Below are positions 1-64,000 of a DNA stretch of 64,000 nt, piece after piece. Within the stretch, counting starts at the first letter, position 1, and each line of letters begins with the position of its first letter. Below the pieces are notes generated by a model that worked only from the letters and a program-made list of their open reading frames with translations, was not told the origin of the DNA and searched no databases. The position numbers and the translations under genes are program-made. The stretch is from a bacterium (GTDB lineage Bacteria > UBA8248), in assembly GCA_965261085.1 (NCBI GenBank), contig OZ253442.1, positions 3,264,001 to 3,328,000 on the forward strand. The letters run 5' to 3'.

Positions 1-628
1 TGGCCATTTCATCTTTTTTGTTCGGAAATTCAAGCTCTAACGTAGGTTGCAGTCTCGATAAAATGTAATCCGGGACTTCGTATGTCGAGGCATCTTCATT
101 CATCGTTACACAGCAGCGAAAATCCGGGTGCGCCTTTACCGTGACACCAGCCACGATAGACTCCACATAACGACGATGATCGAGCAACGGAGCCAACGAG
201 GCCCAACTCTTTTCACTCATCCGGTTGCCCTCATCCAACACACAGACGCCTCCCCTTATCATCGCTGTGACAAGGGGGGATGCGTGATAAGCGATTTTTC
301 CCGCTTCCGCTAAGACAGGCGTGATCAAAAGATCCTCTGGGCGCGTATCAGAGGTACACTGAAATATGAACAGTTCCAAGTTTCTCTCCCGCGCCGCCGC
401 CATAGCCAGGGTCGTCTTTCCGATTCCAGGGGGACCAGTGATTCTCGGAGAAAGTGGAAAGTCCTCCTCCGCTACGACCATCCAGCAGGCCAGAAGCTGG
501 CGAAGCACTTCTTTCTGGCCGATCCACTCCTGATCGATATCGGTATGCCTGCTCAGATGCAAGGATACGCCTTCCATTTCAACTACTCTTGTCACTGAGT
601 CTTTGTTGCCAGATGTTTTATCGTGCAA
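1..628 (-). CDS. MoxR/NorQ-like AAA+ ATPase, runs off the left edge (not in the ORF track)
   Basis: Manual minus-strand translation gives Walker A GPPGIGKT and Walker [10 protein letters not shown]; probable TTG start at 628 preceded by AGGAG. Confidence 0.8.
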
Positions 629-698
629 AATCGACTCCTATTTCCAAAATCCCGCTTTGAAAGATCATGACATCTCACCCTTGTATCCAGGGCAAACC

Positions 699-1445
699 CT
701 AATCTGTAAAATACCCCCCGTTTACATCCAGAGCTTCTCCAGTGATATGCGCAGCTTCTTCGCTTGCAAGAAACAACGTGGCCGGCACCAATTCCGCAGC
801 CTTTGCGAACCTTCCCATCGGGTGTTTCGCCAGCGCTTTGTTGTACAAATCCGGTCCAAATTTTCGCATCAAATGCCCATCAATCGGCCCGGGGACCAAA
901 CAGTTCACGGTCACTTTGGTTTTCGCCAGTTCACGAGCCAGGTTAAACGTCATGGCCAAAATACCACCTTTTGAAGCGCCATACGTGAGATTATGGCCTA
1001 GCCCCCCCGATTTTCCGGCTCCAGAACCATATAAGATAATTCGCCCCGCCGGAGAATCCCTAAGTGCGGGCATTGCGCCTTGAATGCAAAAATAAGGAGC
1101 TAAAAGATTCACACGAAGTGCGCGCCTCCAATCAGATTCATCAAGTGAGAGTGGATCTTTCACCAACATATTCGCCGCCGTGTGAATAAAGATGTCGCAT
1201 CCACCCAGCCATGCAATTGCTTCTTTGCTCATGGCATTCACTTCATCAAAATTTTCCAAATCACAGGTTATTTTTTTCATCATTTCTTCGGGACCATTGA
1301 TAAGACGTAGTTTTTCCGAGCTTCGACTCGTGGCGACAACCTTTGCACCAGCATCCAGTAACCCCCCAACAAGTGCTTTACCTACATCGCCCGTGGCACC
1401 GGTCAGAAGCACCCTTTTGCCATGAAAATCAAAACGAAGCGTCAT
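699..1445 (-). CDS. SDR family oxidoreductase (FabG-like)
   Basis: TGATGDVG Rossmann motif, YGASK catalytic motif, C-terminal ITGEALDVNGG. Confidence 0.9.
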   Translation of the reverse strand: MTLRFDFHGKRVLLTGATGDVGKALVGGLLDAGAKVVATSRSSEKLRLINGPEEMMKKITCDLENFDEVNAMSKEAIAWLGGCDIFIHTAANMLVKDPLSLDESDWRRALRVNLLAPYFCIQGAMPALRDSPAGRIILYGSGAGKSGGLGHNLTYGASKGGILAMTFNLARELAKTKVTVNCLVPGPIDGHLMRKFGPDLYNKALAKHPMGRFAKAAELVPATLFLASEEAAHITGEALDVNGGYFTD

Positions 1446-1598
1446 CCTGTTTACCCCAAAACAAGCGCATAACTTTCAGCCAGTCCCTTCCCCTGATATA
1501 TATCGAATAAGATACAATATCGACTAAAGGATAGCATTCTTGATAAGGGATTATCTTTTAGCCGCTTCAGATGCAAAACAACACCGTGGAGAACACCC

Positions 1599-2864
1599 AT
1601 GAATTTGTTTGACGAACTGAAACTCCGCGGTTTGGTCCATGATCACACGGACCAGGCGGAAATGATGAGCGCATTACGAAAAGGTGGATTGAGCCTTTAT
1701 TGCGGCTTTGACCCCACGGCCGACAGTTTGCACATTGGAAATTTGGTTCCCATTACGGGACTCATGCGTTTTCAACGCGCAGGTCACCGGCCGATTGCCC
1801 TCATCGGCGGTGGAACCGGGATGATAGGAGACCCTTCGGGAAAATCAGAAGAAAGAAACCTCTTGAGCACAGAAATTTTAGAACACAACCTCAAGGGAAT
1901 CAGGGCCCAATTCGAGAGGTTCCTGGATTTTGATGCGGGTTCCAATTCTGCGCGTATGGTAAACAACGCGGAATGGCTAAACGAGGTCCGTCTCATCGAT
2001 TTTTTCCGCGATGTTGGCAAACATTTTTCTATCGGCTACATGATGGCGAAAGAATCCGTTAAGTCACGCATCGCCGAGGCAGGAATATCGTACACCGAGT
2101 TCAGCTACATGGCGCTCCAGGCATATGATTTTCTTCACCTGTTTGAAAAAGAGAACTGCACCTTACAAATCGGCGGTTCTGATCAATGGGGCAACATCAC
2201 GGCAGGCATCGAGCTTATCCGGCGTGTTCATGGAAAACCCGCTTGGGGAATGACTTTCCCCCTCATTACAACTTCTGACGGCAGAAAATTCGGTAAAACA
2301 GAAGAAGGAAATATCTGGCTGGACCCGAGGCGAACCAGTCCATATCGATTCTCTCAATATTGGATTCAGACAGACGATAGAGACGTCGGCAGGTTTTTAA
2401 GATACTTCACGTTCTTACCCATTGAGGAGATTGATGAGATTGAGAAAGAACACCTCAAGTCTCCGGAGAAACGAGCAGGACAACGCCGCCTTTCGCAGGA
2501 ACTGACGACGCTCGTACATGGCAGCGCCGCGGCGCGGAGCGTGGAGCGCGCCGCCAAGATTCTTTTTGGGGCTCAACTCGATGGCATCGAGAAAACTGAT
2601 TTGCTCTCCGCTGCAGAGGAAATGCCAAAGACTCTGCAATCAGGAGCACCACCATTTCCGCTAATAGAGATCCTGTTGGAAACAGGCCTTTCCAAGTCGA
2701 AATCTATGGCTCGAAAAGAATTAAATGGTGGCGGGATCTATGTGAATAATCACCGTATTACGAGTGAGAAAAGTGTATTATCTGATGATGATCTATTATT
2801 TGGTCAATACATTCTGCTTCGCAAGGGAAAAAAGAACTATCATCTGTTAGAATTTGAAAGGTAA
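1599..2864 (+). CDS. tyrS: Tyrosine-tRNA ligase
   Basis: YCGFDPTADSLHIGN (HIGH motif), QIGGSDQWGNI, KFGKT (KMSKS motif), C-terminal S4-like LRKGKK. Confidence 0.98.
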   Translation: MNLFDELKLRGLVHDHTDQAEMMSALRKGGLSLYCGFDPTADSLHIGNLVPITGLMRFQRAGHRPIALIGGGTGMIGDPSGKSEERNLLSTEILEHNLKGIRAQFERFLDFDAGSNSARMVNNAEWLNEVRLIDFFRDVGKHFSIGYMMAKESVKSRIAEAGISYTEFSYMALQAYDFLHLFEKENCTLQIGGSDQWGNITAGIELIRRVHGKPAWGMTFPLITTSDGRKFGKTEEGNIWLDPRRTSPYRFSQYWIQTDDRDVGRFLRYFTFLPIEEIDEIEKEHLKSPEKRAGQRRLSQELTTLVHGSAAARSVERAAKILFGAQLDGIEKTDLLSAAEEMPKTLQSGAPPFPLIEILLETGLSKSKSMARKELNGGGIYVNNHRITSEKSVLSDDDLLFGQYILLRKGKKNYHLLEFER

Positions 2865-3006
2865 ACATATACGGAAATCATCATTTGCCGCATTTTGGTA
2901 TAAGAGTTGAGTAAATCCCCTTGGAAACTCCGAGACATCTACAGATGGTGAAAATGAGCTTGCACATCAGACGGTGTTTCGGCTCTGCCGAAGCAACCCT
3001 TCAAAC

Positions 3007-4284
3007 ATGAATGAACGAAGAAGTCCGATCCAGGTCGAATATCATGACTTGCCTCCTGAGTTTCACCAGTGGAAATGGCGTGTCCTCATCGCCTTTTGTG
3101 TTTTCTATGCTTTTAATTATCTGGGCAGATTTAACTTCAGCTTGGTGCAATATGCAGTCATCCAAGATCTGGGCATTACACGAGTCGATACCGGATGGAT
3201 CAATTCATGGATGTTTTGGGGCTTCGCTTTAGGCGATTTGGTTTTCGGAAGAATCGCGGAAAAAGTAGGCTATCGAAACACCATTCTCTTCGCTTCAATC
3301 GCCACATCTCTATTCAATTTCATTGCTAGTTTTGGAAATTCCATCACCACGCTCGCCATACCTTGGGCGATGGTGGGTTTTGTGAACGCGGCCACCTGGG
3401 GGCCAGGACTTGGTCTGGTAGCGCAATGGTGGCCCAGACGAGAACGGGGGCAAGCGATTGGGCTCGTGGGAACAGCCGCCGGAATTGCGCTACTCATCGT
3501 TTGGGCGGTCGTACCCTGGGTGGCGGCTCAATATGGTTGGCGAGCCGCGATTCGCTACCCTCCCATGATCATCGCCGTTATGGGAATCATTTTTTATTTT
3601 GTCGCCAAAGACAAACCCTCTGAACTAAACCTCCCTGAGTATATAGAGTCGGATGACTTATCTCGCGAAGCAGAAGCAGCCGGCAGCGAGAGTGAACATG
3701 GGTTAAGGGCATATTTTCACTTGATGACCAATATGCGCTTCTTTTTGGCATGCCATGTGAAAGGACTGGACAATGTGGTTCGCTACGGTGTCGTCTCGTG
3801 GGCGCCTTTGTATTACGCCCAAGTTGGTGGATTCAACTTAAAACAGATGGGTTTGCTGACCTTCGCTTATCCTTTAGGATATTTGTTTGGTCCCATATTC
3901 GGTGGAATCATTTCTGATCGATTCTTCAAGAGCAATCGGTCCATCGTCATTATGCTCGCCGCTATTCTGAGCGCTGCCGCGATGATGGGAATCGCCTATG
4001 CACCCGCCGACAACATTCCTCTTGCCGTCATTTTGCTCATCGTCGGTGGGTTTTGCGTCAACATGTCTACTGTACAGGCGCTGGGTGTAGACCTTGCTGG
4101 CCGGCGATTGGCCGGAACCGCGGCAGGTGTATTGGATGCCCATGGATATGTTTATGGCGCGCTTCAAGCCATATTCTTTGGATGGCTATCTCTCGCTGTT
4201 TCGAACGGATGGTTTTGGGTGTTCATTGCCATGGCGTCCAGTCGACTCATTGCGGTAGTACTCGTCTGGAGAGTGCGGGCATAA
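3007..4284 (+). CDS. MFS transporter, OPA/GlpT-like
   Basis: About 12 hydrophobic segments; YLGRFNFS, WWPRRERG and AGTAAGVLD motifs; ATG at 3007 preferred over GTG at 2974. Confidence 0.85.
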   Translation: MNERRSPIQVEYHDLPPEFHQWKWRVLIAFCVFYAFNYLGRFNFSLVQYAVIQDLGITRVDTGWINSWMFWGFALGDLVFGRIAEKVGYRNTILFASIATSLFNFIASFGNSITTLAIPWAMVGFVNAATWGPGLGLVAQWWPRRERGQAIGLVGTAAGIALLIVWAVVPWVAAQYGWRAAIRYPPMIIAVMGIIFYFVAKDKPSELNLPEYIESDDLSREAEAAGSESEHGLRAYFHLMTNMRFFLACHVKGLDNVVRYGVVSWAPLYYAQVGGFNLKQMGLLTFAYPLGYLFGPIFGGIISDRFFKSNRSIVIMLAAILSAAAMMGIAYAPADNIPLAVILLIVGGFCVNMSTVQALGVDLAGRRLAGTAAGVLDAHGYVYGALQAIFFGWLSLAVSNGWFWVFIAMASSRLIAVVLVWRVRA

Positions 4285-4337
4285 ACGGGCAATTTTCCTC
4301 AGGAAAGTTGAGAGGCCTGTATTATCGAGCTTAACTA

Positions 4338-5612
4338 TCAGTTCTCATTTCCCCGATTTATGCCTTTTAATATTTCCAACCGAATCTTGTTTTCATCACT
4401 TGCGAATTTTTCCTCCAAAAAAGAAAGTAGGCGTTGAACCCAAATCGCTCGGTGCTCTTGTGACGTCACCAAATAAAAAGACACCCCGAAACGCCAATTC
4501 TTGTCCGTCCCTCGGACGATGATGTCCAGTCGAACATCATCCTGACTCGCCAAATACAGAGCTGCCAAAAGGTCTTTCCCATTATCCAGATCGAACAGAA
4601 ATGATTTTTTCGTTCCATCTCCGAATCGAATATTCAAACCCAGCGTAGTCGAATCCGTCCATTCTGGGGAATCAAATACGACTGAAAGCAATTCAGGGGA
4701 AGCAGAAGCATCAACACCAACCACGATATAAGTTTCACCACCCACGGCGAATCTCGCTGATGAGAGAACACCGCCTTCATGATTTTTTTCGCTTAAGAAA
4801 TCTTTCAACCAATCAGGCAATCTCTCCCGTCCGGGGTAAGCCGTGGGCGTTTCGCCTTCATTCAACAATTGGAGTTTGTTCGCCCAAGCGAGCAAAGAAA
4901 CCAACAATGGCGGCGCAGGACGCAGAATTTCCGACTCCCATGGCGTAATGCCTACCATGGCGCCATCAAGGCTTCTCATCAATTCAGCCTGCACATCTTC
5001 CCACGCCATGATTCGCTCGATATCTTCTCCAGCTTCAATGGAAATCCTCAAACCCTCTATCGCCGCTAAACGACGAACCATTTCGAATAGATGATAATTT
5101 TCTTCTACATCTACAAACATTTTCCGGGCTTCGGTGACATTGTCGGTTAAACCATTATCATCAAGCCATGAATCCAAATTCATCGGCAGGGGAAGCAAAC
5201 CGATATTCGGAGCACTGGAGCGTCTCCAAAGGCCGCGAGCGCCTTCCAGCGTAGCACTCGCGGCCGGCTCCGTGTGAATCCCCCAAACATCGGACAGTTC
5301 TTTTCGTATGGCATCTTCACCCACACCGTCGTCAAGCATGTTCGCCAAACGCCGGAGCAACAAGCTGAAAAACGCGGTTTGCGCCTTCACCATAGAGGAC
5401 AATTTTCCGCGTCTCGACGTAAGAGACGTCAGCATCAGATATAAGGTCCCGACCTCCGGAATTGCGCCCTGAGCACCAAATAGCGTCGTCAGTTTCTCCA
5501 GGCGCTGAAGGACAAACCCCAACTCTTCACCGGCCAGCAACTTCAAATGGATAAAAGAAATCGGGAGAGCCTGCTCGGGCAAAATGGGCTCTGCCTGGGG
5601 AGGAAAAAGCAT
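4338..5612 (-). CDS. Hypothetical protein, 424 aa
   Basis: Long ORF with protein-like composition; no motif recognised. Confidence 0.7.
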   Translation of the reverse strand: MLFPPQAEPILPEQALPISFIHLKLLAGEELGFVLQRLEKLTTLFGAQGAIPEVGTLYLMLTSLTSRRGKLSSMVKAQTAFFSLLLRRLANMLDDGVGEDAIRKELSDVWGIHTEPAASATLEGARGLWRRSSAPNIGLLPLPMNLDSWLDDNGLTDNVTEARKMFVDVEENYHLFEMVRRLAAIEGLRISIEAGEDIERIMAWEDVQAELMRSLDGAMVGITPWESEILRPAPPLLVSLLAWANKLQLLNEGETPTAYPGRERLPDWLKDFLSEKNHEGGVLSSARFAVGGETYIVVGVDASASPELLSVVFDSPEWTDSTTLGLNIRFGDGTKKSFLFDLDNGKDLLAALYLASQDDVRLDIIVRGTDKNWRFGVSFYLVTSQEHRAIWVQRLLSFLEEKFASDENKIRLEILKGINRGNEN

Positions 5613-5731
5613 TTAGGTGAAATTTTGTCTGATTTGCTCGCCTACGTCTCCAAAATTCTCACGCAGGTAATGCTCACAAGACGACTCCCACCAATCGTAA
5701 AACAAACTTTGCCGCACAGTTGGAGACATCC

Positions 5732-5950
5732 TTATTCGCTCTCGGATATGGATGAATGTTCCTGCTCACCGATTGACGGGGCATGCGCCTTCTTCTGGAG
5801 CAAACGCCCGAGAGAAAACAAAATCACCGCAGAACCTAAAATGATGAGTTGGATGGCGTAGGCCGAGGGATTCGAAATACCTATGAACAAGGCAATGCCA
5901 CAATCCACCATGGCGAGAATTTGGAGGGCACGTCCCAAGCCATACATCAA
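5732..5950 (-). CDS. Small two-TM membrane protein
   Basis: Two hydrophobic helices; start overlaps the stop of the upstream aminotransferase. Confidence 0.65.
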   Translation of the reverse strand: MMYGLGRALQILAMVDCGIALFIGISNPSAYAIQLIILGSAVILFSLGRLLQKKAHAPSIGEQEHSSISESE

Positions 5951-7143
5951 CCAAGTTGTCCCAAGGCCGCTCTGATTCGTTCAATCCCTTCTTTTACGTT
6001 CTCCAGGGATGTCGCATAGGAGAACCGCACGTAATCGTCGGCGCCGAATCCGGCGCCGGGCACGCCGGCGCAGTGCGCGTGTTCGAGGAGGTACAGCCCC
6101 ACATCCATTGAATTTTTTAATACTCCATCCGGCCCCTGACGCCCGAATACGCCGCTCACCCGCGGGAAGGCGTAAAACGCGCCCTTGGGGTTCACGACGC
6201 TCATCCCCTCGATTCCGTTGAATCCCTCGACGATCGCCTGTCTTCTCGCGTCGTATTGCGCCAGCCATTCGTTCAGGAATTCGTGCGGTCCCCTGAGGGC
6301 CGCAATCCCGCCGTATTGAGCGAAGGAAGTGGCGTTGCTCGTGCTCTGGCCCTGCAATGTGTCCATGGCCTCGATGATTTCAGGCCTTGCGAGCGTATAC
6401 CCCATCCGCCAGCCCGTCATCGCATACGTTTTCGAGAACCCGTCCAAAACCAGCGTCCGCGCCTTCATTTCGGGAGAGAAACTCGCGATAGATACATGCT
6501 CCTCGCCGTCATAGGTGATTTTCCCGTAAATCTCATCGGACATGACCATCGCGTCGGTGGATAAAACCACTTCGGCAATCGCCTCGAGTTCCCCGCGGCT
6601 ATATACGCAGCCCGAAGGGTTGCACGGGCTGTTGAGAACCACGATTTTCGTGCGCTCGGTGATGGCTGCGCGCAACTGCTCGGCCGTCATCTTATGGCCG
6701 TTTTCCTCACTCGTCTCAACCAGAACCGGTTTCGCCCCGGTCAGGGTGGCGACGGGCTCGTACGCCACCCAGATGGGCGCCGGGATGACGACTTCATCGC
6801 CCTCCTCGACGAGGACATGCAAGGCGTTGAAGACCGACTGCTTCCCGCCAACGGTGACGATCACTTCCGTTTTCGGGTCATATCGAAGGCCCTTGTGCTC
6901 TTCGGCCCAATCGCTAATCGCCTCTCGCAAGGAGGGGATGCCCCGAACCGCCGTGTATTTCGTGGCGCCGTCACGCAGACCCTGGATGGCTCCTTCCTTG
7001 ATGTGTTCTGGGGTATCGAAATCAGGCTCTCCCGCAGCGAACGAGATCACGTCGAAGCCTTGCGCTTTCATTTCCGCCGCCTTGGTATTCATCGCCAGTG
7101 TCGGAATGGGAGGCAACTTGCTCATTCGGGATGCAAAACGCAT
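5947..7143 (-). CDS. PLP-dependent class I/II aminotransferase (aspartate aminotransferase-like)
   Basis: GEPDFDTP, NSPCNPSG, SDEIY, SKTYAMTGWRMG; likely start MRFASR at 7143. Confidence 0.93.
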   Translation of the reverse strand: MRFASRMSKLPPIPTLAMNTKAAEMKAQGFDVISFAAGEPDFDTPEHIKEGAIQGLRDGATKYTAVRGIPSLREAISDWAEEHKGLRYDPKTEVIVTVGGKQSVFNALHVLVEEGDEVVIPAPIWVAYEPVATLTGAKPVLVETSEENGHKMTAEQLRAAITERTKIVVLNSPCNPSGCVYSRGELEAIAEVVLSTDAMVMSDEIYGKITYDGEEHVSIASFSPEMKARTLVLDGFSKTYAMTGWRMGYTLARPEIIEAMDTLQGQSTSNATSFAQYGGIAALRGPHEFLNEWLAQYDARRQAIVEGFNGIEGMSVVNPKGAFYAFPRVSGVFGRQGPDGVLKNSMDVGLYLLEHAHCAGVPGAGFGADDYVRFSYATSLENVKEGIERIRAALGQLG

Positions 7144-7171
7144 GAGAAACTCCAGGGTTAGAAAATGGATA

Positions 7172-7672
7172 CTAGCTGCGAAAACGCTCTCCGAGCGCAT
7201 CGCGGACGGATGGGGATACGTGCTCACTCACGTCTCCGCCGAGAGAGGCGACTTCCTTTACGAGGCTGGAACTGAGGAAACTGTATTGTTCGCTGGGCAT
7301 GAGGAAAATCGTTTCGATCTTCTCGTTCAGCCTTCTGTTCATGAGCGTCATCTGCATTTCATAATCAAAATCACTCACGGCGCGAAGGCCGCGAATGATG
7401 GCCTGGGCATTCACGTTCACGGCGAAATCCACGAGTAATTCACGCTCGAAACTCGTGATCTCGAGCTGGTTCGACCCCCTGAATTCTTCGAGGAAGAAAT
7501 TCTTGCGCTCCTCGAAACTGAACAAGGGCGCTTTCGAGGGGTGAACGGAAATGGCTACGGTAACTTTCGCAAAAAGCTTCTGGCTCCTTCGAACGACGTC
7601 GAAATGCCCTTTCGTCGGCGGATCGAAGGTTCCCGGGTATACCGCGTGACTTTCCATGAAAACAAACCTCAT
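7172..7672 (-). CDS. coaD: Pantetheine-phosphate adenylyltransferase
   Basis: YPGTFDPPTKGH, IIRGLRAVSDFDYE, SSSLVKE. Confidence 0.96.
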   Translation of the reverse strand: MRFVFMESHAVYPGTFDPPTKGHFDVVRRSQKLFAKVTVAISVHPSKAPLFSFEERKNFFLEEFRGSNQLEITSFERELLVDFAVNVNAQAIIRGLRAVSDFDYEMQMTLMNRRLNEKIETIFLMPSEQYSFLSSSLVKEVASLGGDVSEHVSPSVRDALGERFRS

Positions 7673-7911
7673 CGAGAACGTAAAATCTACCCTTTTCTAG
7701 GGAAAATGGCTGATTCCCTGCGTGAAATCCGCGTTAAAGCTAGTCTCTTTGGATATCTCGTGTCAACTTGACGAATGAAAACGCTGCGAGGGGAGCCTGT
7801 CGGGGGCTTGGCTTCATTGCGTCCACATTCATTGACGGATTCCGTGGCCCCGATTGAAAATTTTCTCGTCAGGCCGGGCGAGGCGGCGCCCCGCATCCAT
7901 GGGGGAATATC

Positions 7912-8499
7912 CTAAGATTTCAAAACCTCCCGCACCATGTGGCTGATTTCGGGAAGGATAATTTTTTCCATCCCCGTGCGGCAGGCGTTCCCCGAGCCGG
8001 GAAGCGTCATGATGATCGTGTCCCGGCAAGTCCCCGCCGTTGCGCGGGTGAGCATGGCGGCCGTGCCGATATCCTCGAAACTCACGTGACGAAACAACTC
8101 GCCGAAGCCGGGCATTTCCTTCTCCAGAATGGAAACGACGACGTCATACGTCGTATCCCGCTTGGTGATGCCCGTACCCCCGTTCGATATCACTACCTGG
8201 ATATCAGGATTCGCACACGCCTCGAGCAGGGACTCGCGAATCTGGGTCGGCTCATCCTTCACGATGCGGTAAAAAGATACCTGATGGCCCATGTCGCGCA
8301 GCATGTTCATAATCAGCTTTCCGCTCGTATCGGTTTCTTCCGTGCGCGTATCGCTCACCGTAAGCACGCCGCACGTAACGGCGTCCGGCCCCTCGGCGCG
8401 GTGTTCTTCAAAAGTTTTCAGATTGGCCGCCTGCTCGACTTCCCGGCGGGATGGACCCTCACTCTGGTTCATTCTCATCTCCTGCCCTTCGGTTTTCAT
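7912..8499 (-). CDS. moaB: Molybdenum cofactor biosynthesis protein, MoaB/MogA family
   Basis: LTVSDTRT, GGTGITKRDTT, PGFGELFR, LPGS. Confidence 0.9.
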   Translation of the reverse strand: MKTEGQEMRMNQSEGPSRREVEQAANLKTFEEHRAEGPDAVTCGVLTVSDTRTEETDTSGKLIMNMLRDMGHQVSFYRIVKDEPTQIRESLLEACANPDIQVVISNGGTGITKRDTTYDVVVSILEKEMPGFGELFRHVSFEDIGTAAMLTRATAGTCRDTIIMTLPGSGNACRTGMEKIILPEISHMVREVLKS

Positions 8500-8651
8500 C
8501 CATATCCGATTTATGGGCTCACGCCCGAGAACAAAAGAACCGGAGAATGAATTCTCCGGCTCTTCTCGAGGCTTGTGACAATTCCGTCAAGAGCGACCAC
8601 AGGGAGTTCGCCTCTCCTCCCCGGCAGGCTCGCCGCGTGCGCCCCCGGAAC

Positions 8652-8951
8652 TTATTTCATCATTTTCTTCATCATTTTCTTCTTTTTGAAGCCCTTGGCC
8701 ATCATGCACGAATCGAACTTGCTCACCTCATACGTCGTCTCGGAGCTGACCGCGGCTGGGCCGCCTTTGGCCTTCGCATCGTAGATGAACTCTTCCTTCA
8801 CCGCGCAACCCTTCAGGTCCTTCACCGCCTGGTCCATCTTTACGCCTACGCCGCGCTTCACCCAAACCTGGTGCTGGGGCGGCGTGCATCCCGCTACCAC
8901 AAAAACCATCCCGACCGCCAGAAAGATACCAGCCATTTTTCGCATGAGTCG
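8652..8951 (-). CDS. Small putative lipoprotein
   Basis: Basic N-terminus, hydrophobic stretch and VAGC lipobox; two further Cys; Lys/Met-rich tail; start uncertain. Confidence 0.6.
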   Translation of the reverse strand, partial: RLMRKMAGIFLAVGMVFVVAGCTPPQHQVWVKRGVGVKMDQAVKDLKGCAVKEEFIYDAKAKGGPAAVSSETTYEVSKFDSCMMAKGFKKKKMMKKMMK

Positions 8952-9139
8952 CATTCTCCCCATAAAATCAATGCCCCGCCCGTTTCCTGTATCCCGCGAG
9001 GTCAAAACGCTCTTCTATCAAGACAAATCAAAATTTACCATTCTATTTCCTCATCGTCCAATACAAAATACAGTAGCACTCCGCGCGGTCAAAATCGAGT
9101 CCGTACGCCAACAATTCCTCCCCGCGAATCCGCGCATCA

Positions 9140-9323
9140 TCCATCAACGCCTGATTCCGCCCCGACCAGAGGAGAATACACTCTAACTCCATATATATCA
9201 ATAGGTTATACTTTTATTTTTTTATCGAAAAACCCCGTGAATTTATCGAATTTTATCGTATTTTTCAGAAATTCCCTCGGCCCGAACGAGCCGAGTCGCT
9301 CCGCCATCATACCCGCGCTCTCC
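9140..9323 (-). repeat. Island boundary element, copy 1 (att-arm-like), inverted relative to copies 2 and 3
   Basis: Reverse complement matches 42655-42815 and 61765-61928; IHF consensus TATCAATAGGTTA at 9196-9208; repeated CGATAAA. Confidence 0.85.
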
Positions 9324-9353
9324 GGCGCTGGAAACGATTCGCCGGGAGGGGCC

Positions 9354-9760
9354 ATGCCCAAATAAATCGAGCACAGGCTTACCAAACGCGCCGTCGATGC
9401 GCTAAGCGTCGAGTCGAAAGACGCCATGTTCTGGGACAGGGATCTGGCCGGTTTCGGAGTCCGGGTCCACGCCACGGGCAGGAAGGTCTACGTGGTGCAG
9501 TCCCGTGGACCGTGGGGGCCCAAACGCGTGACGCTGGGCCGCCACAGCGAAATATCGGCCGATGAGGCGAGGAAGCGGGCGGCCGGCGTAATTGACCACA
9601 TCAAGCGGGGCGAGGACCCCATCCCCTGCACCGTCTGAGGGAGAACTTACACTGTCTGCCCTGGCCGAGCGCTTCATGCGCGTCCATGTAAGCATGCACT
9701 GTAAGCCGGACACCGCCGCGGCGTACCGCTTCGTCCTTAAAAATCACATCCCGCTGGCGC
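9354..9760 (+). pseudogene. Tyrosine integrase N-terminal remnant (arm-binding domain, P4-like)
   Basis: MPK*..LTKRAVDAL..FWDRDLAGFGVRVHATGRKVYVVQSR..RVTLGRH; stop at codon 4, frameshift near 9625, truncated. Confidence 0.85.
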
Positions 9761-10203
9761 AGTGGCGATGGACGCAGACGCGGCGCCCGGAACAACGGAG
9801 GCTGATAGTTGAGCATCGACGATAAAGGTATTACGACTTCTGATTCGTAAGACCACCCCAAAGAATCCATAGAAAACTCTTGGCGTAGTATCTACGCCTT
9901 GCGGACAGGCCCTCGCCTTCTTGCGGGGTGGGTTCGTCTCGCGTGATTTGCTGCTGTTCCTTCTCTGCAACATCTCTCGCTCTTAAAACCACCTCTCTGA
10001 CCTGAATGATGGGAGGTGCGCTTCCGCGCAGCCATTGGCGTCCGTGTATGGCAGGGAGTGAGTGGGCGATGAGAAAGAGGGCATTTTGGGTTGGGGGTCC
10101 TTGATACATTGACTTAGCATTAATGTGGAGTTAATGTAATTACATTGATTTTTGTTTCTTGAGAACGCGGGTTTTTTTTTGCCCACATAGGAGAATAAAA
10201 CCC

Positions 10204-10845
10204 ATGGATCAGTTCATGCACAGAGGAAACATAATTGAAATTTCTGAAGAAAAAGAGTTGGATGTAAAGATCAATGGTCAACAAATAGTCATAGAATCAA
10301 ATAAAGACTCGTCTCTCTTCTTTTCTCCTTTATCCTTTTTCGACGCTACTTCTCCAACTGATTTGGCATGTGCAATAATCGACGAACAGTTGGCGCTTGA
10401 TGAACCCGACATCCAAATCAATGACACCAAACCCAAGCTCGATATTAGACGAAATCTTGCTGAACTTCCGGATAACGACCGAGATAAATTTCGTGACGCT
10501 GTATTTCTTCTCAAAGAACGAGGGGAATACGACAAGTACATAAAATTTCATGGGTTTACGAACAATCTTGGACATTCTGGCCCAGCGTTCTTTGCATGGC
10601 ATCGAGTTTTCCTCCGCAAATTCGAACTCGAACTTCAGCAATTGGACCAACAGTACGAAGACGTCACATTGCCCTATTGGGATTACACAAGCCCCAACGT
10701 GGATGATCATGGTAATTCCAAGAATTGGCGAGACGATTTTTTTGGTGCCAATGGGGTCGTGAGCCTGAAGTGGACTGGCAAGGACGGTAGCGAGAAGAAG
10801 TGGATACTTCCAGGTTACCAGACAGAAAACACCCTCATGCCAATG
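10204..10845 (+). pseudogene. Tyrosinase-family protein truncated before the CuB site, with a caddie-like N-terminal domain
   Basis: CuA region H..GHSGPAFFAWHR and TLPYWDY; low-GC coding sequence ends near 10845 and reads into unrelated DNA. Confidence 0.8.
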
Positions 10846-11059
10846 TCAAGCGAGATTACGGAGGACTGGAAGGGGTTTTTCGTCCCGATTCGTGGCTTTT
10901 TGTGTACGTTTGCGCCTGGGAAATGGGGTTCCTCCCGTGAAACGAGGCGTTTTACATCCCGTAACCGCAATTATCGGAGGGCACGCGGGGTTCGGGGGCG
11001 GCGGGTAGGCGCTCATCGCCGGACTCCAGCCGGAGGCGGTGGACCTCCTCGACCGGTGA

Positions 11060-11250
11060 CGCGGCGCCGGGCGGCCCCACAGCGGAATCCTACCATAAAC
11101 ATGATAAAGACACGAAATATCCAGAACTATCCACGCTAAGTTCACGAATTTTGTGCTTTTAATCATTAAATGAATAGTTATTCATATCACTCCGGAGAGC
11201 AACTTCGGGACGGGGACTCATTCGTTATTAACTCTAGAAAGGTAACGGAC
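11060..11250 (+). promoter_or_regulatory. Diverged copy of the shared secreted-protein leader
   Basis: GCGGCCCCACAG..CATGATAAA..CTAAGTTCACGAATTTTGTGCTT..CTCCGGAGAGCAACT matches the reverse complement of 23065-23230. Confidence 0.75.
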
Positions 11251-11251
11251 C

Positions 11252-11640
11252 ATGCCTGACGACTATACGAACAATACGTCTACCACCGGCGCGGTGGAGG
11301 TCGGCGGCTCGGCGACGGGCGATATTGAGACCAGGGGCGACCGCGACTGGTTCGCGGTGACCCTGGGGGCGGGCACGACCTACCGGATCGACCTGGAGGG
11401 TTCGGAGACCGGGGCCGGCGCCCTGAGGGACCCGTACCTGCGCGGGGCCCACGACGCGGACGGCAACCTCCTCGCCGCCACGACGGATGACGACGACGGC
11501 GCGGGCTACAACAGCCGGGTGTATTTCACGGCGGAGGAGGACGCCACCTACTATGTGGCGGCCGGCGCTTATGGAAACTGGCGAGGCGCCTACACGCTGT
11601 CGGTGGCGGATGTCACGGACGATTTCGAGGCCGGGGACCG
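11252..11640 (+). pseudogene. Truncated PPC-like repeat protein (one repeat plus the start of a second)
   Basis: Starts MPDDY; DRDWFAVTL, YRIDLEG, DPYLRG, YTLSV; the ORF then runs antisense into a recombinase remnant. Confidence 0.8.
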
Positions 11641-11707
11641 GGACGAGCCGGATGCGAGCGGTCACGGGCCGCTGACGTTCAGACTTGTATATCCCTGGTT
11701 GCCTGCC

Positions 11708-12045
11708 TCACGAGCCGTACCGGAGTCTCTCCACGGCTCCCTGTTCCGTCGGCTCCCCTTGCGCGTAGCGTCCCGGCATGACGGGCGAAGACCAGCGTCC
11801 CGCGGCCTGCATCTCGGCCAGGGAGGCGCCTGCGCTAGCCAGGCTCTGCACACCGCCCACGCGCAGGCTGTGGCCGCTGACCCGCCCGTCCGCACCTGCG
11901 GCCTTCCCCCACCGGGCGATGATGCACCGGATGCTCTTGCCCGTCAGGCGCTCGGAGCGCAACCGGCCCCCCTTGAAGAAGGCCCGGAACAACGCCCCTT
12001 GCCTCAGGCCGGAACCCAGAAGCCACGCCCGGTTGCGGACCGGGG
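11708..12045 (-). pseudogene. Cre-like tyrosine recombinase catalytic C-terminal fragment
   Basis: VSGHSLRVG (HxxR) and AGRWSSPVMPGRY (catalytic Trp and Tyr); N-terminus absent. Confidence 0.8.
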
Positions 12046-12076
12046 TTCCACAGCTTGCAGGTACTGTCAACGACCC

Positions 12077-12222
12077 GGAGTCTCGAGACCGAAGGCGGAA
12101 GCAGCCCCAGGCCTGCGCTGACGTCGTCCACCTTCCCGAAAATTCCCAGAATATGGCGAAAAATTCGCCGGATACCCCCAATGTTGGAGGCGCGAAGAAG
12201 CGCACGCGTTTCTATACTTTAA
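12077..12222 (+). repeat. ~145-bp direct repeat, copy 1 (LuxR-gene downstream region)
   Basis: Nearly identical to 13755-13901; contains the imperfect palindrome CCCCCAATGTTGGAGG. Confidence 0.9.
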
Positions 12223-12309
12223 GTATTGGTAGTCAACCTGAACACGAAGAACGGAGATGGATAGACATCTCTGCACTGGAAGGTGAAACGGAGAAGAATA
12301 CCGGTGATG

Positions 12310-12473
12310 TGGAATGTCGGATCGCTCTCGATATGTTGCTTGAGCGATTCTCACGGATCAACCTGTTTGCCGACCACCCGCAGTTCCGCCAGGACAATGT
12401 ACTCCAGGGACTTCAATCTCTGGTGGTGCGGTGCGTTCCCGCTTCCGGGGCAACACCTGTCGCATCCCGGTAG
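12310..12473 (+). pseudogene. Cytochrome P450 extreme C-terminal fragment
   Basis: ECRIALDMLLERFSRINL..P.F...VLQGLQSLVV resembles the P450 L-helix and terminal strands; heme Cys motif missing. Confidence 0.55.
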
Positions 12474-12621
12474 CGCGCGCATAACGCCGTCAATGTCGAC
12501 CGGCAGTGGGTGACACAATTCAGTTTAGCCTTGGCGATGTTGGTGTCCATGATTTCAGAGGGGATATGGGCAACATGGGAAGACCCTTCTCGCCCGGGCA
12601 TCCGCAAGCGAGGACGCTGTC

Positions 12622-13764
12622 ATGAGTGAACGGGAGGCGTTCGAGCGCATCCTGGCATCGTTGTACGATGCGGCGCTGGACGATACGAACTGGTCGACCG
12701 CCTCCGCGCTGATCGACGATGCCCTCCACACGCACGGCAACAGCCTGGGGATCGTCGACGTACACTCCGGGGAGGACATCCAGATCTACTTTGCAGGGGT
12801 CTTCTTCCACGGGCAACGGCGCCGCGATTTGGAACGCGAGTACTTCGAGGTCTACTACCCCCTGGACGAACGGGTCCCCCGCGTGCGGCATCTCCCCGAC
12901 AGCCAACTGACCCATATTGTCGACCTCTACACCAAAGAGAAGTTGAGAACCTCCGTAGTATACAACGATTATTTGGCCCGCATACATGCCCAGAACAGCA
13001 TCAACGTTCGCCTGGACGGACCCAACGGCTCAAGCATTGCCTGGGTTGTCCACGACCCGGTTGACGGTGACTGCTGGTCGTCCGCCCAACTCGACTCGCT
13101 CCGGCGTCTCCTGCCCCATATCCGCCAATACGTGCGCGTCCGGCAGACGCTGGCCGGCGCGGGTGTTTTGGGCGCGTCCCTCACGGAACTGCTCGACAGC
13201 ACCGGGTCGGGCATCATCCAACTCGACCGTCGCGGGCGGATCGTGGACGTGAACGACCGCGCCCGGGAATTGCTGCGGACCGGAGACGGTCTGTTCGACG
13301 AGGACGGTTTCCTGTTCGCCCGCACGCCGGGGGACAACACGCATCTCCAGGGACTGCTGAAGCGAGCACTGCCGCCGTTCGGGACCCTGGGCGTCGGCGG
13401 CTCTACGATGGTGAGGCGTGAATCGGCCCTGCCGCTGGTGCTGCACGTCAACCCGGTGGACCGGCAGAAGACGGACCTCCGCGTTTGGCCGGTCGCGGCG
13501 CTCGTGCTGGTCGTGGACCCGGCGAGCCGGACCCGTATCGATCCGGCCGTGGCCGGGGCGGCCCTCGGCCTCACGGGGGCGGAAAGCCGGGTGGCGGTGC
13601 TGTTGGCCGAAGGCATGAGCGTCCGTGAGATCGCTGCGGCGATGGGCCCAAAGGAAAGCACGATCCGCTGGCACGTGAAGCGCATGTTCGCCAAGCACGG
13701 CCTCACGCGACAGGCCGATCTGGTGCGTCTTGTGCTGTCGCTGGCCAACGCTATGGAGTCTTGA
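12622..13764 (+). CDS. LuxR-type HTH transcriptional regulator with a PAS-like sensor region
   Basis: C-terminal LTGAESRVAVLLAEG..REIA..TIRWHVKRMFAKHG..RQADLV. Confidence 0.9.
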   Translation: MSEREAFERILASLYDAALDDTNWSTASALIDDALHTHGNSLGIVDVHSGEDIQIYFAGVFFHGQRRRDLEREYFEVYYPLDERVPRVRHLPDSQLTHIVDLYTKEKLRTSVVYNDYLARIHAQNSINVRLDGPNGSSIAWVVHDPVDGDCWSSAQLDSLRRLLPHIRQYVRVRQTLAGAGVLGASLTELLDSTGSGIIQLDRRGRIVDVNDRARELLRTGDGLFDEDGFLFARTPGDNTHLQGLLKRALPPFGTLGVGGSTMVRRESALPLVLHVNPVDRQKTDLRVWPVAALVLVVDPASRTRIDPAVAGAALGLTGAESRVAVLLAEGMSVREIAAAMGPKESTIRWHVKRMFAKHGLTRQADLVRLVLSLANAMES

Positions 13765-13901
13765 TACCGAAGGCGGAAGCAGCCCTAGGCCGGCGCTGAC
13801 GTCGTCCACCTTCCCGAAAATTCCCAAGATATGGCGAAAAATTCGCCGGATACCCCCAATGTTGGAGGCGCGAAGAAGCGCACGCTTTTCTTATACTTTA
13901 A
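13755..13901 (+). repeat. ~145-bp direct repeat, copy 2, upstream of the autotransporter
   Basis: Nearly identical to 12077-12222. Confidence 0.9.
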
Positions 13902-14060
13902 TTAGCACTCTCATAATCGCAAGTATCGGCGGCATGCGGGGCTCGAGGCGCTCGCACCGGCGTCTGCACCGGCGAGGCTACCGCTGCCCCGCCGCCGGAG
14001 ACGCAAATTCGTTCATGAGAAAAGCAGGTTCATTTTTACAGGCAAGGAGGTTCGTTCAGA

Positions 14061-17000
14061 ATGCAACCACGAGAAAAGTTCGACACGGGTGTTGACGCCG
14101 GAAGAAACGATGCCGCCCGCACGAACAACGGTTCGACCACCGACTCCGGCATACGGGGACCACAGAAATCAGACAAGGGGGCCTGCGGGCCGCCATCCGC
14201 CTCCTCCCCGAAGGCCGGTCTTTTTGCGCGGGCGCTTGCATGCGCCGTCGCCCTGGCGCTGGCCACCATGCTGGCGTTCGGCGCGGGTGATGCGTCGGCT
14301 GCGGGCGTGTGCAGAAACACGCCCGAAACCGGGGAAAGGGTCGAGTGTAAGAAGGATTCCAGTTCCAGCGACAACATCGAAATCCAACTTGACGGAATCG
14401 ACATCGACACGACGGATGGGGGCGGCCACGGCGTTCATGCCGAGCATCAAGGCGACGGACACATCGATATCGGGATCGACACCGACTTTGCAGAAGGTGA
14501 CCGAGACACCTACAGCACCATCGTCACGACCGCCAGCCGCAACTACGGTATCTACGCCCATCATCTCGGCGACAACTCGGTGGTGACAAGCACGTTTTCT
14601 GCCACCATCGGCACCCAGGGCAATTATGCCCCCGCCATCTATGGCCGGCACGAGGGTAGCGGGCTCCTCAGAATCAGATCTTTGGGGGACGAAATCACTA
14701 CCACAGGCGCTTATTCCCATGGCATCTATGGCCATCATTTCAGCACCGGGGATATCGAGATCGACGTTAGTAGTGACATCGAGATACGAAATACCAAATC
14801 CTACGGCGTCTTTAGTACACATCACGGCACCGGTGATATTCGCATCAATCTCACAGACACCGTCAAAACATCTGCCTATACGTCTTCCGGCGGTATCTAC
14901 GCCGTGCATTGTGGCTTCGACAGCACAGACTCCTCAGGATGTCTTTTACCTGCACTCGACACCCTTAGTAGCGGAGATATCCGCATCAATGTCAATAATT
15001 TCAAATTCCTCCCTTTGAACAGCAGTGCCGCCATTAGCGGCTACAGCATCGAAGCCCTTCATTCGGGTGACGGCGACATCCATATTGATGCTCGAAATGG
15101 AACCTTCACCCTGGTGGGTCGAAGTGGCGATGGCATCACGGGCCGCAGTCGCGGCACCGGCAACATCAACATTTATGCGGAAGAAGTCACAATTCACACG
15201 AATGGCGACAGTTCAGTAGGCATCTTCGCAGTCGCCGAAAGCGCGCTTGGTCCCCAGCAAGTCGAAATCACCACCCAGGAAGTGGATGTAACCACGGAGG
15301 GCCCCAGATCCCACGGAATTTGGGGTTCGAATCAAACCGCGGGTGGTGTTACCTTAGACGTACAGGGTGGAACCTTGACTCTTAATGGCAGGGAATCACA
15401 CGCCGTTTATAGTACCGTTTCTGCTGGGAATATCTCCGACATCGATGTCCAGAACGCCACTATCATCATGGGGCTTGGGAATAATGGCGGCCACGGCGTT
15501 CAAAATGATATGGGCGGCATCGGCGACAGCAATACCGACGTGCGGGATACCACCATCATCACGAAAGACGATGATTCCCGCGGCATCGTGGGCCGGCATA
15601 GGAGCACGGGCGACATCGACATCGAAGTCCGAGGCGGCTCCATCAAGACGAGCGGCGAGTATGCGTATGGCATCTATGGTCTTCATCAAGGCGAAGGCAA
15701 CGTCACGCTCAATATGCAAGACGGCAACGCCGTCACCACGACGGGCGAGAACGGCCACGGCATCGTGGCCTATAATTTCGGAACGATGGACTCCAGGACC
15801 ATGGCGATCACGGTCGGCGGCCGCGTCGACACGAGTGGCGCGGGCGCACAGGGCGTCCGGGTGGGCGTCGTCAATACCGACGGCGCGCCAGAGCGCGTAG
15901 CCGCCCTGGACGACGCGGAGGGCTATCGTAAGCAGACGGTCACGGTGAACGGCTCGGTGATGGGCGAGGCCGTGGGCGTCTTCCTTGCGGGCGGCGGCCG
16001 GGTCGTCATCGGGCCGCAGGGGACAGTCGGCGCAGAATCCGGGATCGCGATTCTCGCGTCGGGAGATACGCCTGTAGAAGGCGGAGATCCAATCAAGCCC
16101 AAGCTGCTCGTCGACATGACGCTCGACGGCCGCCGGGTGCGGGACGTATTCGGGGATGACTGGATCATCAACGACGAAGGCGAGACCACCATCGTGGTCA
16201 ACGAGGTTATGCTGCACGAGGGCGCGAAGGGCGTCGTGCCCGGCGCGGTGGCCCCCAACGGGGCGTGGAACGTCCGGATGAGAGCGGAAGGCGTCAACGT
16301 GGACTACACCATGGACCCGGCGAACTGGGAAATGATCGTGCCCACCGCGGGCGTCGTCGTCGACCGGGATTTCTCGGCGGCGGACTTCACGGAAACCCAG
16401 AAGCCAACTATGCCGCCGCCCATGTGCCCTGAAGGACAAGTCGGGACGCCTCCAGACTGCACCACGCCACCCCCACCCATGTGCCCTGAAGGACAAGTCG
16501 GGACGCCTCCAGACTGCACCACTCCCCCGCCGCCTATGTGTCCGCCGGGACAAGTCGGGACGCCTCCAGACTGCACCACGCCACCCCCACCCATGTGCCC
16601 TGAAGGACAAGTCGGGACGCCTCCAGACTGCACCACTCCCCCGCCGCCTATGTGTCCGCCGGGACAAGTCGGGACGCCTCCAGACTGCACCACTCCCCCG
16701 CCGCATATGTGTCCGCCGGGACAAGTCGGGACGCCTCCAGACTGCACCACTCCCCCGCCGCATATGTGCCCGGAAGGACAAATCGGGACGCCTCCAGACT
16801 GCACCACTCCCCCGCCGCATATGTGTCCCCCGGGACAAGTCGGAACGCCCCCGGACTGCACCACTCCCCCGCCGCCCATGTGTCCGTCCGGGCAGGTCGG
16901 GACGCCCCCGGACTGTTCCGCTCCGCCGCCTGAGATTTTCGAGGAATACGCCCCGCGCGCGGCGGTCTATGAGGCCCTGCCGGGCTTTTTGCTGAAACTG

Positions 17001-17843
17001 AACGGCGGGGGACCGGCCGGGGAGCGGGTGACCTCGCCCGGCTCGCCCGTGTGGGCGCGGCTCTCAGGAAGCCGGGGGTCGCATTCTCCCGATCGCTCCA
17101 CGGTGGGGCAGGATTACGACTTCGAACGCTTCACGGCGGAAGCCGGGATGGACGTGTCGCTCGGCGAGAGCTTTACAGGCTCGATATCGCTGATTCACGT
17201 CCGGGGTTCTGCGGAGGTCTCCTCCCCGTTCGGCGGGGGTGACATCGAGGCGGAGGGACTCGGCGTATCCATTGGGGCTTCCTGGCGGATCGAGGGCGGT
17301 TATTACGCGAACGGGAACCTCTCGCTGACGGACTACGACGTGGACGCCACCTCCGGCGACATCAACGTAGGAACCTTGAAGCGCGGCGCCTTCGCGCGCG
17401 GCACGCTCCTGAACCTCGAGGCGGGCAGGCGCATCAGGATGAGCGAGAAGCTGAACCTCACGCCCCGGGCGTGGATGACGCGCTCGGGGGTTTCTATCGA
17501 TACATTCACAGACTCCGTGGACGCGCGGGTATCCGCCGCCGAGACGGCGCGCTTCACGGGCGGCGTGGGTGCGGTCGCCGAGACTGCGCGGGCCATCGAG
17601 GGCGGCGTGCTCTCCCTGCGGGGTTCCCTGGACCTCGAGCAGAAACTCGACGACGCGGAGACGGCCGTCGACGTGTCGGGAACGAGGCTCGAATCGAAAT
17701 CCCAAAAGACCCGGCTCCTGCTGGGACTGGGCGGCGTCTACCGCAAGGGCCGCTTCTCGGTAAGCGGGGAAGTCTCGATGGGCGGTTTGGGTTCGGACGA
17801 TACGAAGTATGCCGGACAGGTGAGCTTCGGGATGAGGTTCTAG
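14061..17843 (+). CDS. Autotransporter (type Va) adhesin-like protein
   Basis: Extended signal peptide, beta-helix-like passenger with recurring T.G..SHGIY, Pro/Cys linker, beta-barrel ending in F (YAGQVSFGMRF). Confidence 0.88.
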   Translation: MQPREKFDTGVDAGRNDAARTNNGSTTDSGIRGPQKSDKGACGPPSASSPKAGLFARALACAVALALATMLAFGAGDASAAGVCRNTPETGERVECKKDSSSSDNIEIQLDGIDIDTTDGGGHGVHAEHQGDGHIDIGIDTDFAEGDRDTYSTIVTTASRNYGIYAHHLGDNSVVTSTFSATIGTQGNYAPAIYGRHEGSGLLRIRSLGDEITTTGAYSHGIYGHHFSTGDIEIDVSSDIEIRNTKSYGVFSTHHGTGDIRINLTDTVKTSAYTSSGGIYAVHCGFDSTDSSGCLLPALDTLSSGDIRINVNNFKFLPLNSSAAISGYSIEALHSGDGDIHIDARNGTFTLVGRSGDGITGRSRGTGNINIYAEEVTIHTNGDSSVGIFAVAESALGPQQVEITTQEVDVTTEGPRSHGIWGSNQTAGGVTLDVQGGTLTLNGRESHAVYSTVSAGNISDIDVQNATIIMGLGNNGGHGVQNDMGGIGDSNTDVRDTTIITKDDDSRGIVGRHRSTGDIDIEVRGGSIKTSGEYAYGIYGLHQGEGNVTLNMQDGNAVTTTGENGHGIVAYNFGTMDSRTMAITVGGRVDTSGAGAQGVRVGVVNTDGAPERVAALDDAEGYRKQTVTVNGSVMGEAVGVFLAGGGRVVIGPQGTVGAESGIAILASGDTPVEGGDPIKPKLLVDMTLDGRRVRDVFGDDWIINDEGETTIVVNEVMLHEGAKGVVPGAVAPNGAWNVRMRAEGVNVDYTMDPANWEMIVPTAGVVVDRDFSAADFTETQKPTMPPPMCPEGQVGTPPDCTTPPPPMCPEGQVGTPPDCTTPPPPMCPPGQVGTPPDCTTPPPPMCPEGQVGTPPDCTTPPPPMCPPGQVGTPPDCTTPPPHMCPPGQVGTPPDCTTPPPHMCPEGQIGTPPDCTTPPPHMCPPGQVGTPPDCTTPPPPMCPSGQVGTPPDCSAPPPEIFEEYAPRAAVYEALPGFLLKLNGGGPAGERVTSPGSPVWARLSGSRGSHSPDRSTVGQDYDFERFTAEAGMDVSLGESFTGSISLIHVRGSAEVSSPFGGGDIEAEGLGVSIGASWRIEGGYYANGNLSLTDYDVDATSGDINVGTLKRGAFARGTLLNLEAGRRIRMSEKLNLTPRAWMTRSGVSIDTFTDSVDARVSAAETARFTGGVGAVAETARAIEGGVLSLRGSLDLEQKLDDAETAVDVSGTRLESKSQKTRLLLGLGGVYRKGRFSVSGEVSMGGLGSDDTKYAGQVSFGMRF
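16408..16921 (+). repeat. Nine 57-bp coding tandem repeats (TTPPPPMCPxGQVGTPPDC)
   Basis: Counted directly in the translation and the DNA. Confidence 0.95.
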
Positions 17844-17942
17844 GGGTTGATCGGGATCCGGGGAGGTTATCCGGGCGGAAGAGGAACGGGGAAGCGCCTG
17901 CTGAATGTCACGGACCGGAACCGGTTGCAAGAAGCACGCCCC

Positions 17943-18060
17943 ATGACGGACGACACCAGGACGGGCGGTGAGGGAACCGGCGCATTCGACGGCGGCGAAG
18001 GAGACGTCATCATGGAATCGGGAGGCGACGATACGCTCACCGGCGGGAGCGGCGCGGGGC
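17943..18060 (+). pseudogene. RTX nonapeptide gene fragment
   Basis: DDTRTGGEG..FDGGEGD..GGDDTLTGGSGA. Confidence 0.55.
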
Positions 18061-18203
18061 TCCCTTCTACGAGGGCCAGGCCGCCCGGTCCGTGATCACC
18101 CTCGTGGAGATCGTGGTCCTCGAAGTCGTGGAGGTGGGAGTAGCGGCTGGTCATTTGCGCATATGCGCGATCACATACGGTTCAATTCAGAAAGGAACGC
18201 AAA

Positions 18204-18482
18204 ATGAGGAAATCGGATATCGCGGCCCACGTTGCAGACCGGGTCTCCCTGTCGAAGGCGCAGGCGGAGGGCGCGGTGAATGCGCTTATCGAGGCTATCA
18301 GGGGCGCTCTCGCGAACGGGGAGAAGGTCTCCCTGGCGGGGTTCGGCACGTTCTCGACGAGGAGCCGGTCGGCGCGGAGGGGACGAAACCCCCGAACGGG
18401 GGAGAGCATCGCCATCGCCGCCACTAAGACGCCGTCCTTCAAGGCCGGCAAGGCCCTGCGGGACACGGTGCGCTTTGATTAG
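18204..18482 (+). CDS. HU/IHF family DNA-binding protein
   Basis: GFGTFS..R.GRNPRTGE..P.FKAGKALRD signature. Confidence 0.95.
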   Translation: MRKSDIAAHVADRVSLSKAQAEGAVNALIEAIRGALANGEKVSLAGFGTFSTRSRSARRGRNPRTGESIAIAATKTPSFKAGKALRDTVRFD

Positions 18483-18492
18483 GTCAGGTGAT

Positions 18493-18565
18493 GCATAACA
18501 AGGTGCTTCAGCCGACGGACAATCCGCTGCGCGGCTTGTCCGTCGGCTGAACTTCGTCATTCCAG
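18493..18565 (+). mobile_element. Integron attC-like site
   Basis: GCATAAC, then TTCAGCCGACGGACAA-CCGCTGCGCGG-TTGTCCGTCGGCTGAA hairpin; right GTT box degenerate (ATT). Confidence 0.75.
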
Positions 18566-18576
18566 GTCACTCTAGC

Positions 18577-19119
18577 GTGCGAGATGAGCTTAAGAAACTG
18601 ACTGAGAAAGATTATTGGGTCTATGGGCTTTCTCAAGATGACTTTGATTACACGGTTCGAATTTCCACAACTCTAATTCAAAACAATCAAAAAGAACTTC
18701 AGGCGGAGATCGAGAAAGTAAAATTTGATTATCCTGAGGAAGATATTTGGTGTGAAATCCAGTCGGACCTTGCACATTACGCGTGGGTGGATGAGCAGTA
18801 TCTTTGGCAGTTCTGTTTATGGCGTTTACAAGGCATTTTCGAAGGTTTGATTGTTCATTCATTTCTGCCGGAGCCACCCAGAAAGAAGCTTATAGGCATG
18901 AAAGCCAAGCTCCGAGCGGCAAAGGAAGTTGGTTTTCACCTAGAACCCGAAGAAAATGAAGAGCTATTACTTTGGGTGGAGCTGCGGAATGCGATTTCAC
19001 ACGCACCACCGGAACAGTATCGGCCAGCACCCATAACCAGGGAAGATATCGATGAGTATGTAAATCTTCTTAAATCTATTTGTGAGAGGTGGAAGGCATT
19101 TAAAGGTGACATACAATAA
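18577..19119 (+). CDS. Hypothetical integron cassette protein
   Basis: AT-rich ORF starting ~12 bp after the attC; LRNAISH (RxxxxH, HEPN-like); stop overlaps a second partial attC. Confidence 0.75.
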   Translation: MRDELKKLTEKDYWVYGLSQDDFDYTVRISTTLIQNNQKELQAEIEKVKFDYPEEDIWCEIQSDLAHYAWVDEQYLWQFCLWRLQGIFEGLIVHSFLPEPPRKKLIGMKAKLRAAKEVGFHLEPEENEELLLWVELRNAISHAPPEQYRPAPITREDIDEYVNLLKSICERWKAFKGDIQ

Positions 19120-19152
19120 GACGCTGTTGGCGGACAAATTTTCCGTAGTGCG
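19109..19152 (+). mobile_element. Truncated attC-like left half
   Basis: ACATACAATAAGACGCTGTTGGCGGACAAATTTTCCG overlaps the cassette stop; right arm missing. Confidence 0.45.
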
Positions 19153-19157
19153 CCGAT

Positions 19158-19550
19158 GTGAACAATGCGGCACACGAGGAGTGGGTCGACCGGATTCAGT
19201 GTCGCCGGCGGGTTTACGTTACGATCAACGAGGACGACGATGCTCTATCTCTTTCACGCGCCAAGTTTGGTGACAAGCAGCGTGCTCGGCTGGGGCATTT
19301 CGCGCACAACCTTAACTCCCGCCAAGCAGTGCACCTCGACTTCACCGATGCGCCGGATGTCGGCGATAGCCATGCATACTTTGAAGGAGAGCCAATCAAA
19401 CGCAACGAGCTGGTCAAGCGCGTGTTCGACCGAATGACCAACGGTCAAGCGGCGGAATACGGGCTAGTCTACGACACCCACAGCCGAACCTATCGTTTGG
19501 CCAATACCGACTCACCGCGTCGGCCGCGGAGAAATCCCACCTCAACCTGA
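19158..19550 (+). CDS. Hypothetical protein, possibly 5'-truncated
   Basis: 130-aa ORF with plausible composition; no motif recognised. Confidence 0.4.
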   Translation: MNNAAHEEWVDRIQCRRRVYVTINEDDDALSLSRAKFGDKQRARLGHFAHNLNSRQAVHLDFTDAPDVGDSHAYFEGEPIKRNELVKRVFDRMTNGQAAEYGLVYDTHSRTYRLANTDSPRRPRRNPTST

Positions 19551-19769
19551 ATTAGATTTCGCAAATCGAGTGTCTCGATAAAAAAATGTAAATTTTATTC
19601 TTTGGAGAGGACGCCTTCGCATCGCGGCGCAGGGGAATTCTGCCATGGCCCGCGCCTCCTGCGATGACGGCGAATGCGCGGATTTGCGGGGAGTTGCGGG
19701 GGTGATTTTCCCCTGTGCGAGCGCGTTTTGCCAGAATGCGCGCCGGCGATGCACTCGATGTCGAAGCGC

Positions 19770-19881
19770 TGCTGATCCCGATGCCAGCCAGGTCCCGGTC
19801 CCTGAATACGGTGTCCTTCACTTTAACTCCGATCGCGTCGACGACGCGCTCGATACGCTTGAGTTCGCTTCTTTTCGACAT
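19770..19881 (-). pseudogene. Second integrase N-terminal remnant
   Basis: MSKRSELK..RVVDAIGVKVKDTVFRDRDLAGIGI, homologous to 9354-9470. Confidence 0.7.
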
Positions 19882-20039
19882 GACTACTGCCAGTGATGAA
19901 AACAGCGAAGTGGATGAACAAACAGAAGCCTTGAGACTACACGTCGGCACGGATGCCTATAAATTCCTAGGCACGTATAGAGAGGCGACCGACGTCATGG
20001 AGTGGGCTGGGAAGGCGATATCGTGACCAGTTGCGGCAG

Positions 20040-20255
20040 TACGCCAACCACCTGCGGCGGAAACGACGATGACAGGATCGAGAGACTTCTTCGGGATGCA
20101 GGCGACAATATGATTTCAGGGAACGAGGTAACCGACCTCACCGTCACGCAGGGTGACGCCAACGTGGTGATCGACCTTTCCGCCCAGGGCGGAGTCTCAC
20201 GCTCATGCTCGAGAACTTCACCCCCTCCGACCTGGACGCGGAGAATTTTATATTC
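20040..20255 (+). pseudogene. Decayed RTX gene C-terminus
   Basis: GGNDDDRI..DAGDNMISG..DLTVTQ..NVVIDLSAQGG, frameshift, then LENF..SDLDA; resembles the RTX tails at 20516 and 21457. Confidence 0.6.
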
Positions 20256-20330
20256 CACGAAGCGCCTGCTACGCAGGGAATATGGACGGGATGAAGAAGT
20301 CCAAGAAACGTCGAACCCGCAGCAACCATA

Positions 20331-20365
20331 AAAACCCCGCCGTCTCACCGGGAGGGCGGGGTTTT
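20331..20365. terminator. Bidirectional rho-independent terminator
   Basis: AAAACCCCGCC...GGCGGGGTTTT between convergent units. Confidence 0.75.
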
Positions 20366-20515
20366 GTATCTCGGGATCATAAGAGGTAAGACCGAGCCGG
20401 AAACTGGTGAAAACGCTCAACACCGCGCCCGGCGCCACGACCCTTCGCAACGTCTTGAAAGACGTGGGGCCATATTACCCCTTGCATCAGCCTTTTTTGC
20501 AGGTGCGGATGCGCT

Positions 20516-21388
20516 TCAGATGCCTTCGACCCCGCCGTCGTCCACGGACGTCGTTTCGGAGAAGATGAAATCCGTCTCGTCCAGGTCGTTCACGTCGACG
20601 TTGCTGAGCCTGATCTGACCCCCGCCGTATGCGCTTAAGTCGATGACGGCGTCCGTCCCCTGGGCGGTGATAGCGAGATCCTCGAAACCGGCAATGCCCG
20701 AGATCGCCGTGAGGTCGATCATGTCTTCCCCGTCGGCGAAATCCTTGATCGTGTCCGCGCCGTGGTCGGGGGTGAACACGAAGGTGTCCGCGCCCGCGTC
20801 GCCCGTGAGCGTATCGTCGCCCGCACCGCCCGAGATCGTGTCGTCGCCCGACCAGCCGTAGAGCGTGTCGTCGCCCGCGCCGCCCTCGACGGCATCGTCG
20901 CCCTCGCCGCCAACTATCGTGTCGTCGCCCGACCAGCCGTAGAGCGTGTCGTCGCCCGCGCCGCCCTCGATCGTGTCGTCGCCCGCGCCGCCCTCGACGG
21001 CATCGTCGCCCGCGCCGCCGTAGAGCTTGTCGTCGCCCTCGCCGCCGATTAGCCTGTCGTCACCCTCGCCGCCAACTATCGTGTCGTCACCCTCGCCGCC
21101 GTAGAACGAGTCATTCCCCGCGCCGCCATCGAGCGTGTCGTTGCCCGCGTCGCCGAAGATCAGGTCGTCGCCCTCGCCGCCGTAGAGCGTGTCGTCACCG
21201 GTGCCGCCCTCGATCGTGTCGTCACCCTCGCCGCCCTCGATCGTGTCGTCACCCTCGGCGCCATAGAGCGTGTCGTCACCCGCGCCGCCGTAGAGCGTGT
21301 CGTCGCCCCCGCTACCGTAGAGCGTGTCGTCTCCCTCGCCGCCCGTGAGCGTGTCGTCGCCCCTACCGCCGTAGAATTCGTTTGGCAT
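20516..21388 (-). CDS. RTX/hemolysin-type calcium-binding protein, 290 aa
   Basis: About 20 tandem GGxGDDxLx nonapeptides; no signal peptide; T1SS-type tail ending DFIF..DDGGVEGI. Confidence 0.93.
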   Translation of the reverse strand: MPNEFYGGRGDDTLTGGEGDDTLYGSGGDDTLYGGAGDDTLYGAEGDDTIEGGEGDDTIEGGTGDDTLYGGEGDDLIFGDAGNDTLDGGAGNDSFYGGEGDDTIVGGEGDDRLIGGEGDDKLYGGAGDDAVEGGAGDDTIEGGAGDDTLYGWSGDDTIVGGEGDDAVEGGAGDDTLYGWSGDDTISGGAGDDTLTGDAGADTFVFTPDHGADTIKDFADGEDMIDLTAISGIAGFEDLAITAQGTDAVIDLSAYGGGQIRLSNVDVNDLDETDFIFSETTSVDDGGVEGI

Positions 21389-21456
21389 GTCGTTTCCCCT
21401 TTACCGGATAGATTTTCGACCGATTCTCATACACTATACCTATTCATCCCATCGTC

Positions 21457-23022
21457 TCAGATGCCTTCGACCCCGCCGTCGTCCACCGTCGTTTCCTGGA
21501 AGATGAAATCACTGGCATCGAGATCCGCCATGTCGAAGTTCTCCAGGGTGATCGTTCCGCCGCCGTGGGTGATCACGGCATTGCCGCCATCGGCGGTGAT
21601 GGCCAGATCATCGAAGCCGGAAATGCCCGAGATCGCCGTGAGGTCGATCATGTCTTCCCCGTCGGTGAAATCCTTGATCGTGTCCGCGCCGTGGTCGGGG
21701 GTGAACACGAAGGTGTCCGCGCCCGCGCCGCCAAATAAGGTATCGTCGCCCGCGCCGCCATCGAGCGTGTCGTCGCCCGCCCAGCCGTGGAGCGTGTCGT
21801 CGCCCGCGCGGCCCGTGAGCGTATCGTCGCCCGCGTCGCCGCCATCGCCGCCGCCATAGATGATGTCGTCGCCCAATCTGCCTGTCACCGAATCGTCGCC
21901 CTCGGTGCCTTCATATCTCCCGCCAGTGAAAAACCTGAAATCATCCGCACTCAGTTCCGTAACCTGGACACCCTCCAGCCGGATGGTGCCGCCGCCGAAG
22001 GCGCTCAAGTCGATGACGGCGTCATTTCCATCGGCGGTGATGGGCAGATCATCAATACTCATCACGTTCTTGACATTGGAAAAATCGATTACGTCGCCGC
22101 TGGAGAAGTCCGTGATCGTGTCGTCGCCGTGGCCTTCGAAGGGCACGAACACGTCGCCGGTATCGGCGAACACGAACGTGTCCGCTCCATCTCCGCCCGT
22201 TAGCGTATCGTCGCCCTCTCCGCCCGTTAGCGTATCGTCGCCCTCTCCGCCCGTTAGCGTATCGTCGCCCTCGTCGCCATAGATGGTGTCGTCGCCCGCG
22301 CCGCCATCGAGCGCATCGTCGCCCTCACCGCCTCTTAGAGTGTCGTTGCCCGCGCCGCCGGAGATGGTGTCGTCGCCCGCGATGCCATAGAGCGTATCGT
22401 CGCCCTCGCCGCCATAGAGCGTATCGTCGCCCGCGTCGCCAACCAAGGTGTCGTCGCCCGCGCCGCCATCGATGGTGTCGTCGCCCGCGTTGCCATAGAG
22501 CCTGTCGTTGCCCTCGCCGCCATCGAGTGTATCGTCGCCCTCACCGCCGTAGATCCAGTCGTTGCCCGCGCCGCCATCGATGGTGTCGTCGCCCGCGCCG
22601 CCACTTAGGGTGTCGCCGCCCTCGCCGCCATAGATGGTGTCGTCGCCCGCTTCGCTATAGATGGTGTCGCCGCCCGCGTCGCCGGAGATGGTGTCGTCGC
22701 CCGCGCCGGCGGAGATGGTGTCGCCGCCCTCGCCGCCGGAGATGGTGTCGTCGCCCGCGCCGCCATAGATCATATCGTTGCCCGCGCCGCCATAGAGTGT
22801 ATCGTCGCCCTTGCCGCCACTTAGTTTGTCGCCGTCCGCGTCGCCAGAGAGTGTGTCGTCGCCCGCGCCGCCATAGAGTGTATCGTCGCCCGCGTTGCCT
22901 CTTAGAGTGTCTTTGCCCGCGCCGCCATAGAGTGTATCGTCGCCCTCGCCGCCATAGAGCTTGTCTTTGCCCTTGCCGCCAGAGATACTGTCGTCGCCGT
23001 CGCCGCCGTATTGTGTTGGCAT
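21457..23022 (-). CDS. RTX/hemolysin-type calcium-binding protein, 521 aa
   Basis: About 30 tandem nonapeptides, then a duplicated cap module; same DDGGVEGI end. Confidence 0.93.
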   Translation of the reverse strand: MPTQYGGDGDDSISGGKGKDKLYGGEGDDTLYGGAGKDTLRGNAGDDTLYGGAGDDTLSGDADGDKLSGGKGDDTLYGGAGNDMIYGGAGDDTISGGEGGDTISAGAGDDTISGDAGGDTIYSEAGDDTIYGGEGGDTLSGGAGDDTIDGGAGNDWIYGGEGDDTLDGGEGNDRLYGNAGDDTIDGGAGDDTLVGDAGDDTLYGGEGDDTLYGIAGDDTISGGAGNDTLRGGEGDDALDGGAGDDTIYGDEGDDTLTGGEGDDTLTGGEGDDTLTGGDGADTFVFADTGDVFVPFEGHGDDTITDFSSGDVIDFSNVKNVMSIDDLPITADGNDAVIDLSAFGGGTIRLEGVQVTELSADDFRFFTGGRYEGTEGDDSVTGRLGDDIIYGGGDGGDAGDDTLTGRAGDDTLHGWAGDDTLDGGAGDDTLFGGAGADTFVFTPDHGADTIKDFTDGEDMIDLTAISGISGFDDLAITADGGNAVITHGGGTITLENFDMADLDASDFIFQETTVDDGGVEGI

Positions 23023-23064
23023 GTCGTTTCCCCTGTATTTAAGAAATTTTCTTCACCCGCAACG

Positions 23065-23370
23065 AAAACTCCCCGTGCACCACCCATAGTTGCTCTACGG
23101 AGCACTGTAAATTATCACACCCATTAAAGCACAAAATGTGTGAACTTAGTGTGAACATTTGCGACAATTACGTGTTTTTATCATGTTATTTTGGATAAAT
23201 CCCCCTGTGGGGCCGCAACCGCGCCGTGGACAGGGCGCTCCGAAACGATCCGCTGACGGTGGAACGCCGTCAGGCTCATTCTCTCGGAATATGACCGCGT
23301 CGGCGCCGAGCCCGATACCCTCGTCTTGCATGGCCACTGTATCGACTTCACCCTGAGTAGCCGCCGAAGG
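23065..23370 (-). promoter_or_regulatory. Shared leader upstream of the RTX genes
   Basis: Homologous to 28385-28700, 42130-42345 and 61170-61420; GTGTGAAC at 23138 and 23149 (11-bp period). Confidence 0.85.
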
Positions 23371-23387
23371 TCAAACGCGACTGAAAA

Positions 23388-24909
23388 GGGGTTGTTGAAA
23401 AACCCCTGACTCTATGCTTGGATGTATGGATATTACGCGCCCGAGAAGGGAATATCCGCGATGTTGGGACGCAAGAACCGCGCCCAGATGGATTTGTTCA
23501 TCACCGGTTCGCTGGAGAGGTTGATTCCCGAGGATCACATATTGGCCCGCGTGAACCGCGTTCTGGACCTGAGTTGGCTGCGCGAGGAAGTGGCGGATTG
23601 TTATTGCGCGGACAACGGCCGTCCTGGGATCGACCCCGAAGTGGCGGTTCGGTTGATGTTGGCGGGCCTTCTGCTGGGGTTCGTGCACGACCGTCGGTTG
23701 ATGCGCGAGGCGCAGGTGAACATCGCGATCCGGTGGTTCATCGGTTACGGGCTGGAGGATCGGCTGCCGGATCATTCGAGCCTGACGCGGATACGGCAGC
23801 GCTGGGGGGAGGCCCGGTTCCGGGAGATATTCCGCCGCACGGTCCGTGCGTGCCTGGATGCGAAGGTGGCCAAGGCCGAAGTCGTGCACGTGGACGCCTC
23901 ATTGATCCGCGCGGACGTGAGTTGGGAGAGTCTGGTGGAGCGTCACGTGGACGAGGTGATAGCGGAGAACCCCGTCGAGGAGGAGGCCGGGAAGAAGGGT
24001 GGAGGAGGCCGCCGTGGCGGGGGTTCCGGGAAGGTGAGCCGGACGGACCCGGACGCGCGGCTGGCGAGAACGGGCGGGGGATTCGAGCCGAGCTACAAGC
24101 AGCACGCTGTGGTGGACGACACGCGCGGGGTGGTGCTCGACGTATCGGTGACGGAGGGTACGGTGAACGAGCGTGAGGTGCTCGAATCGCAGGTGGAAGC
24201 GGTATGCGAGGTATCGGGGCGCGCGCCCGCGATGGTGACGGCGGACTCTGGCTACGCCTACTCGAAGGTCTACGCGGCCCTGGAGCGCCGGGGTGTGGCC
24301 GCGCTCATTCCGGCGAAGAGGGAACCCTCGCAGAGCCGTGTTCCGTTGCGCCTGTTCCGCTACGACGCGCGGCACGACATCGTGAAGTGTCCGCGCGGCA
24401 AGATACTGAGCCCCCGTCGGCCCGCAAAGGGGGGGCGTTATTATCGTTCGAAGACCCGTGATTGCGCGGGCTGCGCGCTTCGCGAGGATTGCCTGCCGAA
24501 GGCGTGGTCGAGCAAGGTGGTGTTGGTTCCGCATGCGTATCCGGCGCTGTTGCGCGCGCGCCGGCGCCATGCGCGATGGAGGGAGGAGGAGCGGCGGATG
24601 TACCGGCGTCATATGTGGCGCTCGGAGGGCTACCACGGCGAGGCGAAGACCTGGCACGGGCTTGCGCGCGCGGTGCGGCGCGGTCTTGAGAACATGAAGA
24701 TACAGTCCTACCTGACGGCGGCGGCGATCAACCTCAAGCGGCTCTCCGCCGCACTTGCTGCAAGGTTATTCGCCCTCTGGAGGGCCTGGTCGGCCCGGGA
24801 AGAGCCTCTGTGCGTCCATCGCGGCCTCGCAAGCTGCGCGGGCTTCCTGTCCGCCGCCGCGTGACCCTCCATACCGCCCGCTCCCGAAACCGGGTTATTC
24901 AACAACCCC
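23388..24909 (+). mobile_element. IS1182-family insertion sequence
   Basis: Terminal inverted repeats GGGGTTGTTGAAAAACCC / GGGTTATTCAACAACCCC (17 of 18 match); flanking GAAAA direct repeat. Confidence 0.9.
23461..24864 (+). CDS. IS1182-family DDE transposase
   Basis: IPEDHIL, GRPGIDP, PDHSSLTR, VDASLI, SRTDPDA, ADSGY, Cys-rich insertion, terminal NLKR. Confidence 0.92.
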   Translation: MLGRKNRAQMDLFITGSLERLIPEDHILARVNRVLDLSWLREEVADCYCADNGRPGIDPEVAVRLMLAGLLLGFVHDRRLMREAQVNIAIRWFIGYGLEDRLPDHSSLTRIRQRWGEARFREIFRRTVRACLDAKVAKAEVVHVDASLIRADVSWESLVERHVDEVIAENPVEEEAGKKGGGGRRGGGSGKVSRTDPDARLARTGGGFEPSYKQHAVVDDTRGVVLDVSVTEGTVNEREVLESQVEAVCEVSGRAPAMVTADSGYAYSKVYAALERRGVAALIPAKREPSQSRVPLRLFRYDARHDIVKCPRGKILSPRRPAKGGRYYRSKTRDCAGCALREDCLPKAWSSKVVLVPHAYPALLRARRRHARWREEERRMYRRHMWRSEGYHGEAKTWHGLARAVRRGLENMKIQSYLTAAAINLKRLSAALAARLFALWRAWSAREEPLCVHRGLASCAGFLSAAA

Positions 24910-25028
24910 GAAAAAGGAGCGTTTGTATCGAAGGGCGCTCCCTTTCGATGCGCCCCGGCGCTCCCTCGATACGGCGCGCGAGCGCGCCTACTCGGGATGA
25001 GGGAGGAGTGTTGTCGCCGCCGCGCACG

Positions 25029-28000
25029 TCACATGGAATCTTCCACCACCGACAGCGTGTAGGTGCCTGTATCGTATCCCCAGGCGCCGGCCGCCACATA
25101 GTAGGCGCCGGCTTCCTCCGCCGTGAACGTCACCCGGGCGTTGTAGCCCGCGCCGCCGTCGTCGTCCGTCGTGCCGGGGATGAAGTTTCCGTCCGCGTCG
25201 TGGAGCCCGTACAGATACGGGTCACTCAAGGTGCCGCTCCCGGTCGGCGAGCCCTTGAGGTCGATCCGGTAGGTCGCGCCCGCCTCGAGTTCCACCGCGA
25301 ACCAGTCGCAGTCGAACGAGATCTCGATATCGCTCGTCACCGAGCCGCCCACCTCCACCGCGCCGCTCGTCCCGGTACCCGCCGCCAAATCGTCCGGGAC
25401 CTCAGTCACCGACAGCGTGTAGGTGCCTTTACTGTCATATTCACCGCCGCCGGTGTATACATAGCTGTTGCCGGCCACCAAATAGTAGGTGCCGGCATCC
25501 GTCGCCGTGAACGTCACCCGGGCGTTGTAGCCCGCGCCGCCGTCGTCGTCCCACGTGTAGAGGATACGGACGCCGTCCGCGTCGCGGACCGAGCCCAGAT
25601 GCGGGTTCCTCATGGTGCCGCCCCCGGTCCACGAGCCTTCCAGGTCGATCCGGTAGGTACTGCCCGCCTCGAGCTCGACGGCGAACCAGTCGTGGTCGTT
25701 AAATACATGGATCTTGCCCGTCGCCGAGCCGCCCACCGCAACCCGGCCGGTCGTGGAGGTGTCTTCCGGAAGGTCCTGGCCGTCCGGTTCGGACACACTC
25801 TGTTGCGTCTCCGTAACCTCCTGCGCTTCGGCCACGTCGGTGACGTTGACGGTGACGGTCACCTCGCTGTGCAGGCTGCCGTCACTCGCCCGCACCGTCA
25901 GTTCGTACCGGGTCGTCCCCGACTCGTAGTCCTCGCCCGCGCCCTGGTACGACAGGGCGCCCGTCCCCGGGTCGATGGCGAACAGGCCACCGGAGTCGCC
26001 CGCCTCGATGCTGTAGGTAATCGTCGAGTTTTCCGGGTCCGTCGCCGATACCGCGCCCAACGCTACACTGGCCGCGCCGCCGTCGGCGTTCTCCGCCAGT
26101 GAGAACGCATAGCTCCCCTCCGCGAACGCCGGCGCTTCGGCCACGTCGGTGACGTTGACGGTGACGGTCACCTCGCTGTGCAGGCTGCCGTCACTCGCCC
26201 GCACCGTCAGTTCGTAGCTGGTCGTCCCCGACTCGTAGTCCTCGCCCGCGCCCTGGTACGACAGGGCGCCCGTCCCTGAGTCGATCTCGAACAGGCCACC
26301 GGAGTCGCCCGCCTCGATGCTGTAGGTAATCGTCGAGTTTTCCGGATCCGTCGCAGAGACCGCGCCCAACGCTACACTGCTCGCGCCGCCGTCGGCGTTC
26401 TCCGCCAAGTCGAACGCATAGCTCGTCTCCGCGAACGCCGGCGCTTCGGCCACGTCGGTGACGTTGACGGCCACGGTCACGTCGCTGTGCAGGCTGCCGT
26501 CGCCGGCGCGCACCGTCAGCTCGTAGCTGGTCGTCCCCGACTCGTAGTCCTCACCCACGCCGATGTAGAACACCTCGCCGCTCGTCGCGTCGATCTCGAA
26601 CAGGCCACCGGAGTCGCCCGCCTCGATGCTGTAGCTCACCGCCGCATCTTCGGGGTCCGTCGCCGATACCGCGCCCAGAGACACCCCGTTCGCGCCCCCG
26701 TCCGCGTTCTCCGCCAGTGAGAACGCATAGCTCGTCTGCCCGAACGCCGGAGGACCGTTCACGGTTTTCTGCTGTGCGGTCTGAGGCGAGACGTCCCTGA
26801 CCTCAACCTCGTAGGCGCCGAGTCCGGAGTAGGCGCCGGCGATGATGTAATGTGTGCCGCTCTCGGTCGGGGTGAAGTTCAACCGGCTGTTGTAGCCTTC
26901 GCCTCCATCGTCGTTGGACACGCCCGCAATTCGGCTGCCGTCAGGGCCCTTGATGCCGCGCAGATACGGATCGTTCAGTGTGCCGTCGCCCGTCGGGCTG
27001 CCCCTGAGATCGATGATGTAGGTCCGCCCCGCAACCAGCTCCACCGCAAACCCATCCCGGTCGCCCGTGCTCCCGATCTTGCCGGTAGCGGTGCCGCCGA
27101 CGGCAACCCGGCCAATCGTCGATGTATTCGTGGGAAGGTCCTCGCCGTACGGCTCGGACACGCTCTGCAAGTTTTCCGGGTCGGCCGGCGCGACAATCGT
27201 TTGCTCCGGCACGTCCGTAATGGCGACGCTCACCGCGGCGTCGGCGGTCAGAGCGCCGTCGCTCGCCCGGATCGTCAGGTCGAACTGCGCCGCGCCGGCC
27301 TCGTAGTCCTCGCCCGCCCCGACGTAGAACAGCTCGCCGCTCGCCGCGTCGATCTCGAACGACCCTGACTCGTTGCCGCCCTCGATGCTGTATGCGACCG
27401 TGTCATTGTCCGGGTCCGTGGCCGTAACCGCGCCCAGAGATACCCGGTCCGTGCCCCCGTCCGCGTTCTCCGCGAGTGAGAACGCGTAGCTCGCCTCCGC
27501 GAACTCCGGCGCCTCATCCGTCCCCTCCTGCTGCTGCTGCTCCAAGGCGGCCACCACGTCGGGATTGGCCCCACTCACCCCATAACGCAGTTTGAATTCG
27601 TTGGCGCCTTCTTCCTGCGCTTCCACCCGCACGAAATACGTCCCGGCCAGGAGCGTCTGCGAAATCCACTCGCTCGCCGTCCCCTCCTCCGTGCCGCTGT
27701 AGAGGACGTTGCCTTCGGCGTCCTCCAGAAACAGGTCGGCATTCGCATCCTGTTGGCGCAAACCCAGTCCAACCCTCCTGGCCTCCGAAAGCGTGAAGCG
27801 CCAGTAGTCCACCGAGTCGGAGGAGCCGTCGAGTGATGCTGCCGGAAACTGCAGCCCGGCGAGAGCCGTGATATCGCCGAGATCGGTCGCGCCGCCGCGC
27901 TCGGCGTCCGTATCCACCCATTCCGTCACGCGCACGGTGTACTCGCCCGTCTGATTCGAATGGCCGCGAGCTTCGATATAGTAGGCGCCGGTGGTGGCGG

Positions 28001-28280
28001 CGGTGAAGGTCAACCGGGCGTCCCTGCCGGCGCCGCCATCGTTGTCCCGGGCGCCCGCAATCCGGTTGCCGCCGGCGTCGTAGAGGCCTCGCAGTACCGG
28101 GTCCTGCAGGGCGCCACCGCCGCTGTCGGCTCCCTCCAGGCCGATGACGTAGGTATGGCCGGCGACCAGGTCGACCGCGAACCAGTCGAAGTCATTCGAG
28201 GTCTCGATCTCGCCCGCCGCCGAGCCCCCCACCGCAACCGCGCCGGTAGTCTGCGTATCGGATGTATAGTCGTCAGGCAT
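25029..28280 (-). CDS. Secreted PPC-like plus cadherin-repeat protein, 1083 aa
   Basis: MPDDY start; PPC-like repeats (DWFAVEL, DPYL.G); four cadherin-like repeats (LAENAD, ATDPE, DYE, LTVRASDG, VTDV); no signal peptide. Confidence 0.9.
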   Translation of the reverse strand: MPDDYTSDTQTTGAVAVGGSAAGEIETSNDFDWFAVDLVAGHTYVIGLEGADSGGGALQDPVLRGLYDAGGNRIAGARDNDGGAGRDARLTFTAATTGAYYIEARGHSNQTGEYTVRVTEWVDTDAERGGATDLGDITALAGLQFPAASLDGSSDSVDYWRFTLSEARRVGLGLRQQDANADLFLEDAEGNVLYSGTEEGTASEWISQTLLAGTYFVRVEAQEEGANEFKLRYGVSGANPDVVAALEQQQQEGTDEAPEFAEASYAFSLAENADGGTDRVSLGAVTATDPDNDTVAYSIEGGNESGSFEIDAASGELFYVGAGEDYEAGAAQFDLTIRASDGALTADAAVSVAITDVPEQTIVAPADPENLQSVSEPYGEDLPTNTSTIGRVAVGGTATGKIGSTGDRDGFAVELVAGRTYIIDLRGSPTGDGTLNDPYLRGIKGPDGSRIAGVSNDDGGEGYNSRLNFTPTESGTHYIIAGAYSGLGAYEVEVRDVSPQTAQQKTVNGPPAFGQTSYAFSLAENADGGANGVSLGAVSATDPEDAAVSYSIEAGDSGGLFEIDATSGEVFYIGVGEDYESGTTSYELTVRAGDGSLHSDVTVAVNVTDVAEAPAFAETSYAFDLAENADGGASSVALGAVSATDPENSTITYSIEAGDSGGLFEIDSGTGALSYQGAGEDYESGTTSYELTVRASDGSLHSEVTVTVNVTDVAEAPAFAEGSYAFSLAENADGGAASVALGAVSATDPENSTITYSIEAGDSGGLFAIDPGTGALSYQGAGEDYESGTTRYELTVRASDGSLHSEVTVTVNVTDVAEAQEVTETQQSVSEPDGQDLPEDTSTTGRVAVGGSATGKIHVFNDHDWFAVELEAGSTYRIDLEGSWTGGGTMRNPHLGSVRDADGVRILYTWDDDGGAGYNARVTFTATDAGTYYLVAGNSYVYTGGGEYDSKGTYTLSVTEVPDDLAAGTGTSGAVEVGGSVTSDIEISFDCDWFAVELEAGATYRIDLKGSPTGSGTLSDPYLYGLHDADGNFIPGTTDDDGGAGYNARVTFTAEEAGAYYVAAGAWGYDTGTYTLSVVEDSM

Positions 28281-28289
28281 GGTCTGTCC

Positions 28290-28800
28290 CCTTTCTCAAG
28301 TGAATCCGGGGCAATGGGCGCCCCGGCTCAACTCGTTTCTCCTCGTCGAGGGATCCGGAAGATCCCCCCCAAACACTCACACGCAACGAAAACTCCCCGA
28401 GTTTCGCCCCAGGGTTGCTCTACGGAGCGCTGTAAATTATCAGACCCATTTAAGCACAAAATGTGTGAACTTAGTGTGAGTGTTTGCGACAATTACGTGT
28501 TGTTATCGTGTTATTTTGTATGAATCCCCCTGTGGGGTCGCAACCGCGCCGTGGACAGGGCGTTCCGAAACGATCCGCCGACAGTGGGACAGTGGGACGC
28601 CGTCAGGCTCATTCTCTCAGAATATGACCGCATCGGCGGCGAGCCCGATACCCTCGTCTTGCATGGCCACTGTATCGACTTCACCCTGAGTAGCCGCCGA
28701 AGGCGGCATATCGAAGGGCGCTCCCTTTCGATGCGCCCCGGCGCTCCCTCGATACGGCGCGCGAGCGCGCCTACTCGGGATGAGGGAGGAGTGTCGTCGC
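28290..28800 (-). promoter_or_regulatory. Shared leader plus duplicated flanking block
   Basis: 28385-28700 matches 23065-23370; 28708-28800 matches 24925-25018, giving the IS-free counterpart. Confidence 0.85.
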
Positions 28801-29002
28801 GGGTCGCCGCCCTGTTCGGGACGAGGGAGCCGCGCGGACATGTCGCGCCTAGATATTGATCAAATCCGCTTTCGTTTTGATTGCATATTTCAGAAGGCGG
28901 ATGACGGACGAGACGGGCAAGAATATATTTATAATGATATCAACAGGACAGCGTGATTTTGTGGCCGATGAAATAGCCTTGACGAGGCGATAATACTGAA
29001 AA

Positions 29003-29065
29003 TATCGATAAATTCACGGGGTTTTTCAGTAAATTATTGAAACGCTAAATAATTGATTATAGGCG
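29003..29065 (+). repeat. Partial boundary element
   Basis: CGATAAATTCACGGGGTTTTTC shared with the boundary elements; IHF consensus on the minus strand at 29046-29058. Confidence 0.6.
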
Positions 29066-29125
29066 GTTTATGACGTTTCAGGCCGGAATGGAGGTCATTC
29101 CGGCCATGTAGGAGCGCAGCGCACG

Positions 29126-29220
29126 TCACAGGACCTCTTCCACCGACAGCGTGTAGGCGCCTTCCCGGTCTCCCCCGGCGCCGGCCGCCACATAGTAGGC
29201 GCCGGCATCCTCCGCCGTGA
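29126..29220 (-). pseudogene. Orphan 3' end of a PPC-repeat gene
   Basis: TAEDAGAYYVAAGAGGDREGAYTLSVEEVL*. Confidence 0.8.
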
Positions 29221-29378
29221 GATTCTAACGGCCCGACGTCAAGTTTTCCGGCAGTGTCGCAATGACGAATGGGCCTCATACCGGTAGGCAACCTTCAGAT
29301 CTCCATTTGCAGAAATGACAACGTCGATATCGTAGTCGTCGGGAGTATCTTTGCACTTTTCAATACGGCCGTAGTCCC

Positions 29379-31712
29379 CTATGGGGTTTCCGGTGAGGCC
29401 AAGCGGTAGCCGACACCTCGCACGTTCAGGATGTAGTCCGACCGGGCCGGGTCGCCGCCGAGCTTCCGGCGGAGCTGCTTCACGAAGGTGCGAACGAGGG
29501 CCGGGTCGCCCTGGTCCGGCTCGCTCCATATCTGGCGGACCAGCGAGTCGTAGGTCAGTACCCGTCCCGCGTTCACCGAGAGTATGCGCAGGAGATCGTA
29601 CTCGGTGGCGGTGAGATGCACGAGGCGGCCAGCCACGCTCACCCGCCGCTGCTCGTAGTGGATGGCGAGATCCCCCAGCACGAAGGGTTCCGGTCGGGCC
29701 TGTTTGCGAAGTGCCGCGCGGATCCTCGCCGTCAGCTCAGTCGCCGAGAAGGGCTTGACGAGGTAGTCCGCGGCCCCGCTCTCCAGCGCCCTGGCGATGG
29801 TCTCGTCCCTGCCGTAGGCGGAGATGAAGATGACCGGCAGATCGGCCATCTCGGGGACGCTTTCCATGAGCTCGATGCCGTCGGTGCCGGGCAGTATCAG
29901 GTCGAGCAGGATCAGGCGGGGCTTCTCCGCCGCGATGATGCGCGACACTTCCCGATGGTCGCCGGTGACGAGTGGGGAGAAGCCAGCAGATGCCAGCGCG
30001 TCCCGAACGAAGCGCAGTGTCTGCGGGTCGTCGTCCACCACCAGGATAGGTGTCTTCTGGCTTTCTTCGGGAAGCGAGCCGGACCAGTCCAGGACGGAGC
30101 CGACCTCCACGCCGGCCTCTTCAGCCACCGGGAGCGTGAAGGTGAACTGCGTGCCCAGGCCCGGCCCGCCGCTTGCGGCCCAGATGCGCCCGCCATGGGC
30201 CTCCACCAAGCCCTTGCAGATGGCGAGCCCCAGACCGGACCCCCGAAGCCCGCCTCCACGCTCGTCGCTGCTGAGGCCCGTGTACTTCTGGAACAGGTGC
30301 GGAAGCAGCTCAGCGGGAACACCCCGGCCTTCGTCCGAGACCGAAACCGCGACGTGCAGGCCGTCGCGCACCGCGGCGACCCTGATGGGCGACGACTCCG
30401 GAGAGTATCCCGAGGCGTTGGAAAACAGGTTGTTCAGGACCTGCACGATGCGCCGCCGATCGGCCATCACCCGGGGCAGGTCCTGCGGAAGGTCGATGAG
30501 AATCGTGTGCGTGTTGCCGCTGCTCAGGAACGCGTTCCTGGCCTGGTCCACCGTCCCCGCCACATCCGTGGGCACAGGCGAGACGGACAGCGTGCCCGCG
30601 TTGATGCGGCCCGCGTCCAGCAGGTCGCTGATCAAGCAACGCATGTGATCGGCTTGCTCGTCGATAACACGGAAGAACTGGTCCACCTCGGCCGGATCTA
30701 GTGTCGGCGAGGCCCCCAGCACGGTGGTAGTCGAGCCCTTGATGGCGGCGAGCGGCGTGCGCAACTCGTGGCTCACCATGCCCAGGAACTCCGCCCGCAT
30801 CCGGTCGAGCTCCTCGAGCGGGGCCAGGTCCTGCATGGTGACGACCACCGTCTCGATCTCGTCGGCGGCGGAGCGGATCGGCGTGACGTTGATCAGCATC
30901 CGGATGCTGCGCCCGTCGGGGACCGAGAGCTCGACCTCCGCGGCGCGCAGCGTCTCGGCGCTCGTGATCTCGGCGACGCTGACCTCGCGGCCGTCTGCGA
31001 GCCGGGACGTCAACACGTCGAGCAGCTCTACCGGAGAGCAGCCCGGCATGCGAAGCGCCTCGACGATACGCCGCGACTCCTGGTTGAACATCACCGGATA
31101 GCAACTCTTCGCGTCGAAGACCACGACGCCGACCGGTGAGGTCTCCACCAGGGCCTCGAGGTCGGCACGCACGCGCTGCTCGTCGCGGTGAGTGCGCGCA
31201 TTTGCGATCGCCGTCGCCGCCTGGGAGGCGAACAGCACCAGCAACTCCTCGTCCTCGTCCGTGAACCCGCCGCCCTCCTTCTCGCCCAAGAAGAAGTTGC
31301 CGACGTGAACGCCCCCGTGGCGCATCGGCGTTCCCTGGAACGTCCTGCACGGGATCAGGCCCGGCGAAAGCCCGAGCGAGCGGACGTAGGCCTCCAGGTC
31401 CGCTAGGCGAAGCGGCGCGTCGAGGCCGCGCAGATGCTCGAACAACTGCAACGCGTCGGGCCAGACCGGCATCAGCTGTTCTTGCTCCGGCGTCATGCCC
31501 GAGGCGACGAAGTCCTGCGGCTGGCCGGCCTCGTCGATGGTCGTGATCACGCCGTAGCGGGCGCCAGTCAGCGCGCGGGCGCTTTCCACGATCTCGCGCA
31601 GGACGGTGTCCACGTCGAGGCTCGCGCTGATGCGCAGAATCGCCGCGCTCAGCCTGGAGAACTGCTCCCGTAGCGCGTCGACCTCTCGCGTTAGTTCATT
31701 GCGGTTCTTCAT
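29379..31712 (-). CDS. Soluble hybrid histidine kinase: GAF-PAS-HisKA-HATPase-REC-OmpR winged helix
   Basis: SHELRTPL; N box NLFSNA; DEGRG and GSGLGL; ILVVDDD, LLDL and YLVKPF; LTATEYDLL..KQLRRKL..NVRGVGYR; no TM segment. Confidence 0.93.
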   Translation of the reverse strand: MKNRNELTREVDALREQFSRLSAAILRISASLDVDTVLREIVESARALTGARYGVITTIDEAGQPQDFVASGMTPEQEQLMPVWPDALQLFEHLRGLDAPLRLADLEAYVRSLGLSPGLIPCRTFQGTPMRHGGVHVGNFFLGEKEGGGFTDEDEELLVLFASQAATAIANARTHRDEQRVRADLEALVETSPVGVVVFDAKSCYPVMFNQESRRIVEALRMPGCSPVELLDVLTSRLADGREVSVAEITSAETLRAAEVELSVPDGRSIRMLINVTPIRSAADEIETVVVTMQDLAPLEELDRMRAEFLGMVSHELRTPLAAIKGSTTTVLGASPTLDPAEVDQFFRVIDEQADHMRCLISDLLDAGRINAGTLSVSPVPTDVAGTVDQARNAFLSSGNTHTILIDLPQDLPRVMADRRRIVQVLNNLFSNASGYSPESSPIRVAAVRDGLHVAVSVSDEGRGVPAELLPHLFQKYTGLSSDERGGGLRGSGLGLAICKGLVEAHGGRIWAASGGPGLGTQFTFTLPVAEEAGVEVGSVLDWSGSLPEESQKTPILVVDDDPQTLRFVRDALASAGFSPLVTGDHREVSRIIAAEKPRLILLDLILPGTDGIELMESVPEMADLPVIFISAYGRDETIARALESGAADYLVKPFSATELTARIRAALRKQARPEPFVLGDLAIHYEQRRVSVAGRLVHLTATEYDLLRILSVNAGRVLTYDSLVRQIWSEPDQGDPALVRTFVKQLRRKLGGDPARSDYILNVRGVGYRLASPETP

Positions 31713-31984
31713 TCACCCTTCCAGACCCAGGGCAATACGCGGGCCGACCTCTCGTTTCGAACGCCCTGGAATGAAACGCGAGATCGATCGGCGGAATTCA
31801 AAATGAGGCACTACCAAAAAACTGCGGTTTCCTCGAAATCAACACTGTATCAGATGATTAGCACACGGATACCTCACAATAGGATCCTATAATATAGGCC
31901 AATCAGCGTCAACCTTGGAGTGGCGGCCTGCCCGAAAGGGCTGGCCGTGTTGTTGGATGCCGTTGAGCCGAAGCTGCGGAATCG

Positions 31985-32110
31985 TCGGGAGGGTGTCGAC
32001 CTACGAGGCCCTGCTGCGCCAGGTGTGGGGCGGACGTCACAACGGCGATACGCAACTGGTGCGCACCTTCGTGAAGAAGCTCCGGCGCATGCCCGGCGAA
32101 GACGCGGCCA
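31985..32110 (+). pseudogene. OmpR-type winged-helix 3' remnant
   Basis: GRVSTYEALLRQVWG..LVRTFVKKLRRMPGEDAAN; further copies at 36485-36600 and 58680-58835. Confidence 0.8.
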
Positions 32111-32215
32111 ACCATTGCGGTCGTGGACGGCGTAGCGTATCTGGGCGCCGACTAGTGTCTTGTAGCCGAGATAGTGGTAGCGGGCGACGAACTCGTTCCA
32201 CAGCCTGCCCTCGCG
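32108..32215 (-). pseudogene. DUF4338/DruA-like transposase-associated fragment
   Basis: LWNEFVARYHYLGYKTLVGAQIRYAV. Confidence 0.6.
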
Positions 32216-32228
32216 GGCGCCGCGGACC

Positions 32229-35200
32229 TCACATGACCTCTTCCACCGACAGCGTATAGCTGCCTTCCCAGTATGCCTGGGCGCCGGCCGCCACATAGTA
32301 GGCGCCGGCATCCTGCGCCGTGAATTCCACATAGCTGTTGCGGCCTTCGCCGCCGTTGTCGTCCGTCGTACCGGCGATGAGGTCGCCATTCGCGTCGTGG
32401 ACCCCGTACAGATACGGGTCCCTCAGGGCGCCGTTCCCGGTCGGCGAGCCCTCCAGGTCGATCCGGTAGGTCCTGCCCGCCTCGAGCGTCACCGCGAACC
32501 AGTCACGGTCACCCTCGAATTCGATATCGCCCGTCGCCGAGCCGCCGACCGCCACCGCGCCGCTCGTCCCGATCCCGGCCGCAAAATCGTCCGGGACGCC
32601 GTTCGTGATATCCATCACCGACAGCGTGTAGGTGCCTTCCCTGCTTCCATAAGCGCCGGCCGCCACATAGTAGGTGGCGTCCTCCTCCGCCGTGAAATCC
32701 ACCCGGCTGTTGCGGCCCGCGCCGCCGTCGTCGTCCGTCGTACCGGCGATGAGGTCGCCATTCGCGTCGTGGACCCCGTACAGATACGAGTCACTCAGGG
32801 TGTCGTTCCCGGTCGGCGAGCCCTCCAGGTCGATCCGGTAGGTCCTGCCCGCCTCCAGGGTCACCGCGAACCAGTCGCGGTCGCCATAGATCTCGATATC
32901 GCCCGTCGCCGAGCCGCCCACCTCCACCGCGCCGCTCGTCCCGATCCCGACCGAAAAATCGTCCGGGACATCCTCCACATCCTCCACCGACAGCGTGTAG
33001 GTGCCTTCCCTGCTTCCATAAGCGCCGGCCGCCACATAGTAGGTCCCGGCATTCTCCGCCGTGAACGTCACCCGGCTGTTGGCGCCCTCGCCGCTGTTGT
33101 CGTCCGTCGTGCCGGGGATGAGGTCGCCATTCGCGTCGTGGACCCCGTACAGATACGGGTTGTACAGGGCGCCGGCCCCGGTCCACCAGCCCTCCAGGTC
33201 GATCCGGTAGGTCCTGCCCGCCTCGAGCGTCACCGCGAACCAGTCGTGGTCGCCATAGATCTCGATCTCGCCCGTCGCCGAGCCGTCCACCTCCACCGTG
33301 CCGGTGGTCTGCGTCGTGGCCTCGAAATCGTCCGGGACATCCTCCACATCCTCCACCGACAGCGTGTAGGCGCCTTCCCAGTTTCCCCCGGCGCCGGCCG
33401 CCACATAGTAGGCGCCGGTATCCGCCGCCGTGAACATCACCCGGCTGTTGGCGCCCTCGCCGCTGTTGGCGTCCGTCGTGCCGGGGATGAGGTCGCCATT
33501 CGCGTCGTGGACCCCGTACAGATACGGGTTGTACAGGGTGCCGGCCCCGGTCCACGAGCCCTCCAGGTCGATCCGGTAGGTCCTGCCCGCCTCCAGGGTC
33601 ACCGCGAACCAGTCGCGGTCGCCCCCGGTCTCGATCTCGCCCGTCGCCGAGCCGTCCACCTCCACCGTGCCGGTGGTCTGCGTCGTGGCCTCGAAATCGT
33701 CCGTGACTTCCGCCACCGACAGCGTGTAGGCGCCTTCCCAGTTTCCCCCGGCGCCGGCCGCCACATAGTAGGTCCCGGCATCCTCCGCCGTGAACGTCAC
33801 CCGGCTGTTGGCGCCCTCGCCGCCGTTGTCGTCCGTCGTGCCGGCGATGAGGACGCCTTCCGCGTCGTGGACCCCGTACAGATACGGGTTGTACAGGGTG
33901 CCGTTCCCGGTCGACGCGCCCTCCAGGTCGATCCGGTAGGTACTGCCCGCCTCCAGGGTCACCGCGAACCAGTCGCGGTCGCCCCCGGTCTCGATCTCGC
34001 CCGTCGCCGAGCCGCCCACCGCCACCGCCCCGCTCGTCCCGATCCCGGCTTCGAAATCGTCCGGGACTTCCGTCACCGACAGCGTGTAGGCGCCTTCCCA
34101 GTTTCCCCCGGCGCCGGCCGCCACATAGTAGGTCCCGGCATCCTCCGCCGTGAACGTCACCCGGCTGTTGGCGCCCTCGCCACCGTTGTCGTCCGTCGTG
34201 CCGGCGATGAGGACGCCTTCCGCGTCGTGGACCCCGTACAGATACGGGTTGTACAGGGTGCCGGCCCCGGTCCACGAGCCCTCCAGGTCGATCTGGTAGG
34301 TCCTGCCCGCCTCGAGCGTCACCGCGAACCAGTCGCGGTCGCCATAGATCTCGATCTCGCCCGTCGCCGAGCCGCCCACCGCCACCGCGCCGCTCGTCCC
34401 GGTCCCCTCCTCGAAATCATCCGGGACTTCCGTCACCGACAGCTTGTAGGCGCCTTCCCCGTATACCCAGGCGCCGGCCACCACATAGTAGGCGCCGGTA
34501 TCCGCCGCCGTGAACGTCACCCGGCTGTTGTAGCCCACGCCGCCGTTGTCGTCCGTCGTGCCGGCGAAGCGGACGCCTTCCGCGTCGTGGACCCCGTACA
34601 GATACGGGTTGAACAGGGTGCCGGCCCCGGTCGACGCGCCCTCCAGGTCGATCAGGTAGGTACTGCCCGCATCGAGCTCGACGGCGAACCAGTCGCGGTC
34701 GCCCCCGGTCTCGATCTCGCCCGTCGCCGATCCGCCGACCGCCACCGCGCCGCTCGTCCCGGTCCCCTCCTCGAAATCGTCCGGGACCTCCGTCACCGAC
34801 AGCTTGTAGGCGCCTTCCTGTTCTCTCCAGGCCCCGGCCGCCACATAGTAGGCGCCGGTATCCGCCGCCGTGAAAAGCACCCGGCTGTTGTAGCCCACGC
34901 CGCCGTTGTCGTCCGTCGTGCCGGCGATGAGGACGCCTTCCGCGTCGTGGACCCCGTACAGATACGGGTTGTACAGGGTGCCGGCCCCGGTCCACGAGCC
35001 CTCCAGGTCGATCTGGTAGGTCCTGCCCGCATCGAGCGTCACCGCGAACCAGTCGCGGTCGCCATTGAAGTCGATCTCGTCCGTCGCCGAGCCGCCGACC
35101 GCCACCGCGCCGCTCGTCCCGGTCCCCTCCTCCAAATCGTCCGTGACTTCCATCACCGACAGCGTGTAGGCGCCTTCCCGTTCTCTCCAGGCTCCGGCCG

Positions 35201-36218
35201 CCACATAGTAGGTGGCGTTCTCCTCCGCCCTGAACTCCACCCGGCTGTTGCGTTCCTTGCCGCCGTCGTCGTCCGTCGTGCCGGCGAAGCGGACGCCGTC
35301 CGCGTTGTAGATCCCGCGCAGATACGGGTCCGCCAAGGTGCCGGCCCCGGTCCACCAGCCCTCCAGGTCGATCTGGTAGGTCCTGCCCGCCTCCAGGGTC
35401 ACAGCGAACCAGTCGCGGTCGCCCTCGAATTCGATCTCGCCCGTCGCCGAGCCGCCCACCACCACCGCGCCGCTCGTCCCGGTCTCCGCCGAAAAATCGT
35501 CCGTGACTTCCATCACCGACAGCGTGTAGGTGCCTCTCCTGGTTCCAGAAGCGCCGGTCGCCACATAGTAGGCGCCGTCCTCCTCCGCCGTGAACGTCAA
35601 CCGGCTGTTGTCGCCCGAGGCGGTGATGAGGACGCCGTCCGCGTCGTGGACCCCGCGCAGATACGGGAAGTACAGGGTGCCGGCCCCGCTCTCCGAGCCC
35701 TCCACGTCGATCCAGTAGGTCTTGCCCGCCTCCAGGGTCACCGCGAACCAGTCGCGGTCGCCCACAATCTCGATCTCGCCCGTCGCCGAGCCGCCCACCG
35801 CCACCGCGCCGGTGGTCTGCGTCGTGGCCGCAAAATCGTCCGGGGCGCTGTCCGTGGCATCCGTCACCGACAGCGTGTAGGCGCCTTCCCGGTCTCTCTA
35901 GGCTCCGGCCGCCACATAGTAGGTGGCGTTCTCCTCCGCCCTGAACTCCACCCGGCTGTTGCGGTCCGCGCCGCCGTCGTCGTCCGTCGTGCCGGCGAAG
36001 CGGACGCCGTCCGCGTTGTAGATCCCGCGCAGATAGGGGTTGTACAGGGTGCCGCCCCTGGAATCCGAACCCTCCAGGTCGATCCGGTAGATCCTGCCCG
36101 CCTCCAGGGTTACCGCGAACCAGTCGCGGTCGCTCCTGGTCTCGATCTCGCCCGTCGCCGAGCCGCCCACCTCCACCGCGCCGGTGGTCTGCGTCGTGGA
36201 TGAATAGTCGTCAGGCAT
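32229..36218 (-). pseudogene. Eleven-repeat PPC-like protein (1329 codons) split by one in-frame TAG at 35898-35900
   Basis: ORFs 35898-36218 and 32229-35867 are in the same frame; GCC TAG AGA here versus GCC TGG AGA in a sister repeat. Confidence 0.88.
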
Positions 36219-36484
36219 GGTCCGCCTCCTTTCTCAAGTGGATAAAAAAAGAAAATTATATGCAAATTTATATGAACAATCAAATAAAATATATCACATG
36301 ACGTCCAAAAAATAAACGACAAATCGTCATGCCGAGGGTGTATAGTGCGTATGTAAACTTCCTGTTTTCAACTCGAATCGGGTGATTTCCCGGGAAATGC
36401 GGTGAACGCCCCGGAAACGGCGGCTTTCATCCCATCCCCCTGGGAGAGCGCCGCCGCCGAGTCCTTCGAGTGTCGATTCGAATC

Positions 36485-36600
36485 CGGCGCATGCCCGGCG
36501 AAGACGCGGCCAAACCTGCCTCCATCGCCAACGAACACGGGGTCGGCCACCGCATGGCACGGCGGGACTGGCCCTCACGGCCCGGCCCGCCGGGTTCACC
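36485..36600 (+). pseudogene. OmpR winged-helix 3' remnant
   Basis: RRMPGEDAAKPASIANEHGVGHRMARRD. Confidence 0.7.
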
Positions 36601-36668
36601 GGCAGGGCCTCCCGCGGAGGCCGCACTCTGAGGCCGTACGACAGCTTTCGCGGTCGCCGCCGCGCACC

Positions 36669-39600
36669 TCACATGACCTCTTCCACCGACACCGACAGCG
36701 TGTAGGCGCCTTCCCAGGTTCCCCCGGCGCCGGCCGCCACATAGTAGGTCCCGGCATCGTCGGCAGTGAACTCCATCCGGCTGTTCCAGTCCGTGCCCCC
36801 GTCGTCGGCCGTCGTGCCGGGGAGGAGGTTGCCGTCCGCGTCGTGGAGCCCGCGCAGGTACGGGTCCCTCATGGTGCCGTGCCCTGTGTCATCGCCCTTG
36901 AGATCGATCCGGTAGATCTTGTCCGCCTCCAGGGTCACCGCGAACCAGTCTTGGTCGCCACCGGTCTCGATCTCGCCCATCACCGAACCGCCCACCGCCA
37001 CCGTGCCGTTCGTCCCGGTCCCGGCTTCGTAATCGTCCGGGACGCCGTCCGTGACATCCGTTACAAACAGCGTGTAGGTGCCTGCCTGGTATCCATTATA
37101 AGAGGATACATAACCGCCGGCCGCTACATAGTAGACGGCGTCCTCCTCTGGCGTGAACGTCACCCGACTGTTGTAGACGGCGCCACCATTGTTGTCCGTC
37201 GTGCCGGGGAGGAGGAGGCCGTCCGCGTCGTGGACCCCGCGCAGATACGGGTTGTACAGGGTGCCGCCCCCAGTCCACGAGCCCTCCAGGTCGATCCGGT
37301 AGGTCCTGCCCGCCTCCAGCGTCACCGCGAACCAGTCGCGGTCATCCTCGAAGTCGATCCTGCCCGTCTCCGAGCCGCCGACCTCCACCGCGCCGGCGGT
37401 GTCGGTCCCCGCCGCAAAATCGTCCGGGATTTCCGTCACCGACAGCGTGTAGGCGCCTTCCCAATCTGAATCAGAGCCGACTGCCACGTAGTAGGCGCCG
37501 GCCTCCTCCGCCGTGAAATACACCCGGCTGGTGACGTACCCCGTGCCGCCCTTGTTATCCTCCGTGCCGTCGATGAGGATGCCGTTCGCGTCGTGGATAC
37601 CGCGCACGTACGGGTCGTACAGGGTGGCAAACCTGTTCTCAAAGTCCAGCTTGATCCGGTAGATACCGCCCGCCTCCAGCGTCACCGCGAACCAGTCGCG
37701 GTCGCCGAAGATCTCGATATCGCCCGTCGCCGATCCGTCCACCTCCACCGCGCCGCTCGTCCCGGTTCCGGCCTCGAAATCATCCGGGTCGCCGTCCGTG
37801 GTATCCGTCACCGACAGGGTGTAGGTGCCTACCACGCGTCCATAGCCGCCGGCCGCCACATAGTAGGTGGCGTCCTCCTCCGCCGTGAAATACACCCGGC
37901 TGTTGTAGCCCGCACCTTCGCTGCCGTCCGTGATATCGACGATGAGTACCCCGTTCGCGTCGTAGATCCCTTGCATATCCGGAACGCTCAGGGTGCCGGC
38001 TGCGGTGAAGAAGCCCTCCAGGTCGATCCGGTAGGTCCTGCCCGCATCGAGCGTCACCGCGAACCAGTCGCGGTCGCCCGGGGACTCGATCTCGCCCGTC
38101 GTCGAGCCGCCCACCGCCACCGCGCCGGTCGTCCCGGTCCCCGCATCGAAATCGTCCCGGTACTCCGTCACCGACAGCGTGTAGGTTCCTTTCTCGTTTG
38201 CATAGCCACCGGCAGCCACGTAGTAGGTCCCGGTTTCATCCACCGTGATATACACCCGGCTGTTGCTGCCCGCGCCGCCGTCGTCGTTCGTCGTGCCGGC
38301 GAGGCGGTCGCCGTCCGCGTCGTGGATACCGCGCAGGTACGGGTCACTCAGGTTGCCGGCCCCGGTATCGTAGCCCTCCAGGTCGATCCGGTACCTCTTG
38401 CCCGCCTCCAGTTCCACCGCGAACCAGTCGCGGTCGTTCACGTGTTGGATCGTTCCCCTCGCCGAGCCGCCGACCGCAACCGCACCGGTCGTCCCGGTCC
38501 CCGCCGCAAAATCGTCCGTGTGGGTGTCCGTGACATCGGCCACCGACAGCCTGTAGGTGCCTTCCCTGGTTCCCCAGGCGCCGGCCGCCACGTAGTAGGT
38601 CCCGGTTTCATCCAGCGTGAGCGTCTGCCGGCTGTTGAGGCCGCGGCCGGAATCGTTGACCGTCGTGCCCACGATGAAGAAGTGGTCCTCGTTGTAGACC
38701 CCACGCAGGTACGGGTCCACCAAAGTGCCGGCCCCGGTCCACGAACCCTCGAGATCGATCCGGTATATCCGGCCCGCCTCCAGCTCGACCGCGAACCAGT
38801 CGCGGTCACCCGGGGTCCCGATCTTGCCTGTCGCAGTGTCGCCCACCGCAACCCGGCCGGTCGTGGAGGTGTCTTCCGGAAGGTCCTCGCCGTCCGGTTC
38901 GGACACACTAGCCTCCTGCTGAAGACTGACGTATTCCTCCACATCGGCCACGTCGGTGACGTTGACGGTCACGCTCACGTCGCTGTGCAGGCCGCCGTCG
39001 CTCGCCCGCACCGTCAGTTCGTAGCTCCTCGTCTCCGACTCGTAGTCCTCGCCCGCGCCCCGGTACGACAGGGCGCCCGTCCCCGGGTCGATGGCGAACA
39101 GGCCGTCGGGGTCGCCGGCCTCGATGCTGTAGGTAATCGTCGAGTTCTCAGGATCCGTCGCCTGTACCAGGCCGAGAGAAACAGGGATCGTGCCCCCGTC
39201 CGCGTTCTCCGCCAGTGAGAACGCATAGCTCGTCTCCGCGAACGCCGGCGCTTCGGCCACGTCGGTGACGTTGACGTTGACGGTCACGTCGCTGTGCAGG
39301 CCGCCGTCGCTCGCCCGCACCGTCAGCTCGTAGCTCCTCGTCCCCGACTCGTAGTCCTCGCCCGTGCCCAGATACACCACAAGGCCCGTCTCGGCGTCGA
39401 TCATGAACAGGCCATCGGGGTCGCCGGCCTCTATGCTGTAGGTTATCCTGTCGTTGTCCGGATCTGTCGCGACAACCGGTGCGACGGCGATGCCGAATAA
39501 GGCGCCGTCGGCATTCTCCGCCAGATCGAAGGCGTAGCTCGGCTGCGCGAACGCCGGCGCTTCGGCCACGTCGGTGACGTTGACGGTCACGGTCACGTCG

Positions 39601-42020
39601 CTGTGCAGGCCGCCGTCGCCGGCGCGCACCGTCAGCTCGTACCGGATCGCACCCGACTCGTAGTCCTCGCCCGCGCCCTGGTACGACAGGGCGCCCGACT
39701 CGGAGTCGATGGCGAACAGGCCACCGGAGTCGCCCGCCTCGATGCTGTAGGTAATCGTCGAGTCTTCCGGGTCCGTCGCCGATACCGCGCCCAGAGACAC
39801 CCCGTTCGCGCCCCCGTCCGCGTTCTCCGCAAGCGTGAACTCGTAGGACGTCTGCCCGAACGCCGGAGCTTCGGCCACGTCGGTGACGTTGACGGTCACG
39901 TCGCTGTGCAGGCCGCCGTCGCCGGCGCGCACCGTCAGCTCGTAGCTGGTCGTGCCCGACTCGTAGTCCTCGCCCGCGCCCTCGTACGACAGGGCGCCCG
40001 TCCCTGAGTCGATGGCGAACAGGCCACCGGAGTCGCCCGCCTCGATGCTGTAGCTCACCGCCGCATCTTCGGGGTCCGTGGCCGAAACCGCGCCCAGAGA
40101 CACCCCGTTCGCGCCCCCGTCCGCGTTCTCCGCGAGTGAGAACGCGTAGCTCCCCTCCGCGAACGCCGGAGGACCGTTCACGGTTTCCTGCTGTGCGGTC
40201 TGAGGCGAGACGTCCCTGACCTCAACCTCGTAGGCGCCGAGTCCGGAGTAGGCGCCGGCGATGATGTAATGTGTGCCGCTCTCGGTCGGGGTGAAGTTCA
40301 ACCGGCTGTTGTAGCCTTCGCCTCCATCGTCGTTGGACACGCCCGCAATTCGGCTGCCGTCAGGGCCCTTGATGCCGCGCAGATAGGGGTCGCTCAGCGT
40401 GCCGTCGCCCGTCGGGCTGCCCCTGAGATCGATGATGTAGGTCCGCCCCGCAACCAGCTCCACCGCAAACCCATCCCGGTCGCCCGTGCTCCCGATCTTG
40501 CCCGTCGCCGTGTCGCCGACCGCAATCCGACCGGCAGTGGAGATGTTCGCTGCGAAGTCCTCGCCGTACGGCTCGGATACCGTCTGAGGAGTGTTTTGCT
40601 CGCTCTGCGTGACCAGCGGCTCAACCTCCTCCAGCTCCTGGAGGTCGGTGACGTTTACGGTCACGGTCACGTCGCTGTGCAGGCCGCCGTCACTCGCCCG
40701 CACCGTCAACTCATAGCTCGTCGTGCCCGACTCGTAGTCCTCGCCCGCGCCCTGGTACGACAGGGCGCCCGTCCCCGGGTCGATGGCGAACAGGCCACCG
40801 GAGTCGCCCGCCTCGATGCTGTAGGTAATCGTCGAGTTTTCCGGGTCCGTCGCCGATACCGCGCCCAACGCTACACTGCTCGCGCCGCCGTCCGCGTTCT
40901 CCGCGAGTGAGAACGCGTAGCTCCCCTCCGCGAACGCCGGCGCTTCGGCCACGTCGGTGACGTTGACGGTGACGGTCACGTCGCTGTGCAGGCCGCCGTC
41001 ACTCGCCCGCACCGTCAGTTCGTAGCTGGTCGTCCCCGACTCGTAGTCCTCGCCCGCGCCCTGGTACGACAGGGCGCCCGTCTTCGTGTCGATCGCGAAC
41101 AGGCCACCGGAGTCGCCCGCCTCGATGCTGTAGGTAATCGTCGAGTCTTCCGGGTCCGCCGCAGAGACCGCGCCCAACGCTACACTGATCGCGCCGCCGT
41201 CCGTGTTCTCCGCGAGTGAGAACGCATAGCTCCCCGCCGCGAACGCCGGCGCCTCATTCGCCCCCTCCTGCTGTTGCTGCTCCAAGGCGGCCACCACGGC
41301 GGGATTGGCCCCACTCACCCCATAACGCAGTTTGAATTCGTTGGCGCCTTCTTCCTGCGCTTCCACCCGCACGAAATACGTGCCGGCCAGGAGCGTCTGC
41401 GAAATCCACTCGCTCGCCGTCCCCTCCTCCGTGCCGCTGTAGAGGACGTTGCCTTCGGCGTCCTCCAGAAACAGGTCGGCATCCGCATCCTGCCGGCGCA
41501 AACCCAGTCCAACCCTCCTGGCCTCCGAAAGCGTGAAGCGCCAGTAGTCCACCGAGTCGGAGGAGCCGTCGAGTGATGCTGCCGGAAACTGCGGCCCGGC
41601 GAGCTCCGTGATATCGCCGAGATCGGTCGCGCCGCCGCGCTCGGCGTCCGTATCCACCCATTCCGTCACGCGCACGGTGTACTCGCCCGTCTGATTCGAA
41701 TGGCCGCGAGCTTCGATATAGTAGGCGCCGGTGGTGGCGGCGGTGAAGGTCAACCGGGCGTCCCTGCCGACGCCGCCATCGTTGTCCCGGGCGCCCGCAA
41801 TCCGGTTGCCGGCGGCGTCGTAGAGGCCTCGCAGTACCGGGTCCTGCAGGGCGCCACCGCCGCTGTCGGCTCCCTCCAGGCCGATGACGTAGGTATGGCC
41901 GGCGACCAGGTCGACCGCGAACCAGTCGAAGTCTTTCGAGGTCTCGATCTCACCCGCCGCCGAGCCGCCCACCGCAACCGTTCCGGTGGTCTGCGTATCG
42001 GATGTATAGTCGTCAGGCAT
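36669..42020 (-). CDS. Large secreted PPC-like plus cadherin-repeat protein, 1783 aa
   Basis: Same N-terminal ~250 aa as 25029-28280; six cadherin-like repeats; six C-terminal PPC-like repeats; ends YTLSVSVEEVM. Confidence 0.92.
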   Translation of the reverse strand: MPDDYTSDTQTTGTVAVGGSAAGEIETSKDFDWFAVDLVAGHTYVIGLEGADSGGGALQDPVLRGLYDAAGNRIAGARDNDGGVGRDARLTFTAATTGAYYIEARGHSNQTGEYTVRVTEWVDTDAERGGATDLGDITELAGPQFPAASLDGSSDSVDYWRFTLSEARRVGLGLRRQDADADLFLEDAEGNVLYSGTEEGTASEWISQTLLAGTYFVRVEAQEEGANEFKLRYGVSGANPAVVAALEQQQQEGANEAPAFAAGSYAFSLAENTDGGAISVALGAVSAADPEDSTITYSIEAGDSGGLFAIDTKTGALSYQGAGEDYESGTTSYELTVRASDGGLHSDVTVTVNVTDVAEAPAFAEGSYAFSLAENADGGASSVALGAVSATDPENSTITYSIEAGDSGGLFAIDPGTGALSYQGAGEDYESGTTSYELTVRASDGGLHSDVTVTVNVTDLQELEEVEPLVTQSEQNTPQTVSEPYGEDFAANISTAGRIAVGDTATGKIGSTGDRDGFAVELVAGRTYIIDLRGSPTGDGTLSDPYLRGIKGPDGSRIAGVSNDDGGEGYNSRLNFTPTESGTHYIIAGAYSGLGAYEVEVRDVSPQTAQQETVNGPPAFAEGSYAFSLAENADGGANGVSLGAVSATDPEDAAVSYSIEAGDSGGLFAIDSGTGALSYEGAGEDYESGTTSYELTVRAGDGGLHSDVTVNVTDVAEAPAFGQTSYEFTLAENADGGANGVSLGAVSATDPEDSTITYSIEAGDSGGLFAIDSESGALSYQGAGEDYESGAIRYELTVRAGDGGLHSDVTVTVNVTDVAEAPAFAQPSYAFDLAENADGALFGIAVAPVVATDPDNDRITYSIEAGDPDGLFMIDAETGLVVYLGTGEDYESGTRSYELTVRASDGGLHSDVTVNVNVTDVAEAPAFAETSYAFSLAENADGGTIPVSLGLVQATDPENSTITYSIEAGDPDGLFAIDPGTGALSYRGAGEDYESETRSYELTVRASDGGLHSDVSVTVNVTDVADVEEYVSLQQEASVSEPDGEDLPEDTSTTGRVAVGDTATGKIGTPGDRDWFAVELEAGRIYRIDLEGSWTGAGTLVDPYLRGVYNEDHFFIVGTTVNDSGRGLNSRQTLTLDETGTYYVAAGAWGTREGTYRLSVADVTDTHTDDFAAGTGTTGAVAVGGSARGTIQHVNDRDWFAVELEAGKRYRIDLEGYDTGAGNLSDPYLRGIHDADGDRLAGTTNDDGGAGSNSRVYITVDETGTYYVAAGGYANEKGTYTLSVTEYRDDFDAGTGTTGAVAVGGSTTGEIESPGDRDWFAVTLDAGRTYRIDLEGFFTAAGTLSVPDMQGIYDANGVLIVDITDGSEGAGYNSRVYFTAEEDATYYVAAGGYGRVVGTYTLSVTDTTDGDPDDFEAGTGTSGAVEVDGSATGDIEIFGDRDWFAVTLEAGGIYRIKLDFENRFATLYDPYVRGIHDANGILIDGTEDNKGGTGYVTSRVYFTAEEAGAYYVAVGSDSDWEGAYTLSVTEIPDDFAAGTDTAGAVEVGGSETGRIDFEDDRDWFAVTLEAGRTYRIDLEGSWTGGGTLYNPYLRGVHDADGLLLPGTTDNNGGAVYNSRVTFTPEEDAVYYVAAGGYVSSYNGYQAGTYTLFVTDVTDGVPDDYEAGTGTNGTVAVGGSVMGEIETGGDQDWFAVTLEADKIYRIDLKGDDTGHGTMRDPYLRGLHDADGNLLPGTTADDGGTDWNSRMEFTADDAGTYYVAAGAGGTWEGAYTLSVSVEEVM

Positions 42021-42345
42021 GGTCTGTCACCTTTCTCAAGTGAATCCGGGGCAATGGGCGCCCCGGCGCAACTCGTTTCTCCTCGTCGAGGGATCCGGAA
42101 AATCCCCCCAAACACTTGCACGCACCGATAACTCCCCGTGCACCGCCCCAGGGTTGCTCTACGGAGCACTGTAAATGACCATGAACCCATTTAAGCACAA
42201 AATGTGTGAACTTAGTGTGAGCGTTTGCGACAATTACGTGTTGTTATCGTGTTGCTTTGGATGAATTCTGCCGTGGGGCCGCAACTGCGCCGTGGACAAG
42301 GCGTTCCGAAACGATCCGCTGACAGTGGGACAGTGGGACGCCGTC
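42021..42345 (-). promoter_or_regulatory. Shared leader
   Basis: TTAAGCACAAAATGTGTGAACTTAGTGTGA core at 42191-42220. Confidence 0.85.
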
Positions 42346-42384
42346 AGGCCAGGCCGCGCGCCGCGAGGGAGCGGAGGCGCGAAC

Positions 42385-42510
42385 AGGGCTACGCCGGAAC
42401 CGGCAAGACCGCGATGCTGAACCGCGCCCTTCTGGAGAAACGCGGCTACGGGGCCATGGGTCTCGCGCTCTCGGCGCCTGCCGCGCGGACCCTGGAAGCC
42501 GAGGCCGGGG
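42385..42510 (+). pseudogene. TrwC/TraI (MOBF) relaxase helicase fragment
   Basis: QGYAGTGKTAMLN..GLALSAPAARTLEAEAG; followed by a short lipoyl/HlyD-like fragment at 42510-42575. Confidence 0.7.
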
Positions 42511-42579
42511 ATGGTGGTCAAGGTGTTCTTCGCCGAAGGCGAGGCGGTCGAGGAAGGCGACGTGTTGGTGGCGATTTTT

Positions 42580-42815
42580 TTGAGACCGCCCACATCGAGG
42601 CGAAGGCGTATTTGCCCGCATTTGACGTCCGTGTTCATAGGGGGGATTTCGGTATAGTGGCGGAGCGACTCGGCTCGTTCGGGCCGAGGGAATTTCTGAA
42701 AAATACGATAAATTCACGGGGTTTTTCGATAAAAAAATGAAAGCATATCCTATTGATATATATTGAGTTAAGCGATAAATCGCCTCTGATCGGGGCGGAA
42801 TCAGGCGTTGATGGA
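42580..42815 (+). repeat. Island boundary element, copy 2
   Basis: Direct match to 61705-61928; inverted match to 9140-9310. Confidence 0.85.
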
Positions 42816-42849
42816 ACTCAGCAGCGCATGCACCGCCGCGTTCAGCCGC

Positions 42850-43461
42850 GACGGTTCTGGCCAGCGCCGTATTCGGCTCCATCTCCGGCAGCGCGGCAGC
42901 CACGCTGACCTGCGTAGGCGGCGTGATGCTGCCTCGGCTTGAACGGGCCAACTATCCGAAGGGATTCTCGGCCGCGCTGATCTCCAACGCCGCGCCGCTG
43001 GGACTGCCGATCCCGCCGAGCTCGATTCAGATAATCTATGCCTGGGTCACGCGCCAATCCGTGCTGAAATGCTTTCTGGCAAGAGTCGTACCGGGCATCG
43101 TCCTGGTCTTCCTGCTGTGCCTGGTGAACTTCGTCATGATGCGGCATAATAAGGGCACCATGGTCGAAGAAACGCCGGAGTCCTGCTGTCGGCCCCGCTG
43201 ATGTTACCCATCGTACGCGAACTGGGGGTCGATCCGATACAGTTCGCGGCGATCATCGGAGTGAATCTCGGTATGGGCAATATCACGCCGCCTACCGCGC
43301 CGCTGCCGTACTTGGGAGCGCGCCTCGGAAACACCCCCGTGAACTCCATGCTGAAGCATACGCTGATGATGAGCCTGTTCGCGTGGATTCCTACGCTTCT
43401 GTTGGCCACCTACGTCCCGGAGGCGTCGCTCGCGCTGCCCCGGCTGGTGTTCGGACCTTGA
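42850..43461 (+). pseudogene. TRAP transporter large permease (DctM) remnant
   Basis: FGSISGSA..IPPS and GVDPIQF..GNITPP motifs; 5' end and central part deleted. Confidence 0.8.
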
Positions 43462-43471
43462 GGGCCGCCGT

Positions 43472-44662
43472 ATGACCCATGCGTTCCTCGCCGATCTTGC
43501 CGGCCGGATCGAAACCCTGAAGGCCGACGGTCTGTTCAAGCAAGAGCAGGTCATCTCATCGCCGCAGCAAGGCGAGGTCACCCTACAGACGGGTACGTCC
43601 TGCATCAATCTCTGCGCAAACAACTACCTGGGCCTGTCCAATCACCCCCGGCTGGTCGAGGCCGCAAGGGCCGCGTTGTCCCAGTACGGTTTCGGAATGT
43701 CGTCGGTCCGGTTCATCTGCGGGACCCAGGTTCCCCACAAGCTGTTGGAGGAGCGTCTGAGCGAGTTTCTGGGAATGGAGGACACAATCCTGTTCCCCAG
43801 TTGTTTCGACGCCAACGCAGGGCTGTTCGAGAGCCTTCTGGGTCCGGAAGACGCGATCATATCGGATGCGTTGAACCACGCGTCGATTATCGACGGTGTG
43901 CGTCTTTGCCGCGCGAAGCGGTTCCGTTACGCCAACAACGACATGAAGGACCTTGAGGTCAGGCTGAAGGAAGCGGCCAGCGCGCGCTATCGCTTGATCG
44001 CCACGGACGGGGTTTTTTCGATGGACGGCCATATGGCCGATTTGCCGGCCATCTGTGACCTGGCGCAAAGACACGATGCCATTGTGATGGTCGACGACAG
44101 CCATGCCGTCGGCTTTGTCGGCGCCACCGGACGAGGTACGCCTGAGCGCTGCAATGTCACGGGGCGGGTCGACATCCTGACGGGGACCCTCGGCAAGGCG
44201 CTGGGAGGCGCGGCCGGTGGTTACGTCTCGGCCCGCCGAGTTATCGTGGAATGGCTGCGCCAGCGCGCGCGCCCCTACCTCTTCTCCAACACACTGGCCC
44301 CCGTCATCGCCCAGACCAGCCTGACAGCGCTGGATTTTCTCGCCGGCTCCTCGGAACTGCGAGAGCGGCTTTGGCGCAATACGAAGCACTTCCGCACCGA
44401 AATCACCGCCCTGGGATTCGAACTGCTGCCGGGCGAGCATCCCATCATTCCCCTGATGCTGCGCGATCCGAAGCTGGCGCAGAACTTCGCCGACGGACTT
44501 CGCGACAAGGGCGTATTGGTCACTGCGTTTTCGTTTCCCGTTGTCCCGCGCGGGCAGGATCGGATCCGCACGCAGATGTCGGCGGCCCACGATATGGAGG
44601 ATCTCGACCGCGCCATCAGCGCCTTCGCCGAGGTGGGCCGCCGACTTGGAGTCATCACGTAG
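43472..44662 (+). CDS. kbl: Glycine C-acetyltransferase (2-amino-3-ketobutyrate CoA ligase)
   Basis: [43 protein letters not shown]. Confidence 0.95.
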
Positions 44663-44672
44663 CGCATGGGAA

Positions 44673-45488
44673 ATGAGCATGTTCAAGCTTGAAGGACACA
44701 CGGCCATTGTCACCGGCGGCGCCAGCGGCATCGGACTCGCCACTGCGCAAACGCTGGCGGATATGGGCGCCAACGTCGTCATCGCCGACCTGAACGAGGA
44801 GGCGGGCACGCAGACGGCGGAAGAGTTGAAGGCGCGAGGCACCGCGGCGCTGTTCGTCAGGACCGACGTGGCCGAGGCCCGAGACGTCGAAGCGCTCATC
44901 AAGGCGGTTACGGACCGGTTCGGCTCGCTGGAAATCCTGATGCATTTCGCGGGGATCGGTATGGAGATACACGCCCTGGAAACCACCCTTCAGGATTGGA
45001 ACCGCATCATCGCCGTCAACCTTACGGGAAGTTTCCTGATGATGCGGGCCGCCGGCGCCGCTATGGTCAAGGCAGGATATGGCCGGATCGTGTCGATGTC
45101 ATCGGTTGCGGGGTTGCGGGGCGGGACGGGACGCGCGGCCTACGGTGCGTCCAAAGGCGGAGTCGCGGCATTGACACGGGTGATGGCGTCGGAGTGGGCT
45201 GAGTTCGGAGTGACTGTCAACACCCTGGCGCCGGGACCCATCGAAACCCCGCTGGTGAAGAAAATGCACGACCAGGAGACCCGCCGGGCCTATCTCCAGG
45301 GCGTTCCGGTGAACCGCTACGGGGTTCCGGAGGAGGTGGCGGTCGCGGCCGTCTATCTGGCGCTGCCGCAATCCGGCTACATCAACGGCGTGACGCTGCC
45401 AGTGGACGGCGGTTTCGACGCCAGCGGCGTCCTCAAACGTGGCCCCGGCTCCGGTGGACCCGAGGGGTCCGGGACGACCGCCTCCTGA
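44673..45488 (+). CDS. SDR family oxidoreductase
   Basis: TGGASGIG, YGASK, VNTLAPG; start at 44673 just after the kbl stop. Confidence 0.9.
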   Translation: MSMFKLEGHTAIVTGGASGIGLATAQTLADMGANVVIADLNEEAGTQTAEELKARGTAALFVRTDVAEARDVEALIKAVTDRFGSLEILMHFAGIGMEIHALETTLQDWNRIIAVNLTGSFLMMRAAGAAMVKAGYGRIVSMSSVAGLRGGTGRAAYGASKGGVAALTRVMASEWAEFGVTVNTLAPGPIETPLVKKMHDQETRRAYLQGVPVNRYGVPEEVAVAAVYLALPQSGYINGVTLPVDGGFDASGVLKRGPGSGGPEGSGTTAS

Positions 45489-45540
45489 AGTACGGCGTAC
45501 ATCTCCACCGCATCGCGCTTAGGGCGCGGGAAACGCCACG

Positions 45541-46112
45541 ATGGCCAAAACACGGAAGTACGATACCCCATCGTTTTAGGACTTGGCGGCGTGGGGAGCG
45601 CCACGCTCTATCAACTGGCGCAGCGTGGCAAGCGGGTGCTCGGCATCGAACAGTTCGGCATTGTCCACGACATGGGATCCTCCCACGGCGTCACGCGAAT
45701 CATACGCCTCGCATATCATGAACACCCGTCGTACGTGCCTCTGGTGCGGCGAGCTCTTGAACTTTGGCGGGACCTTGAGAGGGCGAGTGGAGAGCAGATA
45801 CTCCACGTCACGGGCACGCTGGACGCAGCCGCGCCGGCCAACACAGGCTTCATGGGCGCCCTGCGTTCGTGTGCGGAACACGACCTGCCCCACGAAGTGC
45901 TGACCAGCGCGGAGGTCACCCGGCGCTATCGAGGCTACCGTCTGCCGGCGGAAACCATGGCCGTCTTTCAGCGTGACGGCGGTTTCCTCCACGCGGAGTG
46001 ATGCGTCGCCTTGTTTACGGAACTGGCGCAGCGGCTCGGCGCGGCCGTGCATACAAACGAGCGTCTGTTGGAGTGGCAGCCAAGCGCGAACGAAGGCGCC
46101 GCTGTGGAGAGA
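45541..46112 (+). pseudogene. N-methyltryptophan/sarcosine oxidase (SolA-like) pseudogene
   Basis: GLGGVGS, GSSHGVTRIIRLAY; frameshift near 45570, TGA at 45999, truncated near 46112. Confidence 0.85.
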
Positions 46113-46145
46113 CAAAAATAATTGCAAATGACCCGATAATCGGCC

Positions 46146-46262
46146 TTTTTCCCAGACATAAAACAGCTAGAAAACCGACTTTTCCCCAGGCAAAAAACAG
46201 CTAGAAAATCGAGAGATTTTTCAGGCAGAAAAGGGCTAGAAAATTAGGGGATTTTCCTGGCC
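46146..46262. repeat. About 3.5 degenerate 34-35-bp direct repeats
   Basis: GCTAGAAAA at 46166, 46200 and 46235, each preceded by TTT..CAG(G/A)CA. Confidence 0.7.
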
Positions 46263-46685
46263 ATTCGTAATTATTTTTGTTCGGCTACACAGACGATCAT
46301 CAGTCTTAGGGCTGAACAGGGCCTCTTGAATCGCTGAATACACCGGTTCAAGCGGGTCTTCTACATCGATATCGAGCGCTGTTCCTTTGTTCCTCTTCTT
46401 GGGTATTTGAGAGGAGAGATTCGAATGAACTATTTTTGGAATTTAAAAGTTTTTTCGAGAATAAGCAGCCGTGACGCTCTCATCGTCTGTGAGGGCAGTG
46501 CCTACCGGGCCCGACTCATCAAAACCTCCCCTTGTTCAACCGCCGGTAGGCGTCGGTGCCCTTCAGCGCCTTGTTCTTCTGTGCGTAGTCCCAGGGAGTT
46601 CTCTCCTTCTTGTCCCGCGCCTTGGGGTCTGCGCCCGACCCCAACAGCGACCGAGCGGTTTCCGGCTGATTGCGTCCCGCCTTAT

Positions 46686-47918
46686 TCAGCCCTCACCCAG
46701 CGCGAGACGGGGGACCGGCTTCTCGTCAATGGCCAGATGGACGATGGCCGCGAACACCGCGAAGAACACGGCAGCCCACCACATCAGGTCGTACGAGCCG
46801 GTGCGATCGTAGAGCACCCCACCCATCCATACGCCGATGAAGCTTCCGAGCTGATGGCCCAGGAACACGATGCCGAAGAGGGTCCCCATGAATTTCAACC
46901 CGAAGAGCTGCATGACGATGCCGGTGGTCAGCGGGACCGTTGAGAGCCACAGCAGCCCCATCAATGCAGCGAACAGATAGATCGTCAGGTCCCTCGCCGG
47001 GGCCATCAGGAGCGCGACGATGACCAGCGCCCGGGCCAAGTAGATGACGGAAAGACTCATCTTCTTGCTGAACCGTTGGCCGATGGCGCCCGACATGAAC
47101 GCGCCGAAGATGTTGAGCAGCCCGACGATCGCGAGCGCATAGGCGCCTACATGCGGCGAGAGGCCGAGATCGGTGACGTAGGAGGGGAAGTGCACGACGA
47201 TGAACGCGACGTGGAACCCGCACACGAAGAACCCGACAGTGAGGAGCACGTAGCCGCGATGGCTCATCGCCTCGCTGAGAGCTTCCCCGAGAGTCTGGCC
47301 CGATTCCAGTTCGCCGACTGTCTTGCCCGCGCCCCGTAGGGTGAACGCGAGCGGAATCATGACCAGCGTGATGAGAGAGATCAGCAAGAGCGAGTCGTAC
47401 CAGCCGTAGCTCGATATCAGGGCCTGGCTGAGCGGTGAGAAGATCACTTGGCCGAGCGAGCCGGCCGCGGTTCCGAAGCCGAGGGCAAGCGAGCGGCGTT
47501 CCGGCCCCACGACCCGCGCGATGGCGGCGAGCACGAGCGAGAACGAGGTGAACGCGACCCCGAGGCCGACGAGGAGGCCGCCGCTCAGATGGAGTGCGAG
47601 CCCGCTGTCCGACACCGCCATGCCTGCAACGCCCATGGCGTAGACGATTGCGCCCAAGGCGATCACCAGCGCCGGTCCGTACCGGTCCGCAATGGCCCCA
47701 GCGACCGGGACGCCGACTCCCCACAATAGATTCTGGACCGCCATCGCGAACGCGAAGGTCTGGCGCGACCACCCGTTCGAAACCGTCATCGGCTCGAGAT
47801 AGAGCCCGAAGCTCCCCCGGACCCCAAATCCGATGAGCGAGATCAGACAACCGCCCACGATCACCGCGAGCGCGGCGCCACGGCCGGGATGGATATCGGT
47901 GGCGATAACGCGGCTCAT
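46686..47918 (-). CDS. MFS transporter
   Basis: About 12 TM segments, GAIADRYG motif A, FFVCGFH. Confidence 0.9.
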   Translation of the reverse strand: MSRVIATDIHPGRGAALAVIVGGCLISLIGFGVRGSFGLYLEPMTVSNGWSRQTFAFAMAVQNLLWGVGVPVAGAIADRYGPALVIALGAIVYAMGVAGMAVSDSGLALHLSGGLLVGLGVAFTSFSLVLAAIARVVGPERRSLALGFGTAAGSLGQVIFSPLSQALISSYGWYDSLLLISLITLVMIPLAFTLRGAGKTVGELESGQTLGEALSEAMSHRGYVLLTVGFFVCGFHVAFIVVHFPSYVTDLGLSPHVGAYALAIVGLLNIFGAFMSGAIGQRFSKKMSLSVIYLARALVIVALLMAPARDLTIYLFAALMGLLWLSTVPLTTGIVMQLFGLKFMGTLFGIVFLGHQLGSFIGVWMGGVLYDRTGSYDLMWWAAVFFAVFAAIVHLAIDEKPVPRLALGEG

Positions 47919-48303
47919 GGGGATTCGGTCTCCATCTCAAGCAATGGTCGAAGCACGGCGCGACCGTCTAACTGTCTCCGCCACGCATGCACAAAGTGCG
48001 CAATGTAACACGCCTGGAGTCGATATCGAATTCGGACCCGGATCATCCGTCTCGCAGAGCGACTCCGCCCGCAGCCGTGAAGGTGCGCTTCCTCGTCAAC
48101 CGCGACCGAGCGCATCCTCGAGGTCCGCGACGAGGCGCAGCGCGCCATGATGGGGGCGAGGACTTTGCTCGGACGGATAGCCGAAGTGCGCGAGATCGCC
48201 GATTTGGCGCTCTTCCTCTGCTCGCCCGAGGCTGACTACCTGACGAGCCGGACGTTGACGGTAAACGGCGGATGGCTGATAACGTGAGGGGGGGGCGGAT
48301 GGA

Positions 48304-50454
48304 ATGGCGAAATTGGCCAGAGCGGCAAAAACGGGCGGGCGTGGGCGCAGCCAGGCGAAATCCCGCTTTGCCGTGGGCGTGGACGTGGGGGGTACGTTCA
48401 CCGATGCGGTGATCGTGGACACGGAGCGGGGCAGGATCTATCAGTCCAAAGCCCCGACCACTCCCCAAGACCTATCGCAGGGCGTTTTCGACGCGCTGAA
48501 CCTCAGCGAGGGTTTCTCGGCCGAAACCCTCCTCCCCCGGACGAACAAATTCGCCCACGGAACCACCCAGTCCACCAACGCCCTCTTCGCCCGGAACGGG
48601 GCCAAGGTGGGCCTCATCGCCACCCGTGGGTTCGGGGATCAGATTCTCATCATGCGCGGCGGGGGGCGCGTGGCGGGGATGAGCCTGCCCGAGCGGCGCC
48701 ACTTCGCTCCGACGTACAAACCCGATCCCATCGTCCCCAAGCCCCTCATCGTCGAGGTGTCCGAGCGGGTGGACTACAAAGGGGCCGTCATCACCCCCCT
48801 CGACCCCGAGGAGGCGCGCCGGGCGGTCGAAGCGCTTCTGGAAAAGGGGGTGGAGGCCATCTCGATTGCCCTCCTCTGGTCCTTCCGCAATCCGGCGCAC
48901 GAGCGCGCCTTGCGCGATATCGTTGCCGCGCTTTCTCCCGGCACCTACGTGAGCGTCTCCTCGGAACTGGCGCCCGTCATCGGGGAGTACGAGCGAACCG
49001 CCACCGCGGTCATCGACGCCTACGTGGGTCCCTCCACCGTGGATTACATCCGCCTCCTGGCGGAACGCCTCCGTGACGCCGGACTTCGAAGCGCCCTCCT
49101 CATCCTCCAGGCGGGAGGGGGCGTCAGCCGAGCTGAGCAGGTGGTGCCGGTTCAGACCATCGAGTCGGGCCCGGCGGCGGGAATTCTGGCGAGCCAGTTC
49201 CTCGCCGAAAAACTGGGCCACCGGAACGTGATCGCCACCGACGTGGGCGGGACCACCTTCAAGGTGGGTCTCATCGTGGAGGGCGAGTGGGCTTACGCCC
49301 GGGATACGGTGGTCGAGAAGTTCACCTACCGCGCTCCCATGGTGGACGTGACCTCCATCGGTGCGGGGGGCGGCTCCATCGCGTGGGTGGACGAGGGGAG
49401 GCTCCGAATCGGCCCCCAAAGCGCGGCGGCGGAGCCGGGGCCCGCCTGCTATGGCCGGGGGGGCGCGGAGCCCACCGTGACGGATGCGGACGTGGTGCTG
49501 GGCTACATCGATCCTGATTATTTCCTGGGTGGGCGGATGCCCCTCGAAGGCGCGCTGGCGGAAAAGTCCATCCGAGAGCGGATCGCGGAGCCGCTCTTCG
49601 GGGGCGACGTGGTGCGGGCGGCGCTGGGAATCCGCCAGGTGGTGAACGCGCAGATGGCGGACTTGCTGCGCAAGGTGACGGTCGAGCGGGGGCACGACCC
49701 CCGCGACTTCGTCCTCATGGTGTACGGTGGGGCGGGGCCTACGCATTGCACCCTTTTCGGCCCGGAGGCGGGCGTCGACCGGGCGGTCGTCCCTTTCACC
49801 GCGCCGGTGCACTCCGCCTTCGGCGCGGTGACCTCGGACATGCGCATCACCCTGGAGCGGTCGGACCCCCTGGCCGCGCCGCCCGAACTGGGCCGGGTAC
49901 GGAGTCTGTATCGGGCTCTTGAGAATGAAGCCCTGGAGCGGCTCAAGGCCGAGGGCAAGCGTCGGGGGGAGATCGATCTTAGCCGCTCGGCCTCGCTCCG
50001 CTACCGCCGGCAGATGCATGAAGTGAGCGTTCCCGTTCCCGCTGGAAGGCTCGACGGAAAGGCGCTCGCGGGGACGGTGGACGAGTTCGAGCGCCGCTAC
50101 GAGGCGCGCTACGGTCGGGGGGCGGCCTACCGGGAGGCGGGGGTGGAGTTCATCGGCTTCAAGGTCGAGGCCGTCGGAAGGGAGGCGAAGCCCCGGCTCG
50201 AGCGTCGGCGCCCGAAGGGGAAGAGCCCAAGCGGCGCGCTCAAGGGCCGGCGCCCGGTTTGCTTTGACGCCGTCAAGGGCCACCGGCGCACGCCGATCTA
50301 CGAGGGTGAGCGGCTGGAGTCCGGCAACCTCGTCCCGGGGCCCGCCATCATCGAGTACGCCTCCACCACGGTGGTGGTGGGGCCGCGCCAGCGGGCCGAG
50401 GTGGATCCATACCAAAACGTGACGCTCCACCTAGGGGGAGGACGGAGGCGATGA
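48304..50454 (+). CDS. Hydantoinase/oxoprolinase A subunit (ATP-binding)
   Basis: DVGGTFTD, HGTT, ESGPAAG, IGAGGGS, PGPACYGRGG, YGGAG. Confidence 0.93.
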   Translation: MAKLARAAKTGGRGRSQAKSRFAVGVDVGGTFTDAVIVDTERGRIYQSKAPTTPQDLSQGVFDALNLSEGFSAETLLPRTNKFAHGTTQSTNALFARNGAKVGLIATRGFGDQILIMRGGGRVAGMSLPERRHFAPTYKPDPIVPKPLIVEVSERVDYKGAVITPLDPEEARRAVEALLEKGVEAISIALLWSFRNPAHERALRDIVAALSPGTYVSVSSELAPVIGEYERTATAVIDAYVGPSTVDYIRLLAERLRDAGLRSALLILQAGGGVSRAEQVVPVQTIESGPAAGILASQFLAEKLGHRNVIATDVGGTTFKVGLIVEGEWAYARDTVVEKFTYRAPMVDVTSIGAGGGSIAWVDEGRLRIGPQSAAAEPGPACYGRGGAEPTVTDADVVLGYIDPDYFLGGRMPLEGALAEKSIRERIAEPLFGGDVVRAALGIRQVVNAQMADLLRKVTVERGHDPRDFVLMVYGGAGPTHCTLFGPEAGVDRAVVPFTAPVHSAFGAVTSDMRITLERSDPLAAPPELGRVRSLYRALENEALERLKAEGKRRGEIDLSRSASLRYRRQMHEVSVPVPAGRLDGKALAGTVDEFERRYEARYGRGAAYREAGVEFIGFKVEAVGREAKPRLERRRPKGKSPSGALKGRRPVCFDAVKGHRRTPIYEGERLESGNLVPGPAIIEYASTTVVVGPRQRAEVDPYQNVTLHLGGGRRR

Positions 50455-52658
50455 GCGGGAAGCGCCTGGACCCCGTAACCTTCGAGGTTATCCTGCACAA
50501 GCTGAACCAGATCGCCGAGGAGATGTGCATCAGCTACGTGAATTGTTCGGGTTCGGAGCCGCTTGTCCAGGCCAACGACGCCAACGCGGGGATCACGCTG
50601 CCGGACGGCTCCATGGTGGTGGTGGGCCCCTACGTCATCATCCAGGCCAACGTGCTTCCCCTCACCGTCTCCCATATCATGAAGCGGTGCCGGGAGAATC
50701 CGGGGATCGGCGAGAAGGACATGTTCATCTGCAGCGACCCCTGGGTGGGCCCCATCCACCAGCCCGACATCACCACGGTGGCCCCGCTCTTCTACGAGGG
50801 CGAGATCTTCTGCTGGACGGGCGCCTCGGGGCACCAATCGGACATAGGGGGGAAGGACCCGGGCGGGTTCTCCATCGGGGTGGTGGACGTCCACCAGGAG
50901 GGCCTCCGGATGCCCCCGGTCAAGCTGGTGGAAGAGGGAGAGCTCCGCCAGGACCTTTTCGACTGGATCGTGAACTCGGTGCGGGATCCTCTGGTGGGCC
51001 TCGACGTCAAGGGCCAGATCGCGGCCAACCACGTGGGCCAGGAGAGGCTGATCGAGCTCATCGGGCGCTTCGGGGCGAAGGCGGTCAAGGCTTCCATGGA
51101 GGAGTCCATCCGCTACACCGAGAGGCGTCTCCGCAGGCGCCTGCGCTCTTTGCCCGACGGCACCTGGCGCACCCGCCAGTACATCGACCACGACGGCCAC
51201 GCGCCCAACCTCTACAAGATGGAATGCACCATGACGAAGCGGGGCGACAGCCTCTCGTTCGACTACGAGGGAACCGACCCCCAGGTGCGCAGCCAAGTGA
51301 ACTGCACCTACACCGGCCTCATCGCCGGGACCCTCACCCCCGTCTATATCATGCTCGCCCACGACATCCCCTGGAACCGCGGCATCCTGAACCGGGTGGA
51401 CATCCGCGCCCCCGAAGGGGTGATCAACAACTGCACCTATCCGACGCCCTGCTCCATGGCCACGGTATCGGCCTGTTATCTGACGCTGGACCTCGCCGCG
51501 GCCGCCATCAACCAGATGTGCGCGGCCTCGCCGGACTACCACGAGGAGGCCATGGCGATCTGGACCGCCGCCTCGGTGGCCCCCATGGTGAGCGGCACCA
51601 GCCAGCACGGCCATCCGTTCAGCCTAGTCGAGATGAGCCACTTCGCCGCGGGGGGCGGCGCCCTGACCCACAAGGACGGACAGGACAGCGCCGGGATGTA
51701 CTTCACCACCACCCCCCTCATCTCCAACATCGAGACCACCGAGCAGTTCTACCCCATCCTCTACCTCTTCCGACGGAATCTCCCGGATACCGGGGGGGCG
51801 GGCATGTACCGGGGCGGGTGCGCGGGCGAGATCGCCTTCATCCCGCACGACATGCAGAAGGAGTTTCACGAAACCGTTCTCATCGGAACCGGTCACGAGA
51901 TGCCCAACTCAATCGGGCTGTGGGGTGGATTTCCCGGCGGTACCGGACGCCACATTCTCATACGCGGCTCGGACGTTCTGGACCGAATCGCGAAGAAAGC
52001 GCCCCTTCCCGCCACCCTGGAGGAAATGGGGGGCGAGCAGGTGGTCTTTCCGCCTAAGGCGCCCCGGACGCCCTTCTACCCGGGCGAGATCTGGTACTCG
52101 AACTGGCAGGGGGCGGGCGGATACGGTGACCCCCTGGACCGCGACCCCGAGGCGGTGCATGCCGACCTGTCGGCGGGGCTCGTCACCCGCGCCTGCGCCG
52201 AAGAGGTCTACGGCGTGGCCCTGGATCCAGACGGGCGGGTGGACCATCCGGCCACTTCCGCCCTTCGGGAGCGCCATCGGGAGGCGCGGCGCGCGCGCGC
52301 GGGAGGCGGCTCCGTCCGCCCGGGCGACCCCCCGGCCCTTGCGGGAAGAGGGCTTCGGGCGAACGAGTACGTTGTCTGGGACGATGCGAATGGTGAGCTC
52401 GCCTGCCGCAAATGCGGCTTCGGCTTCGGCCCCATGGACGCGGATCCCAAAGAGCGCGCCCTCTGCGAGGACGCTCCCCTCGCGGTCGGAGGGCCGGTCA
52501 TGGGGCAGCTCTATGACCGGGGGCGGTTCGTCTTTCGGCTCTATTATTGTCCCGGCTGCGTTTCGCTCCTGGAGTGCGAGGTTCTCCGGAAGGGGGACCC
52601 ACCCGTCTGGGGCAGGCTCTCGGCGACCCAGTCCTGGCCGGGGAGAAAGAAGGTCTGA
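50451..52658 (+). CDS. Hydantoinase B/oxoprolinase subunit with an acetone-carboxylase-gamma-like C-terminal domain
   Basis: DPW..IHQPD, HQSDIGG, QEGLRMPP, GGYGDPLDRD; terminal CRKC..YCPGC; start overlaps the A-subunit stop. Confidence 0.9.
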   Translation: MSGKRLDPVTFEVILHKLNQIAEEMCISYVNCSGSEPLVQANDANAGITLPDGSMVVVGPYVIIQANVLPLTVSHIMKRCRENPGIGEKDMFICSDPWVGPIHQPDITTVAPLFYEGEIFCWTGASGHQSDIGGKDPGGFSIGVVDVHQEGLRMPPVKLVEEGELRQDLFDWIVNSVRDPLVGLDVKGQIAANHVGQERLIELIGRFGAKAVKASMEESIRYTERRLRRRLRSLPDGTWRTRQYIDHDGHAPNLYKMECTMTKRGDSLSFDYEGTDPQVRSQVNCTYTGLIAGTLTPVYIMLAHDIPWNRGILNRVDIRAPEGVINNCTYPTPCSMATVSACYLTLDLAAAAINQMCAASPDYHEEAMAIWTAASVAPMVSGTSQHGHPFSLVEMSHFAAGGGALTHKDGQDSAGMYFTTTPLISNIETTEQFYPILYLFRRNLPDTGGAGMYRGGCAGEIAFIPHDMQKEFHETVLIGTGHEMPNSIGLWGGFPGGTGRHILIRGSDVLDRIAKKAPLPATLEEMGGEQVVFPPKAPRTPFYPGEIWYSNWQGAGGYGDPLDRDPEAVHADLSAGLVTRACAEEVYGVALDPDGRVDHPATSALRERHREARRARAGGGSVRPGDPPALAGRGLRANEYVVWDDANGELACRKCGFGFGPMDADPKERALCEDAPLAVGGPVMGQLYDRGRFVFRLYYCPGCVSLLECEVLRKGDPPVWGRLSATQSWPGRKKV

Positions 52659-52669
52659 GGTCGAATGGG

Positions 52670-52695
52670 AAAAAGAAGCGACACTTCTTTTTTTT
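52670..52695 (+). terminator. Possible terminator after the hydantoinase operon
   Basis: AAAAAGAAG-CGACA-CTTCTTTTTT; weak AT-rich stem. Confidence 0.4.
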
Positions 52696-52899
52696 CGGTC
52701 CATCGAGAGACCCTTGTTGACGTTGATGAAGAAACGGTTCTTGACACCGTTTCTTGCTACCGGTCGAATTCGCCTCGTTCAGCAGCCTTTCATTCTCTGT
52801 TCGGCTCGTATTCTCCGTTCTTTCTAGACTTCGTCCATACGGGTTAATCCATTTTATATCAATTAGTTGAGACGAATTAGCCACCTCCGGAAGGTAACC

Positions 52900-53080
52900 C
52901 GCGACAGGGCCTGCGAGAGCGGCTCAAAGCCGCGACAGGAGAACGTATCGTGGCCCTCGAAGTGCTCGGAGGGGATAAACCCAGGGACGCGGAGAGGGCG
53001 AAGGAAGCGCCGCAACCAGGGGAGCACCGGACGTCTGGCATAGAAAAGGCCCGGGCAGAGCGCGGGATGGAAATACAGGA
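52900..53080 (+). pseudogene. Possible relaxase C-terminal remnant at the left edge of island 2
   Basis: LRERLKAATGERIVALE..ERGMEI resembles TrwC-type tails as I recall them; IHF consensus TATCAATTAGTTG at 52857-52869 just upstream. Confidence 0.4.
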
Positions 53081-53576
53081 AAATCGTTTCAGAACTTTAT
53101 CCGACCAAATTGACGAATCGTCTTTCGCCCGCTTTGAGACATTAGGCCATTTCCATTAACGGTGAAATCCCGATATCCCGTTGATATTAGTAGGACAAGT
53201 TCATTGTTCCCGTTCTCGTTCGGAATACGTCTACCGCAGAATGTAATCAAAACGAAAGCGGTACAATTCAAACTCCTGCGCATCCCGGTGAGTTCCTGTT
53301 GGCCTTCCTCCGAAGCCCGGCCCGCATCATCTCTACGACCGGGTCGGCGAAGCGAGCGGCGCTTAGTCCTGGTTCCAAATAATACAGAACTGTTTCATCG
53401 TCGTGGCGGAGCGTGAGATGAAACTTCTGACTTCGCCCACCAACCGCCTAGCCAATCGTGCTCGTCGGGGGGGAATCATTGACGACCATGTCGCCGCCGT
53501 ATCGGATGTCAGTCGCATCGCGTCCGGACCGATGGCGAAGCGGGGTTCAGTCAGTTCTTCAGTCATCTGTGCAGTT

Positions 53577-55214
53577 TCAACGGTTCGGTTCCGGCGGCGC
53601 CGGGTGCTTTGTGAATTCGCTCCCGCGCCAGGGCTGCATGGCGATATCCCCTCTGCTCCATGCCCCTTCGGTCGCCTCGATCGCGGCGGCAACACCCTCC
53701 AGTGTCGGTGTTTCCGGCTCGACCGGCAGGATATCGGCGCCGACAGCGAGGAATATCCGCCCGAAGCTCTCCTCGACTTCGGCAAGGCTGAGATCACGCG
53801 CCAGCAGCGCGCGCAATGCTTCGATTTCGCCTCGTATCGTTTTCAGGCTGTCGACCGTCCCGAACCGCTTGCTCGAGCGCAAAACATCGAGAATGCGCCG
53901 TTCGATATCGACGATCCTGTCCGCCGTCTTATGACGCGCCCGAGCCTCCTCGAAGCTCGCCAGCGCCACATAGAGCTGCGTGAGCACCGCCATGCTCAGC
54001 GCCTCTCGCCGCGCCACCGCCAGATCGCGTCTCGCCCTCGCCGCATCGATGGCCGCGGGCGCAATGAACATTTTGGTCAGGTTGACTGAAACCGCCGCGC
54101 CCAGCGACAGCCAGTCGTTGTTCACCAGAAACGAGTTGCCGTCCTGGTAGGCGCCTCCCGTCAACTCGAGACCCGGAAGGAGGCGCAGCATGGCTTTCTT
54201 CACCTCGTCGGCCGCGATGCGTTCGCCGAGTTGTCCCTCGCGAAGCTCCGGACGGTGGGCGAGCGCCAGCGCCGCAAGATTGTCCGTATCGAATGCGAGC
54301 GTACGCGGCTCGGGAGCGGACGCCGGAATGGCGAGCGTGAAATCCGTCCCCGGCGGGAGACCGGCGAGCGCAGCGAGTTCGAGCTTCGCAAGCCGGCTCT
54401 GTCGCCGCTGCCTCTCGAGCTCCTCTACGGCCTCAAGCAACGTCCGCTGGTACCGCAGCGCCAGGATCGGCGACTGCATCTGACGGGTCGCAAGGCGCGC
54501 GCTGTCCTCGAGCGCCACGCGAACCCGCGCCAGTAACGGCTCGAGCCGGGCCAGAGCCCGCTCGCCCGCTACCGCCCGCCACCAGGCGCGACGCACTTCC
54601 GCGACCACCCCGTGCACGGCCTTGCGGCGGCGCTCAAACGCGATGAGCGCCCGGTCCGACTGCTGCTTCGCCCCGTACCAGGAGACCCCGAAGTCCAGCA
54701 CATGCCATACCGCGGCCAGATTGCCGGAAAGGCGGGTCCGATCATTCGAGGTCGATGAGCTCAACGATTCCCGGCCCGTAAGCACTGAGCGGCTAGAGGA
54801 GGCCTGGACGTTGCTGCGTCTCTCGATGCCGTAGCGGGCGTTCAGTCCCGGCAGCAGTCCGAGACGGGCCAGACCGAGTTCCCGCATCGCCAGGCTTTGC
54901 TCCATGGCCTCGACGCGCGCGTCGAGATTGTGGAGCAGCGCGCGGGCCATTGCGCCATGCAGGGTGAGCGGCCCGTCGAGCGGAGGTTGGTTGGCGTTCA
55001 GTTGCGCGAGGTCCGTTTTGACGCGAAGCGCCGTCTGCTCAGGGGTGAGCGGCTTAGGGTTCACGGTGCAGCCCGCGAGCGCCGCCAGCGATAAGATACC
55101 CACGCAGAGCACGCGCGGGAAAAGCCGCCCCGGACTCCGCCGGGACTTCCCTTGCACACCATATCGTGAGCGCCCACGCGTACTGATTCGTTCGTCGACC
55201 CGGAACCGTGACAT
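53577..55214 (-). CDS. TolC-family outer membrane protein (lipoprotein type)
   Basis: LAGC lipobox, AMARALLHNLD, WHVLDFG, two helical OEP halves; last gene of the T1SS operon. Confidence 0.85.
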   Translation of the reverse strand: MSRFRVDERISTRGRSRYGVQGKSRRSPGRLFPRVLCVGILSLAALAGCTVNPKPLTPEQTALRVKTDLAQLNANQPPLDGPLTLHGAMARALLHNLDARVEAMEQSLAMRELGLARLGLLPGLNARYGIERRSNVQASSSRSVLTGRESLSSSTSNDRTRLSGNLAAVWHVLDFGVSWYGAKQQSDRALIAFERRRKAVHGVVAEVRRAWWRAVAGERALARLEPLLARVRVALEDSARLATRQMQSPILALRYQRTLLEAVEELERQRRQSRLAKLELAALAGLPPGTDFTLAIPASAPEPRTLAFDTDNLAALALAHRPELREGQLGERIAADEVKKAMLRLLPGLELTGGAYQDGNSFLVNNDWLSLGAAVSVNLTKMFIAPAAIDAARARRDLAVARREALSMAVLTQLYVALASFEEARARHKTADRIVDIERRILDVLRSSKRFGTVDSLKTIRGEIEALRALLARDLSLAEVEESFGRIFLAVGADILPVEPETPTLEGVAAAIEATEGAWSRGDIAMQPWRGSEFTKHPAPPEPNR

Positions 55215-55220
55215 TCTCCT

Positions 55221-56735
55221 TTATTCCTCCTTCATCGCCCGCGAGAAGTAATCCGTGAGCGGTTTGACGAAATAGCTGAGCGGCGAGCGCTCGGCTATGC
55301 GAATGTGGACCTCGACGGGCATTCCAGGCGCCAGGGAGAGGCCAGTCGCGTGAGTGGCCGCAGGCTTCGCCTCCGGGATCGCAGCCGCCTTCGCGGGTTC
55401 CTCCGTTCTCGGGAACACGCGGCGCAGCCAGTTCGCCGGATGCCAGCTCTCGGGGATCTCGGGCAACCTGCGGGAGATGATTCCGGGCAGGGCCGCCGCC
55501 CAGGCGGGGAACTCCAAATCCTTTTCGGGTTCAATGGCCCCGCCTATGGAGACCTCGACGTCGTACCATGTGACGCCCCTTTGCGGGTCCTGCACCGCGT
55601 CGGCCGAGACACGGACGATGCGGCCCTCGTACTTGGGCGTAATCCGCGCCTGGAAGGCCGAGAAGCGCAAGGTCGCCTCCTGGCCCGGGCGCACCTGATC
55701 CACGTGGATGGGCTGTAGCTGCGCCCTCACCAGGAGTTTCGCGTCCTTGGGCACGATGCGCAGGATGGGTTCTCCGGGGCGCACCACCTCGCCCAGCGCG
55801 AAGACCTTCATACCGAAGACCTCGCCGGACAGCGGAGCCCGGACTTCCATCCGGCCCAGGCGCCCGCGCAGCGAGAGGAGTTTCTCGCGCACTTCATTCT
55901 CCTGCGCCTGCGCCTCGCGCGCGCCGGCCTCCGCCTCCTCGGCCCGTTTCGTGCCGATCTGGAGAATCTGTATCTCGATCTCCGCAGTCCGGCTGTGCGC
56001 CGCGGCGATCCTCGCCTCGATATCGCCCGTCTGGCCGTCGAGTCCGGCCGCTTCGCGCTCCAGCGCCAGGAGCCGGTGCAGTTCCGTCAGACCGTCCTTG
56101 AAGAGTTGCCGCTCGGCTTTCAACTCCCGGGTGACGAGACCTCTCTGGCGCCTGACCGCCCCGACCTGGGCCTTGAGGCTCGCGACCTGCTTGCGCGCCT
56201 GAACGATCCGCTTGCGAAGCTGCGCTTCCAGCCCCGCCCTGGAAGCCCGCCGGGCAATGTACAGCCGTTTCTGGCCCTCCAGAATCGTCCTGACCGCAGG
56301 TTCCGCCCTGGAGCGCCGGGCAAGCGCCGCGTCCCAGAGGATGGCGTCGGCGCCGCGGAATTCCGCCTCCAGACGGTTGCGCCGCGCCACCAGTTCGGCA
56401 TGCGTCGCCGCCAGGATCGACTCCTCCGAGCGCTGAAGCTTGTCGTCGAAGCGAAGCACTACGTCGCCCGCCTTCACCGTGTCGCCTTCGCGGACGAGTA
56501 TCTCCCGCACGGTGCCCCCGTCGATGTGCTCGACCACCTGGTCGCGGGCCTCGACCTCGACCCTGCCGGCCGCGATCACGGCGCCCGAGATCGAGGCGAA
56601 AGCGCCCCACCCGAACAGGCCGCCCCAAAGCAGGAACAGGGTCAGGAAACCCAGCACCACCGGGCGTCGCACGTTGAACATATTCTTCCGGGTGTCGCGG
56701 GCCGCTTTTTCCCGCCGTCCTCCCAGGATGCTCAT
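55221..56735 (-). CDS. HlyD/PrtE-type T1SS membrane fusion protein
   Basis: N-terminal TM, HIDGGTVREILVREGD, coiled coil, RAPLSG, PGMPVEV..RSPLSY..KPL. Confidence 0.93.
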   Translation of the reverse strand: MSILGGRREKAARDTRKNMFNVRRPVVLGFLTLFLLWGGLFGWGAFASISGAVIAAGRVEVEARDQVVEHIDGGTVREILVREGDTVKAGDVVLRFDDKLQRSEESILAATHAELVARRNRLEAEFRGADAILWDAALARRSRAEPAVRTILEGQKRLYIARRASRAGLEAQLRKRIVQARKQVASLKAQVGAVRRQRGLVTRELKAERQLFKDGLTELHRLLALEREAAGLDGQTGDIEARIAAAHSRTAEIEIQILQIGTKRAEEAEAGAREAQAQENEVREKLLSLRGRLGRMEVRAPLSGEVFGMKVFALGEVVRPGEPILRIVPKDAKLLVRAQLQPIHVDQVRPGQEATLRFSAFQARITPKYEGRIVRVSADAVQDPQRGVTWYDVEVSIGGAIEPEKDLEFPAWAAALPGIISRRLPEIPESWHPANWLRRVFPRTEEPAKAAAIPEAKPAATHATGLSLAPGMPVEVHIRIAERSPLSYFVKPLTDYFSRAMKEE

Positions 56736-58600
56736 GAGTTGTCCTCCTCCTCGGAGTCCCCGTTCACCGGAAACGGGGGAGTCGTGAGCCGGATCACGCG
56801 AGGCGGCTCCTTCTCCTCGCCCGGCGGGGTTTGCCGCCCATCAGCAGGCGGCGGGCCGGGCAGCGCGCGCACCACCACGGGCGCCTGCGCACCCCCGGCC
56901 TCAGAATGCGCCTCGCGCGCCGCAGGCGGCAGCGCCAATTGGGTCGGGTGGTTCTGTCCGCCCTCCATCAGGTGCACCACGTCGCATTCGGCAAAGGCGC
57001 CGGGACGGTGGGCCACTATGACCGCGGCGCCGCCGCGGGACTTGATATCGGCCACCGCGCGGTTCAGCGCCACGGCGCCCTCCGTGTCCAGGTGCGCGTC
57101 CGGCTCGTCGAGGATCACGACGACGGGATCGCCGTAAAACGCGCGGGCCAGCGCGATGCGCTGGCGCTGTCCGCCCGAGAGCGCAGCGCCCCCCGCCGCC
57201 ACCTGGTAATCGTAGCCTCCGGGCAAGTCGAGTATCATCTCATGCGCGCCTGCGCGCTCCGCAGCCAGGACGACCGCTTCCGCGTCCGGTTCGGGATCGA
57301 GGCGGGCGATGTTCTCCGCCACCGTTCCCTCGAACAGCACCACCTCCTGCGGCAGCCAGCCGACGTAGCGCGCCAGCGCTTCCTCGCCGTATTGATCCAG
57401 TTCCGCGCCGCCCAGCGTCACCTTGCCCGCCACCGTCGGCCATACCCCCGCGAGCGCTTTCGCCAGCGTCGACTTGCCCGATGCCGAGCGCCCCGCGATG
57501 CCGACGGCGTTGCCCGGCTCCAGACGGAACGAAACGCCCCGCACGGCGGGAACAATCGCCCCCGGCGCCGCGACGACGGCGTTTTCCACTTCGAGGACGG
57601 CCCGGGGCTTGGGTAGAGACGTCCGCACAGGAGGCTCCGGCGTCTCGGAAAGCAGCTTCGCCAGGGAGCGCCGCGCCTGGAGCGCGCGTTGCAGCACCGG
57701 CCATTGCCCGACCGCCTGGTCGATGGGCGCCAGCGCCCGGCCCAGAAGAATCGAAGCCGCGATCATGATGCCCGGCGTCACCACGCCGAGGATGGCGAGC
57801 CATGCGCCGAGGCCCAGCATCATGGACTGCAGGAACAGCCTGAGCGTCCTGGAGGTGACCGCATAGGCGCCGCTGCGGTCCGATGCGACGATGGTCTTGG
57901 AGAGCGTCGTGTGACGCAGCGCCTCCAGGCGCGCGAGCACGGCGCCCCGCATCCCCAGCCCACGCACCGTCTCCCCGCCCGCGCGCGTCTGCTCCACGAA
58001 GTGCCACGCCATGGCCGAAGCCTCGCCCACCTCGGCCTGGAGCCGCCCCGTCCGCGCCGAGTTCATCAGCGCCAGCGCGATGAGCAGCAAGCCCGAGCAT
58101 ACCGCCAGCAGGCCCAGCATCCAGTGGAAGGTGAACAGCGCGAACAGGAACACCGGCGTCCAGGGAGCGTCGAAGAAGGCGAACGGGCCGGGACCCGACG
58201 CGAAGCGCTGCATCGCCTCGAGATCATGGAGCCCCGTGGCCGGATTCGAGCGCGCGCCCGCCGAGCGGCCCGCCCGGCTGAGAATCGCCCCCAGAACACG
58301 CCCGTCGAGACGGTCCTGGAACCTCGCTCCCGCACGCGCGAGCACCCGGGCGCGGAAGTGGTCCAGAAGCCCCATCATCAGGAACAGGAACGCCACGATG
58401 CCTGCGAGCGCGACCAGCGTCGCTTCGGAGCGCGAACTCAGCACCCGGTCGTAGACCTGCAGCATGAAGATGGGGCCGGTCAGTATCAGGAGGTTTACGA
58501 AAAAACTGAACAAACCGATGATATAGAACAGCCGGCGACTCTCGGCCAGGGCCGCGCGAATCTCCCTCCGTCCTCCCCTGTCGCTTTTTCGATCATTCAT
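56732..58600 (-). CDS. PrtD/AprD-type T1SS ABC transporter
   Basis: MLQVYDRVL, DAPW, GRSASGKST, LSGGQRQR, ILDEP; no C39 domain. Confidence 0.95.
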   Translation of the reverse strand: MNDRKSDRGGRREIRAALAESRRLFYIIGLFSFFVNLLILTGPIFMLQVYDRVLSSRSEATLVALAGIVAFLFLMMGLLDHFRARVLARAGARFQDRLDGRVLGAILSRAGRSAGARSNPATGLHDLEAMQRFASGPGPFAFFDAPWTPVFLFALFTFHWMLGLLAVCSGLLLIALALMNSARTGRLQAEVGEASAMAWHFVEQTRAGGETVRGLGMRGAVLARLEALRHTTLSKTIVASDRSGAYAVTSRTLRLFLQSMMLGLGAWLAILGVVTPGIMIAASILLGRALAPIDQAVGQWPVLQRALQARRSLAKLLSETPEPPVRTSLPKPRAVLEVENAVVAAPGAIVPAVRGVSFRLEPGNAVGIAGRSASGKSTLAKALAGVWPTVAGKVTLGGAELDQYGEEALARYVGWLPQEVVLFEGTVAENIARLDPEPDAEAVVLAAERAGAHEMILDLPGGYDYQVAAGGAALSGGQRQRIALARAFYGDPVVVILDEPDAHLDTEGAVALNRAVADIKSRGGAAVIVAHRPGAFAECDVVHLMEGGQNHPTQLALPPAAREAHSEAGGAQAPVVVRALPGPPPADGRQTPPGEEKEPPRVIRLTTPPFPVNGDSEEEDNS

Positions 58601-58679
58601 AGCTTGTCCATAACCCGCATCAGGGGCGTTTCCCTGAAACGCCCGTATACAAAGTCACACCCGCCGCGTCCCGCGTCCG

Positions 58680-58835
58680 CCGGGCGGACGTCACAACGGC
58701 GATACGCAACTGGTGCGACTCACCTTCATGAAGAAGCTCCGGCGCATGCCCGGCGAAGACGCGGCCAACCCCGCCTGCATCGTCAACGAACGCGGGGTCG
58801 GCCACCGCATGGCACGGCGGGACGGACCCTCACGG
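58680..58835 (+). pseudogene. OmpR winged-helix 3' remnant
   Basis: KKLRRMPGEDAANPACIVNERGVGHRM. Confidence 0.75.
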
Positions 58836-58854
58836 CCCGTCGCCGCCGCGCACG

Positions 58855-61037
58855 TCACATGGAATCTTCCACCACCGACAGCGTGTAGGTGCCTGTATCG
58901 TATCCCCAGGCGCCGGCCGCCACATAGTAGGCGCCGGCTTCCTCCGCCGTGAACGTCACCCGGGCGTTGTAGCCCGCGCCGCCGTCGTCGTCCGTCGTGC
59001 CGGGGATGAAGTTTCCGTCCGCGTCGTGGAGCCCGTACAGATACGGGTCACTCAAGGTGCCGCTCCCGGTCGGCGAGCCCTTGAGGTCGATCCGGTAGGT
59101 CGCGCCCGCCTCGAGTTCCACCGCGAACCAGTCGCAGTCGAACGAGATCTCGATATCGCTCGTCACCGAGCCGCCCACCTCCACCGCGCCGCTCGTCCCG
59201 GTACCCGCCGCCAAATCGTCCGGGACCTCAGTCACCGACAGCGTGTAGGTGCCTTTACTGTCATATTCACCGCCGCCGGTGTATACATAGCTGTTGCCGG
59301 CCACCAAATAGTAGGTGCCGGCATCCGTCGCCGTGAACGTCACCCGGGCGTTGTAGCCCGCGCCGCCGTCGTCGTCCCACGTGTAGAGGATACGGACGCC
59401 GTCCGCGTCGCGGACCGAGCCCAGATGCGGGTTCCTCATGGTGCCGCCCCCGGTCCACGAGCCTTCCAGGTCGATCCGGTAGGTACTGCCCGCCTCGAGC
59501 TCGACGGCGAACCAGTCGTGGTCGTTAAATACATGGATCTTGCCCGTCGCCGAGCCGCCCACCGCAACCCGGCCGGTCGTGGAGGTGTCTTCCGGAAGGT
59601 CCTGGCCGTCCGGTTCGGACACACTCTGTTGCGTCTCCGTAACCTCCTGCGCTTCGGCCACGTCGGTGACGTTGACGGTGACGGTCACCTCGCTGTGCAG
59701 GCTGCCGTCACTCGCCCGCACCGTCAGTTCGTACCGGGTCGTCCCCGACTCGTAGTCCTCGCCCGCGCCCTGGTACGACAGGGCGCCCGTCCCCGGGTCG
59801 ATGGCGAACAGGCCACCGGAGTCGCCCGCCTCGATGCTGTAGGTAATCGTCGAGTTTTCCGGGTCCGTCGCCGATACCGCGCCCAACGCTACACTGGCCG
59901 CGCCGCCGTCGGCGTTCTCCGCCAGTGAGAACGCATAGCTCCCCTCCGCGAACGCCGGCGCTTCGGCCACGTCGGTGACGTTGACGGTGACGGTCACCTC
60001 GCTGTGCAGGCTGCCGTCACTCGCCCGCACCGTCAGTTCGTAGCTGGTCGTCCCCGACTCGTAGTCCTCGCCCGCGCCCTGGTACGACAGGGCGCCCGTC
60101 CCTGAGTCGATCTCGAACAGGCCACCGGAGTCGCCCGCCTCGATGCTGTAGGTAATCGTCGAGTTTTCCGGATCCGTCGCAGAGACCGCGCCCAACGCTA
60201 CACTGGCCGCGCCGCCGTCCGCGTTCTCCGCGAGTGAGAACGCGTAGCTCGGCTGCGCGAACTCCGGCGCCTCATCCGTCCCCTGCTGCTGCTGCTCCAA
60301 GGCGGCCACCACGTCGGGATTGGCCCCACACTCACCCCATAACGCAGTTTGAATTCGTTGGCGCCTTCTTCCTGCGCTTCCACACGCACGAAATACGTCC
60401 CGGCCAGGAGCGTCTGCGAAATCCACTCGTTCGCCGTCCCCTCCTCCGTGCCGCTGTAGAGGACGTTGCCTTCGGCGTCCTCCAGAAACAGGTCGGCATT
60501 CGCATCCTGTTGGCGCAAACCCAGTCCAACCCTCCTGGCCTCCGAAAGCGTGAAGCGCCAGTAGTCCACCGAGTCGGAGGAGCCGTCGAGTGATGCCGCC
60601 GGAAACTGCGGCCCGGCGAGAGCCGTGATGTCGCCGAGATCGGCGGCGCCGCCGCGCTCGGCGTCCGTATCCACCCATTCCGTCACGCGCACGGTGTAGT
60701 CGCCCGTCTGATTCGAACGGCCGCGAGCTTCGATATAGTAGGCGCCGGTGGTGGTGGCGGTGAAGGTCAACCGGGCGTCCCTGCCGACGCCGCCATCGTT
60801 GTCCCGGGCGCCCGCAATCCGGTTGCCGGCGGCGTCGTAGAGGCCTCGCAGTACCGGGTCCTGCAGGGCGCCGCCGCCGCTGTCGGCTCCCTCCAGGCCG
60901 ATGACGTAGGTATGGCCGGCGACCAGGTCGACCGCGAACCAGTCGAAGTCATTCGAGGTCTCGATCTCGCCCGTCGCCGAGCCCCCCACCGCAACCGCGC
61001 CGGTGGTCTGCGTATCGGATGTATAGTCGTCAGGCAT
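58855..61037 (-). pseudogene. PPC-like plus cadherin protein, short paralog with a +2 frameshift near 60328
   Basis: Coding strand GTGAGTGTGGGG versus GTGAGTGGGG in the paralogs; 58855-60205 matches 25029-26379. Confidence 0.88.
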
Positions 61038-61420
61038 GGTCTGTCCCCTTTCTCAAGTCAATAACGCAATGAAACCTGCCTCCGAGGGGGAGCTTGTCCG
61101 CCCGACCGGGGCAACTCGCTTCTCCTCGTCGATGGATCCGGAAGATCCCCCCAAACACTCACACTCACCGAAAACTCCCCGCGCACCGCCCCGTAGTTGC
61201 TCTACGGAGCGCTGTAAATGACCATGAACCCATTTAAGCACAAAATGTGTGAACTTAGTGTGAGCGTTTGCGACAATTACGTGTTGTTATCGTGTTATTT
61301 TGGATGAATTCTGCTGTGGGGCCGCAACTGCGCCGTGGACAAGGGGTTCCGAAACGATCCGCCGACAGTGGGACGCCGTCCGGCTCGCTCTCCCGGAATA
61401 TGACCGCGTCGGCGGCGAAC
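61038..61420 (-). promoter_or_regulatory. Shared leader, directly upstream of the gene that precedes the T1SS operon
   Basis: Same core at 61234-61263. Confidence 0.85.
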
Positions 61421-61570
61421 AGGGCTACGCCGGGACCGGCAAGACCGTTCCCGTGCTTGACGAGGGTTCCCTCGCCTCCACGCTCGAGGTCCGTGAGTTG
61501 CGCCGGCTGGCACCACGGTCGACGCCAAGGATCTGCTGGTCGTCGTCGGCGACGCCTGGCGCGCCTGACC
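61370..61570 (+). pseudogene. TrwC/TraI relaxase helicase fragments
   Basis: DAVRLAL..DRVGGEQGYAGTGKT joined to VLDEGSLAST; internal deletion. Confidence 0.7.
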
Positions 61571-61704
61571 GGACGGCAACAAACCGGGGGATGAGGAATG
61601 CGCCTCGCGAGCTTAAGCTAAAGGGGTTCCGAACGCATCAGCGCCCGGCCTTCCTTGAATCTTCTCCAGAGTCATCCGAATCGACCCCCGGCCGAAGCGA
61701 TTTA

Positions 61705-61928
61705 TTTGAGACCGTCCACATCGAGGCGAAGGCGTATTCGCCCGCTTTTGCGGTGACGGGACGCGGGAGAGCACGGGTATGACGGCGGAGCGACTCGGCT
61801 CGTTCGGGCCGAGGGAATTTCTGAAAAATACGATAAATTCACGGGGTTTTTCGATAAATAAATAAAAGTATAACCTATTGATATATATTGAGTTATACGC
61901 GTATTCGCCTCTGATCGGGGCGTTGATG
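61705..61928 (+). repeat. Island boundary element, copy 3
   Basis: Matches 42580-42815; IHF consensus on the minus strand at 61871-61883. Confidence 0.85.
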
Positions 61929-62236
61929 CACATGCTCCTTAACCTGGCGATATCCGTGGCGGCCGTTTCGCTCTCCCTGCCCACACCCCCGGCGCGTTTT
62001 CCGTGAACGCGGAAAGGCGGCATTCGCCAGCCCACCCTGAATTCAGCCAACCCTTTCATTCCCCATTCGGGATAAGAATAGATTTATCCTACACACTCTA
62101 TGTCGAGAGTCGCAATTTCCCCGCTTCCGCTGTTGTGATAAATTGGCGATGCTCCAATTATTCTTGCAGCCAAAATTTTGCGAACTTTCCGAGGGGAGGT
62201 TCCGCGTACCGGCGCGCCTATCGAAGGGGAAACTTC

Positions 62237-63511
62237 ATGAAACGCGCAATCACGCCCGAGAACTGCCCGCAGCCCCTGAAAGCGCAGTCGCAGCTCATCG
62301 AAACCGAACACTTCATCTTCTTTTCCGGGCAGCTTCCGACGGACTACGTTTCCGGCATCGCGCCCGAGGCGGCGGTTGACCCGGCGCTCCCCTACGCCTC
62401 GCCGCCCGAAATGGTCCGCCAGACGCGCTACATGCTACAGACCATGGAAAAAGTGCTGGGGAGCGCGGAGATCGGTTTCGAGGATCTCATACGGATCGAG
62501 CAGTTCATCACCGGCCGGGATCAGGCGCCCTGGTATTCTTCGGCGCGGCAAAGCTTCATGGCGAAGGCCCACCCAACCAGCACACGGGTCGTCTCGAAGG
62601 CGCTCGAAGTGCCCGGCGCCATGATCGCCTGCGACGGAATCGCGGTGAACCCCAAGGCGGGATGGGAAAAGGTCACCCACGACCTGGAGGTCGTCCCCAA
62701 GGCCGTGACGGGATACCCCGCGGCGCAGTCGGCGGGGCCGTTCATCTTCATGCCGGGCATGATCGCCACCGATTATGAGACCGGCGTCCACCCGGACGCC
62801 CGGGTGAATCCGGCCCTGTGGCATCAGTCCGCCATCAAGCGGCAGACCGAATACATCGTCCGGACGAAGGAAAAAGTGCTCGGCGAACTCGGCCTTTCCC
62901 TGAATGACATCATCCAGTCGAGCGTCTATCTCAAGCACATGGAAGATCTGCCGGCCTTCGACTATGTGTGGCGAAGCTTTTTCCCCGAGAACCCGCCCGC
63001 CCGGGTGCTCATCCCCTGCGACGATCTGGCCATCGGCGGCTCGCGAATCGAGATCAGCTCCATCGCCCTTCGCCCGGATTCGGGGTTCGCCCGGAAGACC
63101 ATCACGGCCGGCGACGCGCCTGCGCCGGTTTTTCACGAACCCCACGGGGTGAAAGCGGGGCCCTATTTATTCTTCTCGACGCAAATCGCAGCGGACGAAA
63201 GCGGACTGGCCGAGGAGGCGAGCGTGAATCCTGGGCTCCCCTGGTATGCCTCGGCCATCAAGCTCCAGGTCGAATACATGCTCAAAAACGTGGACGCCAT
63301 CTGCCGGGCGGCGGGGGGATCTCTTTCAGACGTGGTGAGAAGCCAGACCGTGTTCTCCGATATGGCCGACCTGCACGGGGCGTTCGAGGTGTGGGGGAGC
63401 GCCTTCCCGAAGGATCCGCCGGTGAACACGAGCGCGGAGACGGCGACCCCCATGCCCGTACCGGGATGCCGGGTCCTCGCCTCTTTGATGGCCTACATCC
63501 CGGACGAATAA
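62237..63511 (+). CDS. Triple-domain RidA/YjgF family protein
   Basis: Three repeats (FFSGQLPTD, FMPGMIATD, FFSTQIAAD), each followed by Q..Y; ATG at 62237 after GAAGGGG. Confidence 0.85.
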   Translation: MKRAITPENCPQPLKAQSQLIETEHFIFFSGQLPTDYVSGIAPEAAVDPALPYASPPEMVRQTRYMLQTMEKVLGSAEIGFEDLIRIEQFITGRDQAPWYSSARQSFMAKAHPTSTRVVSKALEVPGAMIACDGIAVNPKAGWEKVTHDLEVVPKAVTGYPAAQSAGPFIFMPGMIATDYETGVHPDARVNPALWHQSAIKRQTEYIVRTKEKVLGELGLSLNDIIQSSVYLKHMEDLPAFDYVWRSFFPENPPARVLIPCDDLAIGGSRIEISSIALRPDSGFARKTITAGDAPAPVFHEPHGVKAGPYLFFSTQIAADESGLAEEASVNPGLPWYASAIKLQVEYMLKNVDAICRAAGGSLSDVVRSQTVFSDMADLHGAFEVWGSAFPKDPPVNTSAETATPMPVPGCRVLASLMAYIPDE

Positions 63512-63523
63512 GAAGTCACGTCG

Positions 63524-63919
63524 GTGCCGAGAGAATATCTGGAAGGGAACCCCCGGCAGGAGCAGCGCGCCTTCTCGCCGGCCGTCATCACGAAGGGCGG
63601 AAAGCAGGTCTGGCTGGCCGGGGTCGGCCGGACCATCGACGGGGAAGGAAACCAGCTCCACGGTGATTTCGGTGCGCAGGCACATGCTTCGTTCCGCGCC
63701 ATCCAGGAGGTGCTGGAGCGCGCGGGGGGAAGGCTCGACGACATCGTGACGATGACGGTTTTCATTCTCGACGTTCGCCACGGCGACCGGTTCACGGCGA
63801 TCCGCAAGGAATATTTTCCTGAAAACGCCCCGGCCAGCGCCTTGATCACCGTGAAGGGCTTCGCCCGGCCGGAGATGATGGTCGAGATTCAGGCAATCGC
63901 CGTCATCGGTGACGAATAG
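63524..63919 (+). CDS. RidA family protein
   Basis: AFSPAV, RKEYF..PASALI, VEIQAIA. Confidence 0.88.
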   Translation: MPREYLEGNPRQEQRAFSPAVITKGGKQVWLAGVGRTIDGEGNQLHGDFGAQAHASFRAIQEVLERAGGRLDDIVTMTVFILDVRHGDRFTAIRKEYFPENAPASALITVKGFARPEMMVEIQAIAVIGDE

Positions 63920-64000
63920 CCGCCCGAAGCGGTTGCGCCCTACCTCAGGAGCCGAGCGGTTGGAAATTTGAGCCGACGCTTTTGGAGAGCTCTTTCTCAT

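Follow-up and report, generated by a model that had tools for sequence, protein, structure and literature searches.

Tandem PPC-domain arrays with recombining surface loops, encoded beside PrtD-type secretion operons

The 64,000-nucleotide stretch of bacterial DNA analysed here (the window) carries genes built from tandem copies of a known calcium-binding β-sandwich module, PPC, which has the collagen-binding-domain fold. The proteins are probably exported by a type I secretion system of their own and are apparently an undescribed, large variant of type I-secreted repeat adhesins. Taking the evidence as a whole, we favour the view that they are secreted multivalent PPC adhesins whose diversity arose by ordinary duplication and recombination, and we regard this as probable, though by no means certain. 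We see no sign of antibody-like mutation at work.

With an HMM trained on the repeats, we count 27 copies in the window, 23 of them within 25029-42020, close to the approximately 28 of the initial annotation. They lie at 11252 (1 copy), 25047-28280 (4), 32244-36218 (11), 36690-42020 (8) and 58873-61037 (3); over the whole genome, the same HMM finds 59 copies spread over six loci. The repeat was identified as Pfam PF04151 (PPC; gathering cut-off 25.9 bits), with scores of 244.3 bits in gene gB (10 stretches), 121.3 bits in gC and 96.4 bits in gA. Thus, a domain that had been put forward as possibly undescribed is already a Pfam family, although one without annotation beyond “PPC”; an NCBIfam scan gave gB and gC no family assignment. 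Tandem Repeats Finder describes positions 32244-36183 as a 360-nt unit in 10.9 copies with 87% matches, and the three framework motifs singled out in the initial annotation occur in exact form 21, 10 and 17 times in the window. Framework DNA is alike even at synonymous sites, as had been claimed, in the young gB array (synonymous divergence pS of ~0.12) but not in the window-wide set (~0.28).

Two genes, both on the minus strand, combine the repeats with cadherin domains. The first, gA (25029..28280), encodes a protein of 1083 aa that starts with MPDDY, ends with VEDSM and contains four DxDWF-type PPC repeats, one divergent PPC and four cadherin domains (Pfam Cadherin 7e-50, four stretches; PPC 1.8e-27, five stretches). 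The second, gC (36669..42020), encodes 1783 aa with the C-terminus EEVM, eight DxDWF-type repeats, one divergent PPC and six cadherin domains (Cadherin 1e-74, six stretches; PPC 3e-35, eight stretches). A gA-like gene, gD (58855..61037, minus strand), is the first gene ahead of the secretion operon and is frameshifted into overlapping ORFs 60198-61037 and 58855-60678; the latter, initially listed as a gene, is just its 3′ part. The last 1416 nt at the 3′ end of gA are 99.2% identical to gD. Cadherin (PF00028, gathering cut-off 28.8 bits) scores 167.8 bits in gA (four stretches), 247.5 bits in gC (six) and 96.1 bits in gD (two). The cadherin domains that had been proposed as stalks are interspersed in these three genes but not in gB, where Pfam detects none.

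The gene gB (32229..36218, minus strand) consists of 11 tandem PPC repeats and no other domain. It starts at ATG 36218, which is preceded by a good ribosome-binding site, and is interrupted by an in-frame TAG (35898..35900, minus strand) in loop 4 of repeat 1; the ORF 32229-35867 of the initial annotation was the version shortened by this stop, and the portion from 35867 matches Pfam PPC at 1.2e-73 in ten stretches. Alleles P0007 (12 repeats) and P0025 (8 repeats) lack the interruption. The position of the TAG is occupied by W in repeat 3 and by Y in P0007, and 640 nt including the stop recur with 100% identity in a segmental duplicate of the same genome (G000, 1875998-1876637). A special role for the TAG was considered and rejected: the relative G004 has its TAG in the last strand and not in loop 4, P0007 is intact at the site, and the second copy in the genome is only the identical duplicate. 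On the plus strand, the short gene or fragment gE (11252..12121) carries the N-terminal PPC module of the family with one DxDWF-type repeat at 11252-11605 (Pfam PPC E=2.4e-6, plus a repeat-HMM match) and shares the conserved ~25-nt element ahead of the ATG. What had been taken for a repeat gene at 29126 is merely the 3′-end remnant of a PPC gene (29126..29224, minus strand), recognised by frame translation and a framework motif match at 29141; its ~32 codons comprise the final strands, loop 4 and the EEVL tail with the stop codon. With gB interrupted by a stop and gD by a frameshift, two of the five genes are no longer intact, so that some of the repertoire may be in decay. An IS element adjoins the PPC genes. 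In the explanation that we favour, these genes would encode large, calcium-dependent, multivalent adhesin-like binding proteins made of tandem PPC domains with or without cadherins.

Directly downstream of gD is a secretion operon (53577-58600, minus strand). It encodes a type I secretion ABC permease/ATPase of the PrtD type (56732..58600; NCBIfam TIGR01842, 586.9 bits against a cut-off of 510.15; Pfam ABC_membrane at 26-285 and ABC_tran) that has no N-terminal C39 or C39-like domain, a HlyD-family type I secretion periplasmic adaptor (55221..56735; TIGR01843, 312.3 bits against 208.65; Pfam HlyD_3) and, as third gene, a TolC-like outer-membrane efflux protein (53577..55214; Pfam OEP 1.4e-23), which stays under the NCBIfam TolC cut-off (31.5 vs. 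225 bits). PPC coding sequence immediately precedes all three paralogous PrtD-type ABC/HlyD operons of the genome. Of 67 related loci from other phyla, each no longer than 12.4 kb, 24 also have ABC/HlyD homologues, for the most part with 70-87% identity.

No signal peptide was found in the PPC proteins, which start with MPDDY and have no hydrophobic stretch at the N-terminus. All ten of the genome’s own PPC genes encode an acidic-hydrophobic tail that ends 3-7 residues past the last strand, and among 120 homologue C-termini, 56 read EEV[LIM] and 105 have an acidic residue plus hydrophobic residues. Glycine-rich RTX repeats ahead of the C-terminal signal are common, although not universal, among type I substrates; Pfam found no match to them (HemolysinCabind) in gA, gB or gC, while some relatives do have them (e.g., P0024, P0046 and P0091), and the C-terminus of some RTX-bearing relatives is DFIF or DFLF. 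PrtD-class substrates are described as carrying an acidic and hydrophobic motif at the extreme C-terminus that must be free, in a source that also calls the role of such motifs disputed (PMC2642768). The tails found here fit this motif partially: the acidic pair is followed by two hydrophobic residues, where the motif has three. The PPC genes are thus physically linked to a transporter and share a C-terminal motif, and these two observations, together with the lacking signal peptide, make export, as claimed in the initial annotation, very probable. The proteins would be synthesised without a signal peptide and leave the cell in one step through the dedicated PrtD-type system, which would recognise the free acidic-hydrophobic C-terminus (EEVM, EEVL or EDSM).

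The AlphaFold2 model of the repeat (pLDDT 98.1) was aligned with known structures by VIA-align. The model matched ColH s3 with Z 12.5 and an rmsd of 2.4 Å over 106 residues, ColG s3b with Z 12.4 and the PPC domain of the B. anthracis collagenase with Z 11.6; the top Foldseek matches were the same collagenase CBD/PPC structures. The β-sandwich nature of the repeat, proposed at the outset, is supported as that of a binding-type module. A functional collagen-binding domain of the ColG/ColH type has a calcium site made up of acidic residues in the N-terminal linker and a D-x-D motif, and binds triple-helical collagen via conserved surface tyrosines. Since the sequence identity between the repeat and the collagen-binding domains is merely 13-20%, collagen binding cannot be carried over to the repeats. 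Residues D4, D30 and D32 show little or no variation among 126-509 copies. Model residues 3-118 align with ColG 900-1006, and by linear offset the D-x-D of the repeat lands at ColG ~927-930, which we take to be calcium ligands. On the ColG numbering that we assume, the hot-spot positions fall in or beside variable loops 3 and 4, and these two loops presumably lie roughly at the ligand-binding places of ColG and of the Clostridium perfringens enterotoxin C-terminal domain. Judging from strand order, the four loops and the conserved Asp calcium motif probably share one end of the sandwich. The proteins would probably fold outside the cell once calcium is bound by D4, D30, D32 and the DDxGG loop, which are the conserved Asp motifs. 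Ligand contact would involve the four loops on the calcium side of the sandwich, with host matrix (collagen, spongin), glycans or other cells as candidate ligands.

The most variable columns of the repeat alignment are the four loops named in the initial annotation, with an entropy of 3.5 bits at position 28 and of 2.6-3.2 bits at positions 52, 59, 84/86 and 107-111, and insertions likewise fall in the variable loops. The concentration of variation in four loops stands to this extent, but the linker (5-12) and positions 42, 45, 59-60, 64-75 and 90-99 vary as well. Nonsynonymous changes per codon number 36 in the four annotated loops vs. 8 in the strands. Compared with the rest of the domain, the 14 hypervariable positions are enriched in W (3.9x), R (2.0x), Y (1.5x) and F (1.3x); these four residues make up 26% there vs. 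14.6% elsewhere in the domain, in agreement with the richness in W/Y/F/R noted originally, and S, Q and N are likewise enriched. The sets of loops are hugely diverse and are not conserved between genomes: 52 copies contain 49 distinct four-loop combinations, one of which is common to other genomes.

Recombination among the repeats is clear. The four-gamete test fails for 48% of informative site pairs, with Rmin = 20 within 354 nt, and pairs less than 10 positions apart are incompatible less often than in shuffled order (none of 2000 permutations reached the observed value). Three alleles with 8, 11 and 12 repeats, 31 repeats in total, contain 9-18 variants per segment in 29 distinct combinations, and a single loop-4 variant recurs in 10 of the 31; the surface loops have been reshuffled by recombination. 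Parts of gC were also found in 20 rows from nine sequencing studies, no RNA run among them. In contigs from four runs of four studies, the gC pieces are just 150-750 nt long and many joints between repeat units occur in X4 and X7; paralogues, strains or other organisms may be their source. We propose that tandem and segmental duplication was followed by frequent recombination between stretches of near-identical framework DNA, which would reassort a pool of loop variants and alter copy number.

The words “hypervariable, CDR-like” used in the initial annotation suggest a dedicated diversifying mechanism, such as a diversity-generating retroelement (DGR) or similar targeted mutator that writes the diversity into the loops. 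An invariant scaffold with variable patches does superficially resemble the products of such systems. An examination of the reverse transcriptase genes of the genome and of the template/adenine pattern revealed no DGR signature. The genome has just two RVT_1 genes (1.150 and 1.695 Mb). Both contain a maturase domain of the group II intron type, and their distance to the nearest PPC locus exceeds 70 kb in each case. Adenines are not favoured as sites of variation: the fractions of variable sites are similar for the four bases (A 0.35, C 0.36, G 0.37, T 0.28), and 39 adenines are invariant. Loop variants are shared as blocks between repeats and alleles, and the in-frame stops found are not specific to loops. 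In addition, the variable positions of the window are those of the family as a whole (r = 0.92 with 457 copies from other phyla). Programmed hypermutation was therefore rejected as an explanation, and we consider it extremely improbable.

The variable end of the sandwich could alternatively be a structural interface: as in the extender regions of RTX adhesins, the domains would be joined into a rigid rod by junctions made up of end loops, calcium sites and the N-terminal linker of the next repeat. Loop variation would then reflect co-adapted neighbours, and any ligand would be bound by the sheet faces or by the cadherin or N-terminal modules. The linkers joining the repeats are merely 2-6 residues long, and strand order suggests that the chain exits a repeat at the far end from the four loops and joins the following one at the loop/calcium end; should the repeats form a head-to-tail stack, the junctions may partly cover the variable end loops. 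Calcium bound in the linkers is described as stiffening the tandem β-sandwich repeats of RTX adhesins (PMC7493085). However, interfaces are normally conserved and not the most variable positions, the terminal repeats are equally variable, and the occurrence of 29 combinations in 31 repeats, with free recombination of 5′ and 3′ halves and of neighbours, would break co-adapted pairs. This makes a purely structural cause of the variation improbable in our view.

Selection was assessed at the codon level, as the initial annotation had suggested, with a divided outcome: the gB loops exceed a dN/dS of 1 by every method (about 1.8 to 4, depending on the method), but 22 external arrays lie at about 1 or lower and none is significant. 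In gB, the minimum-event count gives 1.83 for the loops (P=0.054), the pairwise estimate for structure-defined loops is 2.9 (bootstrap 1.8-5.1), and the loops of the initial annotation reach 4.1. By minimum-event counts, the gB loops carry 55 nonsynonymous and 9 synonymous changes vs. 26 and 14 in the strands (Fisher P=0.016), and the bottom loops carry 13 and 0. Tree-based counts over 52 copies of the genome give 0.53 for strands, 1.15 for structure-defined top loops (P=0.045) and 1.48 for the annotated loops; the cadherin repeats of the same genes have values of 0.34-0.63. In the event test, none of the 22 external arrays was significant, and their pairwise loop dN/dS was 0.13-1.5, mostly about 1 or lower, with 0.13-0.34 in the arrays of three cultured marine bacteria. 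Positive selection at single sites was rejected: 3 of 118 sites (14, 86 and 111) had a nominal P<0.05, which is no more than expected by chance, and none would survive correction. The contrast in variation between loops and strands is evident, while a loop dN/dS above 1 is borderline, method-dependent and not robust, and is suggestive only.

These values bear on whether the diversity is adaptive at all. A young tandem array of a loop-tolerant β-sandwich may simply drift in its unconstrained loops, while duplication and gene conversion keep the framework alike; the proteins may then be calcium-stiffened spacers or a bulk surface coat. The agreement of variable positions with the family-wide ones, the loop values near 1 in most arrays, the 1.15 of the top loops and the failure of any site to survive multiple testing would all be expected from such neutral turnover, and the pseudogenised gB and gD, the gene fragments and the neighbouring IS element are consistent with a family in flux. 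Neutral turnover fits less well with the gB loops, which lie above 1 whichever method is used and include the 13N/0S of the bottom loops, with the lower cadherin values in the same genes, or with the enrichment of aromatic residues and Arg at the variable positions, which is typical of binding surfaces. Moreover, since the loops average ~1 while including invariant residues, some loop sites must lie above 1. We consider neutral turnover unlikely as the whole explanation, but it is the alternative that we take most seriously. In the adhesin explanation that we prefer, the loops would evolve nearly unconstrained (dN/dS at or somewhat above 1) and the strands under purifying selection.

This is a very large family: a search with a single repeat retrieved 8247 cluster representatives (50% identity clusters) with a threshold of E<=0.001 and 1296 with one of E<=1e-30, and as many as 33 repeat copies occur in the protein of one relative. 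Among 40 related genomes searched, just one has the repeat (E<=1e-10), and matches of up to 75% identity are found in MAGs of many phyla, a pattern that we count as spread between phyla. Most of the close relatives are MAGs with sponge-related names; the family is also present in the cultured marine bacteria Rhodovulum, Aliisedimentitalea and Pseudomaricurvus. The substrate gene and the transporter would move jointly between phyla, mostly among bacteria that are sponge-associated by record title. The literature searched contained no mention of PPC arrays combined with a dedicated secretion system and a conserved C-terminal tail, although supplementary domain tables may list PF04151, and PPC is absent from a survey of fibrillar adhesins.

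The family thus joins a collagenase-type binding fold to a type I exporter of its own and to a conserved C-terminus that would serve as a simple tag, and is strongly enriched in sponge-associated genomes, with evidence of inter-phylum transfer. We offer tentatively, as a rather doubtful further step, that the horizontally mobile cassette of PPC array and PrtD secretion genes is a symbiosis-associated combinatorial recognition system. If so, framework recombination would continually reassort four calcium-proximal loop cassettes and alter repeat number, and a strain-specific multivalent repertoire would be displayed or released, with matrix or cells of the host, phages or neighbours as targets. 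Such a system would be the bacterial equivalent of variable receptors assembled from cassettes, across at least 10 phyla of sponge-associated bacteria. Should the loops set specificity, the proteins would be good candidates for symbiont attachment to, or recognition by, an early-branching animal host, and the repeat could serve as a small, calcium-dependent scaffold in which four loops tolerate change. Should they not, the family would still be a clear case of concerted evolution and loop drift in a repeat protein.

The collagen-binding domains of ColH and ColG (s3, s3a and s3b) share with the repeats the Pfam family, the fold (Z 12.4-12.5, rmsd 2.4 Å over 103-106 residues), an N-terminal linker with acidic residues and the D-x-D motif; the PPC domains of collagenases bind collagen (PMC6168687). 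Loops 2 and 3 are longer in the repeats of the window, which occur as arrays (at most 11 copies here, as many as 33 in relatives) without an accompanying protease and would be exported by type I secretion and not by Sec. Large size, lack of a signal peptide, tandem calcium-binding β-sandwich repeats, a gene beside an ABC/adaptor/outer-membrane operon and an export signal at the C-terminus (putative in the PPC proteins) are features common to the PPC proteins and known type I-secreted repeat adhesins, among them SiiE and RTX adhesins such as LapA and MpIBP. The proteins of the window have no RTX nonapeptide block, however, their transporter is of the PrtD type without a C39-like domain and not of the LapB/HlyB type, no N-terminal retention module is recognised, and the repeats are PPC, not BIg, and differ in their loops, unlike near-identical spacers. 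Pfam and NCBIfam scans revealed none of the LapA-type features (retention module, BIg extenders, RTX block and C39-like transporter). The PPC proteins would thus resemble the RTX/LapA-type giant adhesins in their working but are not members of that group.

Like the substrates of PrtD/AprD/TliD-class exporters, the PPC proteins are encoded beside a TIGR01842 transporter and have an acidic-hydrophobic extreme C-terminus. Those substrates are 50-60 kDa enzymes with a glycine-rich β-roll ahead of the signal, whereas here we find non-enzymatic repeat proteins of 100-190 kDa, in which the last PPC domain abuts the tail. With the mosaic genes of antigenic variation and with lamprey VLR, the arrays share an invariant framework DNA that serves as recombination substrate and reassorts variable cassettes; they differ in that no silent donor cassettes, dedicated recombinase or expression-site logic were found, and in that reshuffling is seen between repeats and alleles over evolutionary time, as opposed to within a cell lineage. 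Finally, the cadherins of gA, gC and gD and the prevalence of sponge-named MAGs among the close relatives recall the eukaryote-like and adhesion-domain proteins (cadherin, fibronectin III) of sponge symbionts, where cadherin domains are described as enriched in sponge microbiomes and laterally transferred between symbionts (PMC10947273).

Three large genes encoding proteins with the ~120-aa PPC domain (Pfam PF04151) are located on the minus strand of window positions 25029–42020: gA (25029–28280, 1083 aa), gB (32229–36218) and gC (36669–42020, 1783 aa). The gB start is the ATG at 36218, preceded by a GAGAAAGG ribosome-binding site; an in-frame TAG at 35898–35900 shortens the listed ORF to 32229–35867. 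Between gA and gB are found a hybrid histidine kinase/response regulator gene (29379–31712) and the remnant of a PPC gene 3′ end (~32 codons, ending at 29126). Two related PPC genes, gE (11252–12121) and the frameshifted gD (58855–61037), lie outside this region. An HMM built from the repeats retrieved 59 copies at six loci of the 4.27-Mb genome, 27 of them in the window. As can be seen from Pfam scans, gA, gC and gD carry cadherin (PF00028) “stalk” domains and gB carries no cadherin domain.

A ~25-nt element that contains the ribosome-binding site (consensus roughly AT-T/C-N-ACTTGAGAAAGG-N-R-R-C-R-GACC) is common to all five PPC genes of the window immediately upstream of the ATG (36219–36243, 28281–28305, 42021–42045 and 61038–61062, all minus strand; 11227–11251, plus strand). 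The gA, gC and gD genes share ~170 nt of leader, instead of which gB has an AT-rich stretch in a genome of 65% GC. A ~60–100-nt sequence just 3′ of the gA stop codon (24870–25028) recurs with the same pseudo-translation 5′ of gA (28617–28841) and 3′ of a PPC gene at 1.069 Mb (genome position about 1069560), and could represent either a common 3′ element or the scar of a duplication. Genes for exported proteins are dense across the 64-kb window and include those for two proteins with RTX (HemolysinCabind) repeats, 290 and 521 aa long (20516–23022, minus strand), and a 1260-aa autotransporter (14061–17843, plus strand). The PPC fragment gene gE is directly preceded by an ORF (10159–11139, plus strand) that encodes a tyrosinase central domain, and has a LuxR-type regulator gene (12622–13764) downstream. 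The GC content is 48–49% at positions 1–6000 (tyrosyl-tRNA synthetase, MFS transporter) versus 55–70% beyond.

The initial annotation assigned the variation among repeats to four hypervariable loops. These are indeed the most variable columns, and insertions are located there as well. With structural classes defined independently by the strands of the repeat model, tree-based counts on 52 non-redundant genome copies gave 8.0 nonsynonymous changes per codon in strands, 25.4 in structure-defined top loops and 36.0 in the four annotated loops. Thus, variation is concentrated in these loops but not confined to them, as positions 5–12, 42, 45, 59–60, 64–75 and 90–99 vary too. The entropy profile of this genome correlates at r = 0.92 with the profile obtained for 457 copies at 67 loci across many phyla, so the variable positions are a property of the family. 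The loop sets differ between genomes, as the initial annotation implied: out of 42 distinct loop-4 pentamers among the 52 copies, five are also found elsewhere, and one of 49 four-loop combinations is shared with other genomes.

The pairwise Nei–Gojobori dN/dS for the 11 gB repeats was 1.36 overall, 4.08 in the annotated loops and 1.06 elsewhere, or, by structure-defined classes, 2.93 in loops (bootstrap 1.82–5.07) and 0.74 in strands, though pairwise figures count old splits repeatedly and minimum-event counts are more sober. The latter gave 55N/9S for top loops (ratio 1.83, P = 0.054), 13N/0S for bottom loops (P = 0.035) and 26N/14S for strands (ratio 0.66), with loops differing from strands (Fisher P = 0.016). 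To control for codon bias (88% GC3), cadherin repeats encoded by the same genes were used; these had dN/dS of 0.34–0.63, and 1 of 45 pairs exceeded 1, compared with 48 of 55 in gB. Across the 52 genome copies, the tree-based dN/dS was 1.15 in top loops (P = 0.045); the value of 1.48 in the annotated loops (P = 1e-4) is circular, because those sites were picked after the variation had been seen. Just 3 of 118 single sites were nominally significant in a site-wise test. In 22 arrays of other genomes, loop dN/dS ranged from 0.13 to 1.5, with none significant, and strand values from 0.13 to 0.7; arrays of three cultured marine bacteria are under clear purifying selection. Loop dN/dS is above 1 in gB by each method, but falls short of significance in its event-based top-loop test and in the external arrays. 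We conclude that the loops are nearly unconstrained and that some loop sites are probably under positive selection, for which gB is the strongest, yet not decisive, case.

The gB repeats are mosaics. Among informative site pairs, 48% fail the four-gamete test (Rmin 20 within 354 nt), and the compatibility of adjacent sites exceeds that of 2000 out of 2000 site-order shuffles. Public metagenomes contain two close gB alleles, P0007 (12 repeats, about 89% identity) and P0025 (8 repeats, about 87%). Together, the three alleles comprise 31 repeats, with just 9–18 variants per segment in 29 different combinations; a loop-4 variant present in 10 of these repeats pairs with several loop-1 and loop-3 variants. 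Segmental duplication is ongoing: the last 1416 nt of gD are 99.2% identical to the gA end, and a stretch at 1.876 Mb matches the 5′ end of gB at 100% identity. A transposase gene with DUF772 and DDE domains (23422–24864, plus strand), 165 nt from the gA 3′ end, may be related to the gA/gD duplication. The family is not an antibody-like hypermutation system; its diversity arises by duplication and recombination, together with loops under weak constraint and possibly positive selection. A retroelement origin is excluded as far as testable here. Elsewhere in the genome, a reverse transcriptase ORF (C1 1694504–1696252; L002 1291–3039) combines RVT_1, group II maturase and C-terminal RNase H domains, an unusual set for a group II intron protein from bacteria.

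The products of all full PPC genes begin with MPDDY, and none has a hydrophobic N-terminal segment. Three same-strand genes follow gD: an ABC permease/ATPase of the PrtD type (TIGR01842, 587 bits, lacking a C39-like domain), an HlyD adaptor (TIGR01843) and an outer-membrane efflux protein. Three paralogues of the ABC/HlyD pair are present in the genome, each beginning immediately 3′ of a PPC coding sequence, and in 24 of 67 related loci of other organisms the transporter is found within about 6 kb, mostly at 70–87% identity. An acidic-hydrophobic tail, with the stop codon 3–7 residues past the last strand, ends each of the genome's 10 PPC genes; among 120 homologues, 56 terminate in EEV[LIM] and 105 in an acidic residue with hydrophobic residues after it, while RTX-carrying relatives end in DFIF, DFLF or DLLA. 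An extreme C-terminal motif of this kind is described, as one of debated role, for substrates of the PrtD-type transporter class (PMC2642768). The putative type I export is therefore well supported by gene linkage.

Searching 1.84 billion cluster representatives with a single repeat retrieved 8247 matches at E ≤ 0.001, of which 1296 reached E ≤ 1e-30. At E ≤ 1e-10 the repeat was present in just one of 40 related genomes searched, one of the 22 of the same genus. MAGs labelled Binatia, Alphaproteobacteria, Nitrospirales, Dehalococcoidia, Acidimicrobiia-type, Gemmatimonadota, Latescibacterota and Entotheonella contain copies with up to 75% identity. Many of these records bear sponge-related names, and a few matches come from cultured marine bacteria. 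The PrtD-type ABC protein, at 70–87% identity between MAGs assigned by label to different phyla (L018–L081), is about as conserved as the repeats of its substrate, which suggests that substrate gene and exporter were transferred together. Sponge symbionts are described in PMC10947273 as enriched in cadherins, with lateral transfer among them; literature searches found no published description of PPC arrays.

The AlphaFold2 repeat model, based on an alignment of 126 family members, has a pLDDT of 98.1, with strands at 20–25, 32–38, 43–49, 61–67, 88–93, 98–106 and 112–117. Beta-bridges at residues 73 and 79, together with the alignment to the ColH sequence, suggest that segment 72–79 crosses the sandwich, in which case successive strands would alternate in direction. 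Loops 26–31, 51–60, 80–87 and 107–111 would then lie at one end with D30/D32 and the DDxGG segment, and positions 39–42, 68–71 and 94–97 at the opposite end. VIA-align matched the model to ColH s3 (Z 12.5, rmsd 2.4 Å, 106 aligned residues), ColG s3b (12.4), the B. anthracis collagenase PPC domain (11.6), PliG (10.8), the DeCLIC N-terminal domain (10.2) and the C. perfringens enterotoxin C-terminal domain (about 8). Model residues 3–118 align to ColG 900–1006, and 5–118 to enterotoxin 204–316. By a linear offset ignoring gaps, D30 lands near ColG 927, and the residues which we take to be binding hot spots (ColG Y970, Y994 and Y996; enterotoxin Y306, Y310 and Y312) would land in or beside loops 3 and 4. 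The best PDB sequence match of the DDDGG-x-G-x-NS...YY segment (model residues 71–109) is the N-terminal domain of DeCLIC, a calcium-modulated channel (E = 6e-4, 25% identity to the model), which hints at a common calcium-loop motif.

The initial description of the repeats was largely right and its interpretation half right. The family is almost certainly exported, putatively by its dedicated type I system, with a predicted calcium-dependent binding or adhesion role. It represents a known domain in a very large, little-known architecture; the collagenase PPC domains, described as collagen-binding (PMC6168687), share just 13–20% identity with the repeat.
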